In this document: piece after piece, positions 1-64,000 of the stretch
How positions within the stretch are numbered: position 1 is the stretch's first letter
Layout: every line of letters begins with the position of its first letter
NCBI GenBank assembly: GCA_037446635.1
Contig: JBBIIG010000004.1
Coordinates: 100,859 to 164,858 of the forward strand
DNA from: a bacterium
GTDB lineage: Bacteria > Zhuqueibacterota > Zhuqueibacteria > Oceanimicrobiales > Oceanimicrobiaceae
DNA length: 64,000 nt
Reading direction: 5' to 3'
Translations under genes and position numbers: made by a program
Notes under the pieces: generated by a model
Told to the model about the DNA's origin: nothing
The model's database searches: none
Seen by the model: only the letters and a program-made list of their open reading frames with translations

Positions 1-630
1 GCGGAAGCGGAAGTCGCGATCGGTGAGCGCGCCCACGGGACAGATATCTACTGTGTTGCCGGAATATTTGTTATCCAATTCCCGGCCGGGATACGGCAGC
101 AGCTCGGCGTGATCGCCGCGATTGAAAATTCCCAACTCGTGAGTTTTAGAAATTTCATCACAAAAGCGCACGCAGCGCGAGCACAAAATACAGCGCTCGG
201 AATCGAGAATCACATTCGGGCCGATGGGCATGGCCTTGTGCTTCTTGACTTTGTCCTCGTACATTTTGCTGTCATAGAGTCCGTGCTGCATGTAAAAATT
301 TTGCAGCCAGCACTCGCCAGCCTGATCGCAAACGGGACAATCCAGCGGGTGATTGATGAGCAGAAATTCCAACACCGCGCGCCGGGCTTCGAGGACTTTG
401 GCGTTATTGGTGTGCACCACCATACCATCGGTGACCGGCGTATAGCACGCCACCTGCAGCTTGGGCATACGCTCGATTTCAACGAGACAAATCCGGCACA
501 CCCCAACGATGCTGAGACCGGGGTGATAGCAGTAACGCGGGATTTCAATCCCTAATTTCTCCGCGGCTTGAATGACGGTGGTGCCTTTTTCAACTTCGAT
601 GGTGGCGCCGTCTATGGTGATTTTGGGCAT
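1..630 (-). CDS. nuoG: NADH-quinone oxidoreductase subunit G, N-terminal part (partial; continues beyond window start)
   Basis: Reverse-complement translation from 630 reads MPKITIDGATIEVEKGTTVIQAAEKLGIEIPRYCYHPGLSIVGVCRICLVEIE..., the 2Fe-2S/4Fe-4S Cys-rich NuoG N-terminus. It lies directly downstream of nuoF on the same strand. Confidence 0.85.
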   Translation of the reverse strand, partial: MPKITIDGATIEVEKGTTVIQAAEKLGIEIPRYCYHPGLSIVGVCRICLVEIERMPKLQVACYTPVTDGMVVHTNNAKVLEARRAVLEFLLINHPLDCPVCDQAGECWLQNFYMQHGLYDSKMYEDKVKKHKAMPIGPNVILDSERCILCSRCVRFCDEISKTHELGIFNRGDHAELLPYPGRELDNKYSGNTVDICPVGALTDRDFRFR

Positions 631-728
631 TTATTTTCCCTTTTTCCTTTCTTTCAACAATAGTCGCGATAGATGTTTTTGATCGCGAAAATAGCCGCAC
701 ATCTTCTCTACAAATTCGTGCTTGTCAG

Positions 729-1994
729 CTAATGAATATTGCACTTCCGCTCCCGACAATGATACTCAAACTCATCGCGGAATTTTTTGACGTAGCTTTG
801 AATCGGCCACGCAGCCGCGTCTCCCAAAGGACAAATGGTGTTGCCGAATATGTTGTTAGCGATGGTTACGAGATTGTCCACGTCTTCGGGGCGGCCGCGG
901 CCCTCCAAAATTCGATGCAGAATTTTATCCGCCCAGCCGGTGCCCTCGCGGCACGGGGTGCACTGCCCACACGATTCGTGGTGATAAAAACGAGTAACAA
1001 CGTACAACGCGCGCACGATGCAGGTAGTTTCATCCATCACGATCACCCCGGCCGAGCCCAGCATCGAGCCGATGGCAGCGAGGGAGTCGAAGTCCATTTT
1101 CACATCGATTTCGTCGGCAGTTAATATTGGCGCCGATGATCCGCCCGGCACCACGGCTTTTAATTTCGCGCCATTTTTCATTCCGCCGGCGTGCTCGAAA
1201 ATGATCTCCCGCAGCGGCGTGCCCATCGGCAATTCATACACGCCGGGCTTTTTCACGTGGCCGCTGACGCTGAAAAATCGGACACCGCCGTTGCGCTCGG
1301 TTCCCAATTTCGCAAACCACTCGCCGCCCCTTTCGATAATGGTCGGAACGTATGCAATAGTCTCGACGTTGTTCACAATCGTTGGACAGCGGAACGCACC
1401 TTCGATGGCCGGGAATGGTGGCTTCATACGCGGCCAGCCCTTTTTGCCTTCGAGCGATTCCAAAAGCGCGGTTTCTTCGCCGCAAATGTAAGCGCCGGCA
1501 CCGCGATGCACCACGACCTCAAGCTCGTAATCGCTGCCAAAAATCTTCTTCCCCAAATAGCCTTTTTTGCGGGCGGCTTTGATTTGCTCCACCAATCGCT
1601 CCGCCTGCCGCACATACTCGCCGCGAATGTAGATGAACGCCTTGTGCGCGCCAATGGCATACGCGGCGATCATGATTCCTTCCAACAAGCCGTGGGTGTA
1701 GTGATCGATGACATAGCGATCTTTGAACGTGCCCGGCTCGCTTTCATCGGCATTGACGACGAGATACTTGGGTTTCGGATTGTCTTTCGGGATGAAAGAC
1801 CACTTGCGCCCGGTCGGAAATCCCGCGCCGCCGAGTCCCCGCAAATTGGATTTGATGACTTCCTGCGTCACCTGATCCGGCGTCATCTCTTTCAACACCC
1901 GGCGAATGGTTTGATAGCCGCCGTGCTGCTCATACACTTCGACGGTGTGCGAGTTGGGGATATCAAAAAATTTTGAGATGATTTTTTCTGGCAT
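729..1994 (-). CDS. nuoF: NADH-quinone oxidoreductase subunit F (51 kDa, FMN/NADH-binding)
   Basis: 421 aa with GAGAYICGEETALLESLEGKKG and C-terminal CGQCTPCREG 4Fe-4S motifs. Confidence 0.92.
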   Translation of the reverse strand: MPEKIISKFFDIPNSHTVEVYEQHGGYQTIRRVLKEMTPDQVTQEVIKSNLRGLGGAGFPTGRKWSFIPKDNPKPKYLVVNADESEPGTFKDRYVIDHYTHGLLEGIMIAAYAIGAHKAFIYIRGEYVRQAERLVEQIKAARKKGYLGKKIFGSDYELEVVVHRGAGAYICGEETALLESLEGKKGWPRMKPPFPAIEGAFRCPTIVNNVETIAYVPTIIERGGEWFAKLGTERNGGVRFFSVSGHVKKPGVYELPMGTPLREIIFEHAGGMKNGAKLKAVVPGGSSAPILTADEIDVKMDFDSLAAIGSMLGSAGVIVMDETTCIVRALYVVTRFYHHESCGQCTPCREGTGWADKILHRILEGRGRPEDVDNLVTIANNIFGNTICPLGDAAAWPIQSYVKKFRDEFEYHCRERKCNIH

Positions 1995-2002
1995 ATTGTT
2001 TA

Positions 2003-2272
2003 TTAAGCCTTCTCAAGTTTTGGCCTTCGTGCTGGCACACCGTAAAGCATACCCTCGACGCTAATATCCTCGTCAATGTCCGGCCAATGCACACCATGGC
2101 CATCTCCAATTAGCTCATAATTTTGTCGCTGAGCCGGCGTCGCGTCCGACAATCGCCAAGACCAGCACAGTGGCACACTAATCGTTCGCCCATCGGTTAA
2201 TTCCGCGGTGATGGTGTCGTCGGAAACATGAATGTGTTTTATCTTCGCGTCAATGTTAACCACAGTGTTCAT
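2003..2272 (-). CDS. DUF2442 family small protein (partner of DUF4160; putative TA-like pair)
   Basis: Small ORF; MNTVVNIDAKIKHIHVSDDTITAELTDGRTISVPL matches the DUF2442 pattern; overlaps the upstream DUF4160 gene. Confidence 0.55.
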   Translation of the reverse strand: MNTVVNIDAKIKHIHVSDDTITAELTDGRTISVPLCWSWRLSDATPAQRQNYELIGDGHGVHWPDIDEDISVEGMLYGVPARRPKLEKA

Positions 2273-2492
2273 CCCACGCCTCAGTGATTTGATCAATTTT
2301 CTCTACAATTATTTTTCGAATCCGGTTTAGCTCTTTAGCAGAAAACTTATAATTCTTACAGAGAACGACTGGCTCCAACCAAAATTTACACAGACTCTTT
2401 CCTCGTTGAACGTGAACATGTTTAGGTTCATTACAGTCAAAACTATAAAAGAAAAAACGATAAGGGCCAACAATGTTCTTGATAGTAGGCAT
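2256..2492 (-). CDS. DUF4160 family small protein
   Basis: 78 aa, MPTIKNIVGPYRFFFYSFDCNEPKHVHVQRG...; pairs with DUF2442; inserted between nuoE and nuoF. Confidence 0.55.
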   Translation of the reverse strand: MPTIKNIVGPYRFFFYSFDCNEPKHVHVQRGKSLCKFWLEPVVLCKNYKFSAKELNRIRKIIVEKIDQITEAWDEHCG

Positions 2493-2500
2493 GAATGAAT

Positions 2501-2992
2501 TTACTTCATGACCTTTCCGTTTTTTAGCTTCTCCACAATCTCATCAATTTTTTTCTCGCTCAAATTGTCGATGTAATCCTCGTTCAACTGCATCATCGGC
2601 GCGGTTTCACAGGAAGCGAGGCATTCCACTTCGGTGATGGTGAATTTCAAATCCGCACTGGTTTCGCCGGGTTTGATGCCCAGCCGCTCCGATAAATGTT
2701 TCAAAATATTTTCGCAGCCGCCCAAATCGCACGACAAACCGCGGCACACTTGAAAATGATATTTGCCGCGCGGCTGGCGGGCGATGAGCGTGTAAAACGT
2801 CATCACCTCGTGCACTTTCACTGGCGGCACTTGCAGCAGCGATGCCACATAAACTTCCACTTCCGGCGAAACGTGGCCGAATTCTTTCTCCGCCAAATAT
2901 AAAACCGGCAGCATCGCCGCCTGACGCTGCGGGTACTGATTGACGATTTCGTCAAACTTTTTTCGCGCCGCCGCCGAGAATTCTACGCTCAC
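2501..2992 (-). CDS. nuoE: NADH-quinone oxidoreductase subunit E (24 kDa, 2Fe-2S)
   Basis: 163 aa; CRGLSC...C...CLASCETAP thioredoxin-like 2Fe-2S motif. Confidence 0.9.
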   Translation of the reverse strand: MSVEFSAAARKKFDEIVNQYPQRQAAMLPVLYLAEKEFGHVSPEVEVYVASLLQVPPVKVHEVMTFYTLIARQPRGKYHFQVCRGLSCDLGGCENILKHLSERLGIKPGETSADLKFTITEVECLASCETAPMMQLNEDYIDNLSEKKIDEIVEKLKNGKVMK

Positions 2993-4863
2993 CGATCCAA
3001 TTCTCCTGCAATCATGTTAATGGAACCAAACGTCGGAATGATATCCGCCACCTGCGCGCCTTCAATCATTTTATGAAAGCCGGCCACAAATGCAAAGCAC
3101 GGCGGCCGGCAGCGCACGCGATGGGCTTTGTCCGTGCCGTCGCTGACAATATAAAATCCCAGCTCACCGTTCGCGCCTTCGACCGCGTGGTACGCTTCTC
3201 CGCGCGGCGGACGAATGCCGTAGCCTTCCATAATCAGCATAAAATGATTCATCAGCCCCTCGATGCTGCCGTAGGTTTTTTCTTTCGCCGGCAGGGCTAC
3301 TCGTTTATCATGAGTATAAACCTGATCGTGATAGGGCTTGTTGCTTCCCAGGAGCGTCGGGTCGGTCACCGCCACTTGATGCAGCAGGTCGTGGGTTTGT
3401 CCGAATTTGCCGAGGTCCGCCATTTTTTCGGCAGGAATTTCTTTGCCCTCGAAGTCCACCATCACCGCGCCGGCAGGCATCTTTTTGAAGGCCTGTTCGA
3501 TGATGCGCATGCTCTGCTCCATCTCTTCCATGCGCACGAGATAGCGATCGTAGATATCGCCGTTTTCGCCAACTGGAATTTCAAAGTTGATCTGATCGTA
3601 ATTGCAATACGGAAACGCCTTGCGTATATCGTATTCCACGCCGCAGGCCCGTAGCATGGGGCCGGTGAAGCTGAAAGAAATCGCGTCTTCTTTGGAAATC
3701 GCGCCCACGTGCTGCGTGCGATCAACAAAGATGCGGTTGCGGGTCAGCAGCTTGTGCACCTCTTTGATTTCATGGCGAACTTTTTTCAGCTTTTCGTGGA
3801 CACGCTGCTCGAAGCCCGGCGGCAGGTCGCCTTTCACGCCGCCGACGCGTACATAGGAAATGGTAACGCGCGCGCCGGTGACTTCTTCGATCAGCTCGTA
3901 CAAATATTCTCGTGCTTGCATAAAATAGAGAAACGCGGTCATCGCCCCCATCTCCATCGCCATGGCGCCAATGCAGGTGAGGTGATCCGCGATGCGGGAG
4001 ATTTCGCTCATGATCATGCGAATGTATTTGCAGCGCTCGGTCACCTCAATGCCCAACAATTTCTCAACGGTTTGCGCGTAGCCGACATTGTTGATGAGCG
4101 GCGAAACGTAATTCAAGCGGTCGGTGTACGGGAACACGCCGTTGTAATAGATGTTCTCTGAATGCTTCTCAAACGAACGATGCAGATAACCGATTCCCAA
4201 ATCCGAGTTGACTACTTTCTCGCCATCCAGCTCAAGAATAATTTTAATGACCCCATGCATCGCGGGATGCGATGGCCCCATGTTCAAAAACATGTGTTTC
4301 ACCTTCAAACCATTTTCTTCGGAGACGTATTCGTCCATGGCCTTGTGCATCAAATCCAGCGAAGGCGAGGTGGTGCCGTTTTTGCTGAAGGTCGCCCCCA
4401 CCAGCGGCTGGCGTTTGTTGATGGGATAATCCTTGCGCAACGGGTGGCCCTTGAATTCGTCATACATCAATAGCCGTCGCAAATCGGGGTGCCCCTTGAA
4501 GCGGATGCCGAACATGTCCCACACTTCCCGCTCGTACCAGTTGGCAATCTGCCAGATGTCGGAGACGGTTGGCGCCTGCGGGTCGCGTTCATCCACGGGA
4601 ACTTTGAGACGAAGACGTTGATTGTTTTTGAACGAGTGCAGATGATACACAACTTCAAAGCGCGGATCGCGGCCGAGGTAATCGACGCCTGCGAGATCCA
4701 CCAGCATGTCAAATTTTAAATTGGGATCGTCGCGCAAGAAGCGGCAAATGTCGCGAATGACGGCTTTATCAACCACCACCAAATCGTCGCCGCGATAGGT
4801 GTAGGCTTCGTAAAGGTGATCGGAAAATTTATCTTGAAGAGCTTTGAAGATTTTTTGAGCCAT
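2989..4863 (-). CDS. nuoCD: NADH-quinone oxidoreductase fused subunits C/D
   Basis: About 624 aa from MAQKIF...; the N-terminus is the 30 kDa NuoC domain and the C-terminus is the 49 kDa NuoD domain, ending ...SINMIAGELDR. The start overlaps the nuoB stop as TAATG. Confidence 0.88.
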   Translation of the reverse strand: MAQKIFKALQDKFSDHLYEAYTYRGDDLVVVDKAVIRDICRFLRDDPNLKFDMLVDLAGVDYLGRDPRFEVVYHLHSFKNNQRLRLKVPVDERDPQAPTVSDIWQIANWYEREVWDMFGIRFKGHPDLRRLLMYDEFKGHPLRKDYPINKRQPLVGATFSKNGTTSPSLDLMHKAMDEYVSEENGLKVKHMFLNMGPSHPAMHGVIKIILELDGEKVVNSDLGIGYLHRSFEKHSENIYYNGVFPYTDRLNYVSPLINNVGYAQTVEKLLGIEVTERCKYIRMIMSEISRIADHLTCIGAMAMEMGAMTAFLYFMQAREYLYELIEEVTGARVTISYVRVGGVKGDLPPGFEQRVHEKLKKVRHEIKEVHKLLTRNRIFVDRTQHVGAISKEDAISFSFTGPMLRACGVEYDIRKAFPYCNYDQINFEIPVGENGDIYDRYLVRMEEMEQSMRIIEQAFKKMPAGAVMVDFEGKEIPAEKMADLGKFGQTHDLLHQVAVTDPTLLGSNKPYHDQVYTHDKRVALPAKEKTYGSIEGLMNHFMLIMEGYGIRPPRGEAYHAVEGANGELGFYIVSDGTDKAHRVRCRPPCFAFVAGFHKMIEGAQVADIIPTFGSINMIAGELDR

Positions 4864-5339
4864 TAATATTCGTGTTTCTGTTTTTGAATTTTTTCCTGCA
4901 GCAGCATGAGTCCTTGAATCACGGTTTCGGGTCGTGGGGGACAACCGGGAATATAAACATCCACTGGCACGATGGTATCGATGCCGATGACCGTGGAGTA
5001 ATCGTCATAAAATCCACCCGTGCAGGTGCAGACGCCAAACGCGACAACGTATTTCGGCTCGCACATTTGATCGTAAACCCGCCGCAGCACCGGCGCAATT
5101 TTCTGGCTGACGGTGCCGACGCACATCAGCATGTCGGCCTGCCGCGGCGAGAAGCGCGGAAAGGCCGCGCCGAAGCGATCCAAATCGTAATGCGCCGAAG
5201 ACACCGACATATATTCCATGCCGCAGCAGGCGGTGACGAACGGATACGGAAACAACGAATATTTTCTGGCCCAACCGATCGCTTCATCGAGCTTGGTGGT
5301 GACCATGTTGTCGCCGCCCAACAAATTTCTCAATCCCAT
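4863..5339 (-). CDS. nuoB: NADH-quinone oxidoreductase subunit B (20 kDa, 4Fe-4S N2)
   Basis: CCGMEYM ... GCPPRPE motifs; the long N-terminal extension of the raw ORF overlaps nuoA, so an internal start is likely. Confidence 0.85.
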   Translation of the reverse strand: MGLRNLLGGDNMVTTKLDEAIGWARKYSLFPYPFVTACCGMEYMSVSSAHYDLDRFGAAFPRFSPRQADMLMCVGTVSQKIAPVLRRVYDQMCEPKYVVAFGVCTCTGGFYDDYSTVIGIDTIVPVDVYIPGCPPRPETVIQGLMLLQEKIQKQKHEY

Positions 5340-5683
5340 TGCAACGCTCCTTTTTTCCAGGCATACGCCAATCCCAGCACTAACACGCCGATGAACAGCG
5401 CCATCGAGACGAAAGCAATCATTCCAATTCCGCGAAACACCACCGCCCACGGAAAAAGAAAAATGATTTCGATGTCAAATAGGACGAACAAAATCGCGAT
5501 GGTGTAAAACTTCACGGAAAATCGTTCGCCGGGGCGCGAGATTGGGATGTTGCCGCATTCAAAAATTTCTTCTTTCACCGGATTCTTTTTCTTCGGCCCG
5601 AGCCACTGGGAGAGGCCGAGCAAAATTGCCACGACTAACCCGGCGCCGAGAAACATGATTAAAACTGCGATGAGTTCATTCAT
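5330..5683 (-). CDS. nuoA: NADH-quinone oxidoreductase subunit A
   Basis: 117 aa membrane protein with FDIEIIFLFPWAVV motif. Confidence 0.85.
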   Translation of the reverse strand: MNELIAVLIMFLGAGLVVAILLGLSQWLGPKKKNPVKEEIFECGNIPISRPGERFSVKFYTIAILFVLFDIEIIFLFPWAVVFRGIGMIAFVSMALFIGVLVLGLAYAWKKGALQWD

Positions 5684-5704
5684 AAGTCAGTAATCCTATA
5701 AAAA

Positions 5705-6679
5705 CTAATAACTTGCCAATTGGCGCAACTGTTCGGTTATCTTCTCCACATTCGGCATAAAAAACTCCTCCAGCGGCGAGCTGTACGGCACGGGCGTATC
5801 AATGGAAGCGAGCCGGCGAATCGGCGCATCCAAATACTCAAACGCCTCCTGGGAAATCACCGCCGCGATCTCCGCGCCGATGCCGCCGGTCAATGTCGCT
5901 TCGTGCACAATCAGCACTTTGTTCGTTTTCTTTACAGATTTCAAAATCAACTCTTTATCGAACGGCAGCAGCGACTGCAGGTCCAGCACTTCAACCTCGA
6001 CGCCCTCTTTTGCCAAATTCTCCGCCGCTTCCAATGAGCGCATGACCATCGAACCGTAGGTGATCAGCGAAATATCTCTGCCCGATCTACGAATTTCCGC
6101 TTTTCCGATCGGCACAATGTAATCGTCATCGGGTACCTCGTCTTTCAGATGCCGATACAGATACTTGTGCTCAAAATAAAGCACCGGATTATTATCTCGA
6201 ATCGCGGCTTTGATCAACCCTTTGGCATTGTACGGCGTCGAGGGCGCCACCAATTTCAACCCGGGCACGTGAAAAAACCACGCTTCCGGATTCTGCGAAT
6301 GAAATGGACCCGCGTGCAAGCCGCCGCCCGACGGCAGCCGAATCACCATTGGCACCGCCGCTCCCCAGCGATAGTGGCACTTGGCGGCCATGTTCACAAT
6401 CTGATTCCAGCCGCAGGAAACAAAATCCGCGAACTGCATCTCCGCCACCGGCCGCAATCCCATCATCGCCGCGCCCACCGCCACGCCGACGATCGCGGTT
6501 TCCGCGAGAATCGTGTCGATGACCCGCTCCTCGCCAAATTCTTTCAAAAAACCTTTGGTAACTTTGAACGCGCCGCCGTACTCACCGATGTCCTCACCCA
6601 AACAGAACACGCTTTCGTCGCGCTGCATCTCTTCGCGCAGGCCTTTGGAGATGGCTTCGATGTAGGTGATGACACTCAT
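5705..6679 (-). CDS. 2-oxoacid (pyruvate/branched-chain/acetoin) dehydrogenase E1 component beta subunit
   Basis: 324 aa transketolase-like: MSVITYIEAISKGLREEM...VFCLGEDIGEYGGAFKVTKG. Confidence 0.85.
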   Translation of the reverse strand: MSVITYIEAISKGLREEMQRDESVFCLGEDIGEYGGAFKVTKGFLKEFGEERVIDTILAETAIVGVAVGAAMMGLRPVAEMQFADFVSCGWNQIVNMAAKCHYRWGAAVPMVIRLPSGGGLHAGPFHSQNPEAWFFHVPGLKLVAPSTPYNAKGLIKAAIRDNNPVLYFEHKYLYRHLKDEVPDDDYIVPIGKAEIRRSGRDISLITYGSMVMRSLEAAENLAKEGVEVEVLDLQSLLPFDKELILKSVKKTNKVLIVHEATLTGGIGAEIAAVISQEAFEYLDAPIRRLASIDTPVPYSSPLEEFFMPNVEKITEQLRQLASY

Positions 6680-6779
6680 TCGTGAGCTTTCGACGTCATT
6701 TTTTCGGGGGTCAATATAGGGAGTTTAGATAAAGAATTCAACAGATTTTATGGGGTGATTTGTTTACAATTTCATGAAA

Positions 6780-7047
6780 AAATGTCATTGCGAGGCGCTT
6801 TTTGCCTGCCCGCCAGAGGTTTTAGGCAGGCGGGCCGAAGCAATCTCCTGCGTCACCGAGGGGAGTGCTTCGCTGCAAAGCGCATCTGAGGACACAGGAG
6901 GTGTCATTTCGAACCTCGACGCTTTTAGTCGAGGTTCGAAATCTGGGGAAGCACAGATCAAGCTATGCCAATTTAATTCTGCATACATTCGCTGATACTA
7001 ATCTCCGTCAGATTTCTCGACTCCGCTGCGCTCCGTCGCGAAATGAC
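6780..7047. repeat. Structured intergenic element inside the E1alpha-E1beta spacer, built from nested inverted repeats
   Basis: Perfect palindrome ttcgaacctcgac-gcttttag-gtcgaggttcgaa (~6903-6935); hairpin gcctgcccgcc...ggcaggcgggc (~6805-6833); tgtcatt(g/t)cg at 6783 and 6897 and its reverse complement cgaaatgaca at 7034. Confidence 0.4.
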
Positions 7048-7099
7048 AGTAACCTCATCTGAGTTTTCGGTTTCCTCTTCGATGCAAATTCTCCCTTTT

Positions 7100-8125
7100 C
7101 TAACTCGCGTAAACCCCTTCCGCTGCCTCCTCCGGCGCCGGCAGCGGACTCTCCTCCGCCCACTTCTGTCCCTCATCGATTTCCAATTTTACGCGTTCCT
7201 GAATTTTCTCCAATTCACTTTTTGATGCGATTTTATTTTCGAACAAATACTTTTCGTGCATCATGATCGGATCGCGTTTCTCCCAATATTCGAAAAGCGC
7301 CTTCGGGACGTAAAACGCGTCGTCGTGCTCGGCGTGTCCTTTCATGCGAAACGTCTTGGCTTCGATGAGCGTCGGTCCCTCGCCTTTGCGGGCCCGCTCA
7401 ACCGCGCGCTTCGTGACTTCATAAACTGCAATCACGTCATTGCCATCTACGATTTCGCCGGGGATACCATAAGCTTTGGCGCGGTCGGCAAAATTTTCCA
7501 GCAGCGTCTGTTTGCTCACCGGAGTCGAGTAAGCGTAGCCATTGTTTTCCAAAATCACCACCAGCGGCAGCTTCATCACTGCGGCAAAATTAAGTCCCTC
7601 GTGGAAATCGCCGACGCTGGAGCCGCCGTCGCCAATCCACGTGAGCGCCACATTGGGCTGCTTCTTCATTTTGAACGCCAGCGCCGCGCCAGCGCAAACT
7701 GGAATCAGCGCGCCCAACATGCTGATAGGCGCAATGATGCCGCGTTTCAAATCGCCGAAATGGGACGTACCATCTTTGCCCTGCGTGGGACTGGTTTTGC
7801 GTCCGAGATAATTGGCGAAAAATTCTCCGGGTGTGACGCCCCGCACCAACACCGCGCCCGCGTTGCGGATCATCGGGCCGATGACGTCGCCCTTTTCCAG
7901 CGCGTACGCCGAGCCCACCGATGTGGCTTCCTGTCCGCGACTCACGTACGCGCCGCCCAAAATTTTGCCGGTGCGGTACATGATGGAAAGGCGGTCGTCA
8001 AAAGCGCGATTAAGAACCATGAAATAATATAGTTCCAAAAGCTGCTCTTTTGACAGCGAATGCTTTTGGGCTTTGGAATTTTTGGAGATAGATTTTCTTT
8101 TCGCGGCGGGCTTCGCCTTAGGCAT
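7100..8125 (-). CDS. 2-oxoacid dehydrogenase E1 component alpha subunit (TPP-dependent)
   Basis: 341 aa; the TPP-binding region (GDGGSSVGDFHEGLNFAAV...NNGYAYSTP) is typical of E1 alpha. Confidence 0.85.
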   Translation of the reverse strand: MPKAKPAAKRKSISKNSKAQKHSLSKEQLLELYYFMVLNRAFDDRLSIMYRTGKILGGAYVSRGQEATSVGSAYALEKGDVIGPMIRNAGAVLVRGVTPGEFFANYLGRKTSPTQGKDGTSHFGDLKRGIIAPISMLGALIPVCAGAALAFKMKKQPNVALTWIGDGGSSVGDFHEGLNFAAVMKLPLVVILENNGYAYSTPVSKQTLLENFADRAKAYGIPGEIVDGNDVIAVYEVTKRAVERARKGEGPTLIEAKTFRMKGHAEHDDAFYVPKALFEYWEKRDPIMMHEKYLFENKIASKSELEKIQERVKLEIDEGQKWAEESPLPAPEEAAEGVYAS

Positions 8126-9497
8126 GTTTATCCGCTTTCAAAATTTTCATGAAATCGTTGATGGTTTTGAAGGATTCCAGATTCCAGATGGCTTCGCGAA
8201 TTTGCTTTTGCTTTTTTTCCGAAAGAAGATTGGAAGACAGGCCGGCGAATTTATTTTGCAGGTCTTCGTCCGTCATGGGCTCACGAGGATCGCCTTTGGG
8301 ATAATCGAGCTGCGCCGAGTGCGTCTGTCCGTTCTTCAATTTGATGGTGACTTTCGACTGCTGCTTGGCAGGGAAATTTTTCTCGAACTCGGCGCTGGCC
8401 TCGCCCTTGATTTTGTTGATGACGCCCATGATGCGCGGGTCTTTGATGCGTTCCTCGTTGAATTGATCGGTGGTTATTTTGCGATCGACAATCGCCGCAG
8501 CGATGCAGTACGGCAAGCTGTGATCGGCAGTCTCGCGGGAGGTCGGTTTGTATTTCGCCGGGTCGAATAAAATATCCACGGCCCGCGCAATGGTGGTGAC
8601 GGTCACCGTGTCGATGTCCTCGGGTTTAATATCATGCTCGGTGACGACTTTGATGGTCGCCGAAATATGTGTGTGCGTCAGCGCTTCGGTCGGGAATGCT
8701 TTCATCGAGCAATCGAGTATTTTAAAATGATCACCGAGTCCACCAACCAATTTTTCGCGATCCCAATCCGGCCCGAACACTTGCATGAAGCCCTCTTTGC
8801 CCTCGAAGATTTCTTCGGTGCCGGAGTAGCCTTCTTTTGCCATCAGCGCGGCCATCACCCCGCTCTGCGCTGCCAGCGGATCGACGGTGTTTTTCATCAT
8901 CGTGAGCTTGCCGGCGGTCACGGCCCCGGGCGTGAAATTGTGGCACCCCGAAATGCCGATGGCGTTCACCATCTGGTCTTCATTCAAATCCAGCAAATAT
9001 CCCGCGACGATCGGTGACACAAACTGGGTTAACGAGGCGTGGTGCCACTTGCGCTCGCGAATTCCGGGAACAGCAAATTCACATAACCGGCACTCGAATT
9101 CATACGCCAGCACAATCGCCGTGATCACATCTTTGGCGCTCTTCGCTTCTCGCTCACCAACCGCCAGCGCCGCCGGAATGATGTCGCTGGGGTGACTCGG
9201 ATCCTGTTTCCAATAAATGTCGTTGAAATCCAACGCGCGGATCATCAGACTGTTGAGGAACGTCGCGTTGTACGCCGGCATCTTTTCCCCACTGGCGATG
9301 GCCGTGGCCTCGGCTTTCCCGCCCATGTCTGCGTAGATTTTGCGAACGATTTTCACATCGTGAGTATTGAAGCCTCCGTAAGCACAGCCGAGGGAGTCGT
9401 ACAAAAACCGTCTGACTTCGGTGACGACGGGCTCGGGTAGATCGTCATACTTGAGGTTGAGAGAAAATTTGGCGATTTGTCGGGAAAGGGAGGTCAT
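8118..9497 (-). CDS. MmgE/PrpD family protein (2-methylcitrate dehydratase-like)
   Basis: 459 aa; the N-terminal LKYDDLPEPVVTEVRRFLYDSLGCAYGG is characteristic of PrpD. Confidence 0.8.
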   Translation of the reverse strand: MTSLSRQIAKFSLNLKYDDLPEPVVTEVRRFLYDSLGCAYGGFNTHDVKIVRKIYADMGGKAEATAIASGEKMPAYNATFLNSLMIRALDFNDIYWKQDPSHPSDIIPAALAVGEREAKSAKDVITAIVLAYEFECRLCEFAVPGIRERKWHHASLTQFVSPIVAGYLLDLNEDQMVNAIGISGCHNFTPGAVTAGKLTMMKNTVDPLAAQSGVMAALMAKEGYSGTEEIFEGKEGFMQVFGPDWDREKLVGGLGDHFKILDCSMKAFPTEALTHTHISATIKVVTEHDIKPEDIDTVTVTTIARAVDILFDPAKYKPTSRETADHSLPYCIAAAIVDRKITTDQFNEERIKDPRIMGVINKIKGEASAEFEKNFPAKQQSKVTIKLKNGQTHSAQLDYPKGDPREPMTDEDLQNKFAGLSSNLLSEKKQKQIREAIWNLESFKTINDFMKILKADKHA

Positions 9498-9526
9498 AAG
9501 AATTTTCTTTCAAATGGTTAAAAGCA

Positions 9527-9605
9527 TGGCACACGGATGAAACTGATGACACGGATTCTTATGGAGTCATCAGTGACAATCCGTACTATCCGCACCATCC
9601 GTGTT
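9527..9605. repeat. Composite inverted repeat (cacggat units, then atccgt/atccgc units)
   Basis: gcacacggatga...gacacggattc on the left and atccgtactatccgcaccatccgtgtt on the right; the outer arms cacacggatg and catccgtgtt are near-perfect reverse complements. Confidence 0.4.
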
Positions 9606-9624
9606 CAATGTTTTCGTTCTTTTT

Positions 9625-10743
9625 TCATAGCTTCCGCGCCACCTCCTCCGCCACTTCCAGCGTGCTGGAATTCCCGCCCATGTCGTACGTTCGCACTTTG
9701 CCTTCTTTGATGACGGTTGCAATGGCTTTCTCCAACCGCTCGGCCATTGAATTTTCTTTTAGCCAATCGAGCATGAGCTTAACCGTCAGCAGCATGGCCA
9801 TGGGATTCACTTTGTACTGTCCCGCGTATTTTGGCGCGGAGCCGTGCGTCGGCTCGAACACCGCGTAATTGTCGCCGATGTTGCCGCTGGACGCAAATCC
9901 CAGTCCACCAACGAGCTGCGCACAGAGGTCGGAGATGATGTCGCCGAACATGTTGGAGGCCACCAGCACGCCGTAGTCCTGCGGGTTCTTGATCAGCCAC
10001 ATGCACATGGCGTCGATGTTCGTTTCCCACAGCTCGATACCGGGATAGTCCTTCGCCACTTTGCGCGCCTCGCGAATGATGAGGCCGCTGGTCTCGCGCA
10101 GCACGTTTGGCTTCTCCACTATCGTCACCGATTTATAGCCGTACTTTTTGGCGTACTCAAATCCCTGCCGCACGATGTTGGCCGAGGCTTTTTTGGTGTT
10201 GAGCCGAACACTGATGGCAATTTCATCGAGAGGCGTTTGCGCGAAACGCTGCATGGCCTTTGAGTGCTTGGCCAAAACATCGCGCACCTCCGCCGGCAGC
10301 GGATGAAACTCGATGCCGCTGTACAAGTCCTCTGTGTTTTCGCGGAAGACCACCAGATCGATGTCATCGCGATAGTTGAGTGGATTGCCGGGATACGCTT
10401 TGCACGGCCGCAGGTTAGTGTGCAGGTTGAACATCTGCCGCAGCTTCACAATCGGACTGGAATAGACGAAGCCTTTGTCCGCCAACGCAGGATCGAGCTC
10501 TTTGGCGGCTTCCTCTTTCGGCTTCGAAGTGATGGCCCCGAACAAGCAGACATCGGTGCTTTTGAGAAGCTGCACCGTGCGGTCGGGCAGCGGATTGCCT
10601 TCGTGCTTCCAAAACTCCCAGCCGATGTCGCCGGGGAGATATTCGGCGTCAAGTTTCAGCGCATCGAGGACGATGCGGGCGGCTTCCATGACATCGTTGC
10701 CAATGCCGTCGCCGGGAAGCCATGCGATTTTGTACTTGGGCAT
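9625..10743 (-). CDS. Isocitrate/isopropylmalate dehydrogenase family protein (NAD(P)-dependent beta-hydroxyacid oxidative decarboxylase)
   Basis: 372 aa; WLPGDGIGNDV ... NLRP ... GSAPKYAGQ motifs of the IDH/IMDH family. Confidence 0.8.
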   Translation of the reverse strand: MPKYKIAWLPGDGIGNDVMEAARIVLDALKLDAEYLPGDIGWEFWKHEGNPLPDRTVQLLKSTDVCLFGAITSKPKEEAAKELDPALADKGFVYSSPIVKLRQMFNLHTNLRPCKAYPGNPLNYRDDIDLVVFRENTEDLYSGIEFHPLPAEVRDVLAKHSKAMQRFAQTPLDEIAISVRLNTKKASANIVRQGFEYAKKYGYKSVTIVEKPNVLRETSGLIIREARKVAKDYPGIELWETNIDAMCMWLIKNPQDYGVLVASNMFGDIISDLCAQLVGGLGFASSGNIGDNYAVFEPTHGSAPKYAGQYKVNPMAMLLTVKLMLDWLKENSMAERLEKAIATVIKEGKVRTYDMGGNSSTLEVAEEVARKL

Positions 10744-10759
10744 AGGTTTCTCTTTCTCT

Positions 10760-10990
10760 TTAGATTTGTTTCAACAGATCGTTAAATTCATCAATTGTCA
10801 AATCCGCGTCGCGAATAATTCCGCGCTGCGTCCCTTTGGGAAGATCTTGATTGCCATGACACGGAACCACCACAATTCTTTGGCCATTGTCCAATATTGC
10901 ATGACTACCTTTCCATCTCTTGACCGCGAACCCAACTTTCTTCAAAACCTTGACAACGTCGTTCCCCTTCGCGGGAATCATCTTACTCAT
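10760..10990 (-). CDS. hicA: HicA family toxin (mRNA interferase)
   Basis: 76 aa YcfA/HicA-like (VLKKVGFAVKRWKGSHAIL); immediately downstream of hicB with a 4-nt overlap. Confidence 0.7.
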   Translation of the reverse strand: MSKMIPAKGNDVVKVLKKVGFAVKRWKGSHAILDNGQRIVVVPCHGNQDLPKGTQRGIIRDADLTIDEFNDLLKQI

Positions 10991-11190
10991 ATTTCGATTT
11001 CGATGGATTCGCCAACTTTTCGGTAGTCATTGATACGAAGATTCAAAACCTCCAAATAGCCTGCAATCGCTTCTTTGATGTTATTGATGGCTTCCTCTTT
11101 GTTGTTGCCCCATGAATGACATCCCGGCAACGCGGGCACGTGCGCGGAAACACGTCCATCATCTTCCTTTTCTAAAATGATTTCGTATTT
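10987..11190 (-). CDS. hicB: HicB family antitoxin
   Basis: MKYEIILEKEDDGRVSAHVPALPGCHSWGNNKEEAINNIKEAI is the UPF0150/HicB fold motif. The longer raw ORF carries an N-terminal extension that is probably spurious. Confidence 0.65.
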   Translation of the reverse strand, partial: KYEIILEKEDDGRVSAHVPALPGCHSWGNNKEEAINNIKEAIAGYLEVLNLRINDYRKVGESIEIEI

Positions 11191-11334
11191 CATCGATTTT
11201 ACTCCTGACTTAACTGACTTTCGTCGATTATCGCTTTTGATAATTTGGTAAGTAATCACGCCGAGGCCAATCATAAAAATCACAAAAGCGGTCACCGGAA
11301 ACCAAACCATTTTATAGTGCCTCCAATGGAGAGA

Positions 11335-11571
11335 TCATGATTGTACCAAGTCCGTTGGACATAAGCATGGCTTACATAACTTTCTTTGCCTTCTTTCTCC
11401 TTTTAGTTTTGGAAAAACTGAAACCAATGCACGAAGGGCGGAATTTACGCTCTCTGAGTCAGGAAAGAATTCGACTAAATCAGGTTCAATCACGACAATG
11501 TTGGTGCCCTCCGCATATTTCTTCGCATATTTATTGGGGCGAGCTTTTGAAAAATCATATTCTTTTCTCAT
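11335..11571 (-). CDS. brnA: BrnA-like antitoxin (DUF4415)
   Basis: MRKEYDFSKARPNKYAKKY...VVIEPDLVEFFPDSESVNSALRAL matches the BrnA/DUF4415 pattern; located immediately downstream of brnT. Confidence 0.6.
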   Translation of the reverse strand: MRKEYDFSKARPNKYAKKYAEGTNIVVIEPDLVEFFPDSESVNSALRALVSVFPKLKGERRQRKLCKPCLCPTDLVQS

Positions 11572-11586
11572 TCTATACCTCGAGAT

Positions 11587-11870
<284 letters not shown>

Positions 11871-11893
11871 TGAGTTCCCTTTGGCCGCTCCCT

Positions 11894-12430
11894 CTATTTC
11901 ACCAAATCAAAATCAATAAAATCCGCGTGGTGCAAAATAATCGCTTCGGGCGAGCGTTTGAAGTGATCGCCTTCTTTGGAGTGCACTGCCACGATGTGCA
12001 TCACCTCTTCCGGGATGTTGTATTTGAAGCAGAGTCCCACGCCGCTGAACGGATGTCGCAGGTACTGGCCGTGCTTGCTCTTGACGATCTTCCCATCTTT
12101 TTTGTCATACTCGTATAACTTGCCAACATCCGCCAGCAGCGCGCCAGCCACAAGGTGATCGCGGTTCACCGGCGTTTTGCGAGCGCCATAGGCCTCGGAC
12201 AAAACTTGGTCGCAGGCCACGCACATCTGACACACCACGCGCACGTGTTCGAGAAACGTGATCTTCACATTTTCCGCCAAAAGCGTGAACGGAATTTTCG
12301 CCAGTTCTTCCGCAGTCCAATTGCGATACTCCATCGCTTCTTTCCAAACTGCGATCGTGTTTTCGCGCAGTTGCGAATCCTGAATCAAATTGAACTCCGG
12401 AATCATCTTGGTCAATTCATCTTTGGTCAT
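11894..12430 (-). CDS. HD domain-containing protein (metal-dependent phosphohydrolase-like)
   Basis: 178 aa with His/Asp-rich HD-type motifs (HVRVVCQMCVACD..., HSKEGDHF, ILHHADFIDFD). Confidence 0.55.
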   Translation of the reverse strand: MTKDELTKMIPEFNLIQDSQLRENTIAVWKEAMEYRNWTAEELAKIPFTLLAENVKITFLEHVRVVCQMCVACDQVLSEAYGARKTPVNRDHLVAGALLADVGKLYEYDKKDGKIVKSKHGQYLRHPFSGVGLCFKYNIPEEVMHIVAVHSKEGDHFKRSPEAIILHHADFIDFDLVK

Positions 12431-12473
12431 ATCATTCCTCTGTCATTTTGTAATGAAGTCTTAGTTGGTCAGA

Positions 12474-12565
12474 ACGTGGAGTAATGGATTGATAGATTAG
12501 TGGATCAGTAATTTCAGTACTCCAGAACTCCATTAATCCATTGATCCATTAATCCACTTTATCCA
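12474..12565. repeat. Family A composite hairpin repeat (8-bp units with a TGGA core, then units with a TCCA core)
   Basis: Left arm gtggagta atggattg atagatta gtggatca ... ; right arm agtactcc agaactcc attaatcc attgatcc attaatcc. Confidence 0.55.
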
Positions 12566-12600
12566 ACTATGTCTGTCCTTTCCCAAAAGAATAGTTCAGA

Positions 12601-13425
12601 TTACAAGCTCCGGTCCGGCGGCCCATCATATTCTTGATTAGTGGGATCGATGACTCGCATCGGTTTGTAGCGTGTCTGTTCTTCAAACACGTGCGCCACC
12701 AGTCCGGGCGTGCGGGCAATCATAAAAAATGCATTGGCGAGTTTAGGCGAAAATTCCAGTTGACACAAAATAGCCGCGATGGCGCCGTCAACATTGATGG
12801 GCAGCGTTTTACCGGAATCTTGTTTCAAAGCTGTTTCAATGGCTTTCGCAATGGCGATGAACGTATCGCCGATTGCCCATTCTTCGCACAGTTGGAACAA
12901 CTTCGTCGTGCGCGGATCCTTTGTGTGCAGCCGATGTCCGAATCCCGAAATGCGACGTCCGGTTTCACGATACTCCTGCACGATCGTTTCCGCGGCTTTA
13001 TCAACCGAAAGCTGCTTCGACTTGCGGATTTCCTCGGTCTGCAGCAGCACCCCCATGCAGTCCTCGATGGCGCCGCCGTGAAAGCGCGAGATGGCGAGAA
13101 TACCGCCGGCCACCGCGGCATTGAGCGGCGCGCCCGTCGAGGCTACCGTGATCGCCGCCAACGCCGAGGGCGGCGTGGCGCCGTGATCGATGGACGACAC
13201 CAAAATCGCCTCGATTAGTTTGCCGACGTTTTCGGACGGCAGTTCTCCCTTCAGCGCCAAATATACCGCCTGCCCAAAAGAAATTTTTCCCATCAATTCG
13301 TCAAGCCGATACCCGCGCAGCCGCACTTCATTCGGCTTGACTTTCGAGATGGCGGTTTTCCAGCGTGTTTCTTCCATAGTCCTACCCTCTGCTTGGTTTT
13401 GTGACAGAGGTGTTGTCGGGCGCAA
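12601..13425 (-). CDS. Citrate synthase-family short protein, citryl-CoA lyase-like
   Basis: 274 aa; carries only the citrate-synthase C-terminal catalytic region (SGFGHRLHTKDPR, ...ARTPGLVAH...) and lacks the N-terminal CS domain. Confidence 0.65.
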   Translation of the reverse strand: MRPTTPLSQNQAEGRTMEETRWKTAISKVKPNEVRLRGYRLDELMGKISFGQAVYLALKGELPSENVGKLIEAILVSSIDHGATPPSALAAITVASTGAPLNAAVAGGILAISRFHGGAIEDCMGVLLQTEEIRKSKQLSVDKAAETIVQEYRETGRRISGFGHRLHTKDPRTTKLFQLCEEWAIGDTFIAIAKAIETALKQDSGKTLPINVDGAIAAILCQLEFSPKLANAFFMIARTPGLVAHVFEEQTRYKPMRVIDPTNQEYDGPPDRSL

Positions 13426-13426
13426 A

Positions 13427-13512
13427 GGTATAGGGTATAAGGTATAAGGTATAAGTGAAGGCGCGTTAACTACCTTATTCCCTTATACCCTTATACCCTA
13501 TACCCCCTTACC
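13427..13512. repeat. Composite hairpin of ggtataa units followed by ttatacc units
   Basis: aaggtatagggtataaggtataaggtataag-tgaaggcgcgttaacta-ccttattcccttatacccttataccctatacc; spans the stop of the upstream SucD-like gene and the start of the downstream lyase-like gene. Confidence 0.55.
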
Positions 13513-14403
13513 CGTCAGCACCTCCCCAGTCACTTTCGGAATATCATCGAACCGCTCAACGATATGCGCCCCCACTTCCCGCAGCCGCTTCACTTTACTT
13601 TCATGCGTGCCGCGATTGCCCTCGACGATGGCGCCGGCGTGCGAAAAACGCGTGCCCGACTTCGCCGCGGCACCGCCAATATAAGCAATCAGCGGTTTTG
13701 TGAAAAGTCCTTTTTCGATGAGATCGGCCACCCGTTCTTCCTGCGAGCCGCCGATCTCTCCGAACATGACAACAGCCTTCGTGTCGGGATCATTTTCGAA
13801 TAATTGCGCCACGTCCGGGTGCGGCGTGCCCACTATCACGTCGCCGCCCACGTGCACGATGGTGCTGAGTCCGATGCCGCTTTTGCTGAGATAATATGCA
13901 ATCGACGAGGTGATGCCGCCGCTGCGCGAGGTGACGCCGACGTTGCCCTTTTTGAACCACGCTTTCGCCGAGGCTGCGCGACCGCCCATCATTCCGAGCA
14001 CGCCTTTATCGACGCTGAGCAGTCCGAGGGTGTTGGGACCGACATAGCGCGCGCCGGCCTTTTTGGCAGCGTGCTCGATTTCGAGGACGTCGTAAATGGG
14101 CACGCGGTCCGGCACCAGCACCAGCAGTTTGATGCCGGCATCGATGGCTTCGAGGGCAGCGTTTTTCACCAGCGGCGCGGGAATGAAAATCACGGAGGCG
14201 TCAATCTGCCCGCACTTCTCCACGGCTTCTTTCACCGTGTCATAAACCGGCACACCCAACACATCCTGTCCACCGCGGCCCGGCGTGACGCCCGCCACGA
14301 CTTTCGTACCGTACTCCATCATCAGTTTGGTGCGCGCCATGCCTTCGCGGCCGGTGATGCCCTGCACGACGACGCGCGTGGTTTCGTTGACTAAGATGGA
14401 CAT
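13498..14403 (-). CDS. Succinyl-CoA synthetase alpha-like CoA-binding subunit (citryl-CoA synthetase small subunit-like)
   Basis: 301 aa; CoA-binding Rossmann N-terminus (VVVQGITGREG) and the phosphohistidine loop SGTRFSHAGAIVEG. Confidence 0.75.
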   Translation of the reverse strand: MSILVNETTRVVVQGITGREGMARTKLMMEYGTKVVAGVTPGRGGQDVLGVPVYDTVKEAVEKCGQIDASVIFIPAPLVKNAALEAIDAGIKLLVLVPDRVPIYDVLEIEHAAKKAGARYVGPNTLGLLSVDKGVLGMMGGRAASAKAWFKKGNVGVTSRSGGITSSIAYYLSKSGIGLSTIVHVGGDVIVGTPHPDVAQLFENDPDTKAVVMFGEIGGSQEERVADLIEKGLFTKPLIAYIGGAAAKSGTRFSHAGAIVEGNRGTHESKVKRLREVGAHIVERFDDIPKVTGEVLTGKGV

Positions 14404-14469
14404 AACCTAAATAACTCACAAGTTTTGAAATCCGACAACTTCGATGTTAATGAAGCTCTGTTGTTTAGA

Positions 14470-14553
14470 ATGTGGAGTAATGGAGTTTTGGATTAATGGA
14501 TCAATGACGAAAAAACTGCATTAATCCATTGATCCATCAATCCACTAATCCAT
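14470..14553. repeat. Family A composite hairpin repeat
   Basis: gtggagtaatggagttttggattaatggatcaatg ... cattaatccattgatccatcaatccactaatccat. Confidence 0.55.
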
Positions 14554-14583
14554 TTGCCTCAGTGTCCTTTAAGTCGTCCTGAG

Positions 14584-14991
14584 TTATCTCCGGTACGGTA
14601 ACAACTTTAATCCACTAATAAAATCATAATCGCGCCGATTCTTTGAAACAAAGGATAGATTCAAAGTCATTGCGGTTGCGGCAATCAAAGCGTCAGGTAT
14701 TGCTAATCCGTGACTCAATCGGTACTTGCGCAACAAATTGATCGCTTCGTCCGAGATTGACTCGGTAATTTTGAGGACCTGAAATCTTTTCAGAAAACGA
14801 TTTGTGTGTTGCAGCTCAGTTTTGTTTCGACAACCAACAATCAACTCCATTTCCGTTACAACACTGGCAGCCAGTTTTGATTCTTTCTCCGCTTCGTTCA
14901 AATAGTCAACAGCATCTTTGATTTTTCTTGCCGCATCAATCAGGATATCAGTATCAATAACAGTCAATTCATTCATCAACTGCGCTCCCAT
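14584..14991 (-). CDS. vapC: PIN domain toxin (VapC-like)
   Basis: 135 aa; the IDTDILID start and conserved acidic residues indicate a PIN domain. Confidence 0.7.
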   Translation of the reverse strand: MGAQLMNELTVIDTDILIDAARKIKDAVDYLNEAEKESKLAASVVTEMELIVGCRNKTELQHTNRFLKRFQVLKITESISDEAINLLRKYRLSHGLAIPDALIAATAMTLNLSFVSKNRRDYDFISGLKLLPYRR

Positions 14992-15215
14992 TCACGGCGC
15001 CGTAAGTTGCGCACCCATTCGGTGCTGTCCTTCATGTCCTCCCTATCCCGCCACATGCCGATGAATGGCTCGTCGCGTAATCGTGTCGGCTTGGTCTTCT
15101 TACTTGCTCTTTCTATTTGGTAGCGACTCTTCAAAAAAGCAACAAAATCCCTGACCTGCTTTTGCGCGTCAGGCGGTAAGGAAGCTATGTCTTCTATTAT
15201 TCTTGCTACTTCCAT
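14976..15215 (-). CDS. vapB: VapB-like antitoxin (DUF2281-like)
   Basis: The internal start MEVARIIEDIASLPPDAQKQVRDFVAFLKSRY gives an ~80 aa protein; the longer raw ORF overlaps the upstream ATP-grasp gene. Confidence 0.5.
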   Translation of the reverse strand: MEVARIIEDIASLPPDAQKQVRDFVAFLKSRYQIERASKKTKPTRLRDEPFIGMWRDREDMKDSTEWVRNLRRREWERS

Positions 15216-15216
15216 T

Positions 15217-16818
15217 TCAACCTCTTCGTTTAAAACTTCGTGTGCTTCGTGCCCTTCGTGGTTTTGCTCTTTTCTTAGTGGAACGCGTCCTTTCATTTCC
15301 ATCCAGCCCCGCAATCGGCAAATCGATATACGCCCCTTTGTTGCCGTGAAAGATGCATTCAATCTCGCACGCCAAACATTCGATGCACTTGCCGGCTTTT
15401 GCTTCTTCGCGGGTGATGGCCAGCACCGGCACATCTTTTTCCAATTTCAGAATTTCCGGGATGCAGCTCGACACGCAAATCTTGCTTTCGCATTTCAGAC
15501 AGGCGGCGTGATCGTAAGTGATCGAGCCGGTCAGCGTGGCGAATTTGTAAGGCTTCTTCGCTTTGGGTTTTTGAAATTTCTTTTTCGTCCGAGTTGGTTT
15601 ATATGAATCCACCAACGCGCGCAGCCGCTGGGCGCAGAACTCCGCGGAGTCATCTTTTTTGTAACCCTCGACCGGCGCGGGCAAATCTTTGGTGTAATTA
15701 GTGAGAATCTCAACGGCTTTGTCCTCGGCGTTGCCGCCCAAACGAATCACCGCCGGAATAGAAAGATTCTCTTCCCGGAACGCCTTTACCAGTCCGCGCG
15801 CGGAATGAAATTGTTCCTGACTGGCCACGCCCGATCCCGAGCCAAAATAGGCATCGATATTCTTTTGCGAAAGAATGATCTTCGCGGCGCGATAGACTTT
15901 CGACGCCGGGGGATTGCCGCTGGTGTCGGTGAAATTCGCGATTTTGAATCCCTGCCGCGTCACCGCGTCCATCGACATCATCGAGCCGCCGCCGCCCGCG
16001 CCATGAAATCCGATGTAACCCTCGCCCTTTTTGAAATTCTGCTCCATCTGGATGAAATAGAACGTGCCGCGATAATCGTTCTTCTCAACGTTGTAGGCGA
16101 TTTTGTCCAACTCCGTCGGCGGACGATCCAGCTCGCGGGCGATTTCGATGCCCAACTCCGGATGGCGAAACACCGCGTAATCATCCACGGTGATGCGGCA
16201 GTCCGCGGCAACAGGATCGCCATTTTCAACTATCACCAGCGGATTGATTTCCGCGGAACGCGCCTCGTACGTGCGCGCCACGTTCCACAGTTTCACCAGC
16301 ACGTCGGCCAACTTCGCTTGTGTCGCGCCAGTGATGCCAGTTTGGCGAATGAGATTGCGCGCCTGAAATTCTTTGAAGCCCTCGACGATATCGATGCCGG
16401 CTTTCGCGACTTTGTCCGGATGCGCGGCGGCAATTTCCTCGATGCCGGTGCCGCCAATCGCGCTGAAAATGATCACCGGCTGGCGCTCGCGATCATCGAT
16501 GATGATGCCCGTGTAAAATTCCTGTTTGATGCCGAGCTTCTCCTCCACCAGCACCTGATCCACCACAAAATTTTTGACCGCGAGTCCGAAAAGTTTTTTT
16601 GAAAGGCGCTTGGCTTCGGCTGGCGTGCTAGCAAATTGAATCCCGCCGATGCCGGCGCGGCCGGTGGTCCAAACCTGCGCTTTCAGTACGACAGGCTTGC
16701 CAATTTTCGTCGCCGCTTTAAAGACTTCTTCCGGAGTTTTGCACACACTACCGGCGGGCGTCGGTATTTTGGCGTTTCGTAGAAGTTCTTTGCCTTGATA
16801 TTCGTGGAGTCGGGCCAT
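15217..16818 (-). CDS. Succinyl-CoA synthetase beta-like ATP-grasp subunit with a C-terminal 2x[4Fe-4S] ferredoxin-like domain (citryl-CoA synthetase large subunit-like)
   Basis: 533 aa; SucC-like N-terminus MARLHEYQGKELL; the C-terminal ~80 aa carries CLKCESKICVSSC and CIECLACEIEC cysteine clusters. Confidence 0.7.
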   Translation of the reverse strand: MARLHEYQGKELLRNAKIPTPAGSVCKTPEEVFKAATKIGKPVVLKAQVWTTGRAGIGGIQFASTPAEAKRLSKKLFGLAVKNFVVDQVLVEEKLGIKQEFYTGIIIDDRERQPVIIFSAIGGTGIEEIAAAHPDKVAKAGIDIVEGFKEFQARNLIRQTGITGATQAKLADVLVKLWNVARTYEARSAEINPLVIVENGDPVAADCRITVDDYAVFRHPELGIEIARELDRPPTELDKIAYNVEKNDYRGTFYFIQMEQNFKKGEGYIGFHGAGGGGSMMSMDAVTRQGFKIANFTDTSGNPPASKVYRAAKIILSQKNIDAYFGSGSGVASQEQFHSARGLVKAFREENLSIPAVIRLGGNAEDKAVEILTNYTKDLPAPVEGYKKDDSAEFCAQRLRALVDSYKPTRTKKKFQKPKAKKPYKFATLTGSITYDHAACLKCESKICVSSCIPEILKLEKDVPVLAITREEAKAGKCIECLACEIECIFHGNKGAYIDLPIAGLDGNERTRSTKKRAKPRRARSTRSFKRRG

Positions 16819-16874
16819 CCGGGATTTCTCGTTTGGTTTGACGATTATTTCAAATTTAGCTATCTGTGCAAATC

Positions 16875-17447
16875 TTAGACTCTGAGCGTGCCGCGGAACC
16901 CTCTGGCGCCGTAATAAGATTCCGCACCGTTGTGATAGACGAAGACAGTGTTGTAGCGGCGATCACAGAAGAGCGCGCCGCCGAGTTTTCTAATATCAGC
17001 AGGTGTTTTCACCCAGCTCGACGTTTTCGTATCGAACTCTCCAAGTTTCTGCAGCTCCCGATATTGTTCTTCCGTTAAAATCTCAATGCCCATGTCAGCA
17101 GCCATATCCATAGCGCTAGCTTTTGGTTTATGTTCTTTCCTTGACTCCAGCGCTTCACGGTCGTAACAAACACTTCTGCGGCCTTTAGGAGTTTCCGCTG
17201 AACAATCAAAAAAAATGTAGTCGCCCTTTTTATCATAACCAACAACATCCGGTTCACCGCCAGTTCTTTCCATTTCATGGAGCGACCACAGTTTTTCGGG
17301 ATTAGCTTCCAGCTTTGCGTGTACTTTAGCCCATTCAAGACCTTTATGGCGGTTCATGTTTTTCTCAAAACGGGCTTTCAACACTCCGAGTAGATCTTCA
17401 CGTTGTTCTGGCGATAACGCCCTTTTATTGCTATTAAAGTTCTTCAT
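16875..17447 (-). CDS. DUF4256 domain-containing protein
   Basis: 190 aa; MKNFNSNKRALSPEQREDLLGVLKARFEKNMNRHKGLEW...MERTGGEP resembles DUF4256 family members. Confidence 0.45.
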   Translation of the reverse strand: MKNFNSNKRALSPEQREDLLGVLKARFEKNMNRHKGLEWAKVHAKLEANPEKLWSLHEMERTGGEPDVVGYDKKGDYIFFDCSAETPKGRRSVCYDREALESRKEHKPKASAMDMAADMGIEILTEEQYRELQKLGEFDTKTSSWVKTPADIRKLGGALFCDRRYNTVFVYHNGAESYYGARGFRGTLRV

Positions 17448-17455
17448 ACTTTTAG

Positions 17456-18184
17456 TTACCTGTGTTGAATAGGTGTGTTAAGTGTATGAAAATCTGCTTT
17501 TTTCAGAGTAAACTGCGCCGCATCTGAAGCGTCTTCGATTAAATCAATCTCAAATACTTCTTCAAATTTATGATGAATCAAATTCTGCACTTCTTCAAAA
17601 TCGAGTTTCGTCCCTAAAAGCTTTTCCATCGACGTCACCGGCTTGTCACTAATGCCGCAGGGAACGATGTTGCCAAAATATTTCAAGTCCGTGTTGACGT
17701 TGAAAGCAAAGCCGTGCATCGTTACCCAGCGGCTCACCTTCACCCCAATGGCCGCGATTTTAGCGCCATTCACCCACACGCCGGTGAGGCCATCCACTCG
17801 GCCCGCGCGGATGTCGTACTCCGCTAACGTTCGAATAATCACTTCTTCGAGATCGCGCAGAAAGCGGTGGACATCGAGGTAGTAGTTGTGCAAATCCAAA
17901 ATCGGGTAGCCGACAATTTGCCCCGGCCCGTGATAGGTGATGTCGCCGCCGCGGTCGATGCGATAAACACCAATTCCATTTTGTTTGAGAACTCTTTCGT
18001 CCGCGACAAGATGATTCTCTCCGCCCGCTTTGCCGATGGTGTAGCTGTGCGGGTGTTCTGTTAGAATCAGCGTGTCCGGAATTTCTCCGGCGACGCGCTG
18101 TTGGTGCAACTCGCGCTGCCAGTCCCACGCGGTTTGGTAGTCGAGAATTCCAGTTTTGAAAACACGACCGATTTTCATTTTCAA
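17456..18184 (-). CDS. lipB: Lipoyl(octanoyl) transferase
   Basis: 242 aa; LILTEHPHSYTIG...RGGDITYHGPGQIVGYPILDL matches the LipB signature. Confidence 0.85.
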   Translation of the reverse strand: MKMKIGRVFKTGILDYQTAWDWQRELHQQRVAGEIPDTLILTEHPHSYTIGKAGGENHLVADERVLKQNGIGVYRIDRGGDITYHGPGQIVGYPILDLHNYYLDVHRFLRDLEEVIIRTLAEYDIRAGRVDGLTGVWVNGAKIAAIGVKVSRWVTMHGFAFNVNTDLKYFGNIVPCGISDKPVTSMEKLLGTKLDFEEVQNLIHHKFEEVFEIDLIEDASDAAQFTLKKADFHTLNTPIQHR

Positions 18185-18197
18185 AAAACAATCTTTT

Positions 18198-18539
18198 CTA
18201 TGCAGGACGATTTATTCGCAAAAGCTTACGCTTGAGGGTCTTTTGCGTTTTTATTGCGTCATGAATTCTTTTAGCCAGCGCCAGAAAATTTAGATCGAAT
18301 GAACAAACAATAATGCCTTCGTGATCCGTCATCGATCCATGCAATTTAACAAAATGCTTTCGATTAATAGTCAACAAAGCTCTTTGATCTTTGGTGGCCT
18401 CACTGAGAACTTCTTCATCAGGCAACGCTTGTTGGGCTTTTCCGGTCTCTTGAATAGTGATTACATCATGACCCAATCTGCGAAGTTCCTCAACCGCGGG
18501 ATAAGGAAAATTCTCGTTGGCATATAGGCGCGCCATCAT
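18198..18539 (-). CDS. DUF5615 family PIN-like protein (putative toxin partner of DUF433)
   Basis: 113 aa; MMARLYANENFPYPAVEELRRLGHDV... matches the DUF5615 pattern; overlaps the DUF433 gene by 4 nt. Confidence 0.55.
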   Translation of the reverse strand: MMARLYANENFPYPAVEELRRLGHDVITIQETGKAQQALPDEEVLSEATKDQRALLTINRKHFVKLHGSMTDHEGIIVCSFDLNFLALAKRIHDAIKTQKTLKRKLLRINRPA

Positions 18540-18889
18540 GCCTCCTCGTTCTCCCGAATTTGCTGCTCGATCTCATCGCGATGGGCCCGCACATAAGCCC
18601 ATGCGTTGACCAAATCTTCCGCACGAAGCGTCGGATAACTTCTCAGCAATTCTGCCTCGGTTGCGCCAAGTCGCCTCGCTTGCTCAAGCAGCCAGACCGG
18701 AATACGAGTTCGCACAATTCGCGGCTCGCCACCACAAACACCGGGCGTGCTCTCGATACCGGGAAACGAATCGCCTAAATCTTGCACAACCCATTGCAGC
18801 AATTCTGCTTTTTCAGCACGCGTCAGAGTTGACAGCAGTTCTTTTGCTTTTTCAGTGTTGGTCATTTTTAGCCCTGAATGAATGAACAT
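18536..18889 (-). CDS. DUF433 domain-containing protein (putative antitoxin)
   Basis: 117 aa; PGVCGGEPRIVRTRIPVWLL is the DUF433 core. Confidence 0.6.
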   Translation of the reverse strand: MFIHSGLKMTNTEKAKELLSTLTRAEKAELLQWVVQDLGDSFPGIESTPGVCGGEPRIVRTRIPVWLLEQARRLGATEAELLRSYPTLRAEDLVNAWAYVRAHRDEIEQQIRENEEA

Positions 18890-19135
18890 TCACGCCGCTT
18901 CTAAAGAACGGACACTGAACACTTCACTTTCTTTCAGCGGTTCAATTTCGGTCTCCGAGACCGTCACCACAGCAATCGTTTCTCCAAGCGCATTGAATAC
19001 TTCCAATGAGTACCCATCTTCAGTAGTACTCTATGGGTGGTATTCCACAATTGTTGCCACATCCCCCCTCTTCAGTCTCTTTTCGGGGAAGTCCCGAAGC
19101 AAGACAACCTCGCTGAATAATTCGTGCTTCATCAT
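18890..19135 (-). pseudogene. DUF4926-like small protein interrupted by an in-frame TAG
   Basis: Own translation: MMKHELFSEVVLLRDFPEKRLKRGDVATIVEYHP*STTEDGYSLEVFNALGETIAVVTVSETEIEPL; the in-frame amber codon is at 19031-19033. Confidence 0.45.
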
Positions 19136-19304
19136 CAACTCACTTCTCTCGACGCTCACTGGATTTAGACTCCATGCTCGGCCCGCCAAGAAATTCCCAG
19201 CGCAATGAATGTAAGAGAATTGAATTCCAAAGCCATTTGTTCCGTGTGGGATTACTTGGCAAAAACCGCACGGAGAAAAATCCCGCGCGAGCAGACGGGC
19301 ATCG

Positions 19305-19350
19305 CTCCACTACTCCAGAACTCCAACACTCCATTAATCCACTAATCCAT
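19305..19350. repeat. Family A repeat, right-arm half copy
   Basis: ctccactactccagaactccaacactccattaatccactaatccatc immediately downstream of lpdA. Confidence 0.45.
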
Positions 19351-20750
19351 CAAATATGAATCGCCTCTCCCATCGCATCCGCAGCCGCTTCCATCACCGC
19401 TTCCGTGAGCGTCGGGTGCGCGTGGATGGTATGGAAAATTTCCTTCGGCGTGGATTCCAAAGTTTTCGCTATTCCCAGCTCAGCAATCATATCCGTGGCC
19501 TCGCTGCCGATGATATGAGCGCCTAACAGCTCGCCGTACTTGGCGTCGAAAATCAATTTCACCATGCCTTCGGTTTCGCCCACCGCAATCGACTTTCCCA
19601 AAACCCGAAACGGAAACTTGCCAACTTTGATCTCGCGTCCGCCCTCTTTCGCCTTCGCCTCGGTCATACCGATGCTCGCAACTTGCGGCTGGCAATAGGT
19701 GCAGCTCGGAAAATTCGAGTAGTCCACCGGCTTCGGCGATTTTCCCGCGATATTTTCGGCGCAGCAAATTCCCTCTGCGGAGGCCACGTGCGCCAGCAGC
19801 GGCGGGCCGATGACGTCGCCAATTGCCCAAATGCCCTCGACGTTCGTCTGATATTTCTCGTTCACTTTGATGAAGCTCTTTTCGATCTGCACGCCAAGTT
19901 CCTCCAAACCCAAACCGCTGGTGAAGCCACCGAATCCCACCGCCATCAGCGCCATGTCGCCAGTGAGCTCCTGACTGCTGCCTTTCTTGTCGCCGACTTT
20001 CACCGTCACCCCTTTGGCCGAAGTTTTGACGCTCTCGACTTTGGTTTCAGTGAGAATTTCGATGCCGCTTTTTTTGAACGACTTTTGCAGAATGTCCACA
20101 ATTTCGGAATCCTCAAACGGCAGAATTTGCGGCAGCATTTCGACGATGGTGCACTTCACGCCAAACGCGTTGTAGAAATAAGCGAACTCCACGCCAATCG
20201 GTCCGCCGCCGATGATGATCAGCGACTTGGGCAGTTCCTCCAGCACCAAAGCCTCGCGACTGGAAATCACTTTCTTTTTATCAATCTCAACTCCCGGCAA
20301 TGAGCGCGTGAAGCCCCCAGTCGCGACGATGATGTGTTTCGTAGTAACCGCTTCAGCGGTTCCATCGCTTTTGGAAATCTCGACAGTGTTTTTTTTCGCG
20401 ATACGTCCCGTCCCCGTGAAATGCTCGATCTTGTTTTTGCGCATCAAGAACTCGACGCCTTTGCTGAGCCGGTCCGCCGCCGCGCGGCTGCGTTTGACGA
20501 TTTTCTTCGGATCGTATCCGACTTTTTCCACACTCAAGCCGTACTCGTCCGCGTGCTGAAACATGCGATACACCTCGGCGCTGCGCAGCAACGCCTTACT
20601 GGGAATGCAGCCCCAGTTCAAACACAAGCCGCCGAGCCGCTCCTTTTCAACGATGGCGCATCTGAGTCCCAACTGCGAGGCGCGGATGGCCGCCACGTAT
20701 CCGCCGGGTCCGCCGCCGATGACCGTAACATCGAATTCCTTATTTGCCAT
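19350..20750 (-). CDS. lpdA: Dihydrolipoyl dehydrogenase (E3)
   Basis: 466 aa; FAD-binding VIGGGPGGY, the redox disulfide GGLCLNWGCIPSK, and a C-terminal HAHPTLTE. Confidence 0.9.
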   Translation of the reverse strand: MANKEFDVTVIGGGPGGYVAAIRASQLGLRCAIVEKERLGGLCLNWGCIPSKALLRSAEVYRMFQHADEYGLSVEKVGYDPKKIVKRSRAAADRLSKGVEFLMRKNKIEHFTGTGRIAKKNTVEISKSDGTAEAVTTKHIIVATGGFTRSLPGVEIDKKKVISSREALVLEELPKSLIIIGGGPIGVEFAYFYNAFGVKCTIVEMLPQILPFEDSEIVDILQKSFKKSGIEILTETKVESVKTSAKGVTVKVGDKKGSSQELTGDMALMAVGFGGFTSGLGLEELGVQIEKSFIKVNEKYQTNVEGIWAIGDVIGPPLLAHVASAEGICCAENIAGKSPKPVDYSNFPSCTYCQPQVASIGMTEAKAKEGGREIKVGKFPFRVLGKSIAVGETEGMVKLIFDAKYGELLGAHIIGSEATDMIAELGIAKTLESTPKEIFHTIHAHPTLTEAVMEAAADAMGEAIHI

Positions 20751-21717
20751 TTAAAATGTGCTCCATGATTAATTTGCCGTGCTGGCGTGAGTTTTCGATA
20801 AACACTTTGCTGCCATCGCCGCCTGCCGTGATGACGCCTGCAATATAAATTCCCGCTACGTTAGTTTCAAGGGATTTCGGGTTGTGCGCTGGTGTGGCAT
20901 CGTTGGTGAATTGTATGCCCATCTTCTTCAAAAAGTCAACGTTGGGACGATAGCCGGTCATCGCGAAAACGAAGTCGTTTTCGATCTCCCACACTTCGCC
21001 AGCCGCATTTTTCACCACGATGCGATCCTCTTTGATTTGCAAAACTTCGGTATGGAAATGCGCGCGAATTTTCCCTTCTTTGATACGATTCTCGATATCC
21101 GGCAAAATCCAATATTTTACCGATTTGCCAAAACTCTCGCCGCGATGGACGACGGTGACTTTCGCGCCGTGATGATAGAGATCGAGCGCGGCCTCCACTG
21201 CCGAATTTTTGCCGCCAATGACCGCCACGTTTTTCTGAAAGTAGGGATGGCCTTCGGTGTAGTAGTGGCTAACCTTTGGAAGATTTTCGCCGGGGATGTT
21301 TATAAAATTGGGCGTGTCGTACTGCCCGGTGGCAACGATGATGTTGCGCGTGCGATAATTTTTCTTGCGATCAGTTTCAATGCGAAAGTCCCCCTTTTCC
21401 CCGGAGACCGCTTGCACGGTTTCATAAAGATGCAGGCGAATCTGCCAGTGCTCGGCGACGCGGCGATAGTAGTTCAGCGCATCCAATCGTTTTGGTTTCG
21501 GAGCTGAAAGCACAAACGGCACGCCACCAATTTCAAGTAAATCTGCAGTGGAGAAGAATGTGAGATCGGTGGGAAAATGGAAGATGGAGTTGACGAGGCA
21601 GCCCTTTTCGATGACGAGATAATTCAGATTTTGCTGTTTGGCCTCGATGGCACAGGCGAGACCGGCGGGTCCGGCGCCGATGATGATGACATCGAACAAC
21701 TCATGATGGTTGGTCAC
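20740..21717 (-). CDS. YpdA-like FAD-dependent pyridine nucleotide-disulfide oxidoreductase (thioredoxin reductase-like)
   Basis: 325 aa; IIIGAGPAGLACA dinucleotide-binding motif and a second Rossmann motif VIGGKNSAVEAA. Confidence 0.55.
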   Translation of the reverse strand: MTNHHELFDVIIIGAGPAGLACAIEAKQQNLNYLVIEKGCLVNSIFHFPTDLTFFSTADLLEIGGVPFVLSAPKPKRLDALNYYRRVAEHWQIRLHLYETVQAVSGEKGDFRIETDRKKNYRTRNIIVATGQYDTPNFINIPGENLPKVSHYYTEGHPYFQKNVAVIGGKNSAVEAALDLYHHGAKVTVVHRGESFGKSVKYWILPDIENRIKEGKIRAHFHTEVLQIKEDRIVVKNAAGEVWEIENDFVFAMTGYRPNVDFLKKMGIQFTNDATPAHNPKSLETNVAGIYIAGVITAGGDGSKVFIENSRQHGKLIMEHILNGK

Positions 21718-21756
21718 AAAATCTCAAAATCCTTTCTACTCCAGTTTGATCTGAAA

Positions 21757-21969
21757 TTATAAATCCTCGGGTTTCAAACCAGTGTGTTTGGCGATTCTTG
21801 CCAACATCTTTGGGCCAATCTCTTCACGGTCATGAAATGCAAACACAAAATCTGGCCAACCTGTTCTTTCGAGAATCTTGTGCGAACCCGATTGACGTTT
21901 CACGCGCCAACCAATGTGAACAAGCGCTGAAAATACCCGGCGCGCTTTGGTAGCTCGCCATTGGCTCAT
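21757..21969 (-). CDS. hicA: HicA family toxin (second copy)
   Basis: 70 aa; ALVHIGWRVKRQSGSHKIL. Confidence 0.6.
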   Translation of the reverse strand: MSQWRATKARRVFSALVHIGWRVKRQSGSHKILERTGWPDFVFAFHDREEIGPKMLARIAKHTGLKPEDL

Positions 21970-22172
21970 GTGCTCGTCGCAAAATACTCGCCGACTTCTG
22001 GCACCTCTTCGCCGTGCTCGATGCGATCGGCCAGTACACGCAGCGCCAGAGCCTTCACTTTTGCAACGGCTTCATCACGCGTTTGACCGTAGGCCAAAAC
22101 ACCGGGAAGGTCAGGAATTTCTGAGAGCCAGCGTCCGTCTTCTTCTTTTTCGATTTCAATCGTCCATTTCAT
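21966..22172 (-). CDS. hicB: HicB family antitoxin (second copy)
   Basis: 68 aa; MKWTIEIEKEEDGRWLSEIPDLPGVLAYGQTRDEAVAKVKALA. Confidence 0.6.
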   Translation of the reverse strand: MKWTIEIEKEEDGRWLSEIPDLPGVLAYGQTRDEAVAKVKALALRVLADRIEHGEEVPEVGEYFATST

Positions 22173-22191
22173 AGTTGATTACTCGACAACA

Positions 22192-23466
22192 TTAATTGAG
22201 CACTTCGCGCGGATCGGAAATGACGCCGCGCACAGCCGTGGCCGCGGCCACCGCTGGACTCACCAAATACACCTGCGCCGATGTATGCCCATTGCGTCCC
22301 ACGAAATTGCGGTTGGTGGTGAACACCCCGACCTCCTTCTCCGCCATCACCCCCATGTGAGCGCCGAAGCAAGCGCCGCAAGTTGGCGGGCCTATTGAAG
22401 CGCCGGCTTCGTGGAAAATTTCCGCGAGGCCTTCGGTCAGCATTTGATGATAAATCTGCTCCGTTGCCGGCACCACCACCATTCGCAGGCGATTGTTGAC
22501 TTTCTTCCCTTTCAACACTTGCGCCGCGATACGCAAATCTTCGATTTTGCCGTTGGTGCACGAGCCGATGTAAACTTGATCGACTGGCACTTTTTCGACT
22601 TCCGAAACCGACATCACATTGCCCGGCAAATGCGGACGCGCCACCATCGGCTGCAAGTTGCTGACATCGTAACTTAGTTCCTGACAATACACCGCGTCAG
22701 CATCCGGCGCAAAGAACAGCCACTCGTCCTCCGGCTTGACGGCGCGACCGCGCAGATATTCTCGCGTCACTTCGTCGGCTTTGATAACGCCGTTCTTGCC
22801 GCCGCACTCGATGGTCATGTTGGCAAACACCAGGCGATCGTACATCGGCATGTTCTCGATGGTCTCGCCGCCAAACTCGATGGCTTTATAGGTGGCGCCC
22901 TCGATTCCCAAATCGCGGCACACCAGCAGCATCATGTCTTTGGCAGAAACCCATTCCGGCAACTTGCCCGTGAAAGTAACTTTGATGGACTCCGGCACGC
23001 GGAACCACGTCTCTCCCAAAACCCAGGCCGCAGCCATATCAGTGCTGCCCACTCCGCTGGCGAAACAGCCGAGTGCGCCGTAGGTGGTGCTGTGGGAATC
23101 GGCGCCGAGCACGACGTCACCGGGACAAATCAACCCCTGTTCCGGCAAGAGTTGGTGGGAAATGCCGGAGCGCCCCACTTCGTAGTAATATTTGATGTTC
23201 TGCTCGCGGGCAAAATTGCGCATGATTTTGGAGAACTCCGCGGATTTGATGTCTTTGGCCGGCGTGAGATGGTCGTGTACCAGCGGGACTTTTTCCGGAT
23301 CAAACACCCGCTCGCCACCCATCTCTTTGAAGACTTTGATGGTCAGCGGCGAGGAGATGTCCGTCGCCATCGCGATATCGATTTTGGCAAAAATCAAATC
23401 GCCCGGCTTCACTTCTTTCAGCCCGGCGCGATTGGCTAAGATTTTTTCAGTGAGTGTCATGCCCAT
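22192..23466 (-). CDS. leuC: 3-isopropylmalate dehydratase/homoaconitase large subunit-like (aconitase family)
   Basis: 424 aa; MGMTLTEKIL start and the aconitase-family Cys ligands (GSCTNG, CGAC). No small subunit is adjacent. Confidence 0.75.
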   Translation of the reverse strand: MGMTLTEKILANRAGLKEVKPGDLIFAKIDIAMATDISSPLTIKVFKEMGGERVFDPEKVPLVHDHLTPAKDIKSAEFSKIMRNFAREQNIKYYYEVGRSGISHQLLPEQGLICPGDVVLGADSHSTTYGALGCFASGVGSTDMAAAWVLGETWFRVPESIKVTFTGKLPEWVSAKDMMLLVCRDLGIEGATYKAIEFGGETIENMPMYDRLVFANMTIECGGKNGVIKADEVTREYLRGRAVKPEDEWLFFAPDADAVYCQELSYDVSNLQPMVARPHLPGNVMSVSEVEKVPVDQVYIGSCTNGKIEDLRIAAQVLKGKKVNNRLRMVVVPATEQIYHQMLTEGLAEIFHEAGASIGPPTCGACFGAHMGVMAEKEVGVFTTNRNFVGRNGHTSAQVYLVSPAVAAATAVRGVISDPREVLN

Positions 23467-23564
23467 GTTGTCACCTCAATTTGCTTAAAATCAATTTGAT
23501 TATAGAAAACTTTGGAGAAAATTACAAGCGGAAATTTGGAAGGAAATCCGACTGCGAAGGCTAT

Positions 23565-24884
23565 TCACCGCAGCACGAACCGCGGCAACCACTGCACGGT
23601 TTCGGGGAAGAAAACGATCAGCAGCAACGTCAACAATTGCACAAACACAAACGGGATGATGCCTTTGTAAAGGTGAGCCGTGGTGACAGTCGGGGGCGCC
23701 ACCCCTTTTAAATAGAATAGCGAGAAACCAAACGGCGGCGTGATAAACGAGGTTTGCAGGTTCATGGCGATCAACACGCCAATCCAGAGCAGATCGATTC
23801 CCATGGCGGCGAAAATCGGCGCCACCACCGGCACAATGATAAAAGTAATTTCGATGAAGTCAATAAAAAATCCGGCGATGAAAATCACCACCATCACCAA
23901 AAACAAAAAGGCGTGTGGACTGAGGTTGGATTCGAGGATGAGCTGGGTGAGCTGGCGGTCGCCGCCCATGATGCGAAACACCAGGCCGAACGCCGTTGCG
24001 CCCACAAGGATGATGAACACCATGCTCGTCAACAGCGTGGTTTCCTTCATCACCGCTTTGAGGGCCGCGAAGGAAAATCGTCTTTGGAACATCGTCAGCA
24101 GCGTGGCGCCCAGCGCGCCCACCGCGGCGGCTTCGGTGGGCGAAGCGATGCCCGCGAAAATCGATCCCAACACCGCCAGCATCAAAAAAAACGGCAGCAG
24201 AAAAGCGCGAATCACCCGGCGCACCATCGCCCAACCTTTGAATTTTTCCAACTCTTCCACTGGCATGGCCGGCGCGCGCTGCGGGCGGAACTTGGAAATC
24301 AGCAGCAGCAAAAATAAATAAAGGCACACGAGAATGGCGCTGGGGATGATCGCGCCCAGAAACATGTCGCCAATCGACACATTCAAAATGCTGCCCAGCA
24401 AAACCAACACGATGCTGGGTGGAATGATCTGCCCCAATGTGCCGGCGGCCGCAATCGCGCCCGTGGCCAACTCGGGACTGTAGCCGCGCTTAAGCATGGT
24501 CGGCAAACTTAGCAGCCCCATCGTTACCACTGTGGCGCCGACAATGCCAGTGGACGCCCCCAGCAGCGCGCCCACTACCACCACGGAAATCGCCAGCCCG
24601 CCGCGCAGCCGGCCGAACAACAGCGCCATCGTCTCCAACAAATCTTCCGCGAGGCCGGACTTCTCCAACATCACGCCCATGTAAATGAACAGCGGCACCG
24701 CGATCAGCACGTAGTTGCTCATGATGCCCCAGATGCGCAGCGGCAGCAAATTAAAAAAATCGAGGCCAGAGGTGAGTACTCCAAAAATAACCGCGACGCC
24801 GCCCAGCGTAAACGCCACCGGAAATCCCAGCAACAAAAAAATGAACAGGGTGAGAAACAGCAAGAGCGGCATGAGTTCAGCCAT
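23565..24884 (-). CDS. dctM: TRAP transporter large permease
   Basis: The start [14 protein letters not shown]... gives a polytopic membrane protein of typical DctM length; the raw ORF's N-terminal extension is rejected. Confidence 0.85.
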
Positions 24885-25455
24885 TCGCAGTTTCTCCCGG
24901 CGGTTGTTTGGCGCGCTGTTCAAATGCTGCGGAAAGCGATTGCATCGCGAGCGCCACGCCCTGCAGCAGCAGAAGAAAAAATCCCAGCGGCACACAGGCC
25001 TTGAGCAGGAAGCGCGCCGGCAGCCCGCCGGGGTCGGGCGAGGTCTCGCCGATGCGAAACGAGATGGCGACAAAATTGTGGGAGGCCCAGATAACCAGAG
25101 CCGCAAACGGAATTAAAAAAACGATGCTGCCCCAGAAATTGATCCAGGCGCGGGTTTGCGGCGAAAATTTGATGTAGAGCACATCGACGCGCACGTGGCG
25201 ATCGTGTTTGAGGGTATAGGCTGCCGCCAGCAAAAAAATGATTGCGAATACGTGCCACTCCAATTCCTGCACCGCGATGCGGCTGCGGTTCAAAAGATAG
25301 CGGGTGAAGACGTCGTAGCACACGATGAGCACCAGCAGCGTCGTCAGCCAGGAAACGGCGGCGCCGATTTTTTCGTTGAGGGTGTCGATGAATGCGGCGA
25401 ATCGGGTGAGGGTGCGCAAGGTTTCCTTCCTCCCATCGTCGTAGGGGCAATTCAT
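24877..25455 (-). CDS. dctQ: TRAP transporter small permease
   Basis: 192 aa with 4 TM segments; overlaps the dctM start by 8 nt. Confidence 0.75.
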
Positions 25456-25591
25456 GAATTGCCTCTACGGGTTGAATAAATTTGCAGGCAAAATATTGAG
25501 TCGCCGCCAAAGAAGCAAGGGAAAATTTTTGCTTGAGAATGAAGGAAGGGCTGGTTATTTTTCACGAAACTTCTTATAACCGGAGGAAACC

Positions 25592-26347
25592 TTGCACACT
25601 CGAACTCGCAAACTCGCGGCCGCCTGGCTGATCCTCAGCTTTGGCTGCGCGCATCATTCGGTATCACAAAGCACACAGCAGCCGCGCCGGCTACCCAATG
25701 ACATTCGCTGGGTTACGGAATCCATCGAATTTGCGGCGCTGTGCACGCAAGTCTATCGCAACGCCTGGCAGGTGGTGAAAGCCGCGGCCCCAAACGAAAG
25801 CCGCAACTGGGTGGTGGTGTTCGACGTCGATGAAACCGTGCTCGATAACTCCGGCTACGCCCTCGAGCGCGCCGCCATCGACTCCGGCTTCACCGAAGCC
25901 TCGTGGGCCAAGTGGGTGTTCCGCAAAGAAGCCGTCCCCATTCCCGGCGCGAAGGCGTTTATCGACAGCGTGCGCACCCTGCCGCGGGCGCACATTGCCT
26001 ACATTACCGACCGGCTTTTTGCGCATGAACAAGCCACCATCGAGAATTTACAGAAACACGGTTTGTTCAAAGACGGCGACCTCATGCTCACCAAAACCAG
26101 CCGCGAGGATCAAAAAGAAGATCGCCGCCGCTGTTTGGAAAACGGTAGCGGCCGCTGCGAGACATCCGGGCCGCTGGTGATTCTCGCGCTTTTTGGCGAC
26201 AACATCCGCGATTTCATCCCCGTGCGCGGCAAAGAAAACGCGCAAATTTATCGCACCGTGACGCTCGCCGAAGACGGGCGCTGGGGCACAAAATTTTTCA
26301 TGCTGCCCAATCCAACGTATGGAGCATGGGAGCGGGAGTATCAATGA
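25592..26347 (+). CDS. HAD-superfamily class B acid phosphatase / 5'-nucleotidase, lipoprotein e(P4) family
   Basis: 251 aa; lipoprotein signal LILSFGC; the VVVFDVDETVLDNS DDDD motif. Confidence 0.7.
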   Translation: MHTRTRKLAAAWLILSFGCAHHSVSQSTQQPRRLPNDIRWVTESIEFAALCTQVYRNAWQVVKAAAPNESRNWVVVFDVDETVLDNSGYALERAAIDSGFTEASWAKWVFRKEAVPIPGAKAFIDSVRTLPRAHIAYITDRLFAHEQATIENLQKHGLFKDGDLMLTKTSREDQKEDRRRCLENGSGRCETSGPLVILALFGDNIRDFIPVRGKENAQIYRTVTLAEDGRWGTKFFMLPNPTYGAWEREYQ

Positions 26348-26354
26348 CGGTAGG

Positions 26355-26425
26355 TAGTACGCAGTTGGCAGTTAGCAATTCACAATTGAACGTTCATCGT
26401 TCACAATTCACCATTTGATTTTCAA
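26355..26425. repeat. Family B repeat (cagttggcag / caattcac 7-bp units)
   Basis: gcagttggcagttagcaattcacaattgaacgttcatcgttcacaattcaccatt. Confidence 0.5.
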
Positions 26426-26464
26426 CCGAAAGCTGTTTATATTTTTGAAATTCTAGATTGGAAA

Positions 26465-27268
26465 ATGGCGCGAGACAATCTCCCCTTCTACAAATTCTCT
26501 GCCACCGGCAACGATTTCATTTTGATCGACAACCGCGAGCGCATCGTTGACGCGAACGACGTGGAATTCTTTCGGCAAATTTGCCAGCTCCGGGTTTCTG
26601 TGGGCGCGGACGGCGTGCTGCTCATCGAGCCCTCCAGTGAATTCGATTTCCAATTGCGCTATTTCAACGCCGATGGCAGCGCAACCGAATGCGGCAACGG
26701 CGCCCGCAGCGCGGCGTATTTCGCCTTCAAAAACAAAATCGCTGATCGCAAAATGCGCTTCCGCTTCGACGACGCCGTTTATGAAGCCGCAGTGAACAAC
26801 GCTTTCGTCAAACTGAAACTCCCCCCGCCGCGGGACTGGCGCGAGGCAACCGGAATTTTAGAAGAAGACTTTTTGGAGGCCGGCGGATTCATCAACACCG
26901 GCGTGCCGCACTTCGTGGTGTTCGCCAGCGAAATCGAAAATCACGACGTGCACGGGCTGGGGCAAAAGTATCGTCATCATCCGCATTTCCAGCCTGCGGG
27001 CGCCAACGTCGATTTTGTGGAAGTCCTCTCCCCTACTCAAATCAAAGTGCGCACCTATGAGCGCGGCGTGGAGAAAGAAACGCTGTCGTGCGGCACCGGC
27101 TGCGTGGCCTCGGCAGTGGTGGCGCACCGCAAAAAGGGCACACGCTTCACCACGGAAGTGCTGACACCCGGCGGAACGCTGCGGGTGTCACAGGAGGAGG
27201 AAAGTGGACCGGCATATTTGGAAGGCGAAGTGAAGCTGGTTTACGAAGGCAAGTTGATCACGCCGTGA
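26465..27268 (+). CDS. dapF: Diaminopimelate epimerase
   Basis: 267 aa; FSATGNDFILID ... ECGNGARS ... SCGTGCVAS catalytic Cys motifs. Confidence 0.88.
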   Translation: MARDNLPFYKFSATGNDFILIDNRERIVDANDVEFFRQICQLRVSVGADGVLLIEPSSEFDFQLRYFNADGSATECGNGARSAAYFAFKNKIADRKMRFRFDDAVYEAAVNNAFVKLKLPPPRDWREATGILEEDFLEAGGFINTGVPHFVVFASEIENHDVHGLGQKYRHHPHFQPAGANVDFVEVLSPTQIKVRTYERGVEKETLSCGTGCVASAVVAHRKKGTRFTTEVLTPGGTLRVSQEEESGPAYLEGEVKLVYEGKLITP

Positions 27269-27274
27269 TGCAGG

Positions 27275-27340
27275 GTTGTCAACATGAAAGTTGGCAGTTG
27301 ACAATTGGCAATTCACCATTCACAATTCACCATTGACCAT
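27275..27340. repeat. Family B repeat
   Basis: agttggcagttgacaattggcaattcaccattcacaattcaccattgaccattg. Confidence 0.5.
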
Positions 27341-27783
27341 TGCGTGAAAATCAAATTTATACCATTGGGCATTCCACCCACGCCATCGAAACATTTCTCG
27401 GCTTGCTGCACAGGCACGGCATCAAATGTGTGGTCGATATTCGCCGATTCCCGACCTCCCGCAAACATCCGCAATTTTTGAAAGAGAATTTGGTGCAGAG
27501 TTTAACGCAAACCGGCATCAACTATGTTTGGCTGGGCGGGCAATTGGGCGGATTTCGAGACGGCGGTTACGAAGTCTACCTCGCAACCGATTCATTTCAA
27601 AAAGGTTTAACAGAATTGATGTTACTGGGCAGTCAGCAGCCGACGGCGTTTCTCTGCGCCGAGGCGCTGTATTTTCGCTGCCACCGTCGCTTCATCGCCG
27701 ATGAATTGACGCGGCAAAATTGGCGTGTGCTGCACATCCTGCCCGACGGCAAGCTTCACGAACATCCCGCGAGTCTCTTATGA
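27340..27783 (+). CDS. DUF488 domain-containing protein
   Basis: 147 aa; IYTIGHSTH...FCAEALYFRCHRRFIADEL fits the DUF488 pattern. Confidence 0.6.
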   Translation: MRENQIYTIGHSTHAIETFLGLLHRHGIKCVVDIRRFPTSRKHPQFLKENLVQSLTQTGINYVWLGGQLGGFRDGGYEVYLATDSFQKGLTELMLLGSQQPTAFLCAEALYFRCHRRFIADELTRQNWRVLHILPDGKLHEHPASLL

Positions 27784-28259
27784 ACAAAATCATCATCGAT
27801 GGCTACAACATGATTCATCTCGTGCCGGATCTCCGGCAGTTTTTGGATGACAGTTTGGAACGGGCGCGAGACGAGCTGATTCGCAAGCTCAAATCGTATT
27901 TGTTGAATAAGAAAGTTTACATCGCGGTGGTGTTCGACGGTAATCATCCCGTCGGCGGCCAGAGCTTTGAGCGAAATCAAAACCTCGAAATCAAGTTTTC
28001 AAACTATCCGTTCAAAGCCGATCCGCTGATTAAAAAGCTGATTCAAAAAGAACAGCAAAAAGGCGCGCTGACTATCGTCACCCACGATTCTGAGATCGCA
28101 GCGTTTGCGGCGGCGGAACACGCCGCGGTGCTTTCGCCCGCAGAATTTTGGGGACGCCTGACCAAACGCCAACCAGAGAACGGGATTTTCGATAAATTCG
28201 ACCGCGAGCTTTCCGACGACGAGCTGGCGGAATGGAAAAATATCTTCGGTGTCAAATAA
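27780..28259 (+). CDS. NYN/PIN-like domain protein (YacP-like)
   Basis: The start MNKIIIDGYNMIH overlaps the DUF488 stop as ATGA; the raw ORF start further upstream is rejected. Confidence 0.5.
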   Translation: MNKIIIDGYNMIHLVPDLRQFLDDSLERARDELIRKLKSYLLNKKVYIAVVFDGNHPVGGQSFERNQNLEIKFSNYPFKADPLIKKLIQKEQQKGALTIVTHDSEIAAFAAAEHAAVLSPAEFWGRLTKRQPENGIFDKFDRELSDDELAEWKNIFGVK

Positions 28260-28280
28260 CCCGTAGGGGCACGACGCGTC

Positions 28281-29675
28281 GTGCCCCTACGGCTACTCAA
28301 CATGACAACCAACCCAAATCTCGACGAACGACTTCTGAGGCGCCGCAAGGCCCTGGTCACCGGCATGGTGGCGCTGACGGTGCTGGTGCTGTTCGCGGTC
28401 ATCTTCGGCGCGTGGAATTTTCTGCAGCGCATGGAAATTTATCTTGAAGAGGAATTAGGCCGGCGGCTGCTGTCGGTCGCCACGCTGACAGCGAAAGTCA
28501 TCGAATCAACGGACTTCCCATTTTTCGTGGAGTCGGAACGTTACGCGCTGATTTTGCCCTCGCTGCGGGAGGTGCTTAATGGCGTTCACAACGAAAACCA
28601 GTTGCAGGGCGTTTATCTCGTGGACGAAAATTATAAAGTCTTTGCCAGCAGCCGCAATATTTTTCCCTACGGCGAGCGGCTGACGTTTTTGGAAGAAGAC
28701 AGCGCGACCGTGGCGCAAGCCGCGGCCGGCATCCCGGCGGCCGCGCCGATGCAAGTGTTAGAGGGCAACCGTTTCAAAAGCGCGTACGCGCCGGTGTTCG
28801 GGCCGCTGCGCGACGTGGTGGCGATTGTGGTGGTGCAGGCCAGCGCCGATTTTTTCGAACTGTTGGGCGTATTTCAAAGTGGCTTAATTGTCGGCGGCGT
28901 GGTCGGCATCGCGTTGGCGGGGCTGCTGTCGGCGTTTCTGTTTTGGGCGATCGCGCTGCTGGTGAAAACCCACGAGTCGCTGCGACAAAGTGAGCGGCTC
29001 GCCGCGATGGGTCAAATGGCCGCGACCGTGGCGCATGAAATTCGCAATCCACTGGGAATCATCAAAAGCACGGCGGACGTGCTGAACTCAAAATATAATT
29101 CCAAAGAGCAGCCGGATGAGTTGTTTGATTTCATCCCCAGCGAAGTTCGGCGGCTCAACCGGCTGGTGAGCGATTTTCTGACCTTTGCCCGCGACCGGGA
29201 AATCCAACCGCTCGCTAATGATTTGCTGAGTACGGTGAAGAAAAGTCTAAGCTCGCTGGAAGACGAAATGCGCCACGCCAATGTCACACTTCAAACTGAG
29301 TTCGACGAACTGCCACCCGTGCAGCACGACGAAGATGCCGTTAATCAGGTGCTGCTGAATTTGGCGCTCAATGGGATTCAGGCGATGAACGGCGGCGGCG
29401 AAATGACGGTGCGCGTGAAGCGAGATGCTCGCAAAGGCCGGGCGCTGGCGCGCGTGGAGGTGCAGGACAGTGGCTGCGGCATCGACGGCGATCTCGAAAA
29501 AATCTTCGAGCCGTTTTACACCACCAAAACTTCCGGCAGCGGCCTGGGACTGGCCATCTGCAAACGCCTCGTGGAAAAACACGGCGGCTGGATAGAGGTG
29601 GAAAGCGAAAAGGGTCGGGGGACAACGATGCGGGTGTTTTTGCCGGTGGAAAAAAGAAGCCCCTATGAACATTAG
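28281..29675 (+). CDS. Sensor histidine kinase (periplasmic/TM sensor, HisKA, HATPase_c)
   Basis: 464 aa; 2 TM segments; H-box AAMGQMAATVAHEIRNPL; N/G-box ...VQDSGCGI...GSGLGL. Confidence 0.82.
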   Translation: MPLRLLNMTTNPNLDERLLRRRKALVTGMVALTVLVLFAVIFGAWNFLQRMEIYLEEELGRRLLSVATLTAKVIESTDFPFFVESERYALILPSLREVLNGVHNENQLQGVYLVDENYKVFASSRNIFPYGERLTFLEEDSATVAQAAAGIPAAAPMQVLEGNRFKSAYAPVFGPLRDVVAIVVVQASADFFELLGVFQSGLIVGGVVGIALAGLLSAFLFWAIALLVKTHESLRQSERLAAMGQMAATVAHEIRNPLGIIKSTADVLNSKYNSKEQPDELFDFIPSEVRRLNRLVSDFLTFARDREIQPLANDLLSTVKKSLSSLEDEMRHANVTLQTEFDELPPVQHDEDAVNQVLLNLALNGIQAMNGGGEMTVRVKRDARKGRALARVEVQDSGCGIDGDLEKIFEPFYTTKTSGSGLGLAICKRLVEKHGGWIEVESEKGRGTTMRVFLPVEKRSPYEH

Positions 29676-29771
29676 TCAAATAACTCAAATGATTATCATA
29701 CAGTCTTTTTCTTGCGAAGAATCTGTTTATTTCATATTTTCACCAGAATTCCATTTTAAGAAAGGTCAGAG

Positions 29772-30161
29772 ATGACTGATGAAAATGCCGAAGATTCTAA
29801 ATCCGATAAGGTTCCTCAAAAACCGGAAAAGTATGTCGAAAAAACTTTGCTTTCCTCCCTTGAACAAAGATTGGTTGATTCAAAGTCTCCACAAGAAACC
29901 ATTTTATGGACTCAGGTTCGTGGAGAAATAATTCGACAAAACGAAGAAAGTGAGGAACAAAACCATCGGCGGTTATTGGAAAAAATACAATTAATATTTA
30001 AAATGGGGTTCTCAATCATAACTTTCATAGTGGGTACTCTACTTGTATTAAACGGATTTTCTTTTGTGGGGTTATTTATGATCGGAGCCGGGCTTTATGG
30101 ACTGGCCCCAGATTTTGTAAAGAGTTTTTTTAAAAAGCATCCAAGAGGTAAAAATGACTAA
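29772..30161 (+). CDS. Hypothetical small membrane protein (AT-rich island gene 1)
   Basis: 129 aa; acidic N-terminus and two C-terminal TM helices; the local GC is ~38%, against ~58% in the flanks. Confidence 0.4.
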   Translation: MTDENAEDSKSDKVPQKPEKYVEKTLLSSLEQRLVDSKSPQETILWTQVRGEIIRQNEESEEQNHRRLLEKIQLIFKMGFSIITFIVGTLLVLNGFSFVGLFMIGAGLYGLAPDFVKSFFKKHPRGKND

Positions 30162-30795
30162 AACTTTGTCGAATCTTTTTCCGGGAATCTTGCTTGCACT
30201 TCTGAGCGTCTCTCTGCTTTTTCTAGTCAGTAGCTCTAAAACACCATCGGGTGTACAGGAATTATTGATCATTATCGCAGGCATGACTACTCTCGCCGCA
30301 GTCACTGCTTTTCAGAGATTTGTTGAAAATCAAAATCACAATTCTATGATCCAGCTTTCATTTAACGAATTCTTTGTCAGCAGAAGCATTTCCGAGGGAT
30401 TGCCAGAACCGAAAAAAATGGATGTGGAACTTGAGAACATCCAAGAGTCGCCAATTTATCCATGGGATTTAACGCCGGGACAATTGGTTGCTATCGATAA
30501 TTCTTTAGCTTTGGCAAAATTAAGAATGGATATCGAAAAGGAACTCCGTAGAATTGCTTATGAAAACAAGATCGACATCAGGACGCGCCCTCTTGGAGTT
30601 ATCGGTCTCGCGAATGAATTGATAACAGCGCAAATCTTACCGACTTCTTCGCTTGAAGCACTAAAAGAGATCATATCGGCATGTAATCAAGCCATACACG
30701 GAGCAGACGTTTCTGACGAGACCGCCGCCTCTGTGGTAAGAGTCGGTAGTCAGCTCTTGGAACGACTACGTCTGGCCTCGATGAAGAGTAATTAA
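30154..30795 (+). CDS. Membrane-anchored DUF4145/HEPN-like domain protein (AT-rich island gene 2)
   Basis: 213 aa; N-terminal 2 TM; the C-terminus ...RTRPLGVIGLANELITAQILPTSSLEALKEIISACNQAIHG resembles the DUF4145 (HEPN-superfamily) ...IRxxGNxxAH region, with the Arg position substituted. Confidence 0.4.
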   Translation: MTKTLSNLFPGILLALLSVSLLFLVSSSKTPSGVQELLIIIAGMTTLAAVTAFQRFVENQNHNSMIQLSFNEFFVSRSISEGLPEPKKMDVELENIQESPIYPWDLTPGQLVAIDNSLALAKLRMDIEKELRRIAYENKIDIRTRPLGVIGLANELITAQILPTSSLEALKEIISACNQAIHGADVSDETAASVVRVGSQLLERLRLASMKSN

Positions 30796-30901
30796 TGTGA
30801 CGACGTTACTCAAAAATTGGAGAGAAAAGAACAACGATCCCATTCAACGCGTAAGCTCTCGTCCGGATTTAGATTTTTCTAACCCAAACAATCTCACTCC
30901 C

Positions 30902-32257
30902 ATGCCCCAACACACCATCCTCATCATCGACGATGAACCCAAGATGTGCAAAGTGCTGAAATTCGCGCTGGAGCCGGAGGGCTACGCCGTCGCCACGGCG
31001 GAGAACGCAGAAGCCGGCCTCGAGCTGTTTTCCAAAAATTCGTTCGACCTCGTCATCACCGATCTCAAAATGCCGGGCAAAGACGGCCTGCACGTTTTGG
31101 GCGCGGTAAAAAAGCAGCGTCCGGAAACCGAGGTGATCATGATGACCGCCTACGCCACGGCGCAGAACGCCGTCGAGGCCATGAAAAAGGGCGCGTACGA
31201 CTACATCATCAAGCCGTTCGAGATGGATGAGCTGAAGCTCAAAGTCCGCCACATTATGGAAAAGCGCAAGCTGGTGGAAGAAAATGTCCATCTCAAAAAG
31301 GAGTTGAAAAATCGTTACTCTCTCGAAAACATGGTGGGACAAAGCGGCGTCATGCAGGAGGTGTATAAGTTGGTGGAGAAAGTCGCGGGCGCCGACGCTA
31401 CGGTTTTGATTCGCGGGGAAAGCGGCACCGGCAAAGAACTGGTGGCGCAGGCCATCCACCATTTGAGTCCTCGGGCCAGCGAGCCGTTCATCCCGGTAAA
31501 TTGCGCAGCGCTGCCGGACAATCTGCTGGAGAGCGAGCTCTTTGGCCACGAAAAAGGCGCGTTCACCGGCGCGGACAAAATGAAGCCCGGTCGCTTCGAG
31601 TTGGCCGGCGCTGGCACCATCTTTTTGGATGAAATCGGCGACATCTCCCCTTCCACGCAAATCAAGCTGCTGCGCGTTTTGCAGAACAAAACCATTGAGC
31701 GGCTCGGCGGCGTCAAGACCATCGACGTGAAAGCCCGCACGATCTGCGCCACGAATCGCCATCTCGAACAAGCTCTCAAAGATCGCACCTTCCGCGAAGA
31801 TTTGTACTACCGCATCAACGTTTTTCCCATCACCCTCCCTCCGCTGCGCGATCACAAAGAAGATATCCCTGATCTTGTGGCGCACTTTCTCAAGAAATTC
31901 GGCGGCGACGGCGCGGCCATCGATGGCAAAGCGCTGAGCCTGCTGATGAAATATCACTGGCCCGGCAACGTCCGCGAATTAGAAAACACCATTGAGCGGG
32001 CGCTGATTCTTTCCGGCACAGGCAAGATTCACGAGCAGGACATTCCGCCGCACATCCGCACTCTGCCTTCGACGGCGGTGGGAAGCGACTCAATTGAAAT
32101 TCCCAAAGAAGGACTCTCGTTGGAAGAGGTCGAAAAGAATCTCATTCGCGACGCCATCGCCAAAGCCGGCGGCAACAAAAGCAAAGCCGCCAAATTGCTG
32201 GGCATCACGCGGCGCAAGCTCTACTCGATGATGGAGCGGCTGGGGTTGAGCCTCTGA
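30902..32257 (+). CDS. Sigma-54-dependent response regulator (NtrC family: REC + AAA+ sigma54 activator + Fis-type HTH)
   Basis: MPQHTILIIDDEP... receiver domain; GESGTGKE Walker A; GAFTGA sigma54-contact motif; C-terminal HTH. Confidence 0.9.
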   Translation: MPQHTILIIDDEPKMCKVLKFALEPEGYAVATAENAEAGLELFSKNSFDLVITDLKMPGKDGLHVLGAVKKQRPETEVIMMTAYATAQNAVEAMKKGAYDYIIKPFEMDELKLKVRHIMEKRKLVEENVHLKKELKNRYSLENMVGQSGVMQEVYKLVEKVAGADATVLIRGESGTGKELVAQAIHHLSPRASEPFIPVNCAALPDNLLESELFGHEKGAFTGADKMKPGRFELAGAGTIFLDEIGDISPSTQIKLLRVLQNKTIERLGGVKTIDVKARTICATNRHLEQALKDRTFREDLYYRINVFPITLPPLRDHKEDIPDLVAHFLKKFGGDGAAIDGKALSLLMKYHWPGNVRELENTIERALILSGTGKIHEQDIPPHIRTLPSTAVGSDSIEIPKEGLSLEEVEKNLIRDAIAKAGGNKSKAAKLLGITRRKLYSMMERLGLSL

Positions 32258-32422
32258 GTTACTGGAGTACTGGATTGGTGGATTCGTGAACGAGTACGTA
32301 CAAACCGAAGTGTACTTTTGGGGTCATTTCATTGCCTCTGAAAAAACACTGCTCCAAAAGTGTCCTCTTTAAGTGCGGAATTTACAATTTCATAAAACCC
32401 ACGAGAGTTTCGAGGCCCTCGC

Positions 32423-32438
32423 TGGCACTGGCTTTGCT
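32423..32438 (+). promoter_or_regulatory. Sigma-54 (-24/-12) promoter
   Basis: TGGCAC-tggct-TTGCT matches the TGGCAC-N5-TTGCW consensus and spacing, ~37 nt upstream of the 32475 start codon. Confidence 0.65.
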
Positions 32439-32474
32439 TTTTGGCGGGTCGGTTGTCGTGGAAATTAAAAAATC

Positions 32475-33992
32475 ATGTTCAAATTCGCAGTTAAAATTTC
32501 GCTAATTATCATCTGCCTCTGCTCAATAGCCTTCGCGCAAAATCCCAACCTCGGTGAGTTGCGCAGTCTGCTGGCACGGCTCGACGTCGAGCTGGAAAAA
32601 GCGCGGGACTTAATCCGCTCGTTTGACAACCGCGACGCCCAGGTTTTACTCGCCGAGACAGAAAATCTCCGCAACCAAGCAGCCGACATCCTCGCGAAGT
32701 CCGACCCCCGCCCTGCGGAATTGCTCGAGGCTCGGCGTCATCTCCAAGCCGCGCGCATGAAATTAGAACAAGCTGTCAAACTCACTCTGGAAGGCACCAT
32801 CAGAAGGTGGCGCAGTCGGCTGGAGCAGCTCCTGCAGCGGGCGGATCAGGAGGTCATTGGCAGCAACCACCCGGAGGCGGAGCGGCTGCTGCAATTGGCC
32901 AAGCAGCACCGCGACGCGGCCGATCGCGAGCTGAGCAATCGCGCGGTGCAAAAAGCGCTCGAGCATCTGCGGGTGGCGGTCAACTTAACGGAACAGGCAC
33001 TTGATTTGGCTACTCGCAAGCTTGATGCCTTTCATGAAGAAGGTCGGCGCTTCGATACTCTGCGCGAGCGCGCCCGCGAGCTGGTGGAAAAAAGCTCGAA
33101 CACGCGCGCCCGGGTTATTTTCAACCAGGCCGAAAAAATGGCCGAATCGGCGCTGCAAGCCTTCCGCAACGGCAACCCCCAGCTTTCCAAAAAATTTTAT
33201 AATCAGGCGATTCTGCTTTTGCTGCGGGCAATGGATGTCGCAAAAGGCCAGTCAACAGAAACAGTGGATCAGGTGAGCCTGGCCCTATATCGACTGCGGG
33301 AGTCCATCGACAATTTTAAAAATACGCTCCAACCCAATGCGCCGGCGCGGGTGCAGCTAATTGTCGAAAGAGCCCGGCGGCTGGCGACGGAAGCGGAGTT
33401 GGCGGCGCAGCAAGGCCGCAGCCACGAAGCGCTTTGGAAAATCGAACTGGCAGAAAGCTTGGTGAAGCGTGCGCAGCGTTTGGCAAACGATCGCGGCGGC
33501 GGAAGATTGGCCAATCGCATCGCCGAGGAAATTGAAAATACCCGGCAGGACATCGTGGACGTCCGCGGCGATTTGAGCCTCGAAACTTCCCCCGACGCCG
33601 AAATTCTCGTGAGCATGGCCGAGCTCGCCCTCGCCAAAGGGGAGCAGGCGGCGACGGCCGGCGCCGACCGTTTCGCTCTGGAAGCGGTGCTCGTCGCCCA
33701 GCGCCTCCTCACCAAAGCCGAGCGCATTTTGAATAAACAGGACGTCAACGGTTTCTCGAAAGAGCGCGTGGAAGCGCGGCTGGCGCAGTTGGATGAGGCG
33801 ATGGCCGAATCCGAAAGCCGCATCGATTTGGCGAAAGATGAATGGGCGCGCCGGCTGCTGCTGAGCGCAAAAGAGTTTCGGCGATTGGCAGCCGAATCGC
33901 TGCAAAAAGGGAATTATCACGCCGCCGACGAAGGCGTGCAAGTGGCGTTCGATCTGCTCAGGAAGAGTTTAAAAAATGTCCCGAACAATTAA
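32475..33992 (+). CDS. Secreted alpha-helical tandem-repeat protein (hypothetical)
   Basis: 505 aa; signal peptide MFKFAVKISLIIICLCSIAFA; 6-7 degenerate ~60-aa helical repeats, each with an ...A(E/R)xLL...A...L...A... pattern. Confidence 0.5.
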   Translation: MFKFAVKISLIIICLCSIAFAQNPNLGELRSLLARLDVELEKARDLIRSFDNRDAQVLLAETENLRNQAADILAKSDPRPAELLEARRHLQAARMKLEQAVKLTLEGTIRRWRSRLEQLLQRADQEVIGSNHPEAERLLQLAKQHRDAADRELSNRAVQKALEHLRVAVNLTEQALDLATRKLDAFHEEGRRFDTLRERARELVEKSSNTRARVIFNQAEKMAESALQAFRNGNPQLSKKFYNQAILLLLRAMDVAKGQSTETVDQVSLALYRLRESIDNFKNTLQPNAPARVQLIVERARRLATEAELAAQQGRSHEALWKIELAESLVKRAQRLANDRGGGRLANRIAEEIENTRQDIVDVRGDLSLETSPDAEILVSMAELALAKGEQAATAGADRFALEAVLVAQRLLTKAERILNKQDVNGFSKERVEARLAQLDEAMAESESRIDLAKDEWARRLLLSAKEFRRLAAESLQKGNYHAADEGVQVAFDLLRKSLKNVPNN

Positions 33993-34027
33993 CCTGAATC
34001 GTAACGAAATCTCAATTGCCGCGACGC

Positions 34028-34172
34028 GGATTAATAGATCAATGGATTAATGAAGTTTGGCGCAGAGCGACAGGCGTGGAGCGTAGAGCTTCAGATACCG
34101 ATCCGCTTCGCGGAAAAGAGCATGGTGCGCTTCATCCACCACTCCATCAATCCATTACTCCACAAGTGATAA
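34028..34172. repeat. Family A composite hairpin repeat with an extended GC-rich centre
   Basis: ggattaatagatcaatggattaatgaag ... (centre) ... cttcatccaccactccatcaatccattactccac. Confidence 0.5.
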
Positions 34173-34434
34173 AAAGGGGGTGATAACTAAAGAACAAGTT
34201 GGCTGTTGCAGTTTATCGTTGGAAAAAGAAAACAAAAAACCCCGCCCTGCCTGTCCGCTTGGCGGATCCGCTTCGCATGCCTGTGCAGGCAGGCGGACGC
34301 AGGCAAATGGAAATCGTTGACTGGGTCAAAGTTAAACGATTTCCGCAAGACGGGGCAAGAAAACAACCGCAATGTAAATCAGACCGCGAAATTTGTCAAA
34401 CAAATTTTTCAGCGGATTTCAAGGAGGTACGCAA

Positions 34435-37400
34435 TGTTTAAACTGAAAACAACTCTGATCGTTTTATTGGGCTTGCTGTTCGTTGGGCCGTTTTCGACGG
34501 CGCTGCAGGCCCAGCCACAGGACGTGGACGCCGTTGTGACTCCCGATGAAATAGAAATTGCCGTGGGCGGCAGCGTTCAATTAGAGGTCTTTGCGTTTAC
34601 GATCGGTGCCGCCGGGCGCACCCCGGTGGACGCCGCCAGCATCCAGTTCACCGTTGAACCGGATTCCATCGGCGCCGTTTCCGAAGACGGATTTTTTGTT
34701 GCCGGCCGGCATGTGGGCACCGCCTTCATCAAAGTTCGGATTGTGGTTGGCGATCGCGTCATCGAAAAGGTGGTCGTCATCATCATTGGCCATTTGCCGC
34801 GCCCATTTTTTGACGCCGCGGTCGTGCCGCAGCGGGCGCTGGTTCCCATTGGCGGCCAGCAGCAGTTTGAAGCGGTGGTGCGAAAGCCCAACGGCGACGT
34901 AGTGGAACCCGAACACGTGCGCTGGGAAGTCATTCCGTCGCATCTCGGCGAGATTAGCGACGACGGCTTGTTCACCGCTGGGAACGAAATCGGGCAGGGC
35001 AAAGTCATCGCGATTATTGAGGTCGACAACCTGCGGCTGCGGGCAGCGGCCAACGTTTTTGTCGCGCCGCCGGCCACCGCTGCCATCACCGGCAATGTGA
35101 CCAATGACGATGGTGGCGCCCCCATCGCCGGTGCCCGCGTCAAGGCCATTCTGCTGGGTCGGATTCACTGGGTGGTGCGCGCCGAAACCGACAACCTCGG
35201 CAACTACGAAATCACCGGCCTCGTCCCCGGCGACTACGTGGTGTTTGCCAATGCCCCCGGTTTCATTGGCGAATTTTTTGACAACACCCGCCTCTATCGC
35301 GAAGCCACGGTGATACAATTGGAAGATAATGAAACGCAAGAAAACATCAATTTCGGTTTAAGCGAAGGCGGCAAAATTGCCGGCACGGTGATCGCTGACA
35401 GCGACAGTCTGCCGCTGGCCGATGCGCACGTGGTAGCATTTTTGAGAGTCAACCCGCGCATCGCCCGCCACGCCCTCACCGATGAAAACGGCGATTATTT
35501 GATCGATGGCCTTCCCCCGGGCTCCTATGCCGTAAAAGCCGACGCCGTGGGCTATCACGCCGAATTTTATAACGACGCCCGCGATCTGGCGGATGCCGAC
35601 CTCATCGATATCGCCGCCAATGAAACCGTCGAAAATATCGACTTTGCACTGGGCATCGCCAGCGCCATCCGCGGCGTAATCACCAGCGCCAAAGACGGCG
35701 CCCCCATCGCCGGCGCGCGCGTGCACGTGTTCGATGCGCCGTTCTTTAATCACCGCCTGCCTATTTTCCGCGAAACCCGCAGCAACGAAAACGGCGAGTA
35801 CATCGTGCAGGTTCGCCCCGGCGGGTACTACGTCTTTGCCGCTGCAGAAGGCTTTAACGGCGAATTTTATGATGACACCCGAGATCTCAGAGAAGCCGAT
35901 CTGGTGCTGGTCTTCCCGGATTCCCACACCACCGGCATCGACTTCGCGCTGACGCCGCGCGGCTCCATCTCCGGCGTGGTGACCGACCAGGCGACCGGAC
36001 TGCCCGTCATCGGCGCGGTGGTGGAAGCCTTCAGCGAAAACCCCGTGATTAACTTCGCCACCACCGTAGCTGGCTTCCGCGCCCGCACCGATTCCTCCGG
36101 CAACTACACCATCAATAATGTTCCAACTGGCAAATACCTGGTGGTAGCCCACGCCCAAGGTTATTTGCCGGAATTTTTTAGAGAAGCCGCCACAAAAGGC
36201 GACGCCGAGTTGGTGTCCGTCGAAGACGATACCGAGGTGCAGGGCATCGATTTCACCCTTGAACGCGGCGGCAGCATTTCCGGATTGGTGGCCTCGGAAG
36301 GCGACAGCTTGCCCATCGCCGGCGCGCTGGTGAAAGTTTTTGCCTCCAATAATCGCCGGCACCTGCGCACCTTCACCGGCAACGACGGCGCCTATCGCGT
36401 GGATGGCCTCCCCACCGGCGTTTATTTCGTGCAGGTGATTGCGCGGGGATTTTTCTCTGAATTTTATGACAACGCCCGCGGCCTGGCAAACGCCACCCCT
36501 GTCGAAGTGACCGCCCCGGATGAAACCGATAGCATCGATGTTTATTTGGAAAAGAAAGAGCGCCGGCGCGGCACCATCGCTGGGCGGGTGGTTTCGGAAG
36601 TGGATGAAACCCCCATCTTCGGCGCGCTAGTGATCGCGGTGCGGCCCAGCCTGCGTTTCCCTCATTTCGCATTTACTGATCCGGACGGCAACTACGAAAT
36701 CACTGACCTGGCTCCGGGACGGTACCATGTTTTCGCCTGGGCCGAAGGCTTCCTCGGCGAATTCTTTGATGACGCCGAACGATTCCGCGACTCCGACCCG
36801 GTTTTCGTAGAATCCAATCAAGTCACCGGCGGCATCGACTTCGAGCTGGCGCCGCGCGAACAAACCGGCATTTACATCGTCCGTGGGAAAATTGTCGCGG
36901 CGAATATGGGCAACGGTTTGACTGCCGAGGGTCCCATTGAAGGCGCGCTGGTTCACGCCAAAACCAACGGCGTCATTGAAGCCAACGCGGTAACCGACGC
37001 CAACGGCGAGTACGTTTTCTTTGACCTGCCGGCGGGCGTGTATGAAATTGAGGCCACGGCCGCGGGCTACGAGGACGCCGCTTTTGCCGCGGCGGTCCCC
37101 GTAAGCGAAGGTCAGGACGCGGAGAACATCAATCTCACGATGACCATCGATAACGTCACCGGCGTCGAGGACGACGGCGGCGCGCTGCCGGAAAAATTCG
37201 CGCTGTTCCAAAACTATCCGAACCCCTTCAACCCGCAAACCACCATCAAATACCAGCTCGCTCAGCCTGCCGAAGTGACGCTGAAGATTTTCAACGTCCT
37301 CGGCCAGCAAGTCCGAACGCTGGTGAACAAACAGCAACCGGCGGGAACGTATTCGGTGCAGTGGGACGGCGCAGATGACCTCGGCCGCCAGGTCGCGTCC

Positions 37401-37472
37401 GGAATTTACATCTTCCAAATTAGCGCCGGCGACGCCTTTAAAGTCTCGAAACGAATGCTGCTTTTGAAGTAA
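34435..37472 (+). CDS. Giant secreted protein: signal peptide, Big_2-like Ig domains, ~9 carboxypeptidase-regulatory-like domain repeats, T9SS type A C-terminal sorting domain
   Basis: The start MFKLKTTLIVLLGL follows an aaggagg RBS. It has repeated ...ITG.V......PIAGA.V......TD..G.Y.I..L..G.Y...A...G...EF(Y/F)D... modules. The C-terminus reads NYPNPFNPQTTIKYQL...IFNVLGQQVRTL...GIYIFQI...KRMLLLK. Confidence 0.7.
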
Positions 37473-37482
37473 AAGGCTAAAC

Positions 37483-37529
37483 GTGCCACGCACAAGTGCC
37501 ACGCACTTCAAAAGTGCGTGGCACTTTAT
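37483..37529 (+). terminator. Hairpin terminator downstream of the giant T9SS protein gene
   Basis: gtgccacgcac-ttcaaaa-gtgcgtggcac is a perfect 11-bp stem followed by tttat; an additional direct copy of the left arm lies just upstream. Confidence 0.55.
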
Positions 37530-37729
37530 AAGACACATAAAAAGGGGGTCGGGTGCAAATCAGAAGAGCGAGTGGTCTCCTCATCCGGCCCCCTTAAAAA
37601 ACTTCGTGCTCTTTGCACTAACCGCAAAGAACGCAATGCTGACGCAAAGGATGCTAAAAAATTGGCGTTGAAATTCAATAAAAGAATTTTAAATTGGGTA
37701 AAATTCATGAATCATCGTCTGGAGGGTGA

Positions 37730-37828
37730 ATGAGCAAGCAGTACAATCGAGTTGAAAAAAGGCGGCGGCGCTTGCGGCGCATCAAACGGCAGCGTGAGCG
37801 AATCAAGGCCGCGGCCAAATCGAAGTAA
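37730..37828 (+). CDS. Candidate 32-aa highly basic small protein
   Basis: MSKQYNRVEKRRRRLRRIKRQRERIKAAAKSK; ggaggg RBS 4 nt upstream; followed by the stem-loop acgccgcccctc...gagggcggcgt (37837-37870). Confidence 0.3.
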   Translation: MSKQYNRVEKRRRRLRRIKRQRERIKAAAKSK

Positions 37829-37988
37829 TGCCGGAAACGCCGCCCCTCTACCACCAAAGGAGGGCGGCGTTGAATTCATCCGATGGTACTCGCAGTGCAC
37901 TCAGCAGCTAAAGTAATAAGCCCGAAAAACAAAGAGGGGAAATGGATGTTAAAATCAGCAGTCAAAATTTTATAAACAATATGGCTCG

Positions 37989-39659
37989 ATGTCCATTGGC
38001 GTGGAAAAACTTTTTAGACCCCAATCCCTCTCGATTCTTGGCTTTCTTGCGCTCTTCGCGCTAAACGGCGCGCTCTCCAGCCAGGAACTTCAAAACCCCC
38101 AGTCTATTGCCGCAATCGATTCAATCACCGTGAATGAAAGCGAACACGCGCTTTATGAAATCGAGCGCCTGCGCTTCGAACGCTGGGTCATCGCCAACAC
38201 CGAAAAATTAACCGACCCGCTGTTGCTGAAAGAAATCGTGCGGCTGAAAAAAGAGGCCGACGCCTTTGCCGAAAAGGACGATTTCACCCTGGCGCTCATT
38301 TGGATGGAAACCATTTGGGACTTATTGAAACCGGACAGCTCACAGACCAGCAGCAACGAGTTGAGCTCAGATTTGGTGAACGATTTTGCCGGCGGCCCTC
38401 TCCTGGAGCCTTCCCCAAAATTCCGCTGGACGAAAGAACTCGTCACCGGCATCGACGTGTGGCGGCAGGAATTTCAATTCACGTTTTTCGAAGGCGACAG
38501 CTCTTTCCTCGAAGGCAGCGGCAATCCTTATTCCGGCGTGCGCGCCGTGTTCGAATACAACCCAAACGCCCGGCAATCCTTCCAGACGCTGGCGTTTTTC
38601 AAATACAGCCGCGATTATCTCGCCGGCGATCTGGAAATCCGCTTGCGAAATCCGCTGGGCCAAAACTCGGCGTGGCGGCTGGAAAACCGATTCGAGGGCT
38701 CCTCGTTTTATCGCGACTTCGACTTAAAATATTTACAGAACCGCACCACGCTCGCTTTCGATTTGCGGCGGCTGGGGCCCCTCGCCATCGATCTCAAAGA
38801 AGAATTTCAGTTGCGAAATTACGCGGACAGCGGCAGCACATATCCAAATTACTACCACAACACACTCAGTGGATTAGCGAAAATTTACACCAACCTCGGC
38901 TCCTATTTGGGCGCCGGCTACCGCAACACGGTGCGCGGACATCCGGATTTTAAAACCAACGACTACTTTGAAAACCGTTTTGAGTTTTCATGGTATCAGA
39001 CGTTGGGCCGCGAGTTGAGCTTCTCCGTCGTAAACGACCTGTACTTTCGCGAGTACCCGAACGCGCCGGCCGATACCATCTTTCAGGATTATCGCGAAAA
39101 CTATTTTCGCACGGATGTCAAAATTCCGTTCACCGCCATTTGGGGAGCTGAAATAGAAGGCAGCGTCACCAGCCGCGATTACAAAAATCTGAACGTGAAT
39201 TTTCCGGACAATACCCTCTGGGAAATCGAACCGCGGCTGTATCTCAAAATAGGAAGGGACTGGCAAGTTTCCGCCGGCGGATACTACAGCGAGCTGAATC
39301 ACCAGAAATTTCCGCTGGCCTCCACCGCGGACGCCGCCAGCATTTTATTCGAAGATTACGAAATGTACGGCCCAACTTTCGCGATCGAATTTTTTAAAAT
39401 CAACGGCGTCATGTTCAACATCCAGCAATCTTTTTTATGGCAGCGCTACCCTACGAGCCGGCAGCGCAATGTCACTAATCTCTCGGTTTACTCGGACCGC
39501 CAAATTTATTCCATTCTTTTTTTTCTAACCTGGAACGTCTCCGCGCGCTGGCGTTTCGCCGCCCTTGCCAACATGGATGACGACCGCAGCCGCCAGCAGG
39601 GCGACAGCAGCGACTCCAACAACACCCTGGTGGGGCTGGAGATCAATTATTCCTTTTGA
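37989..39659 (+). CDS. Hypothetical outer-membrane beta-barrel-like protein
   Basis: 556 aa; signal-like N-terminus; a helical N-terminal region, then a Y/F/N/G-rich segment of alternating hydrophobics ending in a C-terminal ...LEINYSF (terminal Phe). Confidence 0.4.
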   Translation: MSIGVEKLFRPQSLSILGFLALFALNGALSSQELQNPQSIAAIDSITVNESEHALYEIERLRFERWVIANTEKLTDPLLLKEIVRLKKEADAFAEKDDFTLALIWMETIWDLLKPDSSQTSSNELSSDLVNDFAGGPLLEPSPKFRWTKELVTGIDVWRQEFQFTFFEGDSSFLEGSGNPYSGVRAVFEYNPNARQSFQTLAFFKYSRDYLAGDLEIRLRNPLGQNSAWRLENRFEGSSFYRDFDLKYLQNRTTLAFDLRRLGPLAIDLKEEFQLRNYADSGSTYPNYYHNTLSGLAKIYTNLGSYLGAGYRNTVRGHPDFKTNDYFENRFEFSWYQTLGRELSFSVVNDLYFREYPNAPADTIFQDYRENYFRTDVKIPFTAIWGAEIEGSVTSRDYKNLNVNFPDNTLWEIEPRLYLKIGRDWQVSAGGYYSELNHQKFPLASTADAASILFEDYEMYGPTFAIEFFKINGVMFNIQQSFLWQRYPTSRQRNVTNLSVYSDRQIYSILFFLTWNVSARWRFAALANMDDDRSRQQGDSSDSNNTLVGLEINYSF

Positions 39660-39722
39660 AACAAGTTTGCGATTTCGCCGTTTATACACGCAATTCACGG
39701 TAAAAATTTTAGCGGGATTAAA

Positions 39723-40373
39723 ATGGATCATCGCAAAAACAGTTTGGCAGCCGGCGGCTTCCTGATTTTTCTCGGAACGCTACTCTTGTTAAACAACTTC
39801 GATTTCATTTTTCTGCGTGACGAAATGTCGGTCGCGGTTTCATTTCTGGCAGTGAGCGGCCTTTGCCTTTTACGCTACCTCCAAACCCAACGCATGAGCA
39901 CACTCATTTTTTCGGCTATTTTTTTGTTCATCGGCGTGGCTATTCTCATCGACGCCACGGGCATTGTTGACAGCTCGCTCATCGGAACGCTTTTATTTTG
40001 GGAGTTAGCGGCCTTGTTCACCGTGGGCTATCTGAGAAATTCCGAAAAATGGGGACTGATCATTCCGGCGGGAATTCTTTTTACACTGGGGCTGATCGTG
40101 CTGATGCACAATCAAAGTTACGTCAACGACGATTTGGCCGGCGGCACGTTTTTCCTCGGCCTCGGCTTAACGTCCGGCTTGCTTTATCTGCTCCACCGGC
40201 TGGAATGGGCCAGAGTCGCTGCCATCATCTTGATCCTGTTTTCGGGGTTCATATATTTCACCACCACCGATTCGCTTCTGGCCAACCTGCTTCTGCCCGT
40301 AACGTTTATCGCCCTGGGCAGCTATTTAGTGCTAAAGTCTGTTCAGAATAAACCGATAAATAAAACAGTTTGA
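39723..40373 (+). CDS. Hypothetical polytopic membrane protein (LiaF/LiaI-like TM region)
   Basis: 216 aa; ~6 TM segments; N-terminal GGFLIFLGTLLLLNNF resembles the N-terminus of the protein at 53800. Confidence 0.4.
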   Translation: MDHRKNSLAAGGFLIFLGTLLLLNNFDFIFLRDEMSVAVSFLAVSGLCLLRYLQTQRMSTLIFSAIFLFIGVAILIDATGIVDSSLIGTLLFWELAALFTVGYLRNSEKWGLIIPAGILFTLGLIVLMHNQSYVNDDLAGGTFFLGLGLTSGLLYLLHRLEWARVAAIILILFSGFIYFTTTDSLLANLLLPVTFIALGSYLVLKSVQNKPINKTV

Positions 40374-40433
40374 GAGCTTAAATCTTCTTTCCTCCTCCCA
40401 AAGGCTGGTGCATTTGCGCCGGCCTTTTTTATT

Positions 40434-40821
40434 TTATGGGGCTGATAACTTTTTCGATCTCTTCAGCAGATTTACCAATGAAATGGGCTCGCTGGCAAGA
40501 ATGTTGTCCTCGGAACCTTCGTGCACATGATGGGGATAACCTTTTGCTTGAGGATGATGTGGTGCATTGTCCCAACGCTTCAATAATTTTTGCTGAGAGT
40601 TTTGCCAATGGTAAGAATAACTCAGACGCTCAGGGCGTCCCGCCTCGAACGATAAATATTCGGAAATCTCCAACAAATCGCCATTTATTAAAGTAACACG
40701 AATCCGTATATAAGCAGCATCGATGGTGGCGAAAATTTTTTTTATTGACTACCTTAACTTCGCTGGCATATTTCCAGTTCGATAATTCTTGCTCAATCCG
40801 CTGCAGATAGCTTTTCTTCAA
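40434..40821 (-). pseudogene. DUF6516-like (TumE-like toxin family) gene with a frameshift in an A/T homopolymer
   Basis: Own translation: the N-terminal frame MKKSYLQRIEQELSNWKYASEVKVVNKK... switches in the run ggcgaaaatttttttt (~40727-40745) to ...IFATIDAAYIRIRVTLINGDLLEISEYLSFEAGRPERLSYSYHWQNSQQKLLKRWDNAPHHP...HHVHEG. Confidence 0.45.
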
Positions 40822-41077
40822 GAGTCTCGCTAAGCTCCTTTTCTAGATCTCTAATTTTATTGAGCCGTTTTTTGCTGATATCATAAAAGGCATACCATTC
40901 AAAAAAATCTGTTTCGTGAGCGAGCTCGCCTCGACTAAACTTTTTGAAGAATTCTTGAGAAGGCATATTATAGTTGTTTTCGAACTGCTGCAAGTTTTGC
41001 AATACATCGCCTAAATCTGTGTAGCAGTCTTTCACTTTCTCATTTAGGATTGATAATTCCGGAATAAGGCTGTTCAT
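40793..41077 (-). CDS. Hypothetical small protein, putative cognate partner of the DUF6516-like gene
   Basis: 94 aa; overlaps the downstream gene by 29 nt; AT-rich. Confidence 0.35.
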   Translation of the reverse strand: MNSLIPELSILNEKVKDCYTDLGDVLQNLQQFENNYNMPSQEFFKKFSRGELAHETDFFEWYAFYDISKKRLNKIRDLEKELSETLEEKLSAAD

Positions 41078-41223
41078 AAAAATTTCCTGAAAATTTTGGT
41101 CATTTGAAATTTAACACTTCAATGAGAAAAGTCAATTTTTTCATTGCTTGATTTTTTACTTCGTGAATTGTATATTTGCCCACAAAAATTACGGCACCGG
41201 ACTCGCAAAAGGAAATTTGGACG

Positions 41224-42177
41224 ATGGCAAAAGAACACCACAACGGCCAGGCTGAACAAGAGCTGATTGAAAAAATTCGCAACGGATTCATGGTGGAGTC
41301 GGAGGAAGACATGACGCCGGGATACAAAAAAGCGCTGCTCACCCAACTCACCGTGCAGGGCGACACCGAATTAATGAGCGCGCCGGCCTATTACCTCGCC
41401 TCCAAAGATGCGCCCACCATCAACAGCCGCATCGCGGTCACCGCAATCATCCATGACGAGTTGGGCCACGCCAACATCGCGTACCGAATTATGGAAGACC
41501 TCGGGGTGGACAAGCACTGGCTGATTTACGGCCGCGCGCCCCATGAATTCAAGCATCCCTACGGCTTCGACCAGCCGCTGGAAAACTGGGCGGAGATGGT
41601 GGTGGCTAACGGCTTTTTCGACCGCGCCGGCATCTGCCTGTTGGGCGACGTCCACGAAAACACCAGCTACGGCCCCCTCAAGCGGGCGCTGGTGAAAGTG
41701 GACCGCGAAGAAATTTTGCACCTCCGCCACGGCGAATCGTGGATGCGGCGGCTCGCCAAAGCCGGCGGCGAGGCCAAAGAGCTTTTGCAGCGCGCAGTGG
41801 ATTGGATGTTTCCCATGACCCTCGAGTGGTTCGGCCTGCCCGACGATCGCAAACATCACAGCGGACAGTTGGAATATCGCCTCAAGGGCAAAACCAACGA
41901 TCAACTGCGCCAGACCTGGATGTCCGCCACCGTGCCCCTCTGCGAAAGCATCGGCATCCACGTGCCCGCCCATTTTGACCGCGCCAAAAACGAATACGTC
42001 ATCGACTACCCCTTCCCCTGCGACTACGACCCGCAGGAAAAGCGCTGGTTGTTCAATAAACCGGTTTCGTGGGATGACGTCTTCCAACGCTGGAAAGCGC
42101 GCGGCCCGATGAACAAGAAATATGTGGAAATGGTGCAGGGCGATCTCAACGGCTTGTTCGGAGGACGGCGTTGGTAA
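41224..42177 (+). CDS. paaA: 1,2-phenylacetyl-CoA epoxidase subunit A-like diiron oxygenase
   Basis: ATG start MAKEHHNGQ; ferritin-like diiron ligand motifs (HDELGH, E...H); the raw track start is a TTG further upstream. Confidence 0.78.
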   Translation: MAKEHHNGQAEQELIEKIRNGFMVESEEDMTPGYKKALLTQLTVQGDTELMSAPAYYLASKDAPTINSRIAVTAIIHDELGHANIAYRIMEDLGVDKHWLIYGRAPHEFKHPYGFDQPLENWAEMVVANGFFDRAGICLLGDVHENTSYGPLKRALVKVDREEILHLRHGESWMRRLAKAGGEAKELLQRAVDWMFPMTLEWFGLPDDRKHHSGQLEYRLKGKTNDQLRQTWMSATVPLCESIGIHVPAHFDRAKNEYVIDYPFPCDYDPQEKRWLFNKPVSWDDVFQRWKARGPMNKKYVEMVQGDLNGLFGGRRW

Positions 42178-42482
42178 CCACCGAGCAAGTCTGGAACGCG
42201 CTTCGCCAGGTCACCGACCCGGAATACCCGCTCAGCATTGTTGATCTGGGGATGGTCTATGACGTCGCGGTTCAGGATGGCGACGTTCATCTTACCATCA
42301 CCTTCACGGCCATTGGCTGCCCCGCTATTGACATGATCATTGCCGATATCAAAGAAGCCGTGCATCGCCTTCCCGGAGTAACGAATTTGAACGTGGAAGT
42401 GGTTTGGAATCCGCCGTGGACAAAAGAAAAAATCAGCGAGCGCGGCCGAGAAATTTTGCAATATTACGGAGTCGGCGTTTAA
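42171..42482 (+). CDS. paaD: PaaD-like (DUF59/MIP18-family metal-sulfur cluster protein)
   Basis: 103 aa; VWNALRQVTDPEYPLSIVDLGMVYDV...TAIGCP. Confidence 0.7.
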   Translation: MVTTEQVWNALRQVTDPEYPLSIVDLGMVYDVAVQDGDVHLTITFTAIGCPAIDMIIADIKEAVHRLPGVTNLNVEVVWNPPWTKEKISERGREILQYYGVGV

Positions 42483-42494
42483 TCAGGAGAGTAG

Positions 42495-42710
42495 ATGCCA
42501 AAAGAACGAGTTTATGAAGTCTTCGCACGTAAAACCCATAAAGAGCCGTTGATGCATGTGGGCAGCATCAACGCCGCTGATGACGACCTGGCCAAAGTTT
42601 ATGCCTGGACCATGTACGACGAAGAAAGCTGGGTGGAAATGTGCGTGGCGCCGCGCGACGCCTTCATCACAGTGACGCACGATCGTAAAATTCCGGTCTG
42701 GGGAAATTGA
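42495..42710 (+). CDS. paaB: 1,2-phenylacetyl-CoA epoxidase subunit B-like
   Basis: 71 aa; YEVFARKTHKEPLMHVGSINAADDDLAKVYAWTMYDE. Confidence 0.72.
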   Translation: MPKERVYEVFARKTHKEPLMHVGSINAADDDLAKVYAWTMYDEESWVEMCVAPRDAFITVTHDRKIPVWGN

Positions 42711-42719
42711 TGTCTGGAG

Positions 42720-42795
42720 GCAGTAAGCAGTTGGCAATTGGCAGAGAAAAGTTGCCTACTGCTTACTGCTTACTGCTAACTGCCAACTGCCAACT
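42720..42795. repeat. Family B composite hairpin repeat
   Basis: gcagtaagcagttggcaattggcag-agaaaagttgcc-tactgcttactgcttactgctaactgccaactgccaac. Confidence 0.55.
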
Positions 42796-42806
42796 TTAGT
42801 GGTTGA

Positions 42807-43655
42807 ATGAAAATGAAATACAAAGAATTTGAATCTACCGAAAACATGAGCGTCGAGTGCAAAGACGCGCTGCGCAATCTGCTTCTCGCCTGCGCCGACA
42901 CCAAACTTTTATTGGGATACCACTACGGCGAATGGACGTTTGGCCCGCCGCAATTGGAGGCGGCCATCGCTTGCTGTTCTCTCTGCCAGAGCGAGCTCGG
43001 TCACGTGCGGCTGCTGCACGGCATCCTTAACGCCCACTACAACGACGACCCCGATGCGCTGGTGGAAAATCGTCAACCCGCGGAGTTTGCCAACATCGCC
43101 TATCTCGATCATGAAATTGAGAACTGGGCGGATTTTGTGGCCGCGAATTATCTGGTGGATTTGGCCGTTACAACTCTCTTCTTTTCGATGAAAAACTCCT
43201 CCTTCAAACCCCTGCACATGAGTCTGGAAAAAATGCTGCAAGAAGAACGCTATCACATTCATCATGGGCAGGGTTGGTTTCGCACACTGGCGCAAAAAAA
43301 CGCGCGCACCAAAAAAGCGATTGCCAAAAGCGCGCAAACGGCGTTAACCAAAATCGTGGAGTGGTTTGGGCCGCCGGATTCCGACGACGACAAACGGCTG
43401 GTGGAGGCCGGCATCAAATCCGAGCACAACGAGGTGATTTTAGGCTCATTTCTGAACGAAGTCGCCGCAGTTGCGGACAGCCTCCGGCTCGATTTGGGAC
43501 TCGCAAAAAGCAAAAACAAAGGTTGGAAATTGGATCATCCAATTAAATGGAACGGTTGGAATCCCAAAACGCGCCGCATCAACGGCAGCGGTCCAGATGA
43601 ACGCATTTTATACCATCTTCGCGGCAGCAAAAACAAAGTCTTCAAATTAAATTAA
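42807..43655 (+). CDS. paaC: 1,2-phenylacetyl-CoA epoxidase subunit C-like
   Basis: 282 aa ferritin-like structural subunit: LLLGYHYGEWTFGPPQLEAAIA... Confidence 0.68.
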   Translation: MKMKYKEFESTENMSVECKDALRNLLLACADTKLLLGYHYGEWTFGPPQLEAAIACCSLCQSELGHVRLLHGILNAHYNDDPDALVENRQPAEFANIAYLDHEIENWADFVAANYLVDLAVTTLFFSMKNSSFKPLHMSLEKMLQEERYHIHHGQGWFRTLAQKNARTKKAIAKSAQTALTKIVEWFGPPDSDDDKRLVEAGIKSEHNEVILGSFLNEVAAVADSLRLDLGLAKSKNKGWKLDHPIKWNGWNPKTRRINGSGPDERILYHLRGSKNKVFKLN

Positions 43656-43656
43656 A

Positions 43657-43851
43657 ATGGAATCGCCCAGGAAAACGTGTCCCTTTTGCGGGTCAAACGA
43701 TACGCAAAAGCAGTCCGACTTCGGTACGTCGGTGATGGTTAAGCAGTACTACTGCAACAACTGCCGAACGGTGTTCGAGTGGATCAAATGGGGCGATGAC
43801 GACGCGTTAGACGTGCCTGAGTTTTTGAGGGAAAAGATCGCAAAGCCTTAG
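43657..43851 (+). CDS. Small zinc-ribbon protein
   Basis: 64 aa; CPFCGS ... CNNCRT pairs of CxxC. Confidence 0.4.
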   Translation: MESPRKTCPFCGSNDTQKQSDFGTSVMVKQYYCNNCRTVFEWIKWGDDDALDVPEFLREKIAKP

Positions 43852-43868
43852 TACTAACTGCACAGAGT

Positions 43869-44155
43869 ATGACTAAATCTGACAAACGTTTCTATGGAAA
43901 AAAGAAAAATAAACTTCCAGAATTTTCAAGTCTGAAGGACTTAATTGATTTTTGGGAAGAAGAAGATCTAACAAAATATGAAGATGAATTTGTTGAGGTA
44001 TCAGATCTGAAAATCAACATCAAAGAACGAATGTATTTGCCAGACACAATTCAAAATGTATGAAAAACTCGACTCAATTGCGTCAGCCAAAGGCATCAAG
44101 GTCGAGGAACTAATTCGTCAAATTTTAAATGAAAAGTTGTCGGAACTAGCTTAAT
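43869..44155 (+). pseudogene. CopG/RHH-type antitoxin-like gene split into two frames
   Basis: The N-terminal ORF ...LPEFSSLKDLIDFWEEEDLTKYEDEFVEV has the typical N-terminus of this antitoxin family. A second frame (44060-44155) reads MYEKLDSIASAKGIKVEELIRQILNEKL, which is the RHH-like C-terminus. No toxin gene is adjacent. Confidence 0.35.
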
Positions 44156-44163
44156 TTACAGCC

Positions 44164-45246
44164 TTGCCAAACCAAACCTGCATAATCACCTTCCGTGTTC
44201 ACGCGCCACAAAATTCAATAAGCGATACCATCTTCATCACCGGCAACCACCGCCGTCTCGGCAAATGGAAGCCCGACGCGGTGCCGCTGGTGAGACGGCC
44301 AAAAGGCTACTGGGAAAAAACCTTAGAGTTCCCAAAAAACATCCGACTCTCCTATAAAGTGACGCGCGGCTCGTGGAATACCGAAGAGGTGTTGGAAAGC
44401 AATCGCCAACTCGTGGTTAAAAAGCATCAAATCGTCGATATTAAAGTGGCCGACTGGCGCGATCAGATTTCCAAGTCTGGGAATATCATTGGCGAGGTCA
44501 ACTACCACAAAGATTTTAAATCAAACTATTTAAAACATCCGCGCACCCTCATCGTCTGGCTGCCGCCCAGCTACCACAAAACCACCCGTAAGCGCTACCC
44601 CGTGCTGTACATGCACGACGGCCAGAATATCATCGATCCGGCAACCTCCTTTGCCGGCGTGGACTGGCAGGTGGATGAAACCGCCGACCAATTGATCCGC
44701 CAAAAAAAGATCGAAGAAATCATCGTGGTGGGAATTTACAACTCCCCCGATCGGCTCAAAGAATACTCGGACACCCCGAAGGGCCGAAAGTACATGAAGT
44801 TTCTCATCAAAGAAGTGAAGCCGTTCATCGACATCACCTACCGCACCCAACCCGACCGCAGCAACACCGCCGTGATGGGCTCGTCGATGGGAGGACTCAT
44901 CTCCCTCTACCTCATTTTAAAACACCCGGAGGTCTTCTCGAAAGCGGGCTGCCTTTCCAGCACGCTGGGCTGGCGCAAAGGTGAAATATTAAAACTGATC
45001 AGCAAAACCAAACATCTGCCAAAAGATATCCGCATTTATTTTGATCACGGCGGCGTCGGCGGTGAAACTTCCGGATTGCCCTATTTTCGAAAACTAAGAA
45101 AGCTGCTGCTTAAAAAAGGAATGCGGGAGGGAAACGACTTTTTGTGCTTTTACGATAAGCAGGGCGACCATTCCGAGCGCGCCTGGGCGCAGCGCCTCTG
45201 GCGGCCTCTGACTTTTTTGTTCGGAAAAACAACAGGAAAGCATTAA
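44164..45246 (+). CDS. Esterase-family alpha/beta hydrolase with an N-terminal carbohydrate-binding (CBM20/48-like) domain
   Basis: 360 aa; the N-terminus ITFRVHAP...IFITGNHRRLGKWKP is starch-binding-like; the esterase region has VLYMHDGQN and the GSSMGG nucleophile elbow. Confidence 0.65.
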   Translation: MPNQTCIITFRVHAPQNSISDTIFITGNHRRLGKWKPDAVPLVRRPKGYWEKTLEFPKNIRLSYKVTRGSWNTEEVLESNRQLVVKKHQIVDIKVADWRDQISKSGNIIGEVNYHKDFKSNYLKHPRTLIVWLPPSYHKTTRKRYPVLYMHDGQNIIDPATSFAGVDWQVDETADQLIRQKKIEEIIVVGIYNSPDRLKEYSDTPKGRKYMKFLIKEVKPFIDITYRTQPDRSNTAVMGSSMGGLISLYLILKHPEVFSKAGCLSSTLGWRKGEILKLISKTKHLPKDIRIYFDHGGVGGETSGLPYFRKLRKLLLKKGMREGNDFLCFYDKQGDHSERAWAQRLWRPLTFLFGKTTGKH

Positions 45247-45292
45247 ATGGATTGATGAATTAATGTCTCTGCCTTCATTAATCCATCAATCT
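45247..45292. repeat. Family A hairpin between convergent genes
   Basis: tggattgatgaattaatg-tctctgcc-ttcattaatccatcaatc. Confidence 0.55.
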
Positions 45293-45315
45293 CGTTAGTC
45301 TATTTTGTAAACCCC

Positions 45316-45807
45316 TCACTTTTCCGATCCGGAGGTTTTCTGCAATTGCCTGAGCGGCAAAACCGTCGTCTCCTTCGGGCTGGAGAGCACCACGCTGGTG
45401 CGGGTGCTCAACACTCCCGGCCACGACTGGATTCGCGACAGCAAACTCTCCAGCGCCGACGTGTTTTGGGTTCGTACTTTTAACAGGTGCGAACCCTCAC
45501 CAGTGATGGCGTGGCATTCGAGGATTTCGTCCTCTTTCTGCGCGTGCTCGATCACTTTCGGATAAGACTTGGAGGATTCGGTGGTGATGAAAATAAACGC
45601 CGTCACCTCCAACCCCACTTTGCGAGCGTCTAATATCGCGTTGAAACTTCGGATGACGCCGTCCTCTTCCAACTTCCGCAGGCGCTCACTGATCGAAGGG
45701 ATCGACAGCCCCACTTTTTCCGCCAGCTCGTTGCGTTTGGTGCGGCCGTGAGCCTGCAAAATGGTCAGCAGCGTCAGGTCGGTTTCATCAAATTTGTGTG
45801 TGTGCAT
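45316..45807 (-). CDS. Lrp/AsnC family transcriptional regulator
   Basis: 163 aa; HTH LDETDLTLLTILQAHGRTKRNELAEKVGLSIPSISERLRKLEEDGVI plus a RAM domain. Confidence 0.85.
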   Translation of the reverse strand: MHTHKFDETDLTLLTILQAHGRTKRNELAEKVGLSIPSISERLRKLEEDGVIRSFNAILDARKVGLEVTAFIFITTESSKSYPKVIEHAQKEDEILECHAITGEGSHLLKVRTQNTSALESLLSRIQSWPGVLSTRTSVVLSSPKETTVLPLRQLQKTSGSEK

Positions 45808-47102
45808 CAGGTCAACTCTTTTGGAATTTCAGCGCCGTTGTTTTTGGTTTTAGCGCCGGCGTTTTGCAAAAGCCCCGGCAGATCCAATCCCGTCGCATTT
45901 TTCAACTGCTCGATCAGCGTGATCGCCGAGCCGGTCAGATTTTTCACGTGCGTCGGCAAGCCGTTGCCGTTTCCGGAATCCAGCACCGTCAATTTTTCGA
46001 TGTGTAGGTTGTCAGCAACCACTTTGGTAACTTTATCGAGAAGCTCCGGCAGCATTTGGATGAGGAACAGCTCGCGGGTTTTACCATCCTTCCACTGTTC
46101 CTGCATCAGTTTGATGGCCTCGGCGGTGGCTTTGCCGTCTTCTAAAATTTTGGCGGCCTCGCCCTGCGCTTTTAGTTCTTCCGCCTGCTTCTCAGCTTCG
46201 GCGGGCACCACCACTTCTGCCAGATACTTTTTGCGATTCAGCTCCACGCGGCCGGCTTCTAATTTTTTCTCTTCTTCCACTTTGGCGATTTCTCCCGCAA
46301 CTTTAGCGCGCTGTTCAGCGCGGTTGGTTTCCGCGGCCAAATTGGCGCGATGAACGTGTAACTTATTTTCCGCCTCGGTGATGACCATCTCGGCTTCGGC
46401 CTCCGCCACACTGCCTTTGCGTTTCTGTTCGGCTGAAACGACCCGCGCCTCGGCTTCGGCGGTGGCCTCGGCGATGCGGGCGTTTTTCACCACTTCCGCA
46501 TTTTTCTTGCGGCCGATGGCTTCGAGGTAACCCTGGTCGTCGGAGATATTTTGGATGCGGATGAAATCCAGCACCAGTCCCAATTTCTGCAGATCTTTGC
46601 GCGCCTGCTCCGCCACCTGCTCGGCGATCTCCATGCGCTGGGCGTTGGCTTCCTCGGGCGTGACCGTCGCCAGCACGCCGCGCAAACTGCCTTCGATGGT
46701 CTCTTTAGCCACTTGTGAAATTTCATTGAGATTCTTACCAAGAAAACGCTCGATGGCGTTGGAGAGTCCATCTTTTTCGCTGCCAGCAATTTTCACGTTG
46801 GCGCGGCCATCCACGTTGATGGGGATGATGCCTTTCGCCAGCGCTTTGGTGATGTTGATGGCGATGGGAATGTTGTTGAGCGGCAGCCGCTGCACCGATT
46901 CGATGATGGGCAGCTTGAAGCCCCGTCCCCCTTTGATGACGCGATAACCAACGAACGAGCCATCGGGTAATTTGCGCCGGCGCCCGGAGATGATGAGCAC
47001 CTCATTGGGCTGGCAAATCACCAAATTGGCTTTAATGAAAACGATGACTAGCATCATGGCGATGATCCCCGCGCCAATGCCGATGCCGATGAATTGTGAC
47101 AT
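45807..47102 (-). CDS. Flotillin-like SPFH/band-7 protein
   Basis: 431 aa; N-terminal TM; SPFH domain; a long Ala/Glu-rich coiled-coil repeat region (AEAEARVVSAEQKRKGSVAEAEAEMVITEAE...). Confidence 0.8.
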   Translation of the reverse strand: MSQFIGIGIGAGIIAMMLVIVFIKANLVICQPNEVLIISGRRRKLPDGSFVGYRVIKGGRGFKLPIIESVQRLPLNNIPIAINITKALAKGIIPINVDGRANVKIAGSEKDGLSNAIERFLGKNLNEISQVAKETIEGSLRGVLATVTPEEANAQRMEIAEQVAEQARKDLQKLGLVLDFIRIQNISDDQGYLEAIGRKKNAEVVKNARIAEATAEAEARVVSAEQKRKGSVAEAEAEMVITEAENKLHVHRANLAAETNRAEQRAKVAGEIAKVEEEKKLEAGRVELNRKKYLAEVVVPAEAEKQAEELKAQGEAAKILEDGKATAEAIKLMQEQWKDGKTRELFLIQMLPELLDKVTKVVADNLHIEKLTVLDSGNGNGLPTHVKNLTGSAITLIEQLKNATGLDLPGLLQNAGAKTKNNGAEIPKELT

Positions 47103-47145
47103 ATCTGCCTCCTGTTACGGGTTCAAGTTTTTTTGAAAATCAACT

Positions 47146-48585
47146 CTAACAATCAAAATACAACGCGAACTCGCTGGGATGCGGCCGCAAGCGAATGTAA
47201 TCGATCTCGCGCGCGCGTTTGTAATCGAGCCAGACGCGAATCAAATCCTCGGTGAACACTCCGCCTTTGAGCAAGAATTCATGATCCTGCTCCAACGCGC
47301 TCATGGCTTCTTCAAGCGAACCCGGGGTGCCTTTTATTTTCTTGCCGTTTTGATGGGCGAGTTCGTAAATGTCCTCGTCAATCGGCGGCGGCGGCTGGAT
47401 ACGGTTTTGAATGCCGTCGATTCCCGCCATCAATATTGCAGCGAATGCCAGATACGGATTGCAGGTTGAATCCGGCGTGCGGAACTCGATACGCTTGGCT
47501 TTTTCGCTGCCGGAATACATCGGCACGCGCACGCAGGCGCTGCGGTTGCGCTGCGAATACACCAGGTTGATGGGCGCCTCATAGCCAGGCACCAGCCGGC
47601 GATAGGAATTCGTCGTCGGCGCGCAGAGAGCACACAGCGCGTGGGCATGATGGAGCAACCCGCCAATAAAATGCTCCGCGATCTCGCTCAACTCGGCGTA
47701 GCGTCCGGTTTGATAAAACAAGTTGCGGCCGTTCTTCCACAGACTGATGTGCACGTGCATACCGGAACCGTTATCCTGAAACAGCGGCTTGGGCATGAAG
47801 GTGACGGTTTTGTTGTAACGTCGCGCCACGTTTTTGATCACGTATTTATACTTCAGCGCGCGGTCAGCCATGCTCACCAGCGTATTGAAGCGGATACCGA
47901 TTTCCGACTGTCCGCCTGAAGCCACCTCGTGGTGATGCACTTCGGCTTCCACGCCCACAGAGCGCAGCACGCTCACCATTTTCGAGCGCAGGTTTTGATA
48001 GGTGTCCGTCGGCGGTACCGGAAAATAGCCTTCTTTCTGGCGGGTTTTGTAACCGAGGTTGGGTTTTTCCTTGCGGCCGGTGTTCCACGCCCCTTCATCG
48101 GAGTCGAGAAAAAAATAGCCCTGGTTGGTACTCTGATGATATCGCACTTCATCAAAAATAAAAAACTCTAATTCCGGCCCGTAGTACGAAACATCGGCGA
48201 TGCCGCTGGTCACGAGATAACGCTCGGCGCGTTGAGCTACGGCGCGGGCGTCGCGGGAATAGATTTTGTGCGTCTGCGGATCTTTGATGTTGCACAAAAA
48301 CGACAGCGTGGGATCGTCCATGAACGGATCGACGAACATGGTGCTGCGATCCGGCACCAGCAGCATGTCGCTTTCGTGAATGCGCTGGAAGCCGCGGATC
48401 GACGAGCCGTCAAAGCCAATACCGTCCACAAAAACCCGCTCATCGAACACTTCGATGGGGATGGTGGTGTGCTGCAGCACGCCCGGTAAATCCACAAACT
48501 TGAAATCGACGAAGCGGATTGCTTGCTCCTTAATGGAGCGCGCCACTTCGCGGGTGGTGATCGTTTCGCCGTTTGTAAAGCTCAT
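47146..48585 (-). CDS. glnA: Glutamine synthetase, type I
   Basis: The start MSFTNGETITTREVARSIKEQAIRFVDFKFVDLPG matches a GS-I N-terminus. The raw ORF's 42-aa N-terminal extension is just translated repeat DNA and is rejected. Confidence 0.9.
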   Translation of the reverse strand: MSFTNGETITTREVARSIKEQAIRFVDFKFVDLPGVLQHTTIPIEVFDERVFVDGIGFDGSSIRGFQRIHESDMLLVPDRSTMFVDPFMDDPTLSFLCNIKDPQTHKIYSRDARAVAQRAERYLVTSGIADVSYYGPELEFFIFDEVRYHQSTNQGYFFLDSDEGAWNTGRKEKPNLGYKTRQKEGYFPVPPTDTYQNLRSKMVSVLRSVGVEAEVHHHEVASGGQSEIGIRFNTLVSMADRALKYKYVIKNVARRYNKTVTFMPKPLFQDNGSGMHVHISLWKNGRNLFYQTGRYAELSEIAEHFIGGLLHHAHALCALCAPTTNSYRRLVPGYEAPINLVYSQRNRSACVRVPMYSGSEKAKRIEFRTPDSTCNPYLAFAAILMAGIDGIQNRIQPPPPIDEDIYELAHQNGKKIKGTPGSLEEAMSALEQDHEFLLKGGVFTEDLIRVWLDYKRAREIDYIRLRPHPSEFALYFDC

Positions 48586-48639
48586 TTTTATTTCTCTCCA
48601 TAAGTTTTGAATATAGTCAATAGTCAGATAGAGGCAAAT

Positions 48640-48770
48640 AGGTGGAGTATTGGAGTATTGGAGTATTGGAGTATTGGAGTATTGGAGTATTGGATCAATG
48701 TCAAACTTCATCCATTATCTCATTGATCCATTCATCCATCAATCCAGTACTCCATTACTCCAGCACTCCA
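48640..48770. repeat. Family A composite repeat: 5x tandem tattggag octamers, then 8x TCCA-core octamers
   Basis: ggtggag tattggag x4 tattggat caatg ... tcatccat tatctcat tgatccat tcatccat caatccag tactccat tactccag cactccac; sits in the glnK-glnA spacer. Confidence 0.6.
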
Positions 48771-48775
48771 CGCCT

Positions 48776-49117
48776 TCAGCCGATGGCCTGTCCTCCGCGC
48801 TCGCCGGTGCGAATGCGAATGCACTCGTCTAAATTGGTGACGAAGATTTTGCCGTCGCCGACGTTATTGGTGCGCGCGCCTTTAATGATGGCCGCAATGG
48901 TGGGCTCGACGAAATCTTCATTCACTGCAATTTCCAAGCGGATTTTCTTCAGTAACGAGACTTCGTGCACCACGCCGCGGTAGGTTTCGGTGTAACGCTT
49001 TTCTTCGCCGCAGCCCAGCACATTGGAAACGGTGATTTTGTAAACCTGCGCATCGAACAGCGCTTTCTTCACCGCCGGCAGTTGGTGCGGTTGGATGATG
49101 GCTACGATCAATTTCAT
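48776..49117 (-). CDS. glnK: P-II family nitrogen regulatory protein
   Basis: The start [20 protein letters not shown] gives a 113-aa protein; T-loop region RYRGVVHE-like (YTETYRGVV). Confidence 0.88.
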
Positions 49118-49211
49118 ATTTCTTTTTCCATTTAGTTTGAAGACCCGAGTTTTCGAAAACGATTTTGATGATTGAAATTTCAATCATCGATCATCAATTT
49201 TCTATTTAAAA

Positions 49212-50525
49212 TCATTCCGTCAAAAATATTTGGAACCCGCTGTACGATTCCATGCCGTGCTCGCCGATGTCCAGACCGCGCAGCTCTTCTTCCTCGCTGA
49301 CCCGCAGCCCCACCAGCGCATCGATGGTTTTGAACACCAGCCACATCGAGGCTATCACAAAGGCCACGACGGTGAAGGTTCCCAGCGCCTGCACCCCAAG
49401 CTGAAGCAACCCGCCGCCGTAGAATAAGCCGTCCTTCGGGGCGCCCAAAGCCGCCTGTCCGAAAAAGCCAACCGCCAGCGTCCCCCACACGCCGTTAAAG
49501 CCGTGCACGGGAACCGCGCCCACCGGGTCGTCAATGCGCAGTCGATCCAGCAAACGCACCGCGAAGACACACAAGATGCCGCCGATAGCGCCAATGTAGA
49601 TAGCGGAGCCGGGCGTAACCACCGCACAGGGCGCGGTGATAGCCACCAATCCGGCCAGCGCTCCGTTCAGGGTTAAGGCGAGATCCGGCTTGCCAAATTT
49701 TCCCCAGGCCGTAAACATGGCGGCGATGGCGCCGGCCGCGGCCGCCAGATTCGTATTGATGACAATTCGCGATACCATCTCGATGTCGCTCAAGCCCAGC
49801 GCCGAACCGGGATTAAATCCAAACCAGCCGAACCAGAGAATAAATACGCCTAACGAAACCAGCGGCATGTTGTGTCCGGCGATGAAATTCGGCGAGCCGT
49901 CCAGATTAAATTTACCGGTGCGCGGTTTTAACAAAATCGTGCCCACCAGCGCCGCAAAGCCGCCGGTGGCGTGCACCACCGTGGAGCCGGCAAAATCGTG
50001 AAAATTCAAGTTTGCCAACCAACCGCCGCCCCAGATCCAGTGGCCGATGAGGGGATAAATCAGCGCCGAGATGGCAAATGAATACATTAAGTAAGCAATA
50101 AATTTCATACGCTCGGCCATGCCGCCGGCAACGATGGTTGCGGCGGCTCCGCAAAACGCCGCCTGAAACATCCAGAAAGCGTACAGCGGCACATCGCTGG
50201 GCGATTCCGCGCCCATCAAAAACCAGCCCTTGCTGCCATATAAAGGATCCGTGCCGCCGAACATCAGCGCGTAGCCAAAAATGAAGAATCCCAGCGAGGC
50301 CATGCAAAAATCCATCATATTCTTCATCAAAATGTTGCCGGCATTTTTGGCGCGAATCAAACCCGCTTCCACCATGCCAAACCCCGCTTGCATGAAAAAA
50401 ACCAAAAACGCCGCCAGCAGCATCCAGAGAGTATCCAGCGCCAGGGCGCTGCTGGCGATATTTTCACCGGCAAAAGCCGGTGCGACCGAAAGCAAAATAA
50501 GCAAAGCAAAAGTCAACCGTCTCAT
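49212..50525 (-). CDS. amtB: Ammonium transporter
   Basis: The start MRRLTFALLILLS (signal) gives ~437 aa; 11 TM Amt family; adjacent to glnK. Confidence 0.88.
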   Translation of the reverse strand: MRRLTFALLILLSVAPAFAGENIASSALALDTLWMLLAAFLVFFMQAGFGMVEAGLIRAKNAGNILMKNMMDFCMASLGFFIFGYALMFGGTDPLYGSKGWFLMGAESPSDVPLYAFWMFQAAFCGAAATIVAGGMAERMKFIAYLMYSFAISALIYPLIGHWIWGGGWLANLNFHDFAGSTVVHATGGFAALVGTILLKPRTGKFNLDGSPNFIAGHNMPLVSLGVFILWFGWFGFNPGSALGLSDIEMVSRIVINTNLAAAAGAIAAMFTAWGKFGKPDLALTLNGALAGLVAITAPCAVVTPGSAIYIGAIGGILCVFAVRLLDRLRIDDPVGAVPVHGFNGVWGTLAVGFFGQAALGAPKDGLFYGGGLLQLGVQALGTFTVVAFVIASMWLVFKTIDALVGLRVSEEEELRGLDIGEHGMESYSGFQIFLTE

Positions 50526-50553
50526 AGTTTTCCTTTTATAAAAATATCGGGCA

Positions 50554-50582
50554 ATTATATAAATTATTAAGAAAAAAGTCAA
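50554..50582 (-). promoter_or_regulatory. Candidate sigma-70 promoter for amt-glnK-glnA
   Basis: The minus strand reads TTGACT-N18-TATAAT about 25-30 nt upstream of the amt start. The region is AT-rich, so a chance match is possible. Confidence 0.35.
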
Positions 50583-50752
50583 GAATTAACTTATTTTTTT
50601 AAATAAATTAGCGCAATCATATTAATAATTAAAATCCTCAAAGCAATTATACGTGCAAAAAACATCCGCGCGTAAAATGCAATGCTGGCGGGAACAAAAA
50701 GGGAGTTGACTTTGTTTGGAATTTTGATTAACCAAATTAAAGGAGGTAAGCG

Positions 50753-51355
50753 ATGCGTTTAATCAAGATCTCATTCGTTACTATTTTGAGTCTGGTCGTA
50801 TCGGCTCTTGCGTTCGGAGCGGATAAATACCAGATCGATGTGCCCCATTCCTCGGTGGGATTCTCGGTGAAGTATTTGCTCGTCACCAACGTCAAAGGCG
50901 AATTTGGTAACTTTTCCGGCACCATTCTGTATGACGACAAAGATATCACCAAATCCTCTGTTGACGTAACCATCAAAGCCGCCAGCATCAATACCCACGA
51001 CGAAAAGCGCCACAATCATCTGCGCAGCGCTGATTTTTTTGATGTGGAAAATCATCCCGAAATTACTTTCAAAAGCAAACAGGTTACGACAGACGGCGAC
51101 AACTACACCCTCGTTGGCGATCTCACCATTCGCGGCGTAACCAAAGAAGTGTCATTGCCCTTCACTTTGACCGGACCAATCAAAGACCCCTGGGGCAACA
51201 ATCGCCTGGCGGCCCAGGCGAGCCTGGTGATCAATCGTCAGGATTTTGGAGTGGCCTGGAATAAAGCTCTCGACGCCGGCGGCTTCTTGGTGGGCGACGA
51301 CGTCACCATCAACCTCGAGGTGCAGGCCATCCAGGCAAAAGAAGGTACGAACTAA
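50753..51355 (+). CDS. YceI family periplasmic protein
   Basis: 200 aa with signal peptide; YQIDVPHSSVGFSVKYLLVTNVKGEF ... HLRSADFFDVENHPEITF. Confidence 0.8.
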   Translation: MRLIKISFVTILSLVVSALAFGADKYQIDVPHSSVGFSVKYLLVTNVKGEFGNFSGTILYDDKDITKSSVDVTIKAASINTHDEKRHNHLRSADFFDVENHPEITFKSKQVTTDGDNYTLVGDLTIRGVTKEVSLPFTLTGPIKDPWGNNRLAAQASLVINRQDFGVAWNKALDAGGFLVGDDVTINLEVQAIQAKEGTN

Positions 51356-51380
51356 TATCTGAGCGGCAGAAAAAGCCCTT

Positions 51381-51415
51381 GCAACTTTGTAAAAGGCGGA
51401 GTCATTCTCCGCCTT
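51381..51415 (+). terminator. Rho-independent terminator
   Basis: aaaaggcggag-tcatt-ctccgcc followed by tttttt. Confidence 0.7.
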
Positions 51416-51478
51416 TTTTGTTTTGATTTTTTATTCCTTTTCCCCTAAATTTCCACAACCAAAAAACTGGAGGAGGAC

Positions 51479-53671
51479 ATGAAGCTTCGCATCCAAACCT
51501 TTTTCATCGCACTCATCTTTGTCGCGCAGGCGTTTCCACAAACAGACAAAAAAAAATTTACCACTGCCGAAATTTTCAACTCAACCAAATTCCGCGACGA
51601 AACCCTCAGCGGCGTCCACTGGTCCAGCGCCAGCGACGGCTTCTATCATTATAGGGTTGACACGAGCGCCGGCGTCACCAATTTCCTGAAATACGATTTG
51701 AAAACCGGCGCGGAAAAACTCGTTGCCAAAGTTAATCTGCTATTAAGAAACCACCCGCAAGAAGTAAAAAAATACGAGCACCACGTCTGGTCGTCCGACG
51801 AGCAGATGATACTTTTTACCGGCACGCTGCCCGCCCGCCGCGCCAAAACCGGCGGCAATTTTTCACTATTTGATCTTCGAAATAACAAACTGCGCGATCT
51901 CACCAACACGGACAAAAGTCAGGTCAATGTGCAGTTTTCGCCGGATGGCAAATCCATCGCGTTTGTGCGCGAAAATAATTTGATGCTGATGGACTTGAGC
52001 AGCGGCCAGGAAAAGCAGCTTACGTTTGACGGCCAGGATCACGTTCTCAACGGCCACTTCGATTGGGTGTATGAAGAAGAATTCAGTATCATCGAGGGGT
52101 GGCAGTGGTCGCCGGACGGAACGCACATCGCTTACTGGCAATTGGATGAGCGCCGGGTTCCCGAATTCAACATTGCACTCTACGATTCCCTTCATCTCAA
52201 TTGGAATCGCATGCGCTACCCCAAAGCCGGCGATCCCAACTCCATCGTGAAAATTGGCGTCGTGAACGTCAACACTGCGCAAAATGTTTGGATGGACATT
52301 GGACCAGAAGATGAAATTTATCTTCCGCGCATCACTTGGCTTCCTAAAGGAAACAAGCTGGCGATTCAGCGCATGAATCGGCTGCAGAACAAAAACGAGC
52401 TGTTGATTGCCGATGTGGCCACCGGCAAGACTTTGGTTATCTTAACGGAAACCGACGAGCGCTGGGTTGAGGTTCACAATGATTGGCATTTTCTGAGTAA
52501 GTCAGATCGCTTTCTGTGGGCCTCCGAACGCGACGGTTACAACCATATTTACCTCTTCGGTCTCGATGGCAAAATGCTCCGCCAACTCACTAAAGGCGCC
52601 TGGGACGTCGTGGAGATCACCGCGGTCGATGAAGCCGGCCAGCGCGTGTATTTCATGGCCAGCGAAGTCTCGCCGCTGGAGAACCATCTCTATTCTGTCG
52701 ATTTCAATGGTAAAAATTTTAAGCGCATCACCCAGATTCCCGGCTGGCACGAGATTGAGTTTTCGCCCGACTTTAAACACTACCTCGACACCTATTCACA
52801 AATCAATTCGCCCTCTAAAATTGGTTTGTTTACTCAGCGCGGCGAGCTGATAAAAGTCATCGTGGAAAACAAGCAAGAGGCGCTCAACGAATACCGCTTG
52901 AGCAGTTATGAATTTTTTAATTTCACCACCTCCGATGGCGTTCAACTCAACGGCTACCTGCTCAAGCCGCCCGATTTCGAACCCAATAAAAAATATCCGG
53001 TGCTGATGTACGTGTACGGCGGGCCCGGTTCGCAAACGGTGCAGAACCGCTGGGGCGGCCGGCGCGGGCTGTGGTTCCAAATGCTGGCCCAGCACGGATA
53101 CATCGTGGCCAGCGTGGACAACCGCGGCACCGGCGCCCGCGGCGCGGATTTCAAAAGAGTGACCTACAAAAAGTTAGGCCAGTGGGAAGTTCACGATCAA
53201 ATCGAAGCGGCGAAATATTTGGGATCACTCTCTTTTGTTGATGAAAATCGCATCGGTATTTTCGGGTGGAGTTACGGCGGCTTCATGGCGGCGCTGTGTT
53301 TGTTCAAAGGCAACGACGTCTTCAAATCGGCAATTTCGGTGGCGCCCGTCACCCACTGGAAATTTTACGACTCCATTTACACCGAGCGCTACATGCAAAC
53401 GCCGCAGCTCAATTCCGAAGGTTACAATTCCACTGGCCCCATCCACTTTGCCAAAGAGATGAAAGGAAATCTCCTGCTGATTCACGGCACCGCCGACGAT
53501 AACGTCCATTTTCAAAACTCGGTGGCGCTGGTGGACGAATTGATCAAACACAACAAACAATTTCAAACCATGTTCTACCCCGGACGCTATCACGGCATCC
53601 GCGAAGGGGCGAGGAATACTCAGGAACATGTTTACACTTTAATGACGAATTTCCTGCTTGAAAAATTATAG
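51479..53671 (+). CDS. S9B family dipeptidyl-peptidase IV-like serine peptidase
   Basis: 730 aa; signal peptide; N-terminal DPP-IV beta-propeller; C-terminal alpha/beta hydrolase with GWSYGG nucleophile, Asp, and His (GTADDNV...H). Confidence 0.85.
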   Translation: MKLRIQTFFIALIFVAQAFPQTDKKKFTTAEIFNSTKFRDETLSGVHWSSASDGFYHYRVDTSAGVTNFLKYDLKTGAEKLVAKVNLLLRNHPQEVKKYEHHVWSSDEQMILFTGTLPARRAKTGGNFSLFDLRNNKLRDLTNTDKSQVNVQFSPDGKSIAFVRENNLMLMDLSSGQEKQLTFDGQDHVLNGHFDWVYEEEFSIIEGWQWSPDGTHIAYWQLDERRVPEFNIALYDSLHLNWNRMRYPKAGDPNSIVKIGVVNVNTAQNVWMDIGPEDEIYLPRITWLPKGNKLAIQRMNRLQNKNELLIADVATGKTLVILTETDERWVEVHNDWHFLSKSDRFLWASERDGYNHIYLFGLDGKMLRQLTKGAWDVVEITAVDEAGQRVYFMASEVSPLENHLYSVDFNGKNFKRITQIPGWHEIEFSPDFKHYLDTYSQINSPSKIGLFTQRGELIKVIVENKQEALNEYRLSSYEFFNFTTSDGVQLNGYLLKPPDFEPNKKYPVLMYVYGGPGSQTVQNRWGGRRGLWFQMLAQHGYIVASVDNRGTGARGADFKRVTYKKLGQWEVHDQIEAAKYLGSLSFVDENRIGIFGWSYGGFMAALCLFKGNDVFKSAISVAPVTHWKFYDSIYTERYMQTPQLNSEGYNSTGPIHFAKEMKGNLLLIHGTADDNVHFQNSVALVDELIKHNKQFQTMFYPGRYHGIREGARNTQEHVYTLMTNFLLEKL

Positions 53672-53799
53672 ATTTACTCCACTCACCGATAATAATCCGG
53701 CATTCGCCGATTCGTGATGTCCTTTGAGCCGGGCGCGCCGTATTTTTGCGTGGAACCGAACGAGAAATTGTTTCCAAAAATTGTTTTGAAGGAGAAATC

Positions 53800-54510
53800 A
53801 TGCAAAGCAGACGAGCCGTAAGCGGGCCCAATTTCTGGGTGGCAATTATTTTGATTGCCGTGGGCGTGCTGTTTTTGCTGGACAACCTGAGTCTGATTGA
53901 TATCGGTAATATCTGGGACTACTGGCCGGTGATCTTTATTGCAAGTGGCGTGATCCGGCTCACCAGTTCCAGTCACCGTGAGCGCAGCTCCGCGATTTTT
54001 CTGATTGCGTTCGGCGTGATATTCTTGTTACTTAATCTGGATTATTTGCGCTGGCGCACCGTCTTCCAATTCTGGCCAGTGATTTTAATAGTCATCGGCA
54101 TTTCCATCATTTATGGACGATACCGCCGCGGCTCCGGCGCAGCCGAAATGGAAGAAGCGATTTCGGACGACCACGTTGACGCCGTCGCCATTTTCGGCGG
54201 CAACGAACGGGTGGTCACCTCCCAGAATTTTAAAGGCGGCAACGCCACCGCCATTTTCGGCGGCACCAAACTACATTTCGGCCGCGCAAAATTATCGGCG
54301 AGTGAAAATGTTCTGGATGTCTTCACCATGTTCGGCGGGACAGAACTTCACGTGCCCGACGACTGGAACGTGATTATAAAATGCGTTCCCATCTTCGGCG
54401 GCTGTGAGGATTCCCGCCGTAAACTGAACGAAGAAGAAACCACCAAAAACAAAACCCTGGTCATAAAGGGACTCGTGCTCTTCGGCGGCATTCATATCAA
54501 AAGCGCATAA
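53800..54510 (+). CDS. LiaF-like membrane protein (DUF2154-type C-terminal domain)
   Basis: The start MQSRRAVSGPNFWVAIILIAVGVLFLL; 4 TM; a C-terminal repetitive beta-rich domain with repeated (A/T)IFGG motifs. Confidence 0.5.
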   Translation: MQSRRAVSGPNFWVAIILIAVGVLFLLDNLSLIDIGNIWDYWPVIFIASGVIRLTSSSHRERSSAIFLIAFGVIFLLLNLDYLRWRTVFQFWPVILIVIGISIIYGRYRRGSGAAEMEEAISDDHVDAVAIFGGNERVVTSQNFKGGNATAIFGGTKLHFGRAKLSASENVLDVFTMFGGTELHVPDDWNVIIKCVPIFGGCEDSRRKLNEEETTKNKTLVIKGLVLFGGIHIKSA

Positions 54511-54570
54511 ATAAATAATCTCCGGGGTTTTTGAAACCCCGGAGATTTCAAAACACCATCTCAGCCTAAA

Positions 54571-55650
54571 ATGGAATCCACCCTCTCCAATCCCATTTTA
54601 AAAAGAAAAGCCGGGCTCTACTATTACGCCGCAGCCTGGACGATTCTCTCTGTTGTGCATGTTTATGTGCTGCGGCATCTGCACGAGCTGGCGCTGCCCT
54701 GGCCGGCCATCATCGCCGACGGCCTGGTGTTCAATTCCATCTTTGCGGCGCTGGGTTTAAGCTTGTGGTACTCGTGCAAATTTCTTTCGCTGGAAAAGTC
54801 CAGCGCGCTGCGCGTGATATTAAGCCACGCCGTCGGCGCGATGCTCGACTCCGCGCTCTGGGTGGGCGCCGCTTATTTGATTTTGAAGAATATCGATTTC
54901 AACCATCCCGGCTATCACAATTTTCTTTATAATTCGCTGGCGGTTCGTTGGACCTTGGGCATCGTGCTCTATTTCGCCTTCGTGACTTTTTTCTATTTTT
55001 TGATCTATTACAACAGTTTTCAGGAAAAACGAATTCAGGAAGCGGAGCTGCAATCGCTGGTGAAAGAAGCTGAGCTGCGCACGTTGAAATTTCAAATCAA
55101 TCCCCATTTCATTTTTAATAGTCTGAATTCCATCAACTCGCTCACCATCAGCGACCCGGCCAAAGCCGGCGACATGACGATCAAGCTGGCGAATTATCTG
55201 CGCTACACCCTTTCAAAAAACGAACACCAGAAGAGCACCCTCAAAGAGGAAATCGATTCCGCCAAACTTTATCTCGATATCGAAAAAGTTCGCTTCGGCG
55301 ATAAATTTGAATTAGTTGAAGAAATCGAACCGGCCTGTCTGTCGGCGCCGGTGCCCAACATGCTGCTGCAGCCGCTGTTCGAGAACGCCATCAAACACGG
55401 AGTTTATGAAAGTTTGCAGACCGTGCACATCAAACTTGCGTGTAAACAACGCGGCGGATTTCTCCAACTCATGGTCGAGAATGATTTTGATCCCGAAGCC
55501 GCGCCCCGAAAGGGCCCGGGCATCGGATTGAGCAACATTAAAAATCGACTGCAGATGACCTATAATCAGGACAATTTGATGCAAATCGAACGCAACGGAA
55601 ACCTTTTTCGGGTGACCGTTTTAATTCCAGACGACGCGAGGCAGGCATGA
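54571..55650 (+). CDS. LytS/YehU-family sensor histidine kinase (5TM + His_kinase + HATPase)
   Basis: 359 aa; polytopic N-terminus; H-box region QINPHFIFNSLNSINSL typical of the LytS family. Confidence 0.75.
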   Translation: MESTLSNPILKRKAGLYYYAAAWTILSVVHVYVLRHLHELALPWPAIIADGLVFNSIFAALGLSLWYSCKFLSLEKSSALRVILSHAVGAMLDSALWVGAAYLILKNIDFNHPGYHNFLYNSLAVRWTLGIVLYFAFVTFFYFLIYYNSFQEKRIQEAELQSLVKEAELRTLKFQINPHFIFNSLNSINSLTISDPAKAGDMTIKLANYLRYTLSKNEHQKSTLKEEIDSAKLYLDIEKVRFGDKFELVEEIEPACLSAPVPNMLLQPLFENAIKHGVYESLQTVHIKLACKQRGGFLQLMVENDFDPEAAPRKGPGIGLSNIKNRLQMTYNQDNLMQIERNGNLFRVTVLIPDDARQA

Positions 55651-56396
55651 ACAAAATCAAAACCATCATAATAGATGACGAAGCGCCGGCGCGCGCTCTC
55701 ATCAAAAACTACCTGGAAGATTTCGATGACATCGAAGTGGCGGCCGAAGCCAGCAACGGCTTTGATGGCATCAAAGCCATTCAGGAGCAGCAACCGGATT
55801 TGCTGTTTCTCGACATTCAGATGCCCAAGATCACCGGTTTCGAACTGCTCGAACTTTTAGATAATCCGCCGGTGATTGTTTTCAGCACGGCGTTCGATCA
55901 GTACGCCCTCAAAGCTTTCGAGAAGAGCGCCGCGGATTATTTGCTGAAACCCTATTCGCGCGAGCGCTTCCGCGAAGCGGTGAATCGGGCGCGGCTGTTT
56001 GTCAAAAACAAAAGCGGCGCTCGCGAAATTATCAAGGACATTGTCCAAAACCGCGACGCACAAAAAGAATTCCTGGAGCGGGTGGTGGTGAAAGAGGGCG
56101 CGCAGATTTTTGTGATTCCGGCAGATAAGCTGCAGTGGCTGGAGGCGCAGGACGATTACGTGATGCTGCATTTGAAAGACGGGCAGTTCCTTAAACAAAA
56201 GACGATGAAATATTTTGAAGAGCATCTCGACCCGAAGGATTTTGTGCGCATTCACCGGTCATACATCGTGCGCATCGCGATGCTCAAGCAAATCGAAATG
56301 TCAGGCAAAGAAAGCTACACGGTGGTTTTGAACACCGGACAGAGATTGCCGGTAAGCAAAAGCGGGCATGCGCGGCTGAAGGAGATGTTGCGGTGA
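55647..56396 (+). CDS. LytTR-family response regulator
   Basis: 249 aa; REC domain (IIDDE...LLFLDIQMP) plus a C-terminal LytTR DNA-binding domain; the start overlaps the kinase stop. Confidence 0.85.
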   Translation: MNKIKTIIIDDEAPARALIKNYLEDFDDIEVAAEASNGFDGIKAIQEQQPDLLFLDIQMPKITGFELLELLDNPPVIVFSTAFDQYALKAFEKSAADYLLKPYSRERFREAVNRARLFVKNKSGAREIIKDIVQNRDAQKEFLERVVVKEGAQIFVIPADKLQWLEAQDDYVMLHLKDGQFLKQKTMKYFEEHLDPKDFVRIHRSYIVRIAMLKQIEMSGKESYTVVLNTGQRLPVSKSGHARLKEMLR

Positions 56397-56472
56397 TTAT
56401 TTTCGGCAACCGAATTCTCTGCTTGCCTGAATTTGTTATTTTTTCTATTTTCCAAAAAATCTTTCACCAATA

Positions 56473-58392
56473 ATGGTAATTGAAACACAAGCTCGTGAAC
56501 ACGAGCAAATCTACTCAGATGAACATCGGAAGCTGCTTGGCACACACTACACTCCGGAGTCAGTGGTAAATTATATCGCCCGGAGAACCCTCGTACCATT
56601 ACTTGAAATCAGCGACTTTCCAAGTGAAATAAGAATATTAGATCCTGCTTGTGGCTCAGGACTTTTTTTGCTGAAGGCGTTTGATGTCGTAAGAGAATAT
56701 TTTCACAAAACAGTGGGGAGATTTTGCCAAGCAGATGCTCATCACATAATCAGCAACTGTCTTTTCGGTATTGATATTGACGAACGCGCCGTTGCAATCG
56801 CCAAAAAACATTTAATCGAAAAAGCGGGATTGGGCAATTCTGATATCCCCCTGCTTGACAAAAATATAATCGTGGCCGATGCGCTTGCATTAAAACCGCC
56901 TTCCAAACAACTAAGCCTTGACCAGCAAGACTCAGGAGATGTCTTTTCTCTTCAGCGATTCGCGGCCCATTCATTTGATTGCGTTATTGGCAATCCCCCG
57001 TATGTTAGGATTCAGAATACTCCTTTGATGAAACGCCGCTACTATTCTCGATCCTATTTGACTGCCTCTGGCCGCTTTGATATCTCAACGCTTTTTATAG
57101 AACTCGCTGAATACCTGCTCAAAGATCGCGGCCGGCTTGGTTTTATTATTTCCAACAAAATTTTGACTACCGCCGGCGCAACGCAAATTCGGTCGTTTTT
57201 GCGGGCAAATTTCTCTATCGAAGAGATTCTCAATTTAACCGACACCAAGCTGTTCGAAGCCGCTATCTTACCAATGATCCTGCTTGCCACGCGGACGAAG
57301 CAGAATGGCCATCATATTGCTTATACCTTAGTAACCGAATCACATCAGGAAGCAAAAAGTTCGATCCCCGCTAAAAATCTGCTCGGGCTTATCGACAACT
57401 CTCCAATCCCATTTGAAGCCAATGTTTCGGTTGAGAACAGGGTTTTCCAAATTCAACGGTTTTACACAAATCCGCCTTCAAGAGGCTCAAGAGTTTGGAC
57501 TTTTCACAACGAGCGGGAGAATCGCTTGCTCTCAAAAATTAGAAATTGCTCTGCTCAAACTCTCGGCCAAATTTCTGAGAAGATCAGCGTGGGGTTAAAA
57601 ACTACTGCCGATGGAATTTTCATCAAGCCAATGAAAAAGAGCTTTGTCGAAGAAAATGAATTTGAAGATGATCTAATTTTCCCTTTAATAGAAAGTGACA
57701 ATGTTGAACGGTGGAGAATTTGCTGGGAGCCGCAAAAAGATCTGTATGTGCTCTATCCTCACATCGAGAGTAATGGAAAAGTCGTCCCGGCCGATTTAAA
57801 CGCCCACCCCCGGATTAAACAGTATCTGGAAACCAATCGAGAAAAACTTGAATCTCGGACTTATCTTATTGAAAGCGGACGTCAATGGTATGAAATTTGG
57901 GTGCACCAGTCTCCAAGCGACTTTCGAAATATAAAAATCGTTACGCCAGATATTTCTTCGTCAAACCGATTTGCCATCGATGCCAGTGGCCAATTCGTAA
58001 ACGGGTCTTGTTTTTACATCATTCTAAAGGACAAATCCATCAGCAGATACTATTCAATCCTCGGTTTGCTCAATTCGAGCGTTATCGAATATTTTCATAA
58101 AATAACCAGCGGCAACTCCCTTTATGCTAAACGATTCCGCTATTGGACCACCTACATTGAAAGCTACCCGATTCCAAAGTGTCTGTTTACCTCCCCTGAA
58201 CTTCAATTATCGATCTCGAAAAATGTTGCTGAACTCATAAACGCTACAACCATAGCCCAGCGCGAGCAACTTGAAAGAAAGAATGACCTCCTATGTTATC
58301 AGCTCTTTGAGCTTACAAAATCGGAAATCAAAGATATTGAAAATACTCTCTCGGTCTATAAGATGAAACCACCCAAAAAGGTTGCTCGCTGA
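56473..58392 (+). CDS. Eco57I-family (gamma-class) N6-adenine DNA methyltransferase with a TaqI-like C-terminal target-recognition domain
   Basis: 639 aa; motif I ILDPACGSGLFL; motif IV FDCVIGNPPY; AT-rich (~40% GC) relative to the flanks. Confidence 0.75.
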   Translation: MVIETQAREHEQIYSDEHRKLLGTHYTPESVVNYIARRTLVPLLEISDFPSEIRILDPACGSGLFLLKAFDVVREYFHKTVGRFCQADAHHIISNCLFGIDIDERAVAIAKKHLIEKAGLGNSDIPLLDKNIIVADALALKPPSKQLSLDQQDSGDVFSLQRFAAHSFDCVIGNPPYVRIQNTPLMKRRYYSRSYLTASGRFDISTLFIELAEYLLKDRGRLGFIISNKILTTAGATQIRSFLRANFSIEEILNLTDTKLFEAAILPMILLATRTKQNGHHIAYTLVTESHQEAKSSIPAKNLLGLIDNSPIPFEANVSVENRVFQIQRFYTNPPSRGSRVWTFHNERENRLLSKIRNCSAQTLGQISEKISVGLKTTADGIFIKPMKKSFVEENEFEDDLIFPLIESDNVERWRICWEPQKDLYVLYPHIESNGKVVPADLNAHPRIKQYLETNREKLESRTYLIESGRQWYEIWVHQSPSDFRNIKIVTPDISSSNRFAIDASGQFVNGSCFYIILKDKSISRYYSILGLLNSSVIEYFHKITSGNSLYAKRFRYWTTYIESYPIPKCLFTSPELQLSISKNVAELINATTIAQREQLERKNDLLCYQLFELTKSEIKDIENTLSVYKMKPPKKVAR

Positions 58393-59013
58393 ATGATTGA
58401 CAAAAAATTACTTGCATCTGCACACAAAAAGAAAAAGTTGATTTACCAGGCTGATTTAGAAGATGCCAATGTTTTGGCTAACCAACCTCCAACCAAAGCA
58501 ACCCTCTACTCACTTGACGAGATAGCCGTTTTAATTGAAGACATGATGTCCATCGATGCCCCGACAGACTCTCGCGGCAGAATTCTTGAAGTCCGCCCGA
58601 AAGGACACTGGTTTGAATTTGAAGTTGCAAAAAGATTGGGATACAACTATCCTCCGGGAAGTGGGTTATTTCCTGATATTCGACATCAAGCGCTTGAAAT
58701 CAAACACCACACCGGCAAAAACATTACCGTTGATTTTGGAAGATATCATCCTGGCTCCGATGATGTGATAAACGAGATTTGGAATCGGCAACTCAAGTTA
58801 CGTGTGAAAGATATTCGCTATCTGATTGCGTTGGCCCCTCCGCCGAACTATAAAGTTGACACTCTCATTCTTCTAACAGGTGCGCAAATTGTCGATGTCT
58901 TTGGTGTATCGCCGAAGGCAACCATTAAATATCAAATGGGAATTTCCGAGAAGTGGCGAGATGAACACCGGGGCAAAATGATGGTTGGTGAAACGATTTG
59001 GCGGAAAGAATAG
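58393..59013 (+). CDS. Putative restriction endonuclease (PD-(D/E)xK-like) cognate to the methyltransferase
   Basis: 206 aa; start codon overlaps the MTase stop (TGAATG); candidate catalytic motif ...LFPDIRHQALEIKHH (PD-x7-E-x-K); no recognizable family otherwise. Confidence 0.4.
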   Translation: MIDKKLLASAHKKKKLIYQADLEDANVLANQPPTKATLYSLDEIAVLIEDMMSIDAPTDSRGRILEVRPKGHWFEFEVAKRLGYNYPPGSGLFPDIRHQALEIKHHTGKNITVDFGRYHPGSDDVINEIWNRQLKLRVKDIRYLIALAPPPNYKVDTLILLTGAQIVDVFGVSPKATIKYQMGISEKWRDEHRGKMMVGETIWRKE

Positions 59014-59102
59014 GCCACACTCGGGAGCTTACTCCGCGGAAGAATTAAGACAACAGTATGCGACCAAGTGCCCACACACACTTGGTCGCATGACGCTGTT
59101 TC

Positions 59103-62100
59103 CTATTTTTGCAACGTAATTCTGTGAACGAGTATCTGCTTACCCACCTCCAGACGCACAAAATAAATTCCCGAACCCACTTCAATGCCGTCGTCATCGC
59201 GACCGTCCCAACGAACGCGCTTGAACCCGGCTTCCTGAAATCCACTTAACAACGTGCGCACCTGCTGACCGCGAATGTTAAACACACGCAGCTTAATTAT
59301 GCCGTCCTGCGGCAGACTGAAGGGAATGGTCGTCTCCAAATTAAACGGGTTGGGATAGTTGGATTCGAGAGCGACGCGCTCCGGCAACAATCCATCCGAA
59401 ACCTTCCGGTCAGGTTGTTGCGGTGCAGCTTCCAAACCGGAACTGGTTTCAACCACTAACTCCGGTTGGTGTGGCCCTTCTTTGGAACTGAAGTGAACCA
59501 CGTCCGTGGATTTTTTGACGATCGCGAAGCTGTAAATGCCATTGCCGCCAACCGCGGCACTGACATCCAACTCCACCCAAGTATTGAGACTCGTTGGGCC
59601 AATCGCGGCAAGCGGAGCGCCTTCAATCAACGGCGCGTTGTTCCAATTCAAGCCGGTTTCGCTCCACGGCGAAGCGGTTCCCTGATAATTGTTCGATACA
59701 AGATAAAGCTCGCCGCCCTCCGGACTACTATCGGTAACATAGAGTCGAAGAGTCGCCCGCAAAATCGTTGACGTCACCGCGCTGAGATCGAACTTCAAAT
59801 AACTATTCAAGATTTCACTGGTAACCATCTCGCTGCCGGAGTTGAGCGATCGCAGAGTCGTCGAAGTTGCGGCGGTGGCGGTTGGGTTCGACAACCTCAC
59901 ATAGGCATCATCCGAAGGATAAAACACAGAGGTGTGCCGGGACGGAGCGACGACGAAATCATCCGCGCTGCTGACGGCGCCGCCGGCAGCGATGACGGTA
60001 ATTCTGCCAGTCGTCGCTTGCAGCGGAACCCAAGCGCGGATCTGGGTATTCGAATCCACCACAAAACTACCGGCAGAGACGCCGTTGAAATTAACGCGCC
60101 GGGCGCCGTAAAAATGGTTTCCCAAAATGGCGACCTGCGTTCCCACGGAACCGCTGATCGGATCGATGGAAGAAATGACCGGCGGCGCATGCGGTTCTTC
60201 CCCAGAGAGAATCACCAGTTGCGGAGCGTTACCGCCGCCTTTGGAATCATACTCAACCATGTCAGCAGAATTGTTCCTCAACCCAAAACTCACGAGGCCG
60301 TTGCCAGTAATAGCCGGCGTCACATCAAACTCGACCCACTGGCCGGCCTCGACGACGCCTGCGCTGCTGAGGGCGGCCCCGCTGATGAGCGGCGCGTTAT
60401 CATAGCAAATCTCGGTTTCGTTCCAGGCCGTTACTGTATCCTTAAAGTTGTTCGAGACCACATAAACCGAGCCGCCGCTGGCGCCGCCGGATTCAACAAA
60501 CAGACGCAGCTTGGCAAGTTGCGCCGGCCCATTCAAGCCGCTAACCATGAACTTGAGATAGCTGTTGGTATTTGGGGAATTCGATTTCAAACGCAGGGTG
60601 GATTCCCCGCCGAAATTGCTGGTGGGCTGAGAGGAACGCACATAGGCCGCATCCAGCAGTTGCGCCGCCGGGCCCTTTGCCGTGGGCGCCGTTCCCTTGC
60701 CAAACAAATTCACTTCCTTTTGCTTGACATTGGGGTTATTGCTGTAAAAACGCAGCTTGATATTTTTGACGCCCTCGGAGGTGGGATTATAGTGCACCAC
60801 CACGTCGCGGGTGACTCCTGGCGCCAGCGTAAACGCGCCGTCGCTCTCCAGGCTGAATTGGCTTGCGTCGCCGCCGGTGAAAGACACGCCAGTAATCTGT
60901 ACGGCTTCGGCGCCGTTGTTGGTTACAGTGATGGTTTTGGATTCGCTGCTGCCAACTTCAACTTCACCAAAATTGTGAGCGGAGAAATTCACAATTAGGT
61001 TGGACGAGCCACAGGGCTCGCGATTAATCGGTTGGCTATTGGAAGTCCACGGCGTCCGGTTAAATGAAAAGCCGACGTTGGGCTCCACAGAAACCGTCAC
61101 CTGAACCGGGAGCGTATTTCCGCGTTCTACTTGCACCCGCGTCATGTTGGCTTCCAGCCAGGGGCTATCAAACTTCCACGAGTGGCCATCACCGTGCATA
61201 TACAGCACCGGCTTTCCAAAGGCCACGGCGGCCACACGAAATTGATCGAAGAATACATCTCGCCCGCCGCCTGTTCCTGCGTGCCCAAACACCACCACCG
61301 CGCGCACTTGCGAGCCATACTCTTGCATTTTTTGCGTGACCCAATCGGCATCCTGCTGGATGCGGGTTTGAGATCCGCTCTCGGAGCCATTGGGGAGATT
61401 GATCCCCGCAAACAACACACCTTTCATCACAAAGGCGATGTTTTCCGGCCGCACGTCTTGGTGTTCATGGTTAGGCGTGCCGCAAAAACCGTCTTCAAAG
61501 TTCAAAAAATATTGCAGCCACCATGAGAACGCTTGATCGCGGTTAGAACAATCCGTCCACTCATTGTCGCCAATTAGCACGAAAACCGGCAGCACCGAGG
61601 TCTTCAAGACATCCGCCACATCACGATAGATGCTTTCGGTACAGGAACCGCTGCCGCTCTTGATATCACCAACGTGCACCAGAAATTCAGATGGACTGTA
61701 CAGGTTGTGATTGTCGATATGCGTTTGCAGCGTGGCGTACTCGCTTGAGCTGTAGGGCACGTCGCCGGTCACCGAAAAAATCATCACGCTGCCAGTGGCT
61801 GAGGTAACGGTTACTGTGACGGTCGCCTGGTTCGAGATCGCGCCATCGTCATCTCGAACCGTGTACGTAAATACGTCGCTGCCCGTGAACCCAGCATTCG
61901 GCGTGTAAGTTACCACCCCGGTTGTTGGGTTGACGCTGGTGATACCGTTACTCGGCTGGCTGCTGATTACCACCGTGGCGGCGTCGATGTTGCCGTCCAC
62001 ATCGGTATCGTTAGAGAGCACCGTAATATTGACCGAAACCCCTTCGATCGTACTGGCGGCGTCGTTCACGGCTACCGGCGGATCATTGATATCGTTGACG

Positions 62101-64000
62101 GTCACCGTCACGGTGGCGATGTTGGAAATATTTCCAACATCATCCTGAACCGTGTATGTAAACGTGTCTGTACCGAAGAAATCAGCGGCCGGCGTATAGG
62201 TCACCACTCCGGTTGCGGAATTCGCAGCGGCCGTCCCGTTGGCCGGCGGCGTCTGTATCGCCACCGTAGTAGGATTGATGGCGCCGTCGCTATCGCTGTC
62301 ATTCGCCAGCACCGAAATAGCCACCGCCACATCTTCGTCGGTGATAGCGGAATCGTCCAGAGCAACCGGTGGATTCCCAACTGGCGGGGAAACACCATTA
62401 CCGCTTAAACTTACATCCTTCGGGTTCTCGTCCACATCATTGTTGTCGAACCGTAGAATCGCGGTCTTGGTACCTCCCGAAGTCGGGTTAAAACTCACGA
62501 CGACATCGCGGCTCTGAGCCGGTGTGAGCGTAAATGCCCCGCCACCGCTGGTTATAGAAAACTCATTCGCATCGGTTCCTACCAGAGTGGTTGAAGTGAT
62601 TATCAAATCTGCCGCTCCATCGTTCGACACCACAAAGGTGTGCGGCGAACTGGTCCCGGTCGAGACGCTGCCGTAATCATGAGACTGCGGCGTCACCGTA
62701 ATGTCGTTAGTTGGGCTGCTTCCACCGCTGCCGGGTTTTATTTCCAAACCGATGACAGCCCAATCGGTGGTGCTGCTGAAAGACCCGTTCAGCACCACAC
62801 TTGAAGGCGTGCTTACGTTTCGATCCTGTACCGCCACGCCAGCGCCGCTGCCGGTACTCCCCAGGGTGAACTCTCCTCGTTCGGTGTAGGCCGTACCCGC
62901 TGTGTGCGGTTTGACCCGCATCGCCACCGCGCCAAATACCAGTGCGCCGTTAACGGTGGTTGTAATATTAAATGAATACGAATCCGTGTCCGAGCCCCCG
63001 GAACATGCCCCGGCCACTCCAGTCGTGTTGCCGGAGACTATCGCTCCTATTGGATTCGAAGCTACTCCAGAATACCGGGCCACCACAATCACCGCGGTGC
63101 TGGGCGCGCTGGCCAAAGTCGCCGTCACCACGCCACTGCCACTGGGAGTCCCCTTCGCCATCCACACCTCGACGCCAGTCTGATTCCGCCCCGCACACTG
63201 GCTCGCCACGCGCGTCCATGTCAAACCCAAGCCCGAAACCCCCGTTACTTCTCGATTACTCTTCGCCGCAATCGCCGCCAAATACAAATGGCCGTTCACG
63301 CCCGTCATACTCGCCGACGTCGATACAATCACAGAACTCTCTGAGCCTCCTGTTTGCAGCTCTTCGAATGTTACGCTCCCACCGCCTGGGCTGGCTAACC
63401 CGTTTCCGCTTAAAATCACATTCAGCGGATTTTCATCCGCATCGTTAGAATCAACCCGCAGCATCGCATTCTTCAAGCCCGCGCTGGTGGGGTTGAAGCT
63501 GACGACCACGTCGCGGCTCGCGCTCGGCGCTAACGTAAACGAACCGCCGCCGCTGTCAATAGTAAACTGGCTCGAATCCGCTCCCACCAAGCTTGTCGCA
63601 GTTACCAACAAATCCGCACTGCCTTCGTTCACAACCACGAAAGTCTGGGCAAAGCTGTTTCCTTCTTCAACGTCGCCATAATTGTGAGATGTGGGGATCA
63701 CGGTGATTTCCGGATTGCCGGAAACGATCACGGTAACGACGGCGACGTTGGAGGTGGCGCCGCTGTTATCGTTTACAGTATATGTAAATGTATCTTCGCC
63801 TACAAAGCCGCCATCCGGAGTATAGGCTATTACTCCGGTGGTAGTATCAACTTCGGCGGCGCCGTTGGACGGCTGACTGGCTACCACGACCGTGGTTACA
63901 TCGATGAACCCGTCCACATCGCTGTCATTTGCCGTAACATTGATGTCGATTGGAGTTTCTTCTTGAGTCGCCGTCGTGTCGTTCACCGCCACCGGCGCCA
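59103..64000 (-). CDS. Giant secreted multidomain protein (partial, N-terminus beyond window): tandem cadherin/VCBS-like Ig repeats, calcineurin-like metallophosphoesterase domain, further Ig/FN3-like domains, T9SS type A C-terminal sorting domain
   Basis: Over 1629 aa; repeated ...VNDAPVAVND.A.T.E.. modules; phosphoesterase motifs (VHVGDIKSG, GDNEW, VFGHAGTG, HGDGH); the C-terminus reads LESNYPNPFNLETTIPFSLPQDGIIKLRVFNIRGQQVRTLL...GIYFVRLEV...ITLQK. Confidence 0.6.
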   Translation of the reverse strand, partial: APVAVNDTTATQEETPIDINVTANDSDVDGFIDVTTVVVASQPSNGAAEVDTTTGVIAYTPDGGFVGEDTFTYTVNDNSGATSNVAVVTVIVSGNPEITVIPTSHNYGDVEEGNSFAQTFVVVNEGSADLLVTATSLVGADSSQFTIDSGGGSFTLAPSASRDVVVSFNPTSAGLKNAMLRVDSNDADENPLNVILSGNGLASPGGGSVTFEELQTGGSESSVIVSTSASMTGVNGHLYLAAIAAKSNREVTGVSGLGLTWTRVASQCAGRNQTGVEVWMAKGTPSGSGVVTATLASAPSTAVIVVARYSGVASNPIGAIVSGNTTGVAGACSGGSDTDSYSFNITTTVNGALVFGAVAMRVKPHTAGTAYTERGEFTLGSTGSGAGVAVQDRNVSTPSSVVLNGSFSSTTDWAVIGLEIKPGSGGSSPTNDITVTPQSHDYGSVSTGTSSPHTFVVSNDGAADLIITSTTLVGTDANEFSITSGGGAFTLTPAQSRDVVVSFNPTSGGTKTAILRFDNNDVDENPKDVSLSGNGVSPPVGNPPVALDDSAITDEDVAVAISVLANDSDSDGAINPTTVAIQTPPANGTAAANSATGVVTYTPAADFFGTDTFTYTVQDDVGNISNIATVTVTVNDINDPPVAVNDAASTIEGVSVNITVLSNDTDVDGNIDAATVVISSQPSNGITSVNPTTGVVTYTPNAGFTGSDVFTYTVRDDDGAISNQATVTVTVTSATGSVMIFSVTGDVPYSSSEYATLQTHIDNHNLYSPSEFLVHVGDIKSGSGSCTESIYRDVADVLKTSVLPVFVLIGDNEWTDCSNRDQAFSWWLQYFLNFEDGFCGTPNHEHQDVRPENIAFVMKGVLFAGINLPNGSESGSQTRIQQDADWVTQKMQEYGSQVRAVVVFGHAGTGGGRDVFFDQFRVAAVAFGKPVLYMHGDGHSWKFDSPWLEANMTRVQVERGNTLPVQVTVSVEPNVGFSFNRTPWTSNSQPINREPCGSSNLIVNFSAHNFGEVEVGSSESKTITVTNNGAEAVQITGVSFTGGDASQFSLESDGAFTLAPGVTRDVVVHYNPTSEGVKNIKLRFYSNNPNVKQKEVNLFGKGTAPTAKGPAAQLLDAAYVRSSQPTSNFGGESTLRLKSNSPNTNSYLKFMVSGLNGPAQLAKLRLFVESGGASGGSVYVVSNNFKDTVTAWNETEICYDNAPLISGAALSSAGVVEAGQWVEFDVTPAITGNGLVSFGLRNNSADMVEYDSKGGGNAPQLVILSGEEPHAPPVISSIDPISGSVGTQVAILGNHFYGARRVNFNGVSAGSFVVDSNTQIRAWVPLQATTGRITVIAAGGAVSSADDFVVAPSRHTSVFYPSDDAYVRLSNPTATAATSTTLRSLNSGSEMVTSEILNSYLKFDLSAVTSTILRATLRLYVTDSSPEGGELYLVSNNYQGTASPWSETGLNWNNAPLIEGAPLAAIGPTSLNTWVELDVSAAVGGNGIYSFAIVKKSTDVVHFSSKEGPHQPELVVETSSGLEAAPQQPDRKVSDGLLPERVALESNYPNPFNLETTIPFSLPQDGIIKLRVFNIRGQQVRTLLSGFQEAGFKRVRWDGRDDDGIEVGSGIYFVRLEVGKQILVHRITLQK

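Follow-up and report, generated by a model that had tools for sequence, protein, structure and literature searches.

Toxin-antitoxin pairs crowd the gene gaps of a central-metabolism array in an uncultivated KSB1/Calditrichota-like bacterium

Toxin-antitoxin (TA) cassettes within operons or between core genes have already been described (PMC4963859, PMC7232551). In E. coli, TA "genomic islets" are exemplified by ccdAB, which lies between folA and apaH, and by higA antitoxins left as orphans (PMC7232551, after Ramisetty & Santhosh 2016 and Hayes & Van Melderen 2011). In Synechocystis sp. PCC 6803, TA modules lie in the hoxEFUYH hydrogenase operon and are transcribed within longer units (Kopfmann et al. 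2016, PMC4963859). A DUF4160/DUF2442 pair is listed for V. cholerae (PMC12654330), and on Thermus thermophilus plasmids DUF4160/DUF2442 was shown experimentally to be a TA-like "persistence-enhancing module" whose second gene neutralises the first (PMC12724237). TA-rich genomes include Microcystis aeruginosa (113 loci), Synechocystis (76 loci), the M. tuberculosis complex, Nitrosomonas and green sulfur bacteria (PMC4963859, PMC3141249). The TA share is 0.8 to 2.5% of open reading frames in the 20 richest genomes (PMC3141249), and the 76 loci in the 3.93 Mb of Synechocystis correspond to about 1 per 52 kb (PMC4963859).

Here we describe a stretch of 64 kb (the window) from an uncultivated KSB1/Calditrichota-like bacterium, in which a central-metabolism region has been invaded repeatedly at gene gaps by selfish TA pairs. 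A sequence-only reading had proposed eight small modules. Profile searches, scored against Pfam gathering thresholds and extended to NCBIfam models, confirmed all eight at or very near the positions first given, along with their family assignments. TA components make up 16 of the roughly 68 genes (about 24%). At the Synechocystis rate, 1.2 loci would be expected in 64 kb, and by our own arithmetic the Poisson probability of at least eight is about 4e-5. Because close relatives carry, lack or differ in these pairs, the window is an unusually dense, extreme case of a known phenomenon and no new kind of system. Its features are as follows.

2003-2296, minus strand: DUF2442 putative antitoxin (Pfam PF10387, E 9e-21)
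2256-2492, minus strand: DUF4160 putative toxin, DhiT-like (Pfam PF13711, E 1.2e-17; weak match to NCBIfam DhiT)
6680-7099, no strand: non-coding filler of 420 bp between pdhA and pdhB; sense frames without an intact ORF
10760-10990, minus strand: HicA-1 toxin, intact (Pfam PF07927, E 5e-17; G-S-H motif present)
10987-11310, minus strand: HicB-1 antitoxin (Pfam PF15919, E 5e-10)
11335-11571, minus strand: BrnA-like partner of BrnT, sharing 40% identity with the protein paired with an intact BrnT in L081; no match in Pfam and NCBIfam profile searches
11587-11870, minus strand: BrnT toxin pseudogene, single frameshift (PF04365, E 3e-28, solely after frameshift repair)
14452-14555, no strand: octamer-repeat palindrome, REP/MITE-like, between VapC and ccsB (RNA fold -39.3 kcal/mol, z -6.2)
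14584-14991, minus strand: VapC, PIN-domain toxin (PF01850, E 2e-14; NCBIfam VapC models match too)
14976-15215, minus strand: VapB-type (DUF2281) antitoxin, also in L084 (PF10047, E 3e-6; NF050009 VapB, E 9e-7)
16875-17447, minus strand: DUF4256 accessory gene between lipB and ccsA, not a TA component (PF14066, E 2e-94)
18198-18539, minus strand: DUF5615, PIN-like putative toxin (PF18480, E 7e-21)
18536-18889, minus strand: DUF433 putative antitoxin (PF04255, E 1e-18)
18890-19132, minus strand: DUF4926 pseudogene, one in-frame stop (PF16277, E 4e-15, read-through translation)
21757-21969, minus strand: HicA-2 toxin, intact (PF07927, E 3e-12)
21966-22172, minus strand: HicB-2 antitoxin (PF15919, E 5e-7)
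40434-40821, minus strand: TumE (DUF6516) toxin pseudogene (PF20126, E 3e-23 after repair)
40793-41077, minus strand: TumA-like antitoxin, 94 aa (sub-threshold match to NF045776 TumA at E 7e-9; PADLOC PDC-M44A match)
43869-44155, plus strand: orphan CopG/BrnA antitoxin pseudogene (PF12441, E 6e-8, after frameshift repair only)

The modules fit closely between their neighbours. DUF4160/DUF2442 is flanked by nuoE (2501-2992) and nuoF (729-1994); DUF4160 starts 8 nt past the nuoE stop, and DUF2442, which probably begins at Met 2272, stops 8 nt short of the nuoF start. The nearest homologue of this DUF4160 among 5.8 billion proteins is 78% identical, and its best matches are spread over several phyla. 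Between HDIG and idh, hicA-1 stops 16 nt upstream of idh and overlaps by 4 nt with hicB-1, whose product has a conserved hydrophobic N-terminal extension. This module had been given as 10760-11190; the locus is right but the end is not, as 11190 is an internal Met and HicB-1 runs to 11310. VapB starts 1 nt past the stop of ccsA. The SucC-like and SucD-like genes around VapBC most likely encode the citryl-CoA synthetase subunits (ccsA and ccsB), and the hairpin between VapC and ccsB is strong and without a T-tract. DUF5615, DUF433 and DUF4926 sit between lpdA, which has a terminator-like hairpin downstream, and lipB, 13 nt upstream of which DUF5615 stops. HicBA-2 lies between a leuC-like gene and ypdA, with HicB-2 starting 19 nt past the leuC-like stop.

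Two pieces of window-specific material had gone unmentioned in the sequence-only reading: the DUF4256 gene and the 420-bp filler, which is possibly a fully decayed insertion.

Seven of the eight modules point the same way as the genes on either side, and several are only 1 to 23 nt from flanking genes. The same-strand, tightly packed arrangement first described thus holds with the exception of TumEA, which is antisense to the neighbouring genes. Additional TA modules found in the relatives' junctions are all co-oriented. Such spacing suggests that the cassettes may be co-transcribed with their host operons, for which the hairpins after lpdA and between VapC and ccsB count as caveats. Their GC content is 43%, versus 53% for other genes.

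Comparison of orthologous operons showed that the TA pairs are variable cargo and not conserved operon members. The gene order leuC-ypdA-lpdA-lipB-ccsAB-ccl-HDIG-idh-prpD-pdhAB-nuoA-F is kept in relatives at 60 to 87% protein identity, in which the junctions filled in the window are mostly empty (gaps of 0 to 25 bp). In nearer relatives (83 to 90% DNA identity) the same junctions are empty, hold the same cassette or hold another TA family, and gain, loss and replacement are all seen. The nuoE-nuoF junction carries a cassette in the window and L094 and none in L085 (a TAATG overlap) and L095, with gaps of 3 to 11 bp in L003, L005 and L006. In the comparison with L001-L007, the ccsA-ccsB gap is 10 to 25 bp; the junction is occupied by VapBC both in the window and in L084, and by BrnTA in L081. 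The lpdA-lipB gap is 6 to 15 bp in most of L001-L007 and 76 bp in L006. Between lipB and ccsA, DUF4256 is a lineage-specific insertion, absent from L001-L007 and L084; L081 has DUF433/DUF5615 there, L084 has no cargo, and L007 has MazEF, DUF2283 and a ParE-like gene. The pdhA-pdhB junction measures 39 to 65 bp in L003 and L007 and contains CopG in L085 and Unstab_antitox plus ParE in L002. At HDIG-idh, all four presence combinations of BrnTA and HicBA occur among the window and its relatives. Modules of the same family at different junctions share just 26 to 53% amino acid identity, which, together with the spread of the best DUF4160 matches over several phyla, suggests independent acquisition.

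Remnants had been recognized in just two modules. In fact, four of the eight carry a disrupted gene (the BrnT and TumE frameshifts, the DUF4926 stop codon and the CopG remnant), and only about half are intact pairs: DUF4160/DUF2442, HicBA-1, VapBC and HicBA-2. DUF433/DUF5615, which DUF4926 adjoins, is also intact as a pair. Relatives have intact versions of the damaged genes. BrnT, truncated in L085, is part of intact pairs in L091-L093 (94 aa in L091); DUF4926 is intact in L081 (81 aa); and TumE, which in the window has one surplus A in the A-run at 40736, is intact in L087 (128 aa). The CopG remnant has two homopolymer frameshifts and is fused to the final codons of a deleted BrnT; the site holds intact BrnT and CopG in L086 and L088 and is 253 bp shorter in the window, indicating that BrnT was lost by deletion. 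Toxins are also damaged in relatives: HicA-2 of L084 is inactivated, with a frameshift and GSQ in place of GSH, HicA-1 of L091 has GSY at this motif, and DUF4160 of L094 is frameshifted. The antitoxin was kept in every case of toxin damage (BrnT in the window and L085, TumE, BrnT beside CopG, and these three), suggesting that the cassettes decay toxin-first.

The lesions in the window are not random sequencing errors, because they are confined to the 4.5 kb of TA sequence. The remaining 54 kb of coding DNA has none, although 88 of the 96 homopolymer runs of at least 6 nt within genes lie there, all without a frameshift. Every frameshift is in or beside a homopolymer run, and sequencing error may have contributed to those in BrnT and TumE; the DUF4926 lesion is a substitution.

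We put at roughly 0.78 the probability that what we see are type II TA "genomic islets" gained by horizontal transfer and inserted singly and independently into intercistronic junctions of a conserved, co-directional central-metabolism array within one genus-level KSB1/Calditrichota-like lineage. Insertions would survive only where they are least harmful, sense-oriented in the gaps separating cistrons. Since tight stop-start spacing is preserved, cassettes would be transcribed by read-through of the host operon, with no autoregulated promoter to drive them separately. Once resident, a cassette with an active toxin could hardly be shed, since a cell deprived of the antitoxin would die, and such addiction would result in toxin-first decay. 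Toxin loss would then leave orphan antitoxins, which would erode to non-coding filler. No dedicated recombinase or target motif is evident. Spread among relatives could perhaps occur by homologous recombination through conserved flanks. Shared cassettes have dS values of 0.3 to 2 and dN/dS of 0.05 to 0.2, akin to their flanks, which indicates purifying selection. As the synonymous divergence of most cassettes is about that of the flanks, much of the presence and absence could reflect differential loss from an already loaded ancestor, not repeated gain.

Purifying selection also bears on a different and rather unlikely reading, that the cassettes are domesticated and not merely selfish, being kept for a host benefit such as abortive infection, anti-phage defence or stress-responsive RNases wired to expression of the respiratory and TCA operons. 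Over a dS of about 1, both toxin and antitoxin genes are strongly constrained: dN/dS is 0.048 for HicA-2 versus L081, 0.046 for HicB-2, 0.065 to 0.069 for HicA-1, and 0.076 for DUF2442 versus L094. Toxin genes such as hicA-2 are thus held as tightly as housekeeping genes, which pure addiction does not predict and which suggests some host-level benefit. One of the candidate defence families in PADLOC is matched by the TumA-like protein, equivalent junctions in relatives contain a gene with a TIR domain and a NACHT-caspase gene, and the window contains a type II/IIG methyltransferase. However, 9 of the 10 proteins tested had no PADLOC defence-system match, toxins have been inactivated repeatedly in one lineage or another, and no cassette is kept universally. 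Nor is a TA family tied to a host operon, as the same junction takes different families.

Somewhat more doubtful still is the idea that the junctions are dedicated, reusable landing pads filled by site-preferring capture or exchange (integron-like, REP-associated or recombinase-driven) and not by random insertion followed by selection. Different families do strike the same junctions in sister lineages (ccsA-ccsB, lipB-ccsA, HDIG-idh and pdhA-pdhB), cassette boundaries are very clean and flush with stop and start codons, REP-like repeats gather at the same junctions, and in L002 the 3' end of HDIG recurs as partial duplicates between the modules inserted there. Yet the repeats occur also at empty sites and cassette-free junctions, the cassette ends have no target-site duplication and no attC-like or other shared boundary motif, and the window's annotated genes include no integrase or transposase. 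Moreover, selection alone, if it admitted only sense intercistronic insertions into a 23-kb essential array, would equally reuse a few permissive sites. A chimera from metagenome assembly or binning, or insertions and pseudogenes mimicked by sequencing errors, might be suspected of a metagenome-type NCBI contig (164,858 bp) with homopolymer-associated frameshifts, but an artefact is effectively refuted by the same cassettes at the same junctions in independent JGI, Logan, ENA and NCBI assemblies (83 to 90% DNA identity). The 88 unaffected runs in housekeeping genes also speak against it, as do the lesions that are a substitution and a 253-bp deletion.

Read as singly inserted islets, the modules resemble those of E. 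coli, as the islet account drawn on here presents them: lone small TA pairs in an otherwise short spacer between conserved genes, variable among strains, without flanking mobile-element genes, and with orphan antitoxins after toxin loss. Against that account, the cassettes here are packed far more densely, at six junctions in 23 kb; insertions also fall inside tightly coupled subunit pairs (nuoE-nuoF and ccsA-ccsB) and not only between transcription units, and sister lineages fill the same junction with different families.

HoxE and HoxF are homologous to NuoE and NuoF. As in the Synechocystis hox operon, a TA pair, here probably also without its own transcription start, lies inside the operon of a multi-subunit redox enzyme and varies between related strains, and a stabilising role is proposed, not proven. 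Co-transcription is supported there by transcriptome evidence and suggested here by spacing; here, many operon junctions are affected together, and decay is under way in half of the modules. The Thermus module has the same domain pair, size and gene order (DUF4160 first), whereas the copy at nuoE-nuoF is chromosomal, known from sequence and weak on the NCBIfam DhiT model.

The TA loci of V. cholerae, including DUF4160/DUF2442, sit in its superintegron. Like that array, the window has many small, diverse, co-oriented, promoter-poor TA cassettes, head to tail and probably read through from outside, and the two have families in common (DUF4160/DUF2442, ParE, HigB and others). Unlike it, the window has no integrase, attC sites or single array, its cassettes being scattered among essential genes. 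The TA-rich genomes are plastic and belong to free-living bacteria, and the window shares with them an expanded and diverse repertoire of horizontal origin; the local share, a figure for these 64 kb only, is about ten-fold above their genome-wide values.

The sequence-only reading had described an unusually dense set of eight small toxin-antitoxin (TA) modules in the window, and profile searches recovered all eight. Its family names were sound as well, the Pfam families listed here all scoring above their gathering thresholds (some after frameshift repair).

TA components of the window
2256-2492 and 2003-2296: DUF4160 and DUF2442 (Pfam)
10987-11310 and 10760-10990: HicB and HicA of the first pair, HicBA-1 (Pfam)
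11587-11870: BrnT (Pfam PF04365, after frameshift repair)
11335-11571: partner of BrnT; no profile match, similar to the partner gene of a relative's intact BrnT
14976-15215 and 14584-14991: VapB (DUF2281) and VapC (PIN) (Pfam)
18536-18889 and 18198-18539: DUF433 (Pfam PF04255, E = 1e-18) and DUF5615 (PF18480, E = 7e-21)
18890-19132: DUF4926 (Pfam)
21966-22172 and 21757-21969: HicB and HicA of the second pair, HicBA-2 (Pfam)
40434-40821: TumE (DUF6516) (Pfam)
40793-41077: partner of TumE; NCBIfam TumA, E = 7e-9, under the model cut-off
43869-44155: CopG antitoxin (Pfam)

Recognized toxin and antitoxin families were found in all modules (Pfam, NCBIfam) save for the partners of BrnT and TumE. 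Paired genes overlap by 4 nt in HicBA-1, HicBA-2, and DUF433/DUF5615, by 16 nt in VapBC, by about 17 nt in DUF4160/DUF2442, and by 29 nt in TumEA. Both HicBA pairs matched PF07927 and PF15919, and both window HicA proteins carry G-S-H with the catalytic His. VapC is a PIN toxin (PF01850, E = 2e-14) encoded 3′ of a small antitoxin; acidic residues D13/D15, E47, D100, and D121 were picked out by eye in its sequence, and the NCBIfam VapC and VapB models matched, but under their equivalog cut-offs. DUF4160 and DUF2442 both exceeded their Pfam gathering scores, with DUF4160 matching the DhiT equivalog weakly (21 bits, cut-off 100). The DUF433 gene, which is HTH-like, is followed by the PIN-like DUF5615 gene, a predicted TA arrangement. 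This combination (COG2442/COG4634) was reportedly predicted to be TA by Makarova et al. in 2009, and we know of no experimental proof that it is a TA pair. DUF4160/DUF2442 is experimentally supported as a TA-like persistence module, and its gene order (DUF4160, then DUF2442) and overlap in the window agree with those of the Thermus module (PMC12724237).

An intact BrnT with a downstream BrnA was found at neither window locus: at 11587-11870 PF04365 matched only after frameshift repair, and the locus at 43869-44155 has lost its toxin by deletion and has a frameshifted antitoxin. Both are remnants of BrnTA modules for which relatives have intact versions. Nor does the window hold an intact TumE/TumA pair, TumE being frameshifted and its partner reaching 35.8 bits against a TumA cut-off of 100. 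The N terminus of HicB-1 (11191-11310) is a 40-residue extension with a hydrophobic, transmembrane-like segment, VWFPVTAFVIFMIGLGVITYQII, that is conserved as protein in two nearer relatives (L089 and L091) and is unusual for a HicB antitoxin; position 11190, where the sequence-only reading had ended the pair, is an internal Met after this extension. PADLOC gave no defense-system match for seven of eight tested TA proteins or for a DUF4256 protein encoded nearby; the TumA-like protein matched candidate family PDC-M44A.

The first 25 kb of the window is a single co-directional run of central-metabolism genes on the minus strand.

Order of the array in the sense of transcription (minus strand)
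TRAP dctM permease, leuC/homoaconitase-like large subunit, YpdA, lpdA, lipB, DUF4256 gene
SucC-like, SucD-like, citryl-CoA lyase, HDIG protein, isocitrate/isopropylmalate-type dehydrogenase (idh), PrpD-like
pdhA, pdhB, nuoA, nuoB, nuoCD, nuoE, nuoF, start of nuoG

A SucCD-like pair plus citryl-CoA lyase makes up two-step citrate cleavage, as in a variant of the reverse TCA cycle, and the three window proteins are most likely the corresponding enzymes CcsA, CcsB, and Ccl. An array of about 20 kb (window 729-23466) that joins citrate cleavage, the isocitrate-type dehydrogenase, the PrpD-like protein, PDH E1, lipB/lpdA, YpdA, and nuoA-F is syntenic across KSB1/Calditrichota-like MAGs (seven loci, L001 to L007). 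NuoC/D is fused (2989-4944, 651 aa). Against the NCBIfam NuoD profile its NuoD part runs about 50 residues longer, with residues 219-651 aligning to 384 profile positions; alignments to other models break into two stretches. A plus-strand ORF at 109-555 overlaps the 5′ part of nuoG on the minus strand and was rejected as spurious. Elsewhere in the window, an Eco57I/type II-IIG-like DNA methyltransferase gene (56473-58392) is followed by a 206-aa ORF without a Pfam match and by a convergent 1,629-aa ORF (59103-63992); 56473-63992 may be a restriction-modification or defense locus. The intergenic stretch of about 500 bp at 37470-37990, between the genes for a 1,088-aa CarboxypepD_reg-repeat protein and a 556-aa protein, is the least conserved against one nearer relative, L087 (75 to 84% identity plus indels, in surroundings 90 to 96% identical), and no convincing ORF was found in it.

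Relatives were sought with citryl-CoA lyase as the query, one genome per species, and 80 loci were returned. The best citryl-CoA lyase loci were 70 to 77% identical and were labeled candidate division KSB1, Calditrichota, or unclassified bacterium. L001 to L007 keep the order leuC-ypdA-lpdA-lipB-ccsA-ccsB-ccl-HDIG-idh-prpD-pdhA-pdhB-nuoA/B-nuoCD-nuoE-nuoF, and in them the junctions that are filled in the window are empty. The gap is 3 to 11 bp at nuoE-nuoF (L003, L005, and L006), 10 to 25 bp at ccsA-ccsB, 6 to 15 bp at lpdA-lipB in most (76 bp in L006), and 57 to 200 bp at leuC-ypdA; L003 and L006 have no insertion across the whole block. Where junctions in these distant relatives are enlarged, the ORFs there are again TA components: MazE/MazF, DUF2283, and a ParE-like toxin at lipB-ccsA in L007, Unstab_antitox and ParE at pdhA-pdhB in L002, AbiEii at HDIG-idh in L004, and DUF2442 at nuoB-nuoCD in L005. 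L002 also has two partial copies of the HDIG 3′ end (4416-4626 and 4986-5177) between inserted modules at HDIG-idh, which may record either successive insertions or recombination via the flanking gene.

Nearer relatives, reached through 90% protein clusters of window genes, gave contigs of 83 to 90% DNA identity.

Junction states in the window and its relatives
ccsA-ccsB: VapBC in the window and L084; BrnT and a BrnA-like gene in L081
lpdA-lipB: DUF433, DUF5615, and a DUF4926 pseudogene in the window; L081 has DUF4926 alone, intact; empty (58 bp) in L084
lipB-ccsA: DUF4256 in the window; an unrelated DUF433/DUF5615 (36% identical) in L081; 13 bp in L084
HDIG-idh: BrnTA and HicBA in the window and L091 to L093; L089 and L090 have HicBA alone, L085 has BrnTA alone; empty in L003 and L006
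nuoE-nuoF: DUF4160/DUF2442 in the window and, as the same cassette with the same boundaries, in L094; L095 has 125 bp of REP-like filler; overlapping TAATG in L085
PaaC-esterase: intact BrnT and CopG in L086 and L088; the window lacks 253 bp, most of BrnT
TumE site: intact TumE/TumA pair at the same place in L087
Further sites in relatives: DUF4258 and an MqsA-like gene after nuoF; ParE after nuoI; CopG at pdhA-pdhB; TIR at pdhB-nuoA; DUF4160/DUF2442 inside a second complex-I-like cluster

A multiple alignment of HDIG-idh resolved clean, cassette-sized blocks abutting the stop and start codons. Comparison of orthologous operons supports reading the pairs as variable cargo, with empty, filled, and replaced junctions among the relatives; syntenic conservation as ordinary operon members, which the sequence-only reading had named as contrary evidence, was not found in them. 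Because modules are gained, lost, and swapped at these junctions among relatives, the pairs are not ordinary conserved operon members.

Other material occupies the array as well. A full-length DUF4256 gene (16875-17447, E = 2e-94), a non-TA accessory gene, is inserted at lipB-ccsA; it is absent from all relatives examined and occupies the same kind of junction as the TA cassettes. At pdhB-nuoA, L085 carries a 110-aa TIR_2 gene. Small unannotated ORFs after idh and a 1,084-aa caspase (Peptidase_C14)-NACHT protein, which replaces the PrpD-like gene, were seen in L089 (2928-7685) and L090 (1979-6736), and this region appears to be a defense-like insertion at another junction of the same array. 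The pdhA-pdhB junction, which holds the CopG antitoxin in L085 and the Unstab_antitox-ParE pair in L002, spans 420 bp in the window (6680-7099) and 39 to 65 bp in other relatives; the window stretch has no intact sense ORF, contains sequence resembling the repeat elements of other junctions, and may be a fully eroded insertion.

The cassettes are AT rich and foreign in composition, with a GC content of 43% versus 53% for other genes; HicBA-2, the oldest shared cassette, is nearest to the host value (51%). Modules of the same family at different junctions are 26 to 53% identical, which rules out recent intragenomic copying between junctions. The nearest match to DUF4160 among 5.8 billion proteins is 78% identical, and several phyla are among the top matches. 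Same-family cassettes would, on these sequence comparisons, have been acquired independently. Cassettes common to two lineages have dS values of 0.3 to 2, roughly as their flanks, and dN/dS of 0.05 to 0.2, with toxin values of 0.048 for HicA-2 and 0.065 to 0.069 for HicA-1. With dS like that of the flanks and low dN/dS, the insertions are old, constrained, and vertically inherited. The similar dS mostly speaks against cassettes far younger than the flanking genes; lower dS than in the flanks was seen for TumA and the CopG stub, from very few sites.

Four window genes are broken: BrnT by one frameshift, DUF4926 by one in-frame stop, TumE by one extra A in an A-run, and CopG by two homopolymer frameshifts. 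Toxin lesions recur across the loci. In the window, frameshifts disrupt BrnT and TumE, and a deletion removes the second BrnT; in L085, BrnT is truncated. HicA-2 of L084 carries a frameshift as well as a GSH-to-GSQ change, HicA-1 of L091 reads GSY in place of GSH, and DUF4160 in L094 has one extra T. In every case where the toxin was mutated, in the window and in relatives, the antitoxin was kept. Decay is toxin-first: toxins are repeatedly inactivated, and antitoxins stay. All window lesions lie within 4.5 kb of TA DNA. The other coding DNA (54 kb) has none and contains 88 of the 96 homopolymer runs of at least 6 nt within genes; because the lesions are confined to TA DNA despite this distribution, they are read as something other than sequencing noise.

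TA components account for 16 of about 68 window genes (~24%) and for 13 of the 31 genes in the 22.7-kb metabolic array. In the 20 TA-richest genomes of Leplae et al., TA genes make up 0.8 to 2.5% of ORFs (PMC3141249); the Synechocystis genome (3.93 Mb) carries 76 TA loci, and the highest number in TADB is 113 (PMC4963859). A rate of one locus per 52 kb predicts 1.2 loci for 64 kb, and by our arithmetic the Poisson probability of at least eight is about 4e-5. High TA density is a property of the lineage and not peculiar to this stretch, since about 10 such modules lie in a 36-kb stretch of one relative's contig (L081 plus L085).

Almost all modules had been said to lie on the same strand as their neighbors; seven of the eight are so oriented, as is every further TA module in the relatives' junctions. 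Spacing is tight: DUF4160/DUF2442 is flanked by 8 nt on either side, vapB follows ccsA after 1 nt, and gaps elsewhere are 13 to 23 nt. Several cassettes have only 1 to 23 nt upstream, and because this leaves so little space, their expression probably relies on read-through from the host operon and not on an autoregulated promoter of their own. A sigma-70 consensus scan was at background (15 found versus 15.3 expected, with a consensus that may not fit the host phylum), and a terminator consensus scan of the window likewise gave background levels. A terminator-like hairpin lies 3′ of lpdA (19290-19266), and the vapC-ccsB gap holds an octamer-repeat palindrome (-39 kcal/mol) without a T-tract; these two junctions may be transcript boundaries and not operon interiors. 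Survival of insertions in this long essential array would be filtered by selection, which would tolerate a cassette only if it is sense oriented, lies between cistrons, and keeps the tight spacing. Retention would then come through addiction, loss of the antitoxin being lethal while the toxin is active, and a benefit to the host may add to it because the toxins are constrained too.

No integrase or transposase was found among the annotated window genes, and tRNA and Rfam scans, which covered the whole window, gave no match to a tRNA or a known RNA family; a tRNA-linked site of integration or an RNA antitoxin of a known family is therefore absent. Comparison of filled and empty junctions found no target-site duplication, terminal inverted repeats, or shared cassette-end motif, and a repeat search over positions 1 to 46000 found no repeat family common to cassette boundaries. 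The repeats that were found (octamer palindromes and CACGAAG-type elements) are present also at empty sites, and REP-like elements build up at the same junctions as the cassettes. Reuse of one junction by unrelated families fits two readings, few permissive sites or site preference, and we consider site preference unlikely. Also unlikely is the proposal that the stop-start junctions of long operons of essential genes are reusable landing pads without an integrase, that flank recombination moves the cassettes, and that TA pairs protect the 23-kb supercluster. Were it true, junctions would accrete and swap TA pairs, REP-like palindromes, and single accessory genes, homologous recombination through conserved flanks would carry cassettes from one related genome to another, TA pairs would guard the central-metabolism supercluster against deletion or rearrangement, and an "integron without an integrase" would be spread over core operons of the KSB1-like lineage. 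The window does not fit an integron cassette array proper, with no integrase among its annotated genes and no repeat family common to cassette boundaries.

The octamer-repeat elements are intergenic (12464-12559, 14452-14555, 19300-19357, 32269-32288, 34028-34170, and 45246-45291) and have repeat units that include GGATTAAT, GGAGTNNT, and the complements of these. In two of the copies the repeats make up a long palindrome without a T-tract (-39 kcal/mol, z = -6.2, and -38.5 kcal/mol, z = -5.0), and the family looks like REP/MITE-like elements in the same junctions as TA cassettes. A second intergenic type, at 26356-26415, 27287-27341, and 42720-42797, has CAGTTGGCA- or CAATTCAC-like units and includes a local palindrome (42720-42776). 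At the 3′ end of ccsA (15217-15300), a CACGAAG-type repeat element supplies the last ~25 codons (…NHEGHEAHEV…). This tail is also present in L081 and absent in L001 and L003, where the protein is about 25 residues shorter; the ccsA frame seems to have taken in the element, immediately upstream of the point where the cassette is inserted.

The value of the locus is chiefly as a natural series on TA insertion, persistence, and decay within essential operons. It is a clean time series of cassette life history, the same junctions being variously empty, filled, replaced, or decayed in genomes only 10 to 17% diverged, and translationally coupled essential subunit genes (nuoE-nuoF and ccsA-ccsB) have long tolerated sense-oriented TA insertions. 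This makes it a useful case for asking whether promoterless TA pairs under host-operon control behave unlike autoregulated ones, whether they stabilize the genes beside them, and why purifying selection acts on the toxins. In annotating MAGs of this clade, small genes that break up an "operon" should not be taken for functional partners of the flanking enzymes.

HoxEF are homologues of NuoEF. The behavior seen here matches that of TA modules in Synechocystis, which lie in, and are cotranscribed with, the hoxEFUYH operon (PMC4963859), and that of the chromosomal TA "genomic islets" between core genes of E. coli, orphan antitoxins included (PMC7232551). Like the TA cassettes of superintegrons, the window modules are co-oriented and probably promoter poor, but the integron features of a superintegron are absent. 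No new type of system is revealed; the window is an extreme, well-resolved instance of a known phenomenon in an uncultivated phylum.

Follow-up and report, generated by a model that had tools for sequence, protein, structure and literature searches.

Dispersed octamer-array hairpins in a Zhuqueibacterota genome appear to be empty versions of a widespread PF05635-carrying element

Octamer arrays in the 64-kb window

The window analyzed here is a 64,000-nt stretch of contig JBBIIG010000004.1 from a Calditrichota/KSB1-like bacterium, in which seven loci (family A, E1-E7) lie at junctions of the ccs operon, beside lpdA-like, sigma-54 response-regulator, esterase and glnK/glnA genes, and past ORF 32475-33992 (Table 1). 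All seven are arrays of TGGA[G/T]TRN octamers (F units), of their complements (R units) or of both, and in the plan of the element a short loop joins a TGGA[G/T]TRN array on the 5' side to complementary octamers on the 3' side. Two hairpins built from heptamers (sister families B and C) occur in the same window.

Table 1. Octamer- and heptamer-array features of the window (F, TGGA-type units; R, complementary units)
Feature	Coordinates	Strand	Structure	Place
E1	12474-12565	.	Full hairpin; F arm 12477-12508 (TGGAGTAA TGGATTGA TAGATTAG TGGATCAG), 9-nt loop, R arm 12518-12565 (6 units)	Between ccl-like gene (stop 12601) and HD gene (start 12430)
E2	14470-14553	.	Full hairpin; F arm 14473-14504 (4 units), loop, R arm 14521-14552 (4 units)	Begins 30 nt past PIN gene stop; 67 nt from its end to ccsB-like start
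E3	19302-19349	-	Solo array, 6 units, F-type (TGGAKTNN) on lpdA-like coding strand, without partner arm	Abuts lpdA-like stop codon (19350-19352)
E4	32263-32290	+	Solo F-type array, 3-4 units	5 nt past stop of sigma-54 response-regulator gene (30797-32257)
E5	34028-34172	.	Two-armed; F arm 34028-34059 (4 degenerate units), GC-rich insert of ~75 nt in the loop, R arm 34131-34162 (4 units)	35 nt past stop of ORF 32475-33992; upstream of gene for T9SS-sorted protein
E6	45247-45292	.	Short hairpin, ~2 units per arm (TGGATTGA TGAATTAA ... TTCATTAA TCCATCAA)	Directly past esterase stop codon; esterase and AsnC genes convergent
E7	48640-48770	.	Largest copy; on + strand 6 x TGGAGTAT plus TGGATCAA, loop, 6-8 complementary units	5 nt past glnK stop (48776); 55 nt before glnA start (48585)
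Family B	13425-13511	.	Hairpin of AAGGTAT heptamers and CCCTTATA-type complements; z -5.9	Overlaps ccsB-like stop codon, between ccsB-like and ccl-like genes
Family C	42727-42795	.	Hairpin of GCAGTAA/GCAGTTG heptamers and CTGCTTA/CTGCCAA complements; z -3.8	Spacer between PaaB-like and PaaA-like genes

A search with three TGGAKYNN units followed by TGGA, allowing at most 1 mismatch, returned 19 matches in the window, whereas 100 shuffles gave an expectation of 0.00; every match lay within six of the seven loci, E6 being the one missed, and a looser octamer pattern gave 29 matches against 0.25 expected. Octamer position 7 was a purine in 87% of units, although the search pattern left it free. 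Period-8 arrays were called by TRF at five of the loci (12529, 14473/14519, 19312/19330, 34135 and 48643-48770). E1 and E2 resemble each other beyond their perfect units in having decayed outer units in common (0 of 200 shuffles reached the score), which indicates copies of common descent rather than low complexity alone. The seven loci are best explained as copies of one dispersed, cargo-less palindromic element. These results bear out a preliminary description made from the sequence, which had placed a dispersed octamer family at these seven coordinates, given it an internal 8-nt periodicity distinct from REP/BIME elements and CRISPR, and correctly named the glnK/glnA and PIN/VapC / SucD-like (CcsB-like) gene contexts; its count of five TGGAGTAT units at 48643-48690 has to be raised to six full copies (6.5 perfect copies by TRF, 48643-48694).

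The elements occupy intercistronic or 3' spacers 0-35 nt downstream of stop codons (0, 0, 5, 5, 30, 35 and 35 nt for the window copies), the incoming stop codon lying at a median of ~21 nt from the element. Across 120 genome loci and the window, arm order was fixed, with TGGA 5' and TCCA 3' in 44 F-to-R pairs versus 2 R-to-F pairs; loops measured 2-104 nt in 40 pairs and 443-490 nt in 4. This fixed polarity had escaped the preliminary description. Its proposal of long imperfect hairpins applies to E1 (12470-12570; -34.2 kcal/mol, z -5.8), E2 (14466-14558; -32.2 kcal/mol, z -5.5, with a second value of -6.4) and E7 (48636-48775; -65.8 kcal/mol, z -11.1), as well as to E6, which folds despite having ~2 units per arm (z -4.6); it does not extend to the solo arrays E3 and E4, for which no significant fold was obtained (z 0 and -0.2), or to E5, whose stability as a whole was not significant (z -1.55).

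Gain, loss and slippage among relatives

In the window, the ccsA|ccsB junction holds E2 together with a toxin-antitoxin (TA) module, ccsB|ccl the family-B hairpin and ccl|HD E1. All three junctions are tight in the related loci L121-L127 and L145, from which family B is missing at ccsB|ccl. E1 is missing at ccl|HD, a 3-nt gap, in L121, L125, L126 and L510, and the E2 junction spans only 20-40 nt in close relatives. Locus L510, with neither a family-A nor a family-B element at the three junctions, has a tight ccl|HD, a different TA pair (BrnT-type) at ccsA|ccsB and an unrelated 124-nt palindromic insert at ccsB|ccl; no array was found downstream of its lpdA. In relatives with 80-89% nucleotide identity, family-A arrays are missing from the ccs-operon and lpdA junctions and occur only at the glnK|glnA and AsnC|esterase sites. 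L516, L517 and L519 have E6 orthologues whose arms contain 2-3 units each, and E6 is missing in L520; at the E7 site, L520 and L521 carry a 6-unit F array with a decayed R remnant, L519 a deletion remnant, and L516 and L518 a terminator-like small GC hairpin followed by TTTT in place of E7. For family C, L516 and L519 have orthologous arrays that differ in unit number, and L520 has none.

The presence/absence comparison called for in the preliminary description thus separates E1-E3, missing in the closest relatives, from E6 and E7, present in some of them. Comparison of these loci indicates that the history of family A is one of gain and loss between species-level relatives combined with slippage, and that settled copies are inherited vertically while changing quickly by whole-unit slippage, arm decay or deletion. 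The earlier suggestion of a slippage-generated mobile micro-element accordingly stands in its first half as far as array length is concerned, since strains with identical flanking genes have 6, 7, 8 or 9 units, orthologues differ and E7 contains six identical units. The mobile half draws indirect support from the empty orthologous junctions of close relatives and from the paralogy of E1 and E2 beyond their arrays. No target-site duplication was seen, and at ccl|HD the inserted DNA reaches 35 and 45 nt past the arrays.

PF05635-carrying relatives and competing explanations

The same octamer hairpin is present in more than 12 phyla, where identical arrays often bracket a gene of family PF05635 (four-helix-bundle, S23p/Avd-like); neither the cross-phylum spread nor the bracketing had been noted in the preliminary description. 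Within 0.9 Mb of loci that had been selected by the octamer pattern, seven of nine PF05635-like ORFs directly abutted family-A arrays, and 20 strains had the layout (TGGAGTRN)x4 - ATG..ORF..stop - (NYACTCCA)x5-9. Among loci fetched by CcsB homology alone, all five PF05635 ORFs, which flank a CoA-ligase alpha-subunit gene, had reverse-complementary flanks of 8-9-nt period (z 11-20) made of unit families other than A. Cyanobacterial plasmids have complementary arrays around the PF05635 gene in 5/7 cases by score (z 2.3-10.5), the genes lying inside operons (e.g., cas6|cas4 and cmr2|cmr3); in a sixth case, that of N. punctiforme (z 0.1), the arrays were recognized by eye, and the R units overlap the stop codon. 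In Azospirillum lipoferum, a PF05635 copy lies inside the LSU rRNA with the arm polarity of family A. In all these settings (unrelated loci, cyanobacterial plasmids and the Azospirillum rRNA) the layout is that of family A, built from different units of 7-9 nt. Across phyla, a given PF05635 subfamily goes with a given unit family, and one specific subfamily is bracketed by the same arms in three phyla. Folding of loaded elements (those with the gene) gave panhandles in which the arrays pair across the ORF.

These loci belong to a many-phyla class of inverted arrays of short tandem units, in whose loaded members the PF05635 gene exactly fills the space between the arrays, the 5' one purine-rich and the complementary 3' one pyrimidine-rich; the genuine Azospirillum 23S rRNA intervening sequence (IVS) has this layout as well. 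Family A appears to be the empty form of this widespread element, which elsewhere carries the gene for the "23S rRNA intervening-sequence" protein. Arbitrary-octamer arrays are common (in viral contigs, permuted-core controls gave 40-41 matches versus 115 for the real core), so the recurrence across phyla could in part reflect convergence on purine-rich units that resemble Shine-Dalgarno (SD) sequences. The 64-kb window encodes no PF05635 gene, transposase, reverse transcriptase or IS200-like TnpA-REP, and no PF05635 remnant was found in the loops of 24 cargo-less hairpins, including E5, which leaves descent from loaded elements conjectural.

Because the PF05635 loci, the cyanobacterial plasmids and the Azospirillum IVS have the same layout, we favor, with a probability of roughly 0.6, reading the window copies as cargo-less members of an IVS-like cassette class that sit after stop codons, are gained and lost, act as double-stranded RNA punctuation and spread by copying. 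On the polycistronic transcript, the two arrays would pair into an imperfect duplex of 30-55 bp; this could be processed by a double-strand-specific (RNase III-type) nuclease or could block exonucleases. Such punctuation of operon transcripts, probably the role of the window copies, would permit residence inside operons without killing them, as rRNA intervening sequences do. Spread may occur through some copying mechanism, possibly in trans from PF05635-carrying relatives elsewhere in the genome.

Four other explanations were weighed. To our knowledge no protein that binds these octamer arrays has been described, and this stands against the view, which we consider doubtful, that a multimeric protein binds every octamer, in DNA or RNA (a nucleoid protein or "global regulator" of the type proposed for Geobacter, or the pentameric PF05635 ring), with the hairpin as a by-product of the inverted arrangement. 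In its favor, at variable unit positions the two arms agree no more closely than they do once unit order is shuffled (0.634 versus 0.644), which points to constraint on the unit sequence more than on pairing; fixed polarity, 3-7 units per arm and the covariation of PF05635 subfamily and unit family also fit, a pentameric toroid has been described for 2GSC, a relative of solved structure (PMC4990558), and analogous paired tandem-repeat sites were read as regulator or IHF/HU sites by Aklujkar et al. 2009 (PMC2700814). Yet the copies follow stop codons rather than occupying promoter regions (0/7 lie between divergent genes), a period of 8 bp does not fit the helical turn of DNA, the window lacks a PF05635 gene and the folds are extremely stable. 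Independent slippage of a local 8-nt unit at each locus (e.g., an SD-stop-start junction such as GGAGTAATG), with neither transposition nor any relation to PF05635, would account for the fast unit-number change, the identical units of E7, the solo arrays E3 and E4, the frequency of arbitrary-octamer arrays in public data and the likeness of F units to SD plus stop/start junctions. We nevertheless regard it as improbable, given a single unit family at seven loci with inverted arms in fixed order, the decayed flanking units common to E1 and E2, the array-free ccs-operon and lpdA junctions of relatives and a specific PF05635 subfamily inside the same arms in three phyla.

A translational device is similarly improbable: F arrays would be tandem SD-like (GGAG) sites that catch terminating ribosomes and R arrays anti-SD-like (CUCC) masks, coupling or throttling the next cistron, with the effect falling on the PF05635 gene in loaded elements and on the next cistron in empty ones. 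F arrays do start 0-5 nt past stop codons and run up to the ATG of the PF05635 ORF, F units in the loaded elements read are purine-rich, mostly around a GGAG, GGAGG or AGGA core, CTCC or CCTCC occurs in the R units, and solo arrays directly past a stop codon are F-type in 12 cases versus R-type in 4. However, about half of the window units are TGGAT and family C units (GCAGTAA) are not SD-like either, and the elements are also present in Bacteroidota, which make little use of SD sequences. That these are ordinary factor-independent terminators or attenuators, built from repeats by chance, is very unlikely; the position shortly after stop codons, in one case (E6) between convergent genes, and the terminator-like hairpin exactly at the E7 site in L516 and L518 agree with it, but a T-run followed only 4/40 hairpins (6/40 on the other strand), terminator prediction gave no consensus terminator at E1, E2, family B or E7, several elements separate genes that need co-expression (ccsA-ccsB-ccl), and in loaded elements the same arms enclose an ORF.

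Comparison with known systems

We found no published description linking such octamer hairpins to PF05635 elements. The IVS-like reading has its closest counterpart in 23S rRNA IVSs with an S23p/PF05635 ORF, known from Leptospira, Coxiella and alphaproteobacteria, seen as selfish elements of unknown mobility that are tolerated since RNase III cuts them out (Warrier et al. 2016, PMC4990558). In both, terminal inverted sequences form a long stem whose loop can hold a PF05635 gene, and the Azospirillum IVS has the family-A polarity, with a purine-rich repeated 5' arm and a pyrimidine-rich 3' complement. The window copies differ in lying in mRNA spacers rather than rRNA, in lacking an ORF and in having 3-8 regularly arrayed octamers per arm; cleavage by RNase III, a property of IVSs, is for them a proposal.

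The paired tandem-repeat "global regulator binding sites" (classes 1-3) of Geobacter metallireducens (Aklujkar et al. 2009, PMC2700814) likewise form opposite-strand pairs of 3-5 tandem 7-9-nt units each, located "3' of gene X / 5' of gene Y" and inside operons (e.g., proBA), and the class-3 unit MTYCTGA is the R unit beside the N. punctiforme PF05635 gene. Their units (GTTGCTYN, TCTCCGTSY, MTYCTGA) are unlike family A, and the authors read them as DNA sites for IHF/HU-like proteins and drew no link to PF05635, hairpins or IVSs. REP/BIME elements and REPINs (RAYT/TnpA-REP) are also high-copy extragenic palindromes after stop codons and inside operons, with a coding "master" copy that has the same flanking repeats as the non-coding copies. 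Family A, in contrast, lacks both a conserved GTAG-type head and a single palindrome of 20-40 bp, its arms are tandem octamers of varying number, its associated gene encodes a four-helix-bundle protein of ~120-145 aa rather than an IS200-like HUH enzyme, and no RAYT is present within the window.

MITEs are likewise dispersed, short and non-coding; they have inverted ends, which they share with longer relatives, and show presence/absence polymorphism, but family A has no target-site duplication, transposase-encoding parent or internal remnants of a longer form. Finally, cyanobacterial STRR heptamers and long 5-11-nt simple sequence repeats (Mazel 1990 and Mrazek 2007, as cited in PMC4679880), together with the TAACTGA repeats (MacGregor 2015), are tandem 7-8-nt intergenic units, often beside start codons, with a patchy distribution (Cyanobacteria, Bacteroidota, Beggiatoaceae); their function is given as unknown, and slippage is invoked. 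Such repeats are described as direct arrays, a definition outside which the inverted pairing, fixed polarity and PF05635 cargo of the present class fall.

Octamer arrays of the window and their genomic setting

Direct reading of the window placed runs of TGGAGTAn or TGGATnAn octamers at seven coordinates (family A, copies E1 to E7 in the table); in the full copies, nTACTCCA or nTnATCCA runs come next. A search of the window with three TGGAKYNN units plus a further TGGA, allowing ≤1 mismatch, returned 19 matches against 0.00 expected, every one of them inside six of the seven loci, and a looser pattern returned 29 matches against 0.25 expected. Period-8 arrays were called at five loci by TRF, with 6.5 perfect TGGAGTAT copies at 48643-48694. 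In the window copies, arms comprise 3-8 TGGAKTRN units and loops span 9-32 nt, or 75 nt in E5; E1 and E2 have decayed units in common outside their perfect arrays. The dispersed family at seven loci proposed in the preliminary description was thus borne out by the pattern count and the comparison of E1 with E2 at window scale, and family A is real.

The long hairpins proposed for the same copies were recovered for four of them. As RNA, the full copies form long imperfect hairpins with stability far above that of shuffled sequences (E1: -34 kcal/mol, z -5.8; E2: -32 kcal/mol, z -5.5; E7: -66 kcal/mol, z -11.1), and the short copy E6 also folds (z -4.6) and is supported by orthologues in relatives. 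E3 and E4 are solo arrays without a fold, and the fold of E5 was not significantly stable. Where units of the F array (the 5' TGGA-core array) end in A and are followed by TG, overlapping minimal ORFs ATG-GAG-TAA or ATG-GAT-TAA arise (window 14473-14504; 2463-2500 in L490, a locus from another genome), each preceded by GGAG of the prior unit; as read from the sequence, these could possibly constitute a start-stop ribosome trap.

The window is a chromosomal core-metabolism segment carrying nuo, 2-oxoacid dehydrogenase E1, PrpD, IDH, LplA, lpdA, aconitase, citryl-CoA synthetase/lyase-like ccsA-ccsB-ccl, amtB-glnK-glnA and a T9SS-sorted protein. By IDH, the closest named relatives are Calditrichota and KSB1 metagenome-assembled genomes (81-83% identity). 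The split ATP-citrate-lyase-type genes suggest, from gene content, that this Calditrichota/KSB1-like host is capable of the reverse TCA cycle or of citrate cleavage. The seven family A copies are located 0, 0, 5, 5, 30, 35 and 35 nt past a stop codon; six lie between co-directional genes, one between convergent genes and none of the seven in a divergent promoter region. A Pfam scan of the window ORFs (64 kb) detected neither a transposase nor a reverse transcriptase, a RAYT (the IS200-like TnpA-REP, PF01797) or a PF05635 gene. No Rfam family and no rRNA was found in the window.

Several neighbouring features were considered separately. The heptamer array after dapF was rejected as a hairpin element because it is direct and unfolded. 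The CACGAAG(G) repeat gives ccsA a longer basic C-terminal tail than in L121, a relative's locus; it is a slippage expansion inside the coding sequence, and was rejected as the F array of the antitoxin/PIN cassette. The DUF4926-like gene is probably a pseudogene since an in-frame stop interrupts its sequence; the relative L510 carries an intact orthologue at 3197-3442, with the annotation PF16277. The 505-aa ORF between E4 and E5 may or may not be cargo of a disrupted element; it matched no Pfam, NCBIfam or PADLOC family and gave a weak HEPN hint only (E 0.03).

Coordinates of repeat elements and associated features in the window (families B and C are sister hairpins of like architecture with heptamer units)
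Feature	Position	Units or content	Setting
E1 (family A)	12474-12565	full hairpin	ccl/HD junction
E2 (family A)	14470-14553	full hairpin	ccsA/ccsB junction
E3 (family A)	19302-19349	solo array	after lpdA
E4 (family A)	32263-32290	solo array	
E5 (family A)	34028-34172	two arms, 75-nt insert between	
E6 (family A)	45247-45292	about 2 units per arm	
E7 (family A)	48640-48770	full hairpin	glnK/glnA junction
Family B hairpin	13425-13511	AAGGTAT / CCCTTATA	ccsB/ccl junction; overlaps ccsB-like stop
Family C hairpin	42727-42795	GCAGTAA / CTGCTTA	before PaaA-like gene
Direct heptamer array	27291-27341	TTGGCAA/ATTCACC; no fold	after dapF
Small TA (toxin-antitoxin)-type genes	14584-15214	antitoxin + PIN	operon junction
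Small TA-type genes	18198-18889	DUF433/DUF5615	operon junction
Small TA-type gene	2003-2296	DUF2442	operon junction
Small TA-type gene	10987-11310	HicB-like	operon junction
DUF4926-like small gene	18890-19137 (minus)	in-frame stop	
ccsA 3' end	15236-15260	CACGAAG(G) tandem repeat	
Split ATP-citrate-lyase-type set	12601-16818	ccsA-like, ccsB-like, ccl-like	
ORF, 505 aa	32475-33992		between E4 and E5

Array polarity across phyla and association with PF05635 genes

A one-genome-per-species scan returned at least 120 loci, and the matches listed include Desulfobacterota, Verrucomicrobiota, Bacteroidota, KSB1, Planctomycetota, Armatimonadota, Nitrospirota, Chloroflexota, Gemmatimonadota, Chlamydiota and Cyanobacteria, among others. 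Raw counts need discounting because permuted-core controls yielded 40-41 loci in viral contigs against 115 TGGA loci (complete count), and we do not take them as proof that TGGA is special; an AGTG control gave 97 matches in the same contigs and overlaps the TGGA family by rotation. The architecture itself is nevertheless specific. Among the matches listed, polarity was strongly biased (44 F-to-R against 2 R-to-F pairs, R being the 3' TCCA-core array), and loops measured 2-104 nt except for four of 443-490 nt. The units follow the consensus TGGA[G/T]T[R][W], with a purine at position 7 in 87% although the pattern leaves it free. Agreement of the two arms at variable positions (0.634) did not exceed that in unit-order shuffles (0.644), so that we claim no covariation support for a stem; each arm looks like a separate array sampled from a common pool of units. 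Stop codons in three frames were dropped as a reason for the polarity, as other unit families (GGAGGCAA) lack stops.

Two extreme occurrences were seen. Three linear viral contigs of ~12-14 kb (L416, L440 and L453; IMGVR_UViG_3300045988_106389, _132319 and _133957) are probably complete because they end in sequencing adapters; their terminal inverted repeats hold 6-8 tandem GTGGTAAA octamers ~45 nt from each end, pointing inward in the layout of family A at genome scale. In L100 (CBDHHR010000034.1, a Metamycoplasmataceae MAG), several kb are almost pure TCCAACAC octamer satellite, with 691 pattern matches in 8 kb.

All four long-loop cases enclose an ORF of PF05635 / TIGR02436 ("23S rRNA intervening-sequence protein", a four-helix bundle) whose nearest solved structure is 2GSC. 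In 0.9 Mb of pattern-selected loci, 7 of 9 PF05635-like ORFs directly abut family A arrays. Twenty strains carry the arrangement (TGGAGTRN)x4, 6 nt, ATG, 143 aa, stop, 12 nt, (NYACTCCA)x5-9, and the R array varies between 6, 7, 8 and 9 units around an identical protein (P0046, L490-L499). The order on the coding strand is always F array, gene, R array because polarity is fixed. Proteins flanked by TGGAGT units form one subfamily (Desulfobacterota 72-84%, Bacteroidota 56-62%, Verrucomicrobiota 39-43% identity), and match proteins that lie next to other units at only 25-36%.

A less biased set consisted of loci chosen by CcsB homology only. All five PF05635 ORFs in these loci (L171, L177, L182) have flanks that are reverse-complementary and periodic at 8-9 nt (z 11-20), built from RRAGGAAGY/CTCCTCAAC and GGAGGCAR/TTGCCTCC units. 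These ORFs lie immediately up- and downstream of a CoA-ligase alpha-subunit gene, the downstream cassette beginning at its stop codon and the upstream one ending 9 nt before its ATG; these are the corresponding junctions of a homologous operon, which is probably of sucCD type. On annotated plasmids, PF05635 genes are mostly cyanobacterial, co-oriented and wedged between operon genes, including two array-flanked insertions in CRISPR-Cas operons, between cas6 and cas4 in Anabaena sp. 90 pANA02 (L525) and between cas10/cmr2 and cmr3 on a Picosynechococcus PCC 7003 plasmid (L526). Purine-rich tandem 7-8-mers precede the gene in 5 of 7 cases, mostly abutting the ATG, and the post-stop arrays score as complementary (z 2.3-10.5). 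The low score of the N. punctiforme case (z 0.1) reflects an overlap of its R units with the stop codon; by eye it has the same layout (TCAGGAG x5 against CTCCTGA/CTTCTGG/ATTCTGA). A link of PF05635 to defence systems was rejected, as the family gave no PADLOC match.

In Azospirillum lipoferum the PF05635 match lies inside the LSU rRNA (RF02541, 523 bits) and is a genuine intervening sequence (IVS). Its repeated arms have the polarity of family A and form a terminal stem (z -11.4), and loaded elements in mRNA spacers, with the ORF between their arms, also fold as panhandles. Family A has the architecture of PF05635 cassettes and of a genuine IVS; the loops of the window copies contain no ORF or PF05635 remnant.

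Gain, loss and slippage among relatives

Relatives were obtained via CcsB-like, IDH and GlnA proteins. The ccsA-ccsB-ccl-HD genes are packed with gaps of 3-60 nt in L121 (94% aa) and in L122-L127 and L145 (80-84%), and the ccl/HD gap is 3 nt in L510 (IDH 97% aa; 80-89% nt). In the window, the ccsA/ccsB junction contains the antitoxin+PIN module with E2, the ccsB/ccl junction the family B hairpin, and the ccl/HD junction E1 together with 35 and 45 nt of additional flanking DNA. The presence/absence comparison called for at the outset thus found the E1 and E2 junctions without a family A array in L121-L127, L145 and L510, and none was found in ~0.5 Mb of CcsB-anchored loci or in L510-L515. The same junctions hold other material elsewhere: a different TA pair (BrnT and partner) at ccsA/ccsB of L510, an unrelated 124-nt palindromic insert (8010-8134, arms tgtcatcgcgag...ctcgccgtgaca) at its ccsB/ccl, a 2-unit TGGAAT-type mini-hairpin at ccsB/ccl of L124 (1125-1206), and a peptidase gene there in L128 and L141. 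L510 has nothing after lpdA, the E3 site.

At the E7 site, L520 and L521 (GlnA 95%) have a 6-unit F array in the same position with only a decayed remnant of R, L519 (GlnA 97%) keeps the remnant alone, and L516 and L518 (GlnA 98%) have a small terminator-like hairpin in place of E7. Orthologues of E6 and family C that differ in their number of units occur in L516, L517 and L519; L520 lacks them. From the ccs, glnK/glnA and E6/family C comparisons, together with the units shared by E1 and E2, we conclude that relatives at the species level differ by insertion or loss of elements, which are afterwards passed on vertically and remodelled fast by unit slippage, arm decay and deletion. The slippage and the gain and loss implied by the earlier term "slippage-generated mobile micro-element" were therefore recovered, but no direct (target-site) duplication was found between filled and empty ccl/HD and ccsB/ccl junctions.

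Small TA-type genes at one junction also differ between close relatives (L510, L512, L513, L516, L520), and the position of DUF433/DUF5615 differs between L510 and L513. Such operon junctions seem to receive small cassettes repeatedly.

Interpretation and relation to known systems

Over several decades, tandem repeats with short units of 7-8 nt have been recorded between bacterial genes as STRR, long simple sequence repeats, TAACTGA and Geobacter "regulator sites"; to our knowledge they have no accepted origin or function. PF05635 ("four helix bundle") is among the most abundant uncharacterised small-protein families, and we know of only two roles for it, the ORF of 23S IVSs and, more remotely, the Avd subunit of diversity-generating retroelements. 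The present architecture brings these catalogues and this family together, and is found in cultured organisms (Nostoc punctiforme PCC 73102, Anabaena sp. 90, Picosynechococcus PCC 7003, Azospirillum lipoferum 4B). Family A falls within known kinds of element, the intergenic palindromic repeats and IVS-type elements, and is more than a local curiosity; the link to an abundant protein family of no assigned function is possibly general. In the full-text literature we found no paper that connects PF05635 genes with inverted tandem arrays or with cargo-less derivatives (those without the ORF), although coverage was incomplete and an earlier description is possible.

We infer that the window copies are cargo-less members of the PF05635-cassette/IVS class. 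On the transcript they would act as long imperfect duplexes, serving as RNase III-type processing sites or as exonuclease barriers, a role that would make residence within operons tolerable; their spread, by whatever mechanism, may be helped in trans. Against this reading stand the 64-kb window without a PF05635 gene, loops without gene remnants, junctions without target duplications and arms that do not covary, and part of the recurrence may be convergence on Shine-Dalgarno-like purine-rich units. Competing explanations are slippage purely in situ, arrays that bind a protein, terminators, and a device for translation control built on Shine-Dalgarno and anti-Shine-Dalgarno pairing. More broadly, and tentatively (a probability of about 0.3), purine-rich 5' and pyrimidine-rich 3' arrays around a PF05635 gene could represent an unrecognised, pan-bacterial class of promoterless selfish cassettes, with 23S IVSs as their rRNA-resident minority. 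Such cassettes would colonise operon stop/start junctions, including those of CRISPR-Cas operons, would leave or trans-mobilise cargo-less hairpins such as family A, and could account for some or all of the STRR heptamers and Geobacter sites; the PF05635 pentamer would recognise the arrays, possibly with an Avd-like RNA intermediate. If the RNA-level role is true, the arrays would provide widespread punctuation of operon transcripts and rapid slippage-driven expression variation of core genes such as glnK-glnA and the citryl-CoA genes. In practice, they account for assembly breaks, spurious array-internal ORF starts and C-terminal variation of neighbours.

Among established elements, intrinsic terminators (a GC-rich stem with a U/T tract) were rejected: a T-run follows only 4 of 40 hairpins (6 of 40 counted on the other strand), which argues against classical terminators, and no terminator was predicted at the elements. 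REP/BIME-REPINs resemble family A in density and placement (seven copies within 64 kb, each 0-35 nt past a stop) but consist of a single ~20-40-bp palindrome with a GTAG-type head, whereas family A consists of octamer arrays with no conserved GTAG head. CRISPR repeats are 24-47 bp long with unique spacers, and family A octamers are contiguous without spacers, so that the distinction from classic REP/BIME and CRISPR drawn in the preliminary description stands. MITEs share inverted arms with family A; they are internal deletions of transposase elements, however, while the longer family A relatives encode PF05635 and no transposase. Target-site duplications were also missing at ccl/HD and ccsB/ccl, and a MITE-like deletion origin was rejected on the loops, which hold no PF05635 remnants.

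Family A was also compared with three other systems. 23S IVSs with an S23p ORF are excised by RNase III and held to be selfish (PMC4990558), and PF05635 has been described as Avd-like (PMC10053308); E1, E2 and E7 share the long-stem terminal inverted sequences (z -5.5 to -11), but no ORF lies between the window arms, PF05635 being found only in relatives from other genomes, and IVSs sit in helix 25 or 45 of 23S rRNA whereas the window copies sit between protein genes. Simple sequence repeats, described together with STRR and TAACTGA (PMC4679880), share the head-to-tail units (8 nt here, 5-11 nt in simple repeats of this type) and the unit-number polymorphism among strains and relatives. The Geobacter "global regulator binding sites", which are octa- or heptanucleotide tandem repeats arranged in pairs inside operons (PMC2700814), differ in unit sequence but have the identical architecture, with 3-5 tandem 7-9-nt units on opposite strands at variable spacing in intergenic and intra-operon positions, and their class-3 unit is the R unit of N. 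punctiforme.

Follow-up and report, generated by a model that had tools for sequence, protein, structure and literature searches.

The 64,000-nucleotide stretch of DNA that was analysed (the window) carries on its minus strand three genes resembling a two-enzyme citrate-cleavage system: the large (beta-like, 533 aa; positions 15217..16818) and small (alpha-like, 301 aa; 13498..14403) subunits of an ADP-forming acid-CoA ligase and a short citrate-synthase-like protein (258 aa; 12601..13377). A vapBC pair lies between the two ligase genes. Further genes follow on the same strand, encoding a 178-aa protein with a Pfam HD domain (11894..12430), a beta-decarboxylating dehydrogenase of the isocitrate/homoisocitrate type according to profile and PDB matches (9625..10743), and an MmgE/PrpD-family protein as assigned by Pfam (8118..9497).

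An earlier note on this DNA had taken the short citrate-synthase-like protein for a citryl-CoA lyase (CCL) made up of the C-terminal half of citrate synthase, and on both counts the analysis agrees. The open reading frame can be read from a TTG at position 13425 (274 aa), but the ATG at 13377 (258 aa) is the likelier start. The protein matches positions 162–355 alone of the 357 positions of the citrate-synthase profile and scores above the cut-offs of two NCBIfam CCL models (NF004869, 275 bits versus 212; NF004866, 265.5 versus 245). It aligns end-to-end with the CCL of H. thermophilus (6HXP; 205 bits, ~55% identity). The catalytic residues H116 (FHGGA), H164 (GFGHR) and D213 (NVDG; 274-aa numbering) are kept, as are the motifs DH, HGGA, GHR...DPR, NVD and F...R, which bind oxaloacetate/citrate. 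On this evidence the 258/274-aa protein is a genuine CCL orthologue, and its active site is intact.

The small ligase subunit consists of the Pfam domains CoA_binding and Ligase_CoA and contains the phosphohistidine loop S254-H255-A-G-A as well as a GEIGG motif with E216. Its best PDB matches are alpha chains of succinyl-CoA synthetase (SCS; 276–291 bits), and its TIGR01019 score of 307 stays below the cut-off of 353. Unlike CcsB, it has no CcsB-type C-terminal extension.

In the large subunit (mean pLDDT of 87 in an AF2 model), an ATP-grasp half, a substrate domain, a linker, a ferredoxin-like module and an insertion-derived tail follow each other. Pfam detects ATP-grasp_2 (183 bits) and Citrate_bind (28.5 bits versus a cut-off of 26.8), while Ligase_CoA finds no Pfam match on this subunit; the NCBIfam SucC equivalog model is reached with 263.8 bits, below its cut-off of 370. 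The nucleotide-binding half (aa 1–235, 16114..16818; Pfam residues 3–196) is SCS-like, with the beta subunit of Thermus SCS as top PDB and Foldseek match (36% identity), and E190 of its EINPL motif is invariant among homologues. Together with H255 in SHAGA and the GEIGG motif of the alpha-like subunit, this shows that the catalytic machinery of the ligase is intact. The acid-substrate domain (aa 250–400, 15619..16071) was aligned to CcsA (6hxq_B) and SCS chains and compared in a motif table of 121 representatives; it contains GAGGGGS (273–279), DTSGNPPAS (298–306), GSGSGVASQEQ (326–336) and IRLGGN (358–363). Where SCS has the succinate-site motifs NGAGLAM and GG(I/V)xR, the ligase carries the invariant GAGGGGS and SGVASQEQ. 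GGGGS and GNPPA also occur in CcsA 6hxq_B, and the substrate-domain loop has the length found in ATP-citrate lyase (ACL). However, the citrate ligands N346/T348/R379 of human ACLY appear, as far as the alignment alone can tell, as A/S, Q/E and L in this ligase, whereas N and T are kept in H. thermophilus CcsA.

The earlier note had also described a C-terminal domain with eight cysteines on the ATP-grasp subunit, and this is present. The module (aa 420–506, 15301..15561) contains two Cys motifs; the first, CLKCESKICVSSC (aa 440–452), has the spacing C440-x2-C443-x4-C448-x3-C452 and the second, CIECLACEIEC (aa 478–488), the spacing C478-x2-C481-x2-C484-x3-C488. This arrangement resembles 2x[4Fe-4S] ferredoxins. 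Profile matches to Fer4_9, Fer4_8 and OorD are sub-threshold, and in Foldseek searches with the isolated module ferredoxins rank top with scores that are not significant; inside the full-length model the module reaches pLDDT values of 83–95. None of the eight cysteines varies among 22 homologues drawn from several phyla. Contrary to the earlier note, this ligase is not alone in carrying the domain: the same fusion was counted in more than 100 protein clusters and in at least 574 species genomes, always with all eight cysteines. In unfused relatives, a homologue of the module is encoded by a separate gene of 90–127 aa adjoining the beta-subunit gene (6/6 examined).

A representative search and a neighbor-joining tree, unbootstrapped and built on the 150 best matches, placed the ligase on a separate branch outside the SCS class. 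From these sequence comparisons, we assign the pair to a third clade, W, which is neither canonical SCS nor the citryl-CoA synthetase (CCS)/ACL type of Aquificae. Its ATP-grasp half is SCS-like, whereas its substrate-domain motifs are CCS/ACL-like. Over the substrate core, the ligase is 57% identical to clade W, compared with 37% for the ACL/CCS class and 29% for the SCS class. The view that the ligase is no ordinary SCS stands, given the scores below the SCS equivalog cut-offs and the CCS/ACL-type motifs. Orthology to the CcsAB of Aquificae is not supported, however: the full-length large subunit scores 233 bits (36% identity) with the SCS chain 3ufx_B versus 118 bits with CCS, the best full-length sequence and structure matches of both subunits are SCS rather than CCS chains, the clade is separate, the ACLY ligands are not conserved and the CcsB extension is missing. 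The fusion with the ferredoxin-like module is limited to clade W (8/32 representatives versus 0/~90 others), and the module, ferredoxin-like and probably 2x[Fe-S], is the defining accessory of this clade. As a built-in part of the ligase, it marks out a large group of uncharacterised enzymes that occurs in hundreds of uncultured bacteria and archaea.

The ligase genes of clade W are nearly always followed by a gene for a CoA-ester lyase. In this subfamily the partner is CCL; in others it is HpcH/CitE-like (loci L082, L083, L084, L086, L087 and L088) or HMGL-like (L085). The small-subunit gene lies downstream of the large-subunit gene in 70/73 related loci and the CCL gene is kept in 57/61, in the order large subunit, small subunit, lyase, which is colinear with aclB-aclA. 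An HD gene comes after CCL in 37/53 loci and also after the HpcH-type lyase in L084; the HD protein has no sequence relative in the PDB. An isocitrate-type dehydrogenase gene is found in 26 and a PrpD-like gene in 15 of 40 loci; the conserved operon reads ligase-CCL-HD-(homoaconitase-like)-isocitrate-type dehydrogenase-(PrpD-like). In one case a sister-subfamily locus contains a TctABC tricarboxylate transporter. FAD_binding_2/Succ_DH_flav_C genes lie near the split versions of L083 and L084.

As the earlier note had stated, vapBC separates the SucC-like from the SucD-like gene, and a strong hairpin of tandem units lies between the SucD-like and the lyase-like genes. The vapB-like antitoxin (79 aa, DUF2281, 26.7 bits versus a cut-off of 26.5; 14976..15215, minus strand) starts with an ATG 1 nt past the stop codon of the large-subunit gene. 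The ATG of vapC (130-aa PIN-domain toxin, Pfam PIN 54.5 bits versus 23.6; 14584..14976, minus strand) overlaps the vapB stop, and its reading frame can be extended to 14991. Between vapC and the small-subunit gene lie 180 nt with a hairpin of tandem octamer units (TGGAnTAA; 14473..14554), which belongs to a family dispersed in the window; a second octamer-unit hairpin (12473..12560; -42.7 kcal/mol, z = -3.9) lies between the CCL and HD genes. The hairpin between the small-subunit and lyase genes (13427..13505; -51.7 kcal/mol, z = -6.7) has arms of tandem 7–8-nt units (GGTATAA/GGGTATAA), its 5' arm overlapping the final codons of the small-subunit gene. It is unique within the window and matched no Rfam family; relatives have just 20–45 nt at this place. 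The 92% relative L081 has vapB along with a homologue of the 130-aa vapC. L001 lacks vapBC, and its ligase ends with ...GLDEYLREHA*; the stop codon there overlaps the ATG of sucD. We take vapBC and the hairpins as recent, lineage-specific insertions into what was once a translationally coupled pair of genes. The basic, disordered tail of the large subunit (aa 507–533, 15220..15300; pLDDT ~34), which is missing from the other aligned homologues except the 92% relative P0001, arose where the reading frame ran on into the inserted vapBC DNA.

Taken together, we regard it as somewhat favoured that the three genes, with a ligase of clade W, carry out a two-step, ATP-linked interconversion of citrate + CoA and acetyl-CoA + oxaloacetate via free citryl-CoA. 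In the first step, the ligase would act on citrate as its putative substrate, the small subunit binding CoA and bearing the phosphohistidine H255 and the large subunit supplying the ATP-grasp site and the acid-binding domain. In the second step, the bona fide lyase would split or form citryl-CoA, and the composition of the operon would link acetyl-CoA/oxaloacetate with 2-oxoglutarate. The system may cleave citrate or, as described for Desulfobacter ACL, synthesise it with conservation of ATP. A setting in the reductive TCA cycle, as the earlier note had it, is not reflected by the gene content of the window, which holds no rTCA markers; the neighbours encode 2-oxoacid dehydrogenase E1 alpha/beta, E3, LipB and complex I. 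The host of the operon is a heterotroph.

Several observations weigh against the citrate reading, namely the ACLY ligands that are not conserved, the SCS chains as best matches and the lack of a CcsB extension. The first two would agree with a divergent SCS of the organism, equipped with an Fe-S module and converting succinyl-CoA from the neighbouring 2-oxoacid dehydrogenase or oxidoreductase to succinate + ATP, with the CCL-like protein merely co-regulated, e.g. as a minimal citrate synthase. Source databases indeed label the large subunit SCS beta, and the neighbouring E1, E3 and LipB genes, or the 2-oxoacid:ferredoxin oxidoreductase (OFOR) subunits next to the operon in Anaerolineae, stand for reactions whose acyl-CoA products could serve an SCS-like enzyme. 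We nevertheless consider this unlikely: both subunits miss the SCS cut-offs, other invariant residues have replaced the succinate-site motifs and the clade branches outside the SCS class. Furthermore, its association with CoA-ester lyases of three unrelated folds fits a ligase for the lyase substrate, not SCS, and CCL needs a source or sink of citryl-CoA. A separate SCS also appears to exist elsewhere in the genome of Caldithrix abyssi (Caby_3467/8; CS, Caby_0022), far from the IDH(COG0473)/PDH E2-E3 cluster Caby_3783-3800 (PMC5317091 supplement); a canonical TCA set probably coexists with the ligase-CCL operon. A slightly smaller chance is given to another hydroxy-di/tricarboxylate as substrate, i.e. 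2-methylcitrate, malate, citramalate, homocitrate or an itaconate-derived acid, in a catabolic or chain-elongation operon instead of a citrate/TCA module. The invariant SGVASQEQ loop, matching ligand residues of neither SCS nor ACL/CCS, the HpcH/CitE-like and HMGL-like lyases of sister subfamilies and the single TctABC case are in line with it. Moreover, homoisocitrate/homoaconitase models score the dehydrogenase and hydro-lyase of the operon as well as isocitrate models do (top PDB matches of the dehydrogenase: NAD-IDH, 228 bits; Thermus HICDH, 223 bits), and the PrpD-like protein resembles cis-aconitate decarboxylase/IRG1 (109 bits) more than PrpD (45 bits). The lyase, however, speaks for citrate through its end-to-end similarity to a biochemically defined CCL, its NCBIfam subfamilies and its conserved citrate-synthase motifs.

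Regarding the ferredoxin-like module, ligation and cleavage are both non-redox, so it most likely plays a structural part, in docking or assembly, or acts as a redox/O2-sensing switch, rather than as a catalytic electron carrier. That it works as a carrier tethered to the ligase, serving neighbouring OFOR or fumarate-reductase-like flavoproteins, seems quite improbable; in this case the direct redox coupling suggested as a possibility in the earlier note would be real. Its Cys spacing resembles that of 2x[4Fe-4S] ferredoxins, its best weak matches are OorD and ferredoxins, the operon of L054 is flanked by genes for OFOR alpha and beta, and flavoprotein genes accompany the split versions. However, the module keeps to ligase genes whatever redox genes are near, and in this operon a lipoamide-dependent dehydrogenase takes the place of OFOR. 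Fusion to the beta subunit, or a gene adjoining that of beta, is typical of a subunit, not of a soluble carrier. CCS homologues in Caldithrix and Acidobacteria have been noted in a preprint (10.1101/2022.10.25.513756).

Open reading frames, Pfam searches and folding confirmed the three minus-strand genes, the vapBC pair and the hairpin that the earlier note had described, all at the places noted. The large subunit of the ligase, a 533-aa ATP-grasp protein, is encoded on the minus strand at 16818..15217 and matches Pfam ATP-grasp_2 and, narrowly, Citrate_bind (28.5 bits vs a cut-off of 26.8). It is followed on the same strand by a small vapB-like antitoxin gene (15215..14976; Pfam DUF2281), the PIN toxin gene vapC (14976..14584; Pfam PIN), the gene for the 301-aa CoA-binding small subunit (14403..13498; Pfam CoA_binding and Ligase_CoA) and a gene for a citryl-CoA lyase (CCL)-like protein that ends at 12601 (Pfam Citrate_synt) and encodes 258 aa if translation begins at the ATG at 13377 or 274 aa if it begins at a TTG codon. 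The small subunit carries the phosphohistidine loop ascribed to it in the form SHAGA, with H255. The short protein aligns with positions 162-355 of the 357 positions of Citrate_synt, in line with the proposal that it comprises the catalytic C-terminal half of citrate synthase, and the system is indeed no fused ATP-citrate lyase (ACL), as the small subunit and CCL genes are separate. A scan for promoters and terminators returned sites no commoner than in shuffled sequence.

By its sequence, the short protein is a bona fide CCL orthologue. It exceeded the cut-offs of two NCBIfam citryl-CoA lyase models (NF004869, 275 vs 212; NF004866, 265.5 vs 245), and its top match in the PDB was the CCL of H. 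thermophilus (6HXP, chain 6hxp_A; 205 bits, residues 3-258 on 2-252), a protein of the same length to which it is about 55% identical, whereas citrate synthases reached at most 75 bits and the CCL module of ACL about 62. The citrate-synthase catalytic motifs HGGA, GFGHR and NVD with the catalytic His/His/Asp are retained, as are the oxaloacetate/citrate-binding motifs DH, DPR and F..IAR. The predicted reaction of the lyase is the conversion of citryl-CoA to acetyl-CoA and oxaloacetate.

Over their full length, both ligase subunits resemble genuine succinyl-CoA synthetase (SCS) more than the citryl-CoA synthetase (CCS; CcsA/CcsB) of H. thermophilus. In full-length comparisons with the PDB, the large subunit scored 233 bits with Thermus SCS (3ufx_B), 118 with CcsA (6hxq_B) and 77 with AclB, and the small subunit 276-291 bits with SCS alpha subunits, 190 with CcsB (6hxq_A) and 140 with AclA. 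Foldseek searches with the AF2 model of the large subunit ranked alike (36% identity for Thermus SCS beta, 28% for CcsA). Nonetheless, both subunits stayed below the NCBIfam equivalog cut-offs for SCS (beta: 263.8 vs 370 bits; alpha: 303.9 vs 336 and 307.4 vs 353). Two further candidates were ruled out by their model scores, an ADP-forming acetyl-CoA synthetase with just 27-80 bits and a malate-CoA ligase with 178.5 bits where the MtkA model requires 604. A search of 1.84 billion representative proteins with the large subunit yielded 679 matches at E <= 1e-30, and 111 full-length sequences among the best 150 of these 679 matches were used for a motif table and a neighbour-joining (NJ) tree. 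Three groups emerged. One is an SCS class and one an ACL/CCS class, which holds the closest relatives of CcsA among the matches listed; the third is a clade, designated W, which includes the window protein and is marked by D-T-S-G-N-P-P-A-S-K and an x-S-Q-x loop. The phylogeny that the earlier note had suggested as a check thus keeps the large subunit out of the SCS class, but does not group it with CcsA, in an unbootstrapped NJ tree that does not fix the order in which the three groups branch.

When the C-terminal acid-substrate domain was considered alone, CcsA (52 bits) and Thermus SCS (53 bits) scored about equally. RPPTE and D(Y/H)RG are common to the window protein, CcsA and ACL but not to SCS, and the same three share a type with GGGGS (here GAGGGGS) where SCS has NGAGLAM, and with ANFTDxxGNPPA where SCS has ANFLDxGGGA. 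The succinate-site motifs of SCS beta, N-G-A-G-L-A-M and G-G-(I/V)-x-R, are absent, and GAGGGGS and SGVASQEQ stand in their place. The loop SGSGVASQEQ is invariant in the family and has the ACL/CCS length, two residues more than in SCS. Mean identity of the window protein over the substrate core was 57% with W, 37% with the ACL/CCS class and 29% with the SCS class. The positions of N346 and T348 in human ACLY, which we take to be citrate-binding residues (3MWD), are N and T in CcsA, compared here over residues 232-345 (a search with its 114-aa PDB-alignment fragment returned nine short fragments), whereas they are A/S and Q/E in the window family, as read from the alignment only. The position of ACLY R379 aligns with Leu in the window protein.

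The large subunit also carries a ferredoxin-like module with eight Cys (aa 420-506), arranged in two motifs at aa 440-452 (Cx2Cx4Cx3CP) and 478-488, the second of which is a canonical CxxCxxCxxxC as in 2x[4Fe-4S] ferredoxins. Both motifs of the C-terminal Cys domain pointed out in the earlier note are therefore present, but its claim that this ATP-grasp subunit carries such a domain uniquely does not hold, as the fusion is encoded by at least 574 GTDB species genomes. It was found in more than 100 protein clusters (65-92% identity, about 508-520 aa, query coverage 95%) from KSB1, Marinimicrobia, Calditrichota, Gemmatimonadota, Bacteroidota, Acidobacteriota and others. All eight Cys of the module are invariant in the homologues, and the predicted module probably binds Fe-S. 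Profile searches placed it under threshold for Pfam Fer4_9 and Fer4_8 (17 bits vs a cut-off of 27) and for NCBIfam OorD. Its pLDDT was 83-95 within the full-length AF2 model and 66 when modelled as an isolated domain; with the isolated model, the top Foldseek matches were ferredoxins at non-significant values (E >= 0.2, TM about 0.5), and hhalign against an approximate clostridial ferredoxin sequence matched the second Cys motif alone.

Members of clade W without the fused domain were found in Bathyarchaeia, Archaeoglobaceae, Geothermarchaeales, Anaerolineales and Deltaproteobacteria. At all six unfused loci examined (L082-L087), a separate ORF of 90-127 aa lies between the large- and small-subunit genes, for instance at 2134-2412 in L083 and at 9719-9991 in L084, and these free-standing ORFs are 35-52% identical to the window module and keep the Cys. 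A Cys-rich extension was present in 8 of 32 W representatives vs none of about 90 sequences of the SCS class, the ACL/CCS class or unclassed, among the matches listed. Because free-standing homologues occur in unfused W and the module is, among these representatives, restricted to W, the predicted module is regarded as a clade-defining component, which is fused in the window subfamily.

Gene neighbours were counted in 80 related loci. The small-subunit gene lay no more than 3 kb downstream of the large-subunit gene in 70 of 73 loci and a CCL gene within 5 kb downstream in 57 of 61; also downstream were an HD-domain gene (37 of 53 loci) and an isocitrate/homoisocitrate-type dehydrogenase (26 of 40). 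De novo clustering of the flanking ORFs recovered homoaconitase-type large subunits at 36 loci, small subunits at 22 and PrpD-family proteins at 16. In the window and its close relatives, the upstream genes encode a LeuC-type aconitase, a flavoprotein, Lpd and LipB, and the downstream side has E1 alpha/beta and nuo genes. The Anaerolineaceae locus L054 (Anaerolineae) has 2-oxoacid:ferredoxin oxidoreductase subunits on both sides (8051-9229 and 19790-20836); these are the alpha and beta subunits, and the window lineage has lipoamide-dependent E1 alpha/beta, E3 and LipB instead. In other W subfamilies the ligase genes are followed by an HpcH/CitE-like lyase (L082, L083, L084, L086, L087 and L088) or, in L085, by an HMGL-like lyase with a TctABC transporter. 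From these partners we derive as the rule for clade W a ligase (beta subunit, Fe-S module and alpha subunit) combined with a CoA-ester C-C lyase. The lyase partner would indicate the substrate of the ligase, and in the window this partner is CCL.

Several neighbours deserve mention in their own right. The HD-domain protein (11894-12430; its L084 homologue at 11984-12571) follows the lyase gene across phyla and also occurs after the HpcH-lyase variant, so that it accompanies the ligase-lyase pair as such; the PDB holds no protein related to it in sequence. The MmgE/PrpD-family protein at 8118-9497 scored higher with cis-aconitate decarboxylase/IRG1 and IDS epimerase (about 105 bits) than with 2-methylcitrate dehydratase (45), and the HpcH lyase gene of L083, an Archaeoglobaceae locus, is likewise followed by a homologue. 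The LeuC-type aconitase-family large subunit (22192-23466; 603 bits on PRK00402) has no adjoining small-subunit gene, a hicAB pair coming after it, and in other phyla one or two HacA/HacB-like pairs are located downstream of the HD gene. One unfused locus encodes a TctABC tricarboxylate transporter and an IclR regulator.

The reductive TCA (rTCA) setting assumed in the earlier note was not supported: the 64-kb window contains no rTCA marker. Outside the operon, it encodes T9SS-tailed surface proteins, glutamine synthetase, peptidases and complex I, and this content indicates an FCB-type heterotroph as the host. Two very large secreted proteins (34206-37472 and 59103-63992) with CarboxypepD_reg, cadherin-like and CBM96 repeats and a T9SS Por_Secre_tail are consistent with a polymer-degrading heterotroph of the FCB group.

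Four named systems may be compared with these genes. H. thermophilus CcsAB (6HXQ) and Ccl (6HXP) likewise consist of separate ligase and lyase proteins, the former with an ATP-grasp large and a CoA-binding small subunit that has a phosphohistidine; GGGGS, GNPPA and the loop length in the substrate domain of CcsA and the catalytic residues of Ccl recur in the window proteins. However, the window ligase belongs to another clade and scores higher with SCS than with CcsAB, it does not keep the N/T citrate ligands, its small subunit is without the ~50-aa extension of CcsB, CcsA is without the ferredoxin-like module, and the window lyase gene adjoins the ligase genes in a heterotrophic rather than an rTCA context. 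Of the CCS/CCL-type system originally proposed, the lyase thus stands as CCL and a CCS-like role of the ligase is plausible, but the ligase is not a CcsAB orthologue. SCS (SucCD; Thermus and archaeal structures 3UFX, 2YV1, 2YV2) shares with the window ligase two subunits, the fold, the catalytic His and Glu and the highest overall similarity, whereas the replaced succinate-site motifs, a large-subunit C-terminal domain matching Citrate_bind instead of Ligase_CoA, the extra Fe-S module and the linked lyase gene set the window ligase apart. Bacterial AclBA (6HXJ) is colinear as aclB-aclA with the order large subunit, small subunit and lyase module, and 'AGGGxS' and 'SGxP'-type motifs are found in ACL and in the window substrate domain; in contrast to AclBA, the window small subunit and lyase are unfused and lack the stalk, the two subunits score far lower with it (77 and 140 bits), other residues stand at the positions of R379 and N346/T348, and ACL is without an Fe-S module. 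Finally, MtkAB/Mcl of serine-cycle methylotrophs also combine an SCS-family ligase with a CoA-ester C-C lyase encoded beside it, and sister W subfamilies pair with HpcH/CitE-like lyases of the fold family of Mcl, but the window ligase scores far below the MtkA cut-off and the window lyase has the citrate-synthase fold. We know of no Fe-S module in Mtk.

In the mechanism that we propose, the window ligase would make or consume citryl-CoA, with CCL as its partner; CCL needs something that makes or consumes citryl-CoA, and the ligase is the only candidate. A CCS-like function is favoured because the ligase adjoins CCL in nearly all genomes, matches aclB-aclA in gene order and resembles CCS/ACL in its substrate domain, and also because clade W is almost always wired to a lyase; we lean slightly towards this function, though known citrate-binding enzymes have other residues at the ligand positions. 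As to ATP- and CoA-dependent formation of citryl-CoA by the ligase, the genetic linkage to CCL is the sole point that argues for it. Since the Gibbs energy of ATP-dependent citrate cleavage is only about -8 kJ/mol (PMC13147460), either direction would be thermodynamically accessible. According to its genome paper, Caldithrix abyssi has SCS at Caby_3467/8, citrate synthase at Caby_0022, an aconitase and a monomeric IDH, all located far from the IDH (COG0473)/PDH E2-E3 cluster Caby_3783-3800 (PMC5317091). These gene positions suggest that a canonical set of TCA genes exists in addition to the operon. As coexistence with citrate synthase would create a potential ATP-wasting futile cycle, we infer that the Fe-S module may have a regulatory (redox/O2-sensing) or an assembly role. 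A wider reading, which we put forward tentatively and consider rather doubtful, is that the module is an obligate third part of an unrecognised class of ADP-forming di/tricarboxylate-CoA ligases in Bacteria and Archaea, where it might redox/O2-gate the ligase-lyase pair or tether the ligase to the lyase, and that the CCL-linked subfamily would provide regulated, reversible, ATP-coupled citrate synthesis and cleavage in widespread heterotrophs (Calditrichota, KSB1, Marinimicrobia, Anaerolineae, Acidobacteriota and others). If true, this would be an alternative upper TCA branch, beside or in place of citrate synthase.

In reviews and surveys, ATP-dependent citrate cleavage by CCS/CCL is regarded as a rare rTCA marker limited to Aquificaceae and Leptospirillum (PMC13147460). 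A preprint lists CCS homologues in Caldithrix, Acidobacteria, Deltaproteobacteria and DPANN and mentions no Fe-S domain (10.1101/2022.10.25.513756). The literature searched, in which subscription journals were thinly covered, yielded no account of the fusion, of the three-gene form in which the module is split off or of the change of lyase partner. Here, a predicted bona fide CCL goes tightly together with a distinct clade of ligases; the pairing is found in at least 574 species genomes, most of them from uncultured heterotrophs, in which these genes are routinely annotated as 'succinyl-CoA synthetase' or 'ATP-grasp protein'. If the assignment is true, a central step is wrongly assigned in metabolic reconstructions of these lineages, which are abundant in sediments and the ocean, marker-gene surveys for the rTCA cycle need a third ligase type, and an Fe-S module on a non-redox enzyme would represent a principle of regulation or structure that is new to the SCS/ACL superfamily. 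The existence of split and fused forms, like the swap of the lyase (CCL, CitE-like, HMGL-like), bears on the evolutionary assembly of ACL and citrate synthase.

The vapBC pair was recognised by Pfam (PIN, 54.5 bits vs 23.6; DUF2281, 26.7 vs 26.5) and stayed under the cut-offs of the NCBIfam VapB and VapC models; the small antitoxin gene precedes the PIN toxin gene with a 1-nt stop/start overlap. In L001, a 79% relative, the matched parts of the large- and small-subunit genes are separated by 23 nt, and the ATG of the latter overlaps the stop codon before it (GTGATG). In the window large subunit, 27 basic disordered residues follow the conserved ...GLD and the stop is placed 1 nt before vapB. 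This tail was ruled out as part of the Fe-S domain; because the frame departs from the conserved ...GLD and ends just ahead of vapB, it is a by-product of the vapBC insertion, into which the frame reads through. The 92% relative L081 has vapBC at the same site, so the insertion is stable in the window lineage.

The hairpin between the small-subunit and lyase genes (13427-13505; -51.7 kcal/mol, z = -6.7) has arms of tandem 7-8-nt units and is missing from relatives, whose spacers are 20-45 nt there. Its architecture, though not its repeat unit, is that of a dispersed family of intergenic hairpins in the window (12473-12560, 14473-14554, 19330-19349, 34027-34162 and 48632-48789), the arms of which are tandem octamer units, TGGAnTAA or TGGAGTAT, and reach up to 69 nt beside glnA. 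The 20-mer pattern of the octamer hairpins had 11 matches in the window vs 0.01 expected. Neither these nor the hairpin at 13427-13505 belonged to an Rfam family, the region scan giving chance matches to miRNA precursors only. Toxin-antitoxin modules likewise occupy gaps of the operon, at 21757-22172, 18198-18889, 14584-15215, 10760-11310 and possibly 11335-11571; they comprise hicAB twice, a DUF433/DUF5615-type pair and vapBC, and L081 has most of them at matching positions. At the unrelated locus L084, the ligase genes are interrupted by another PIN module.
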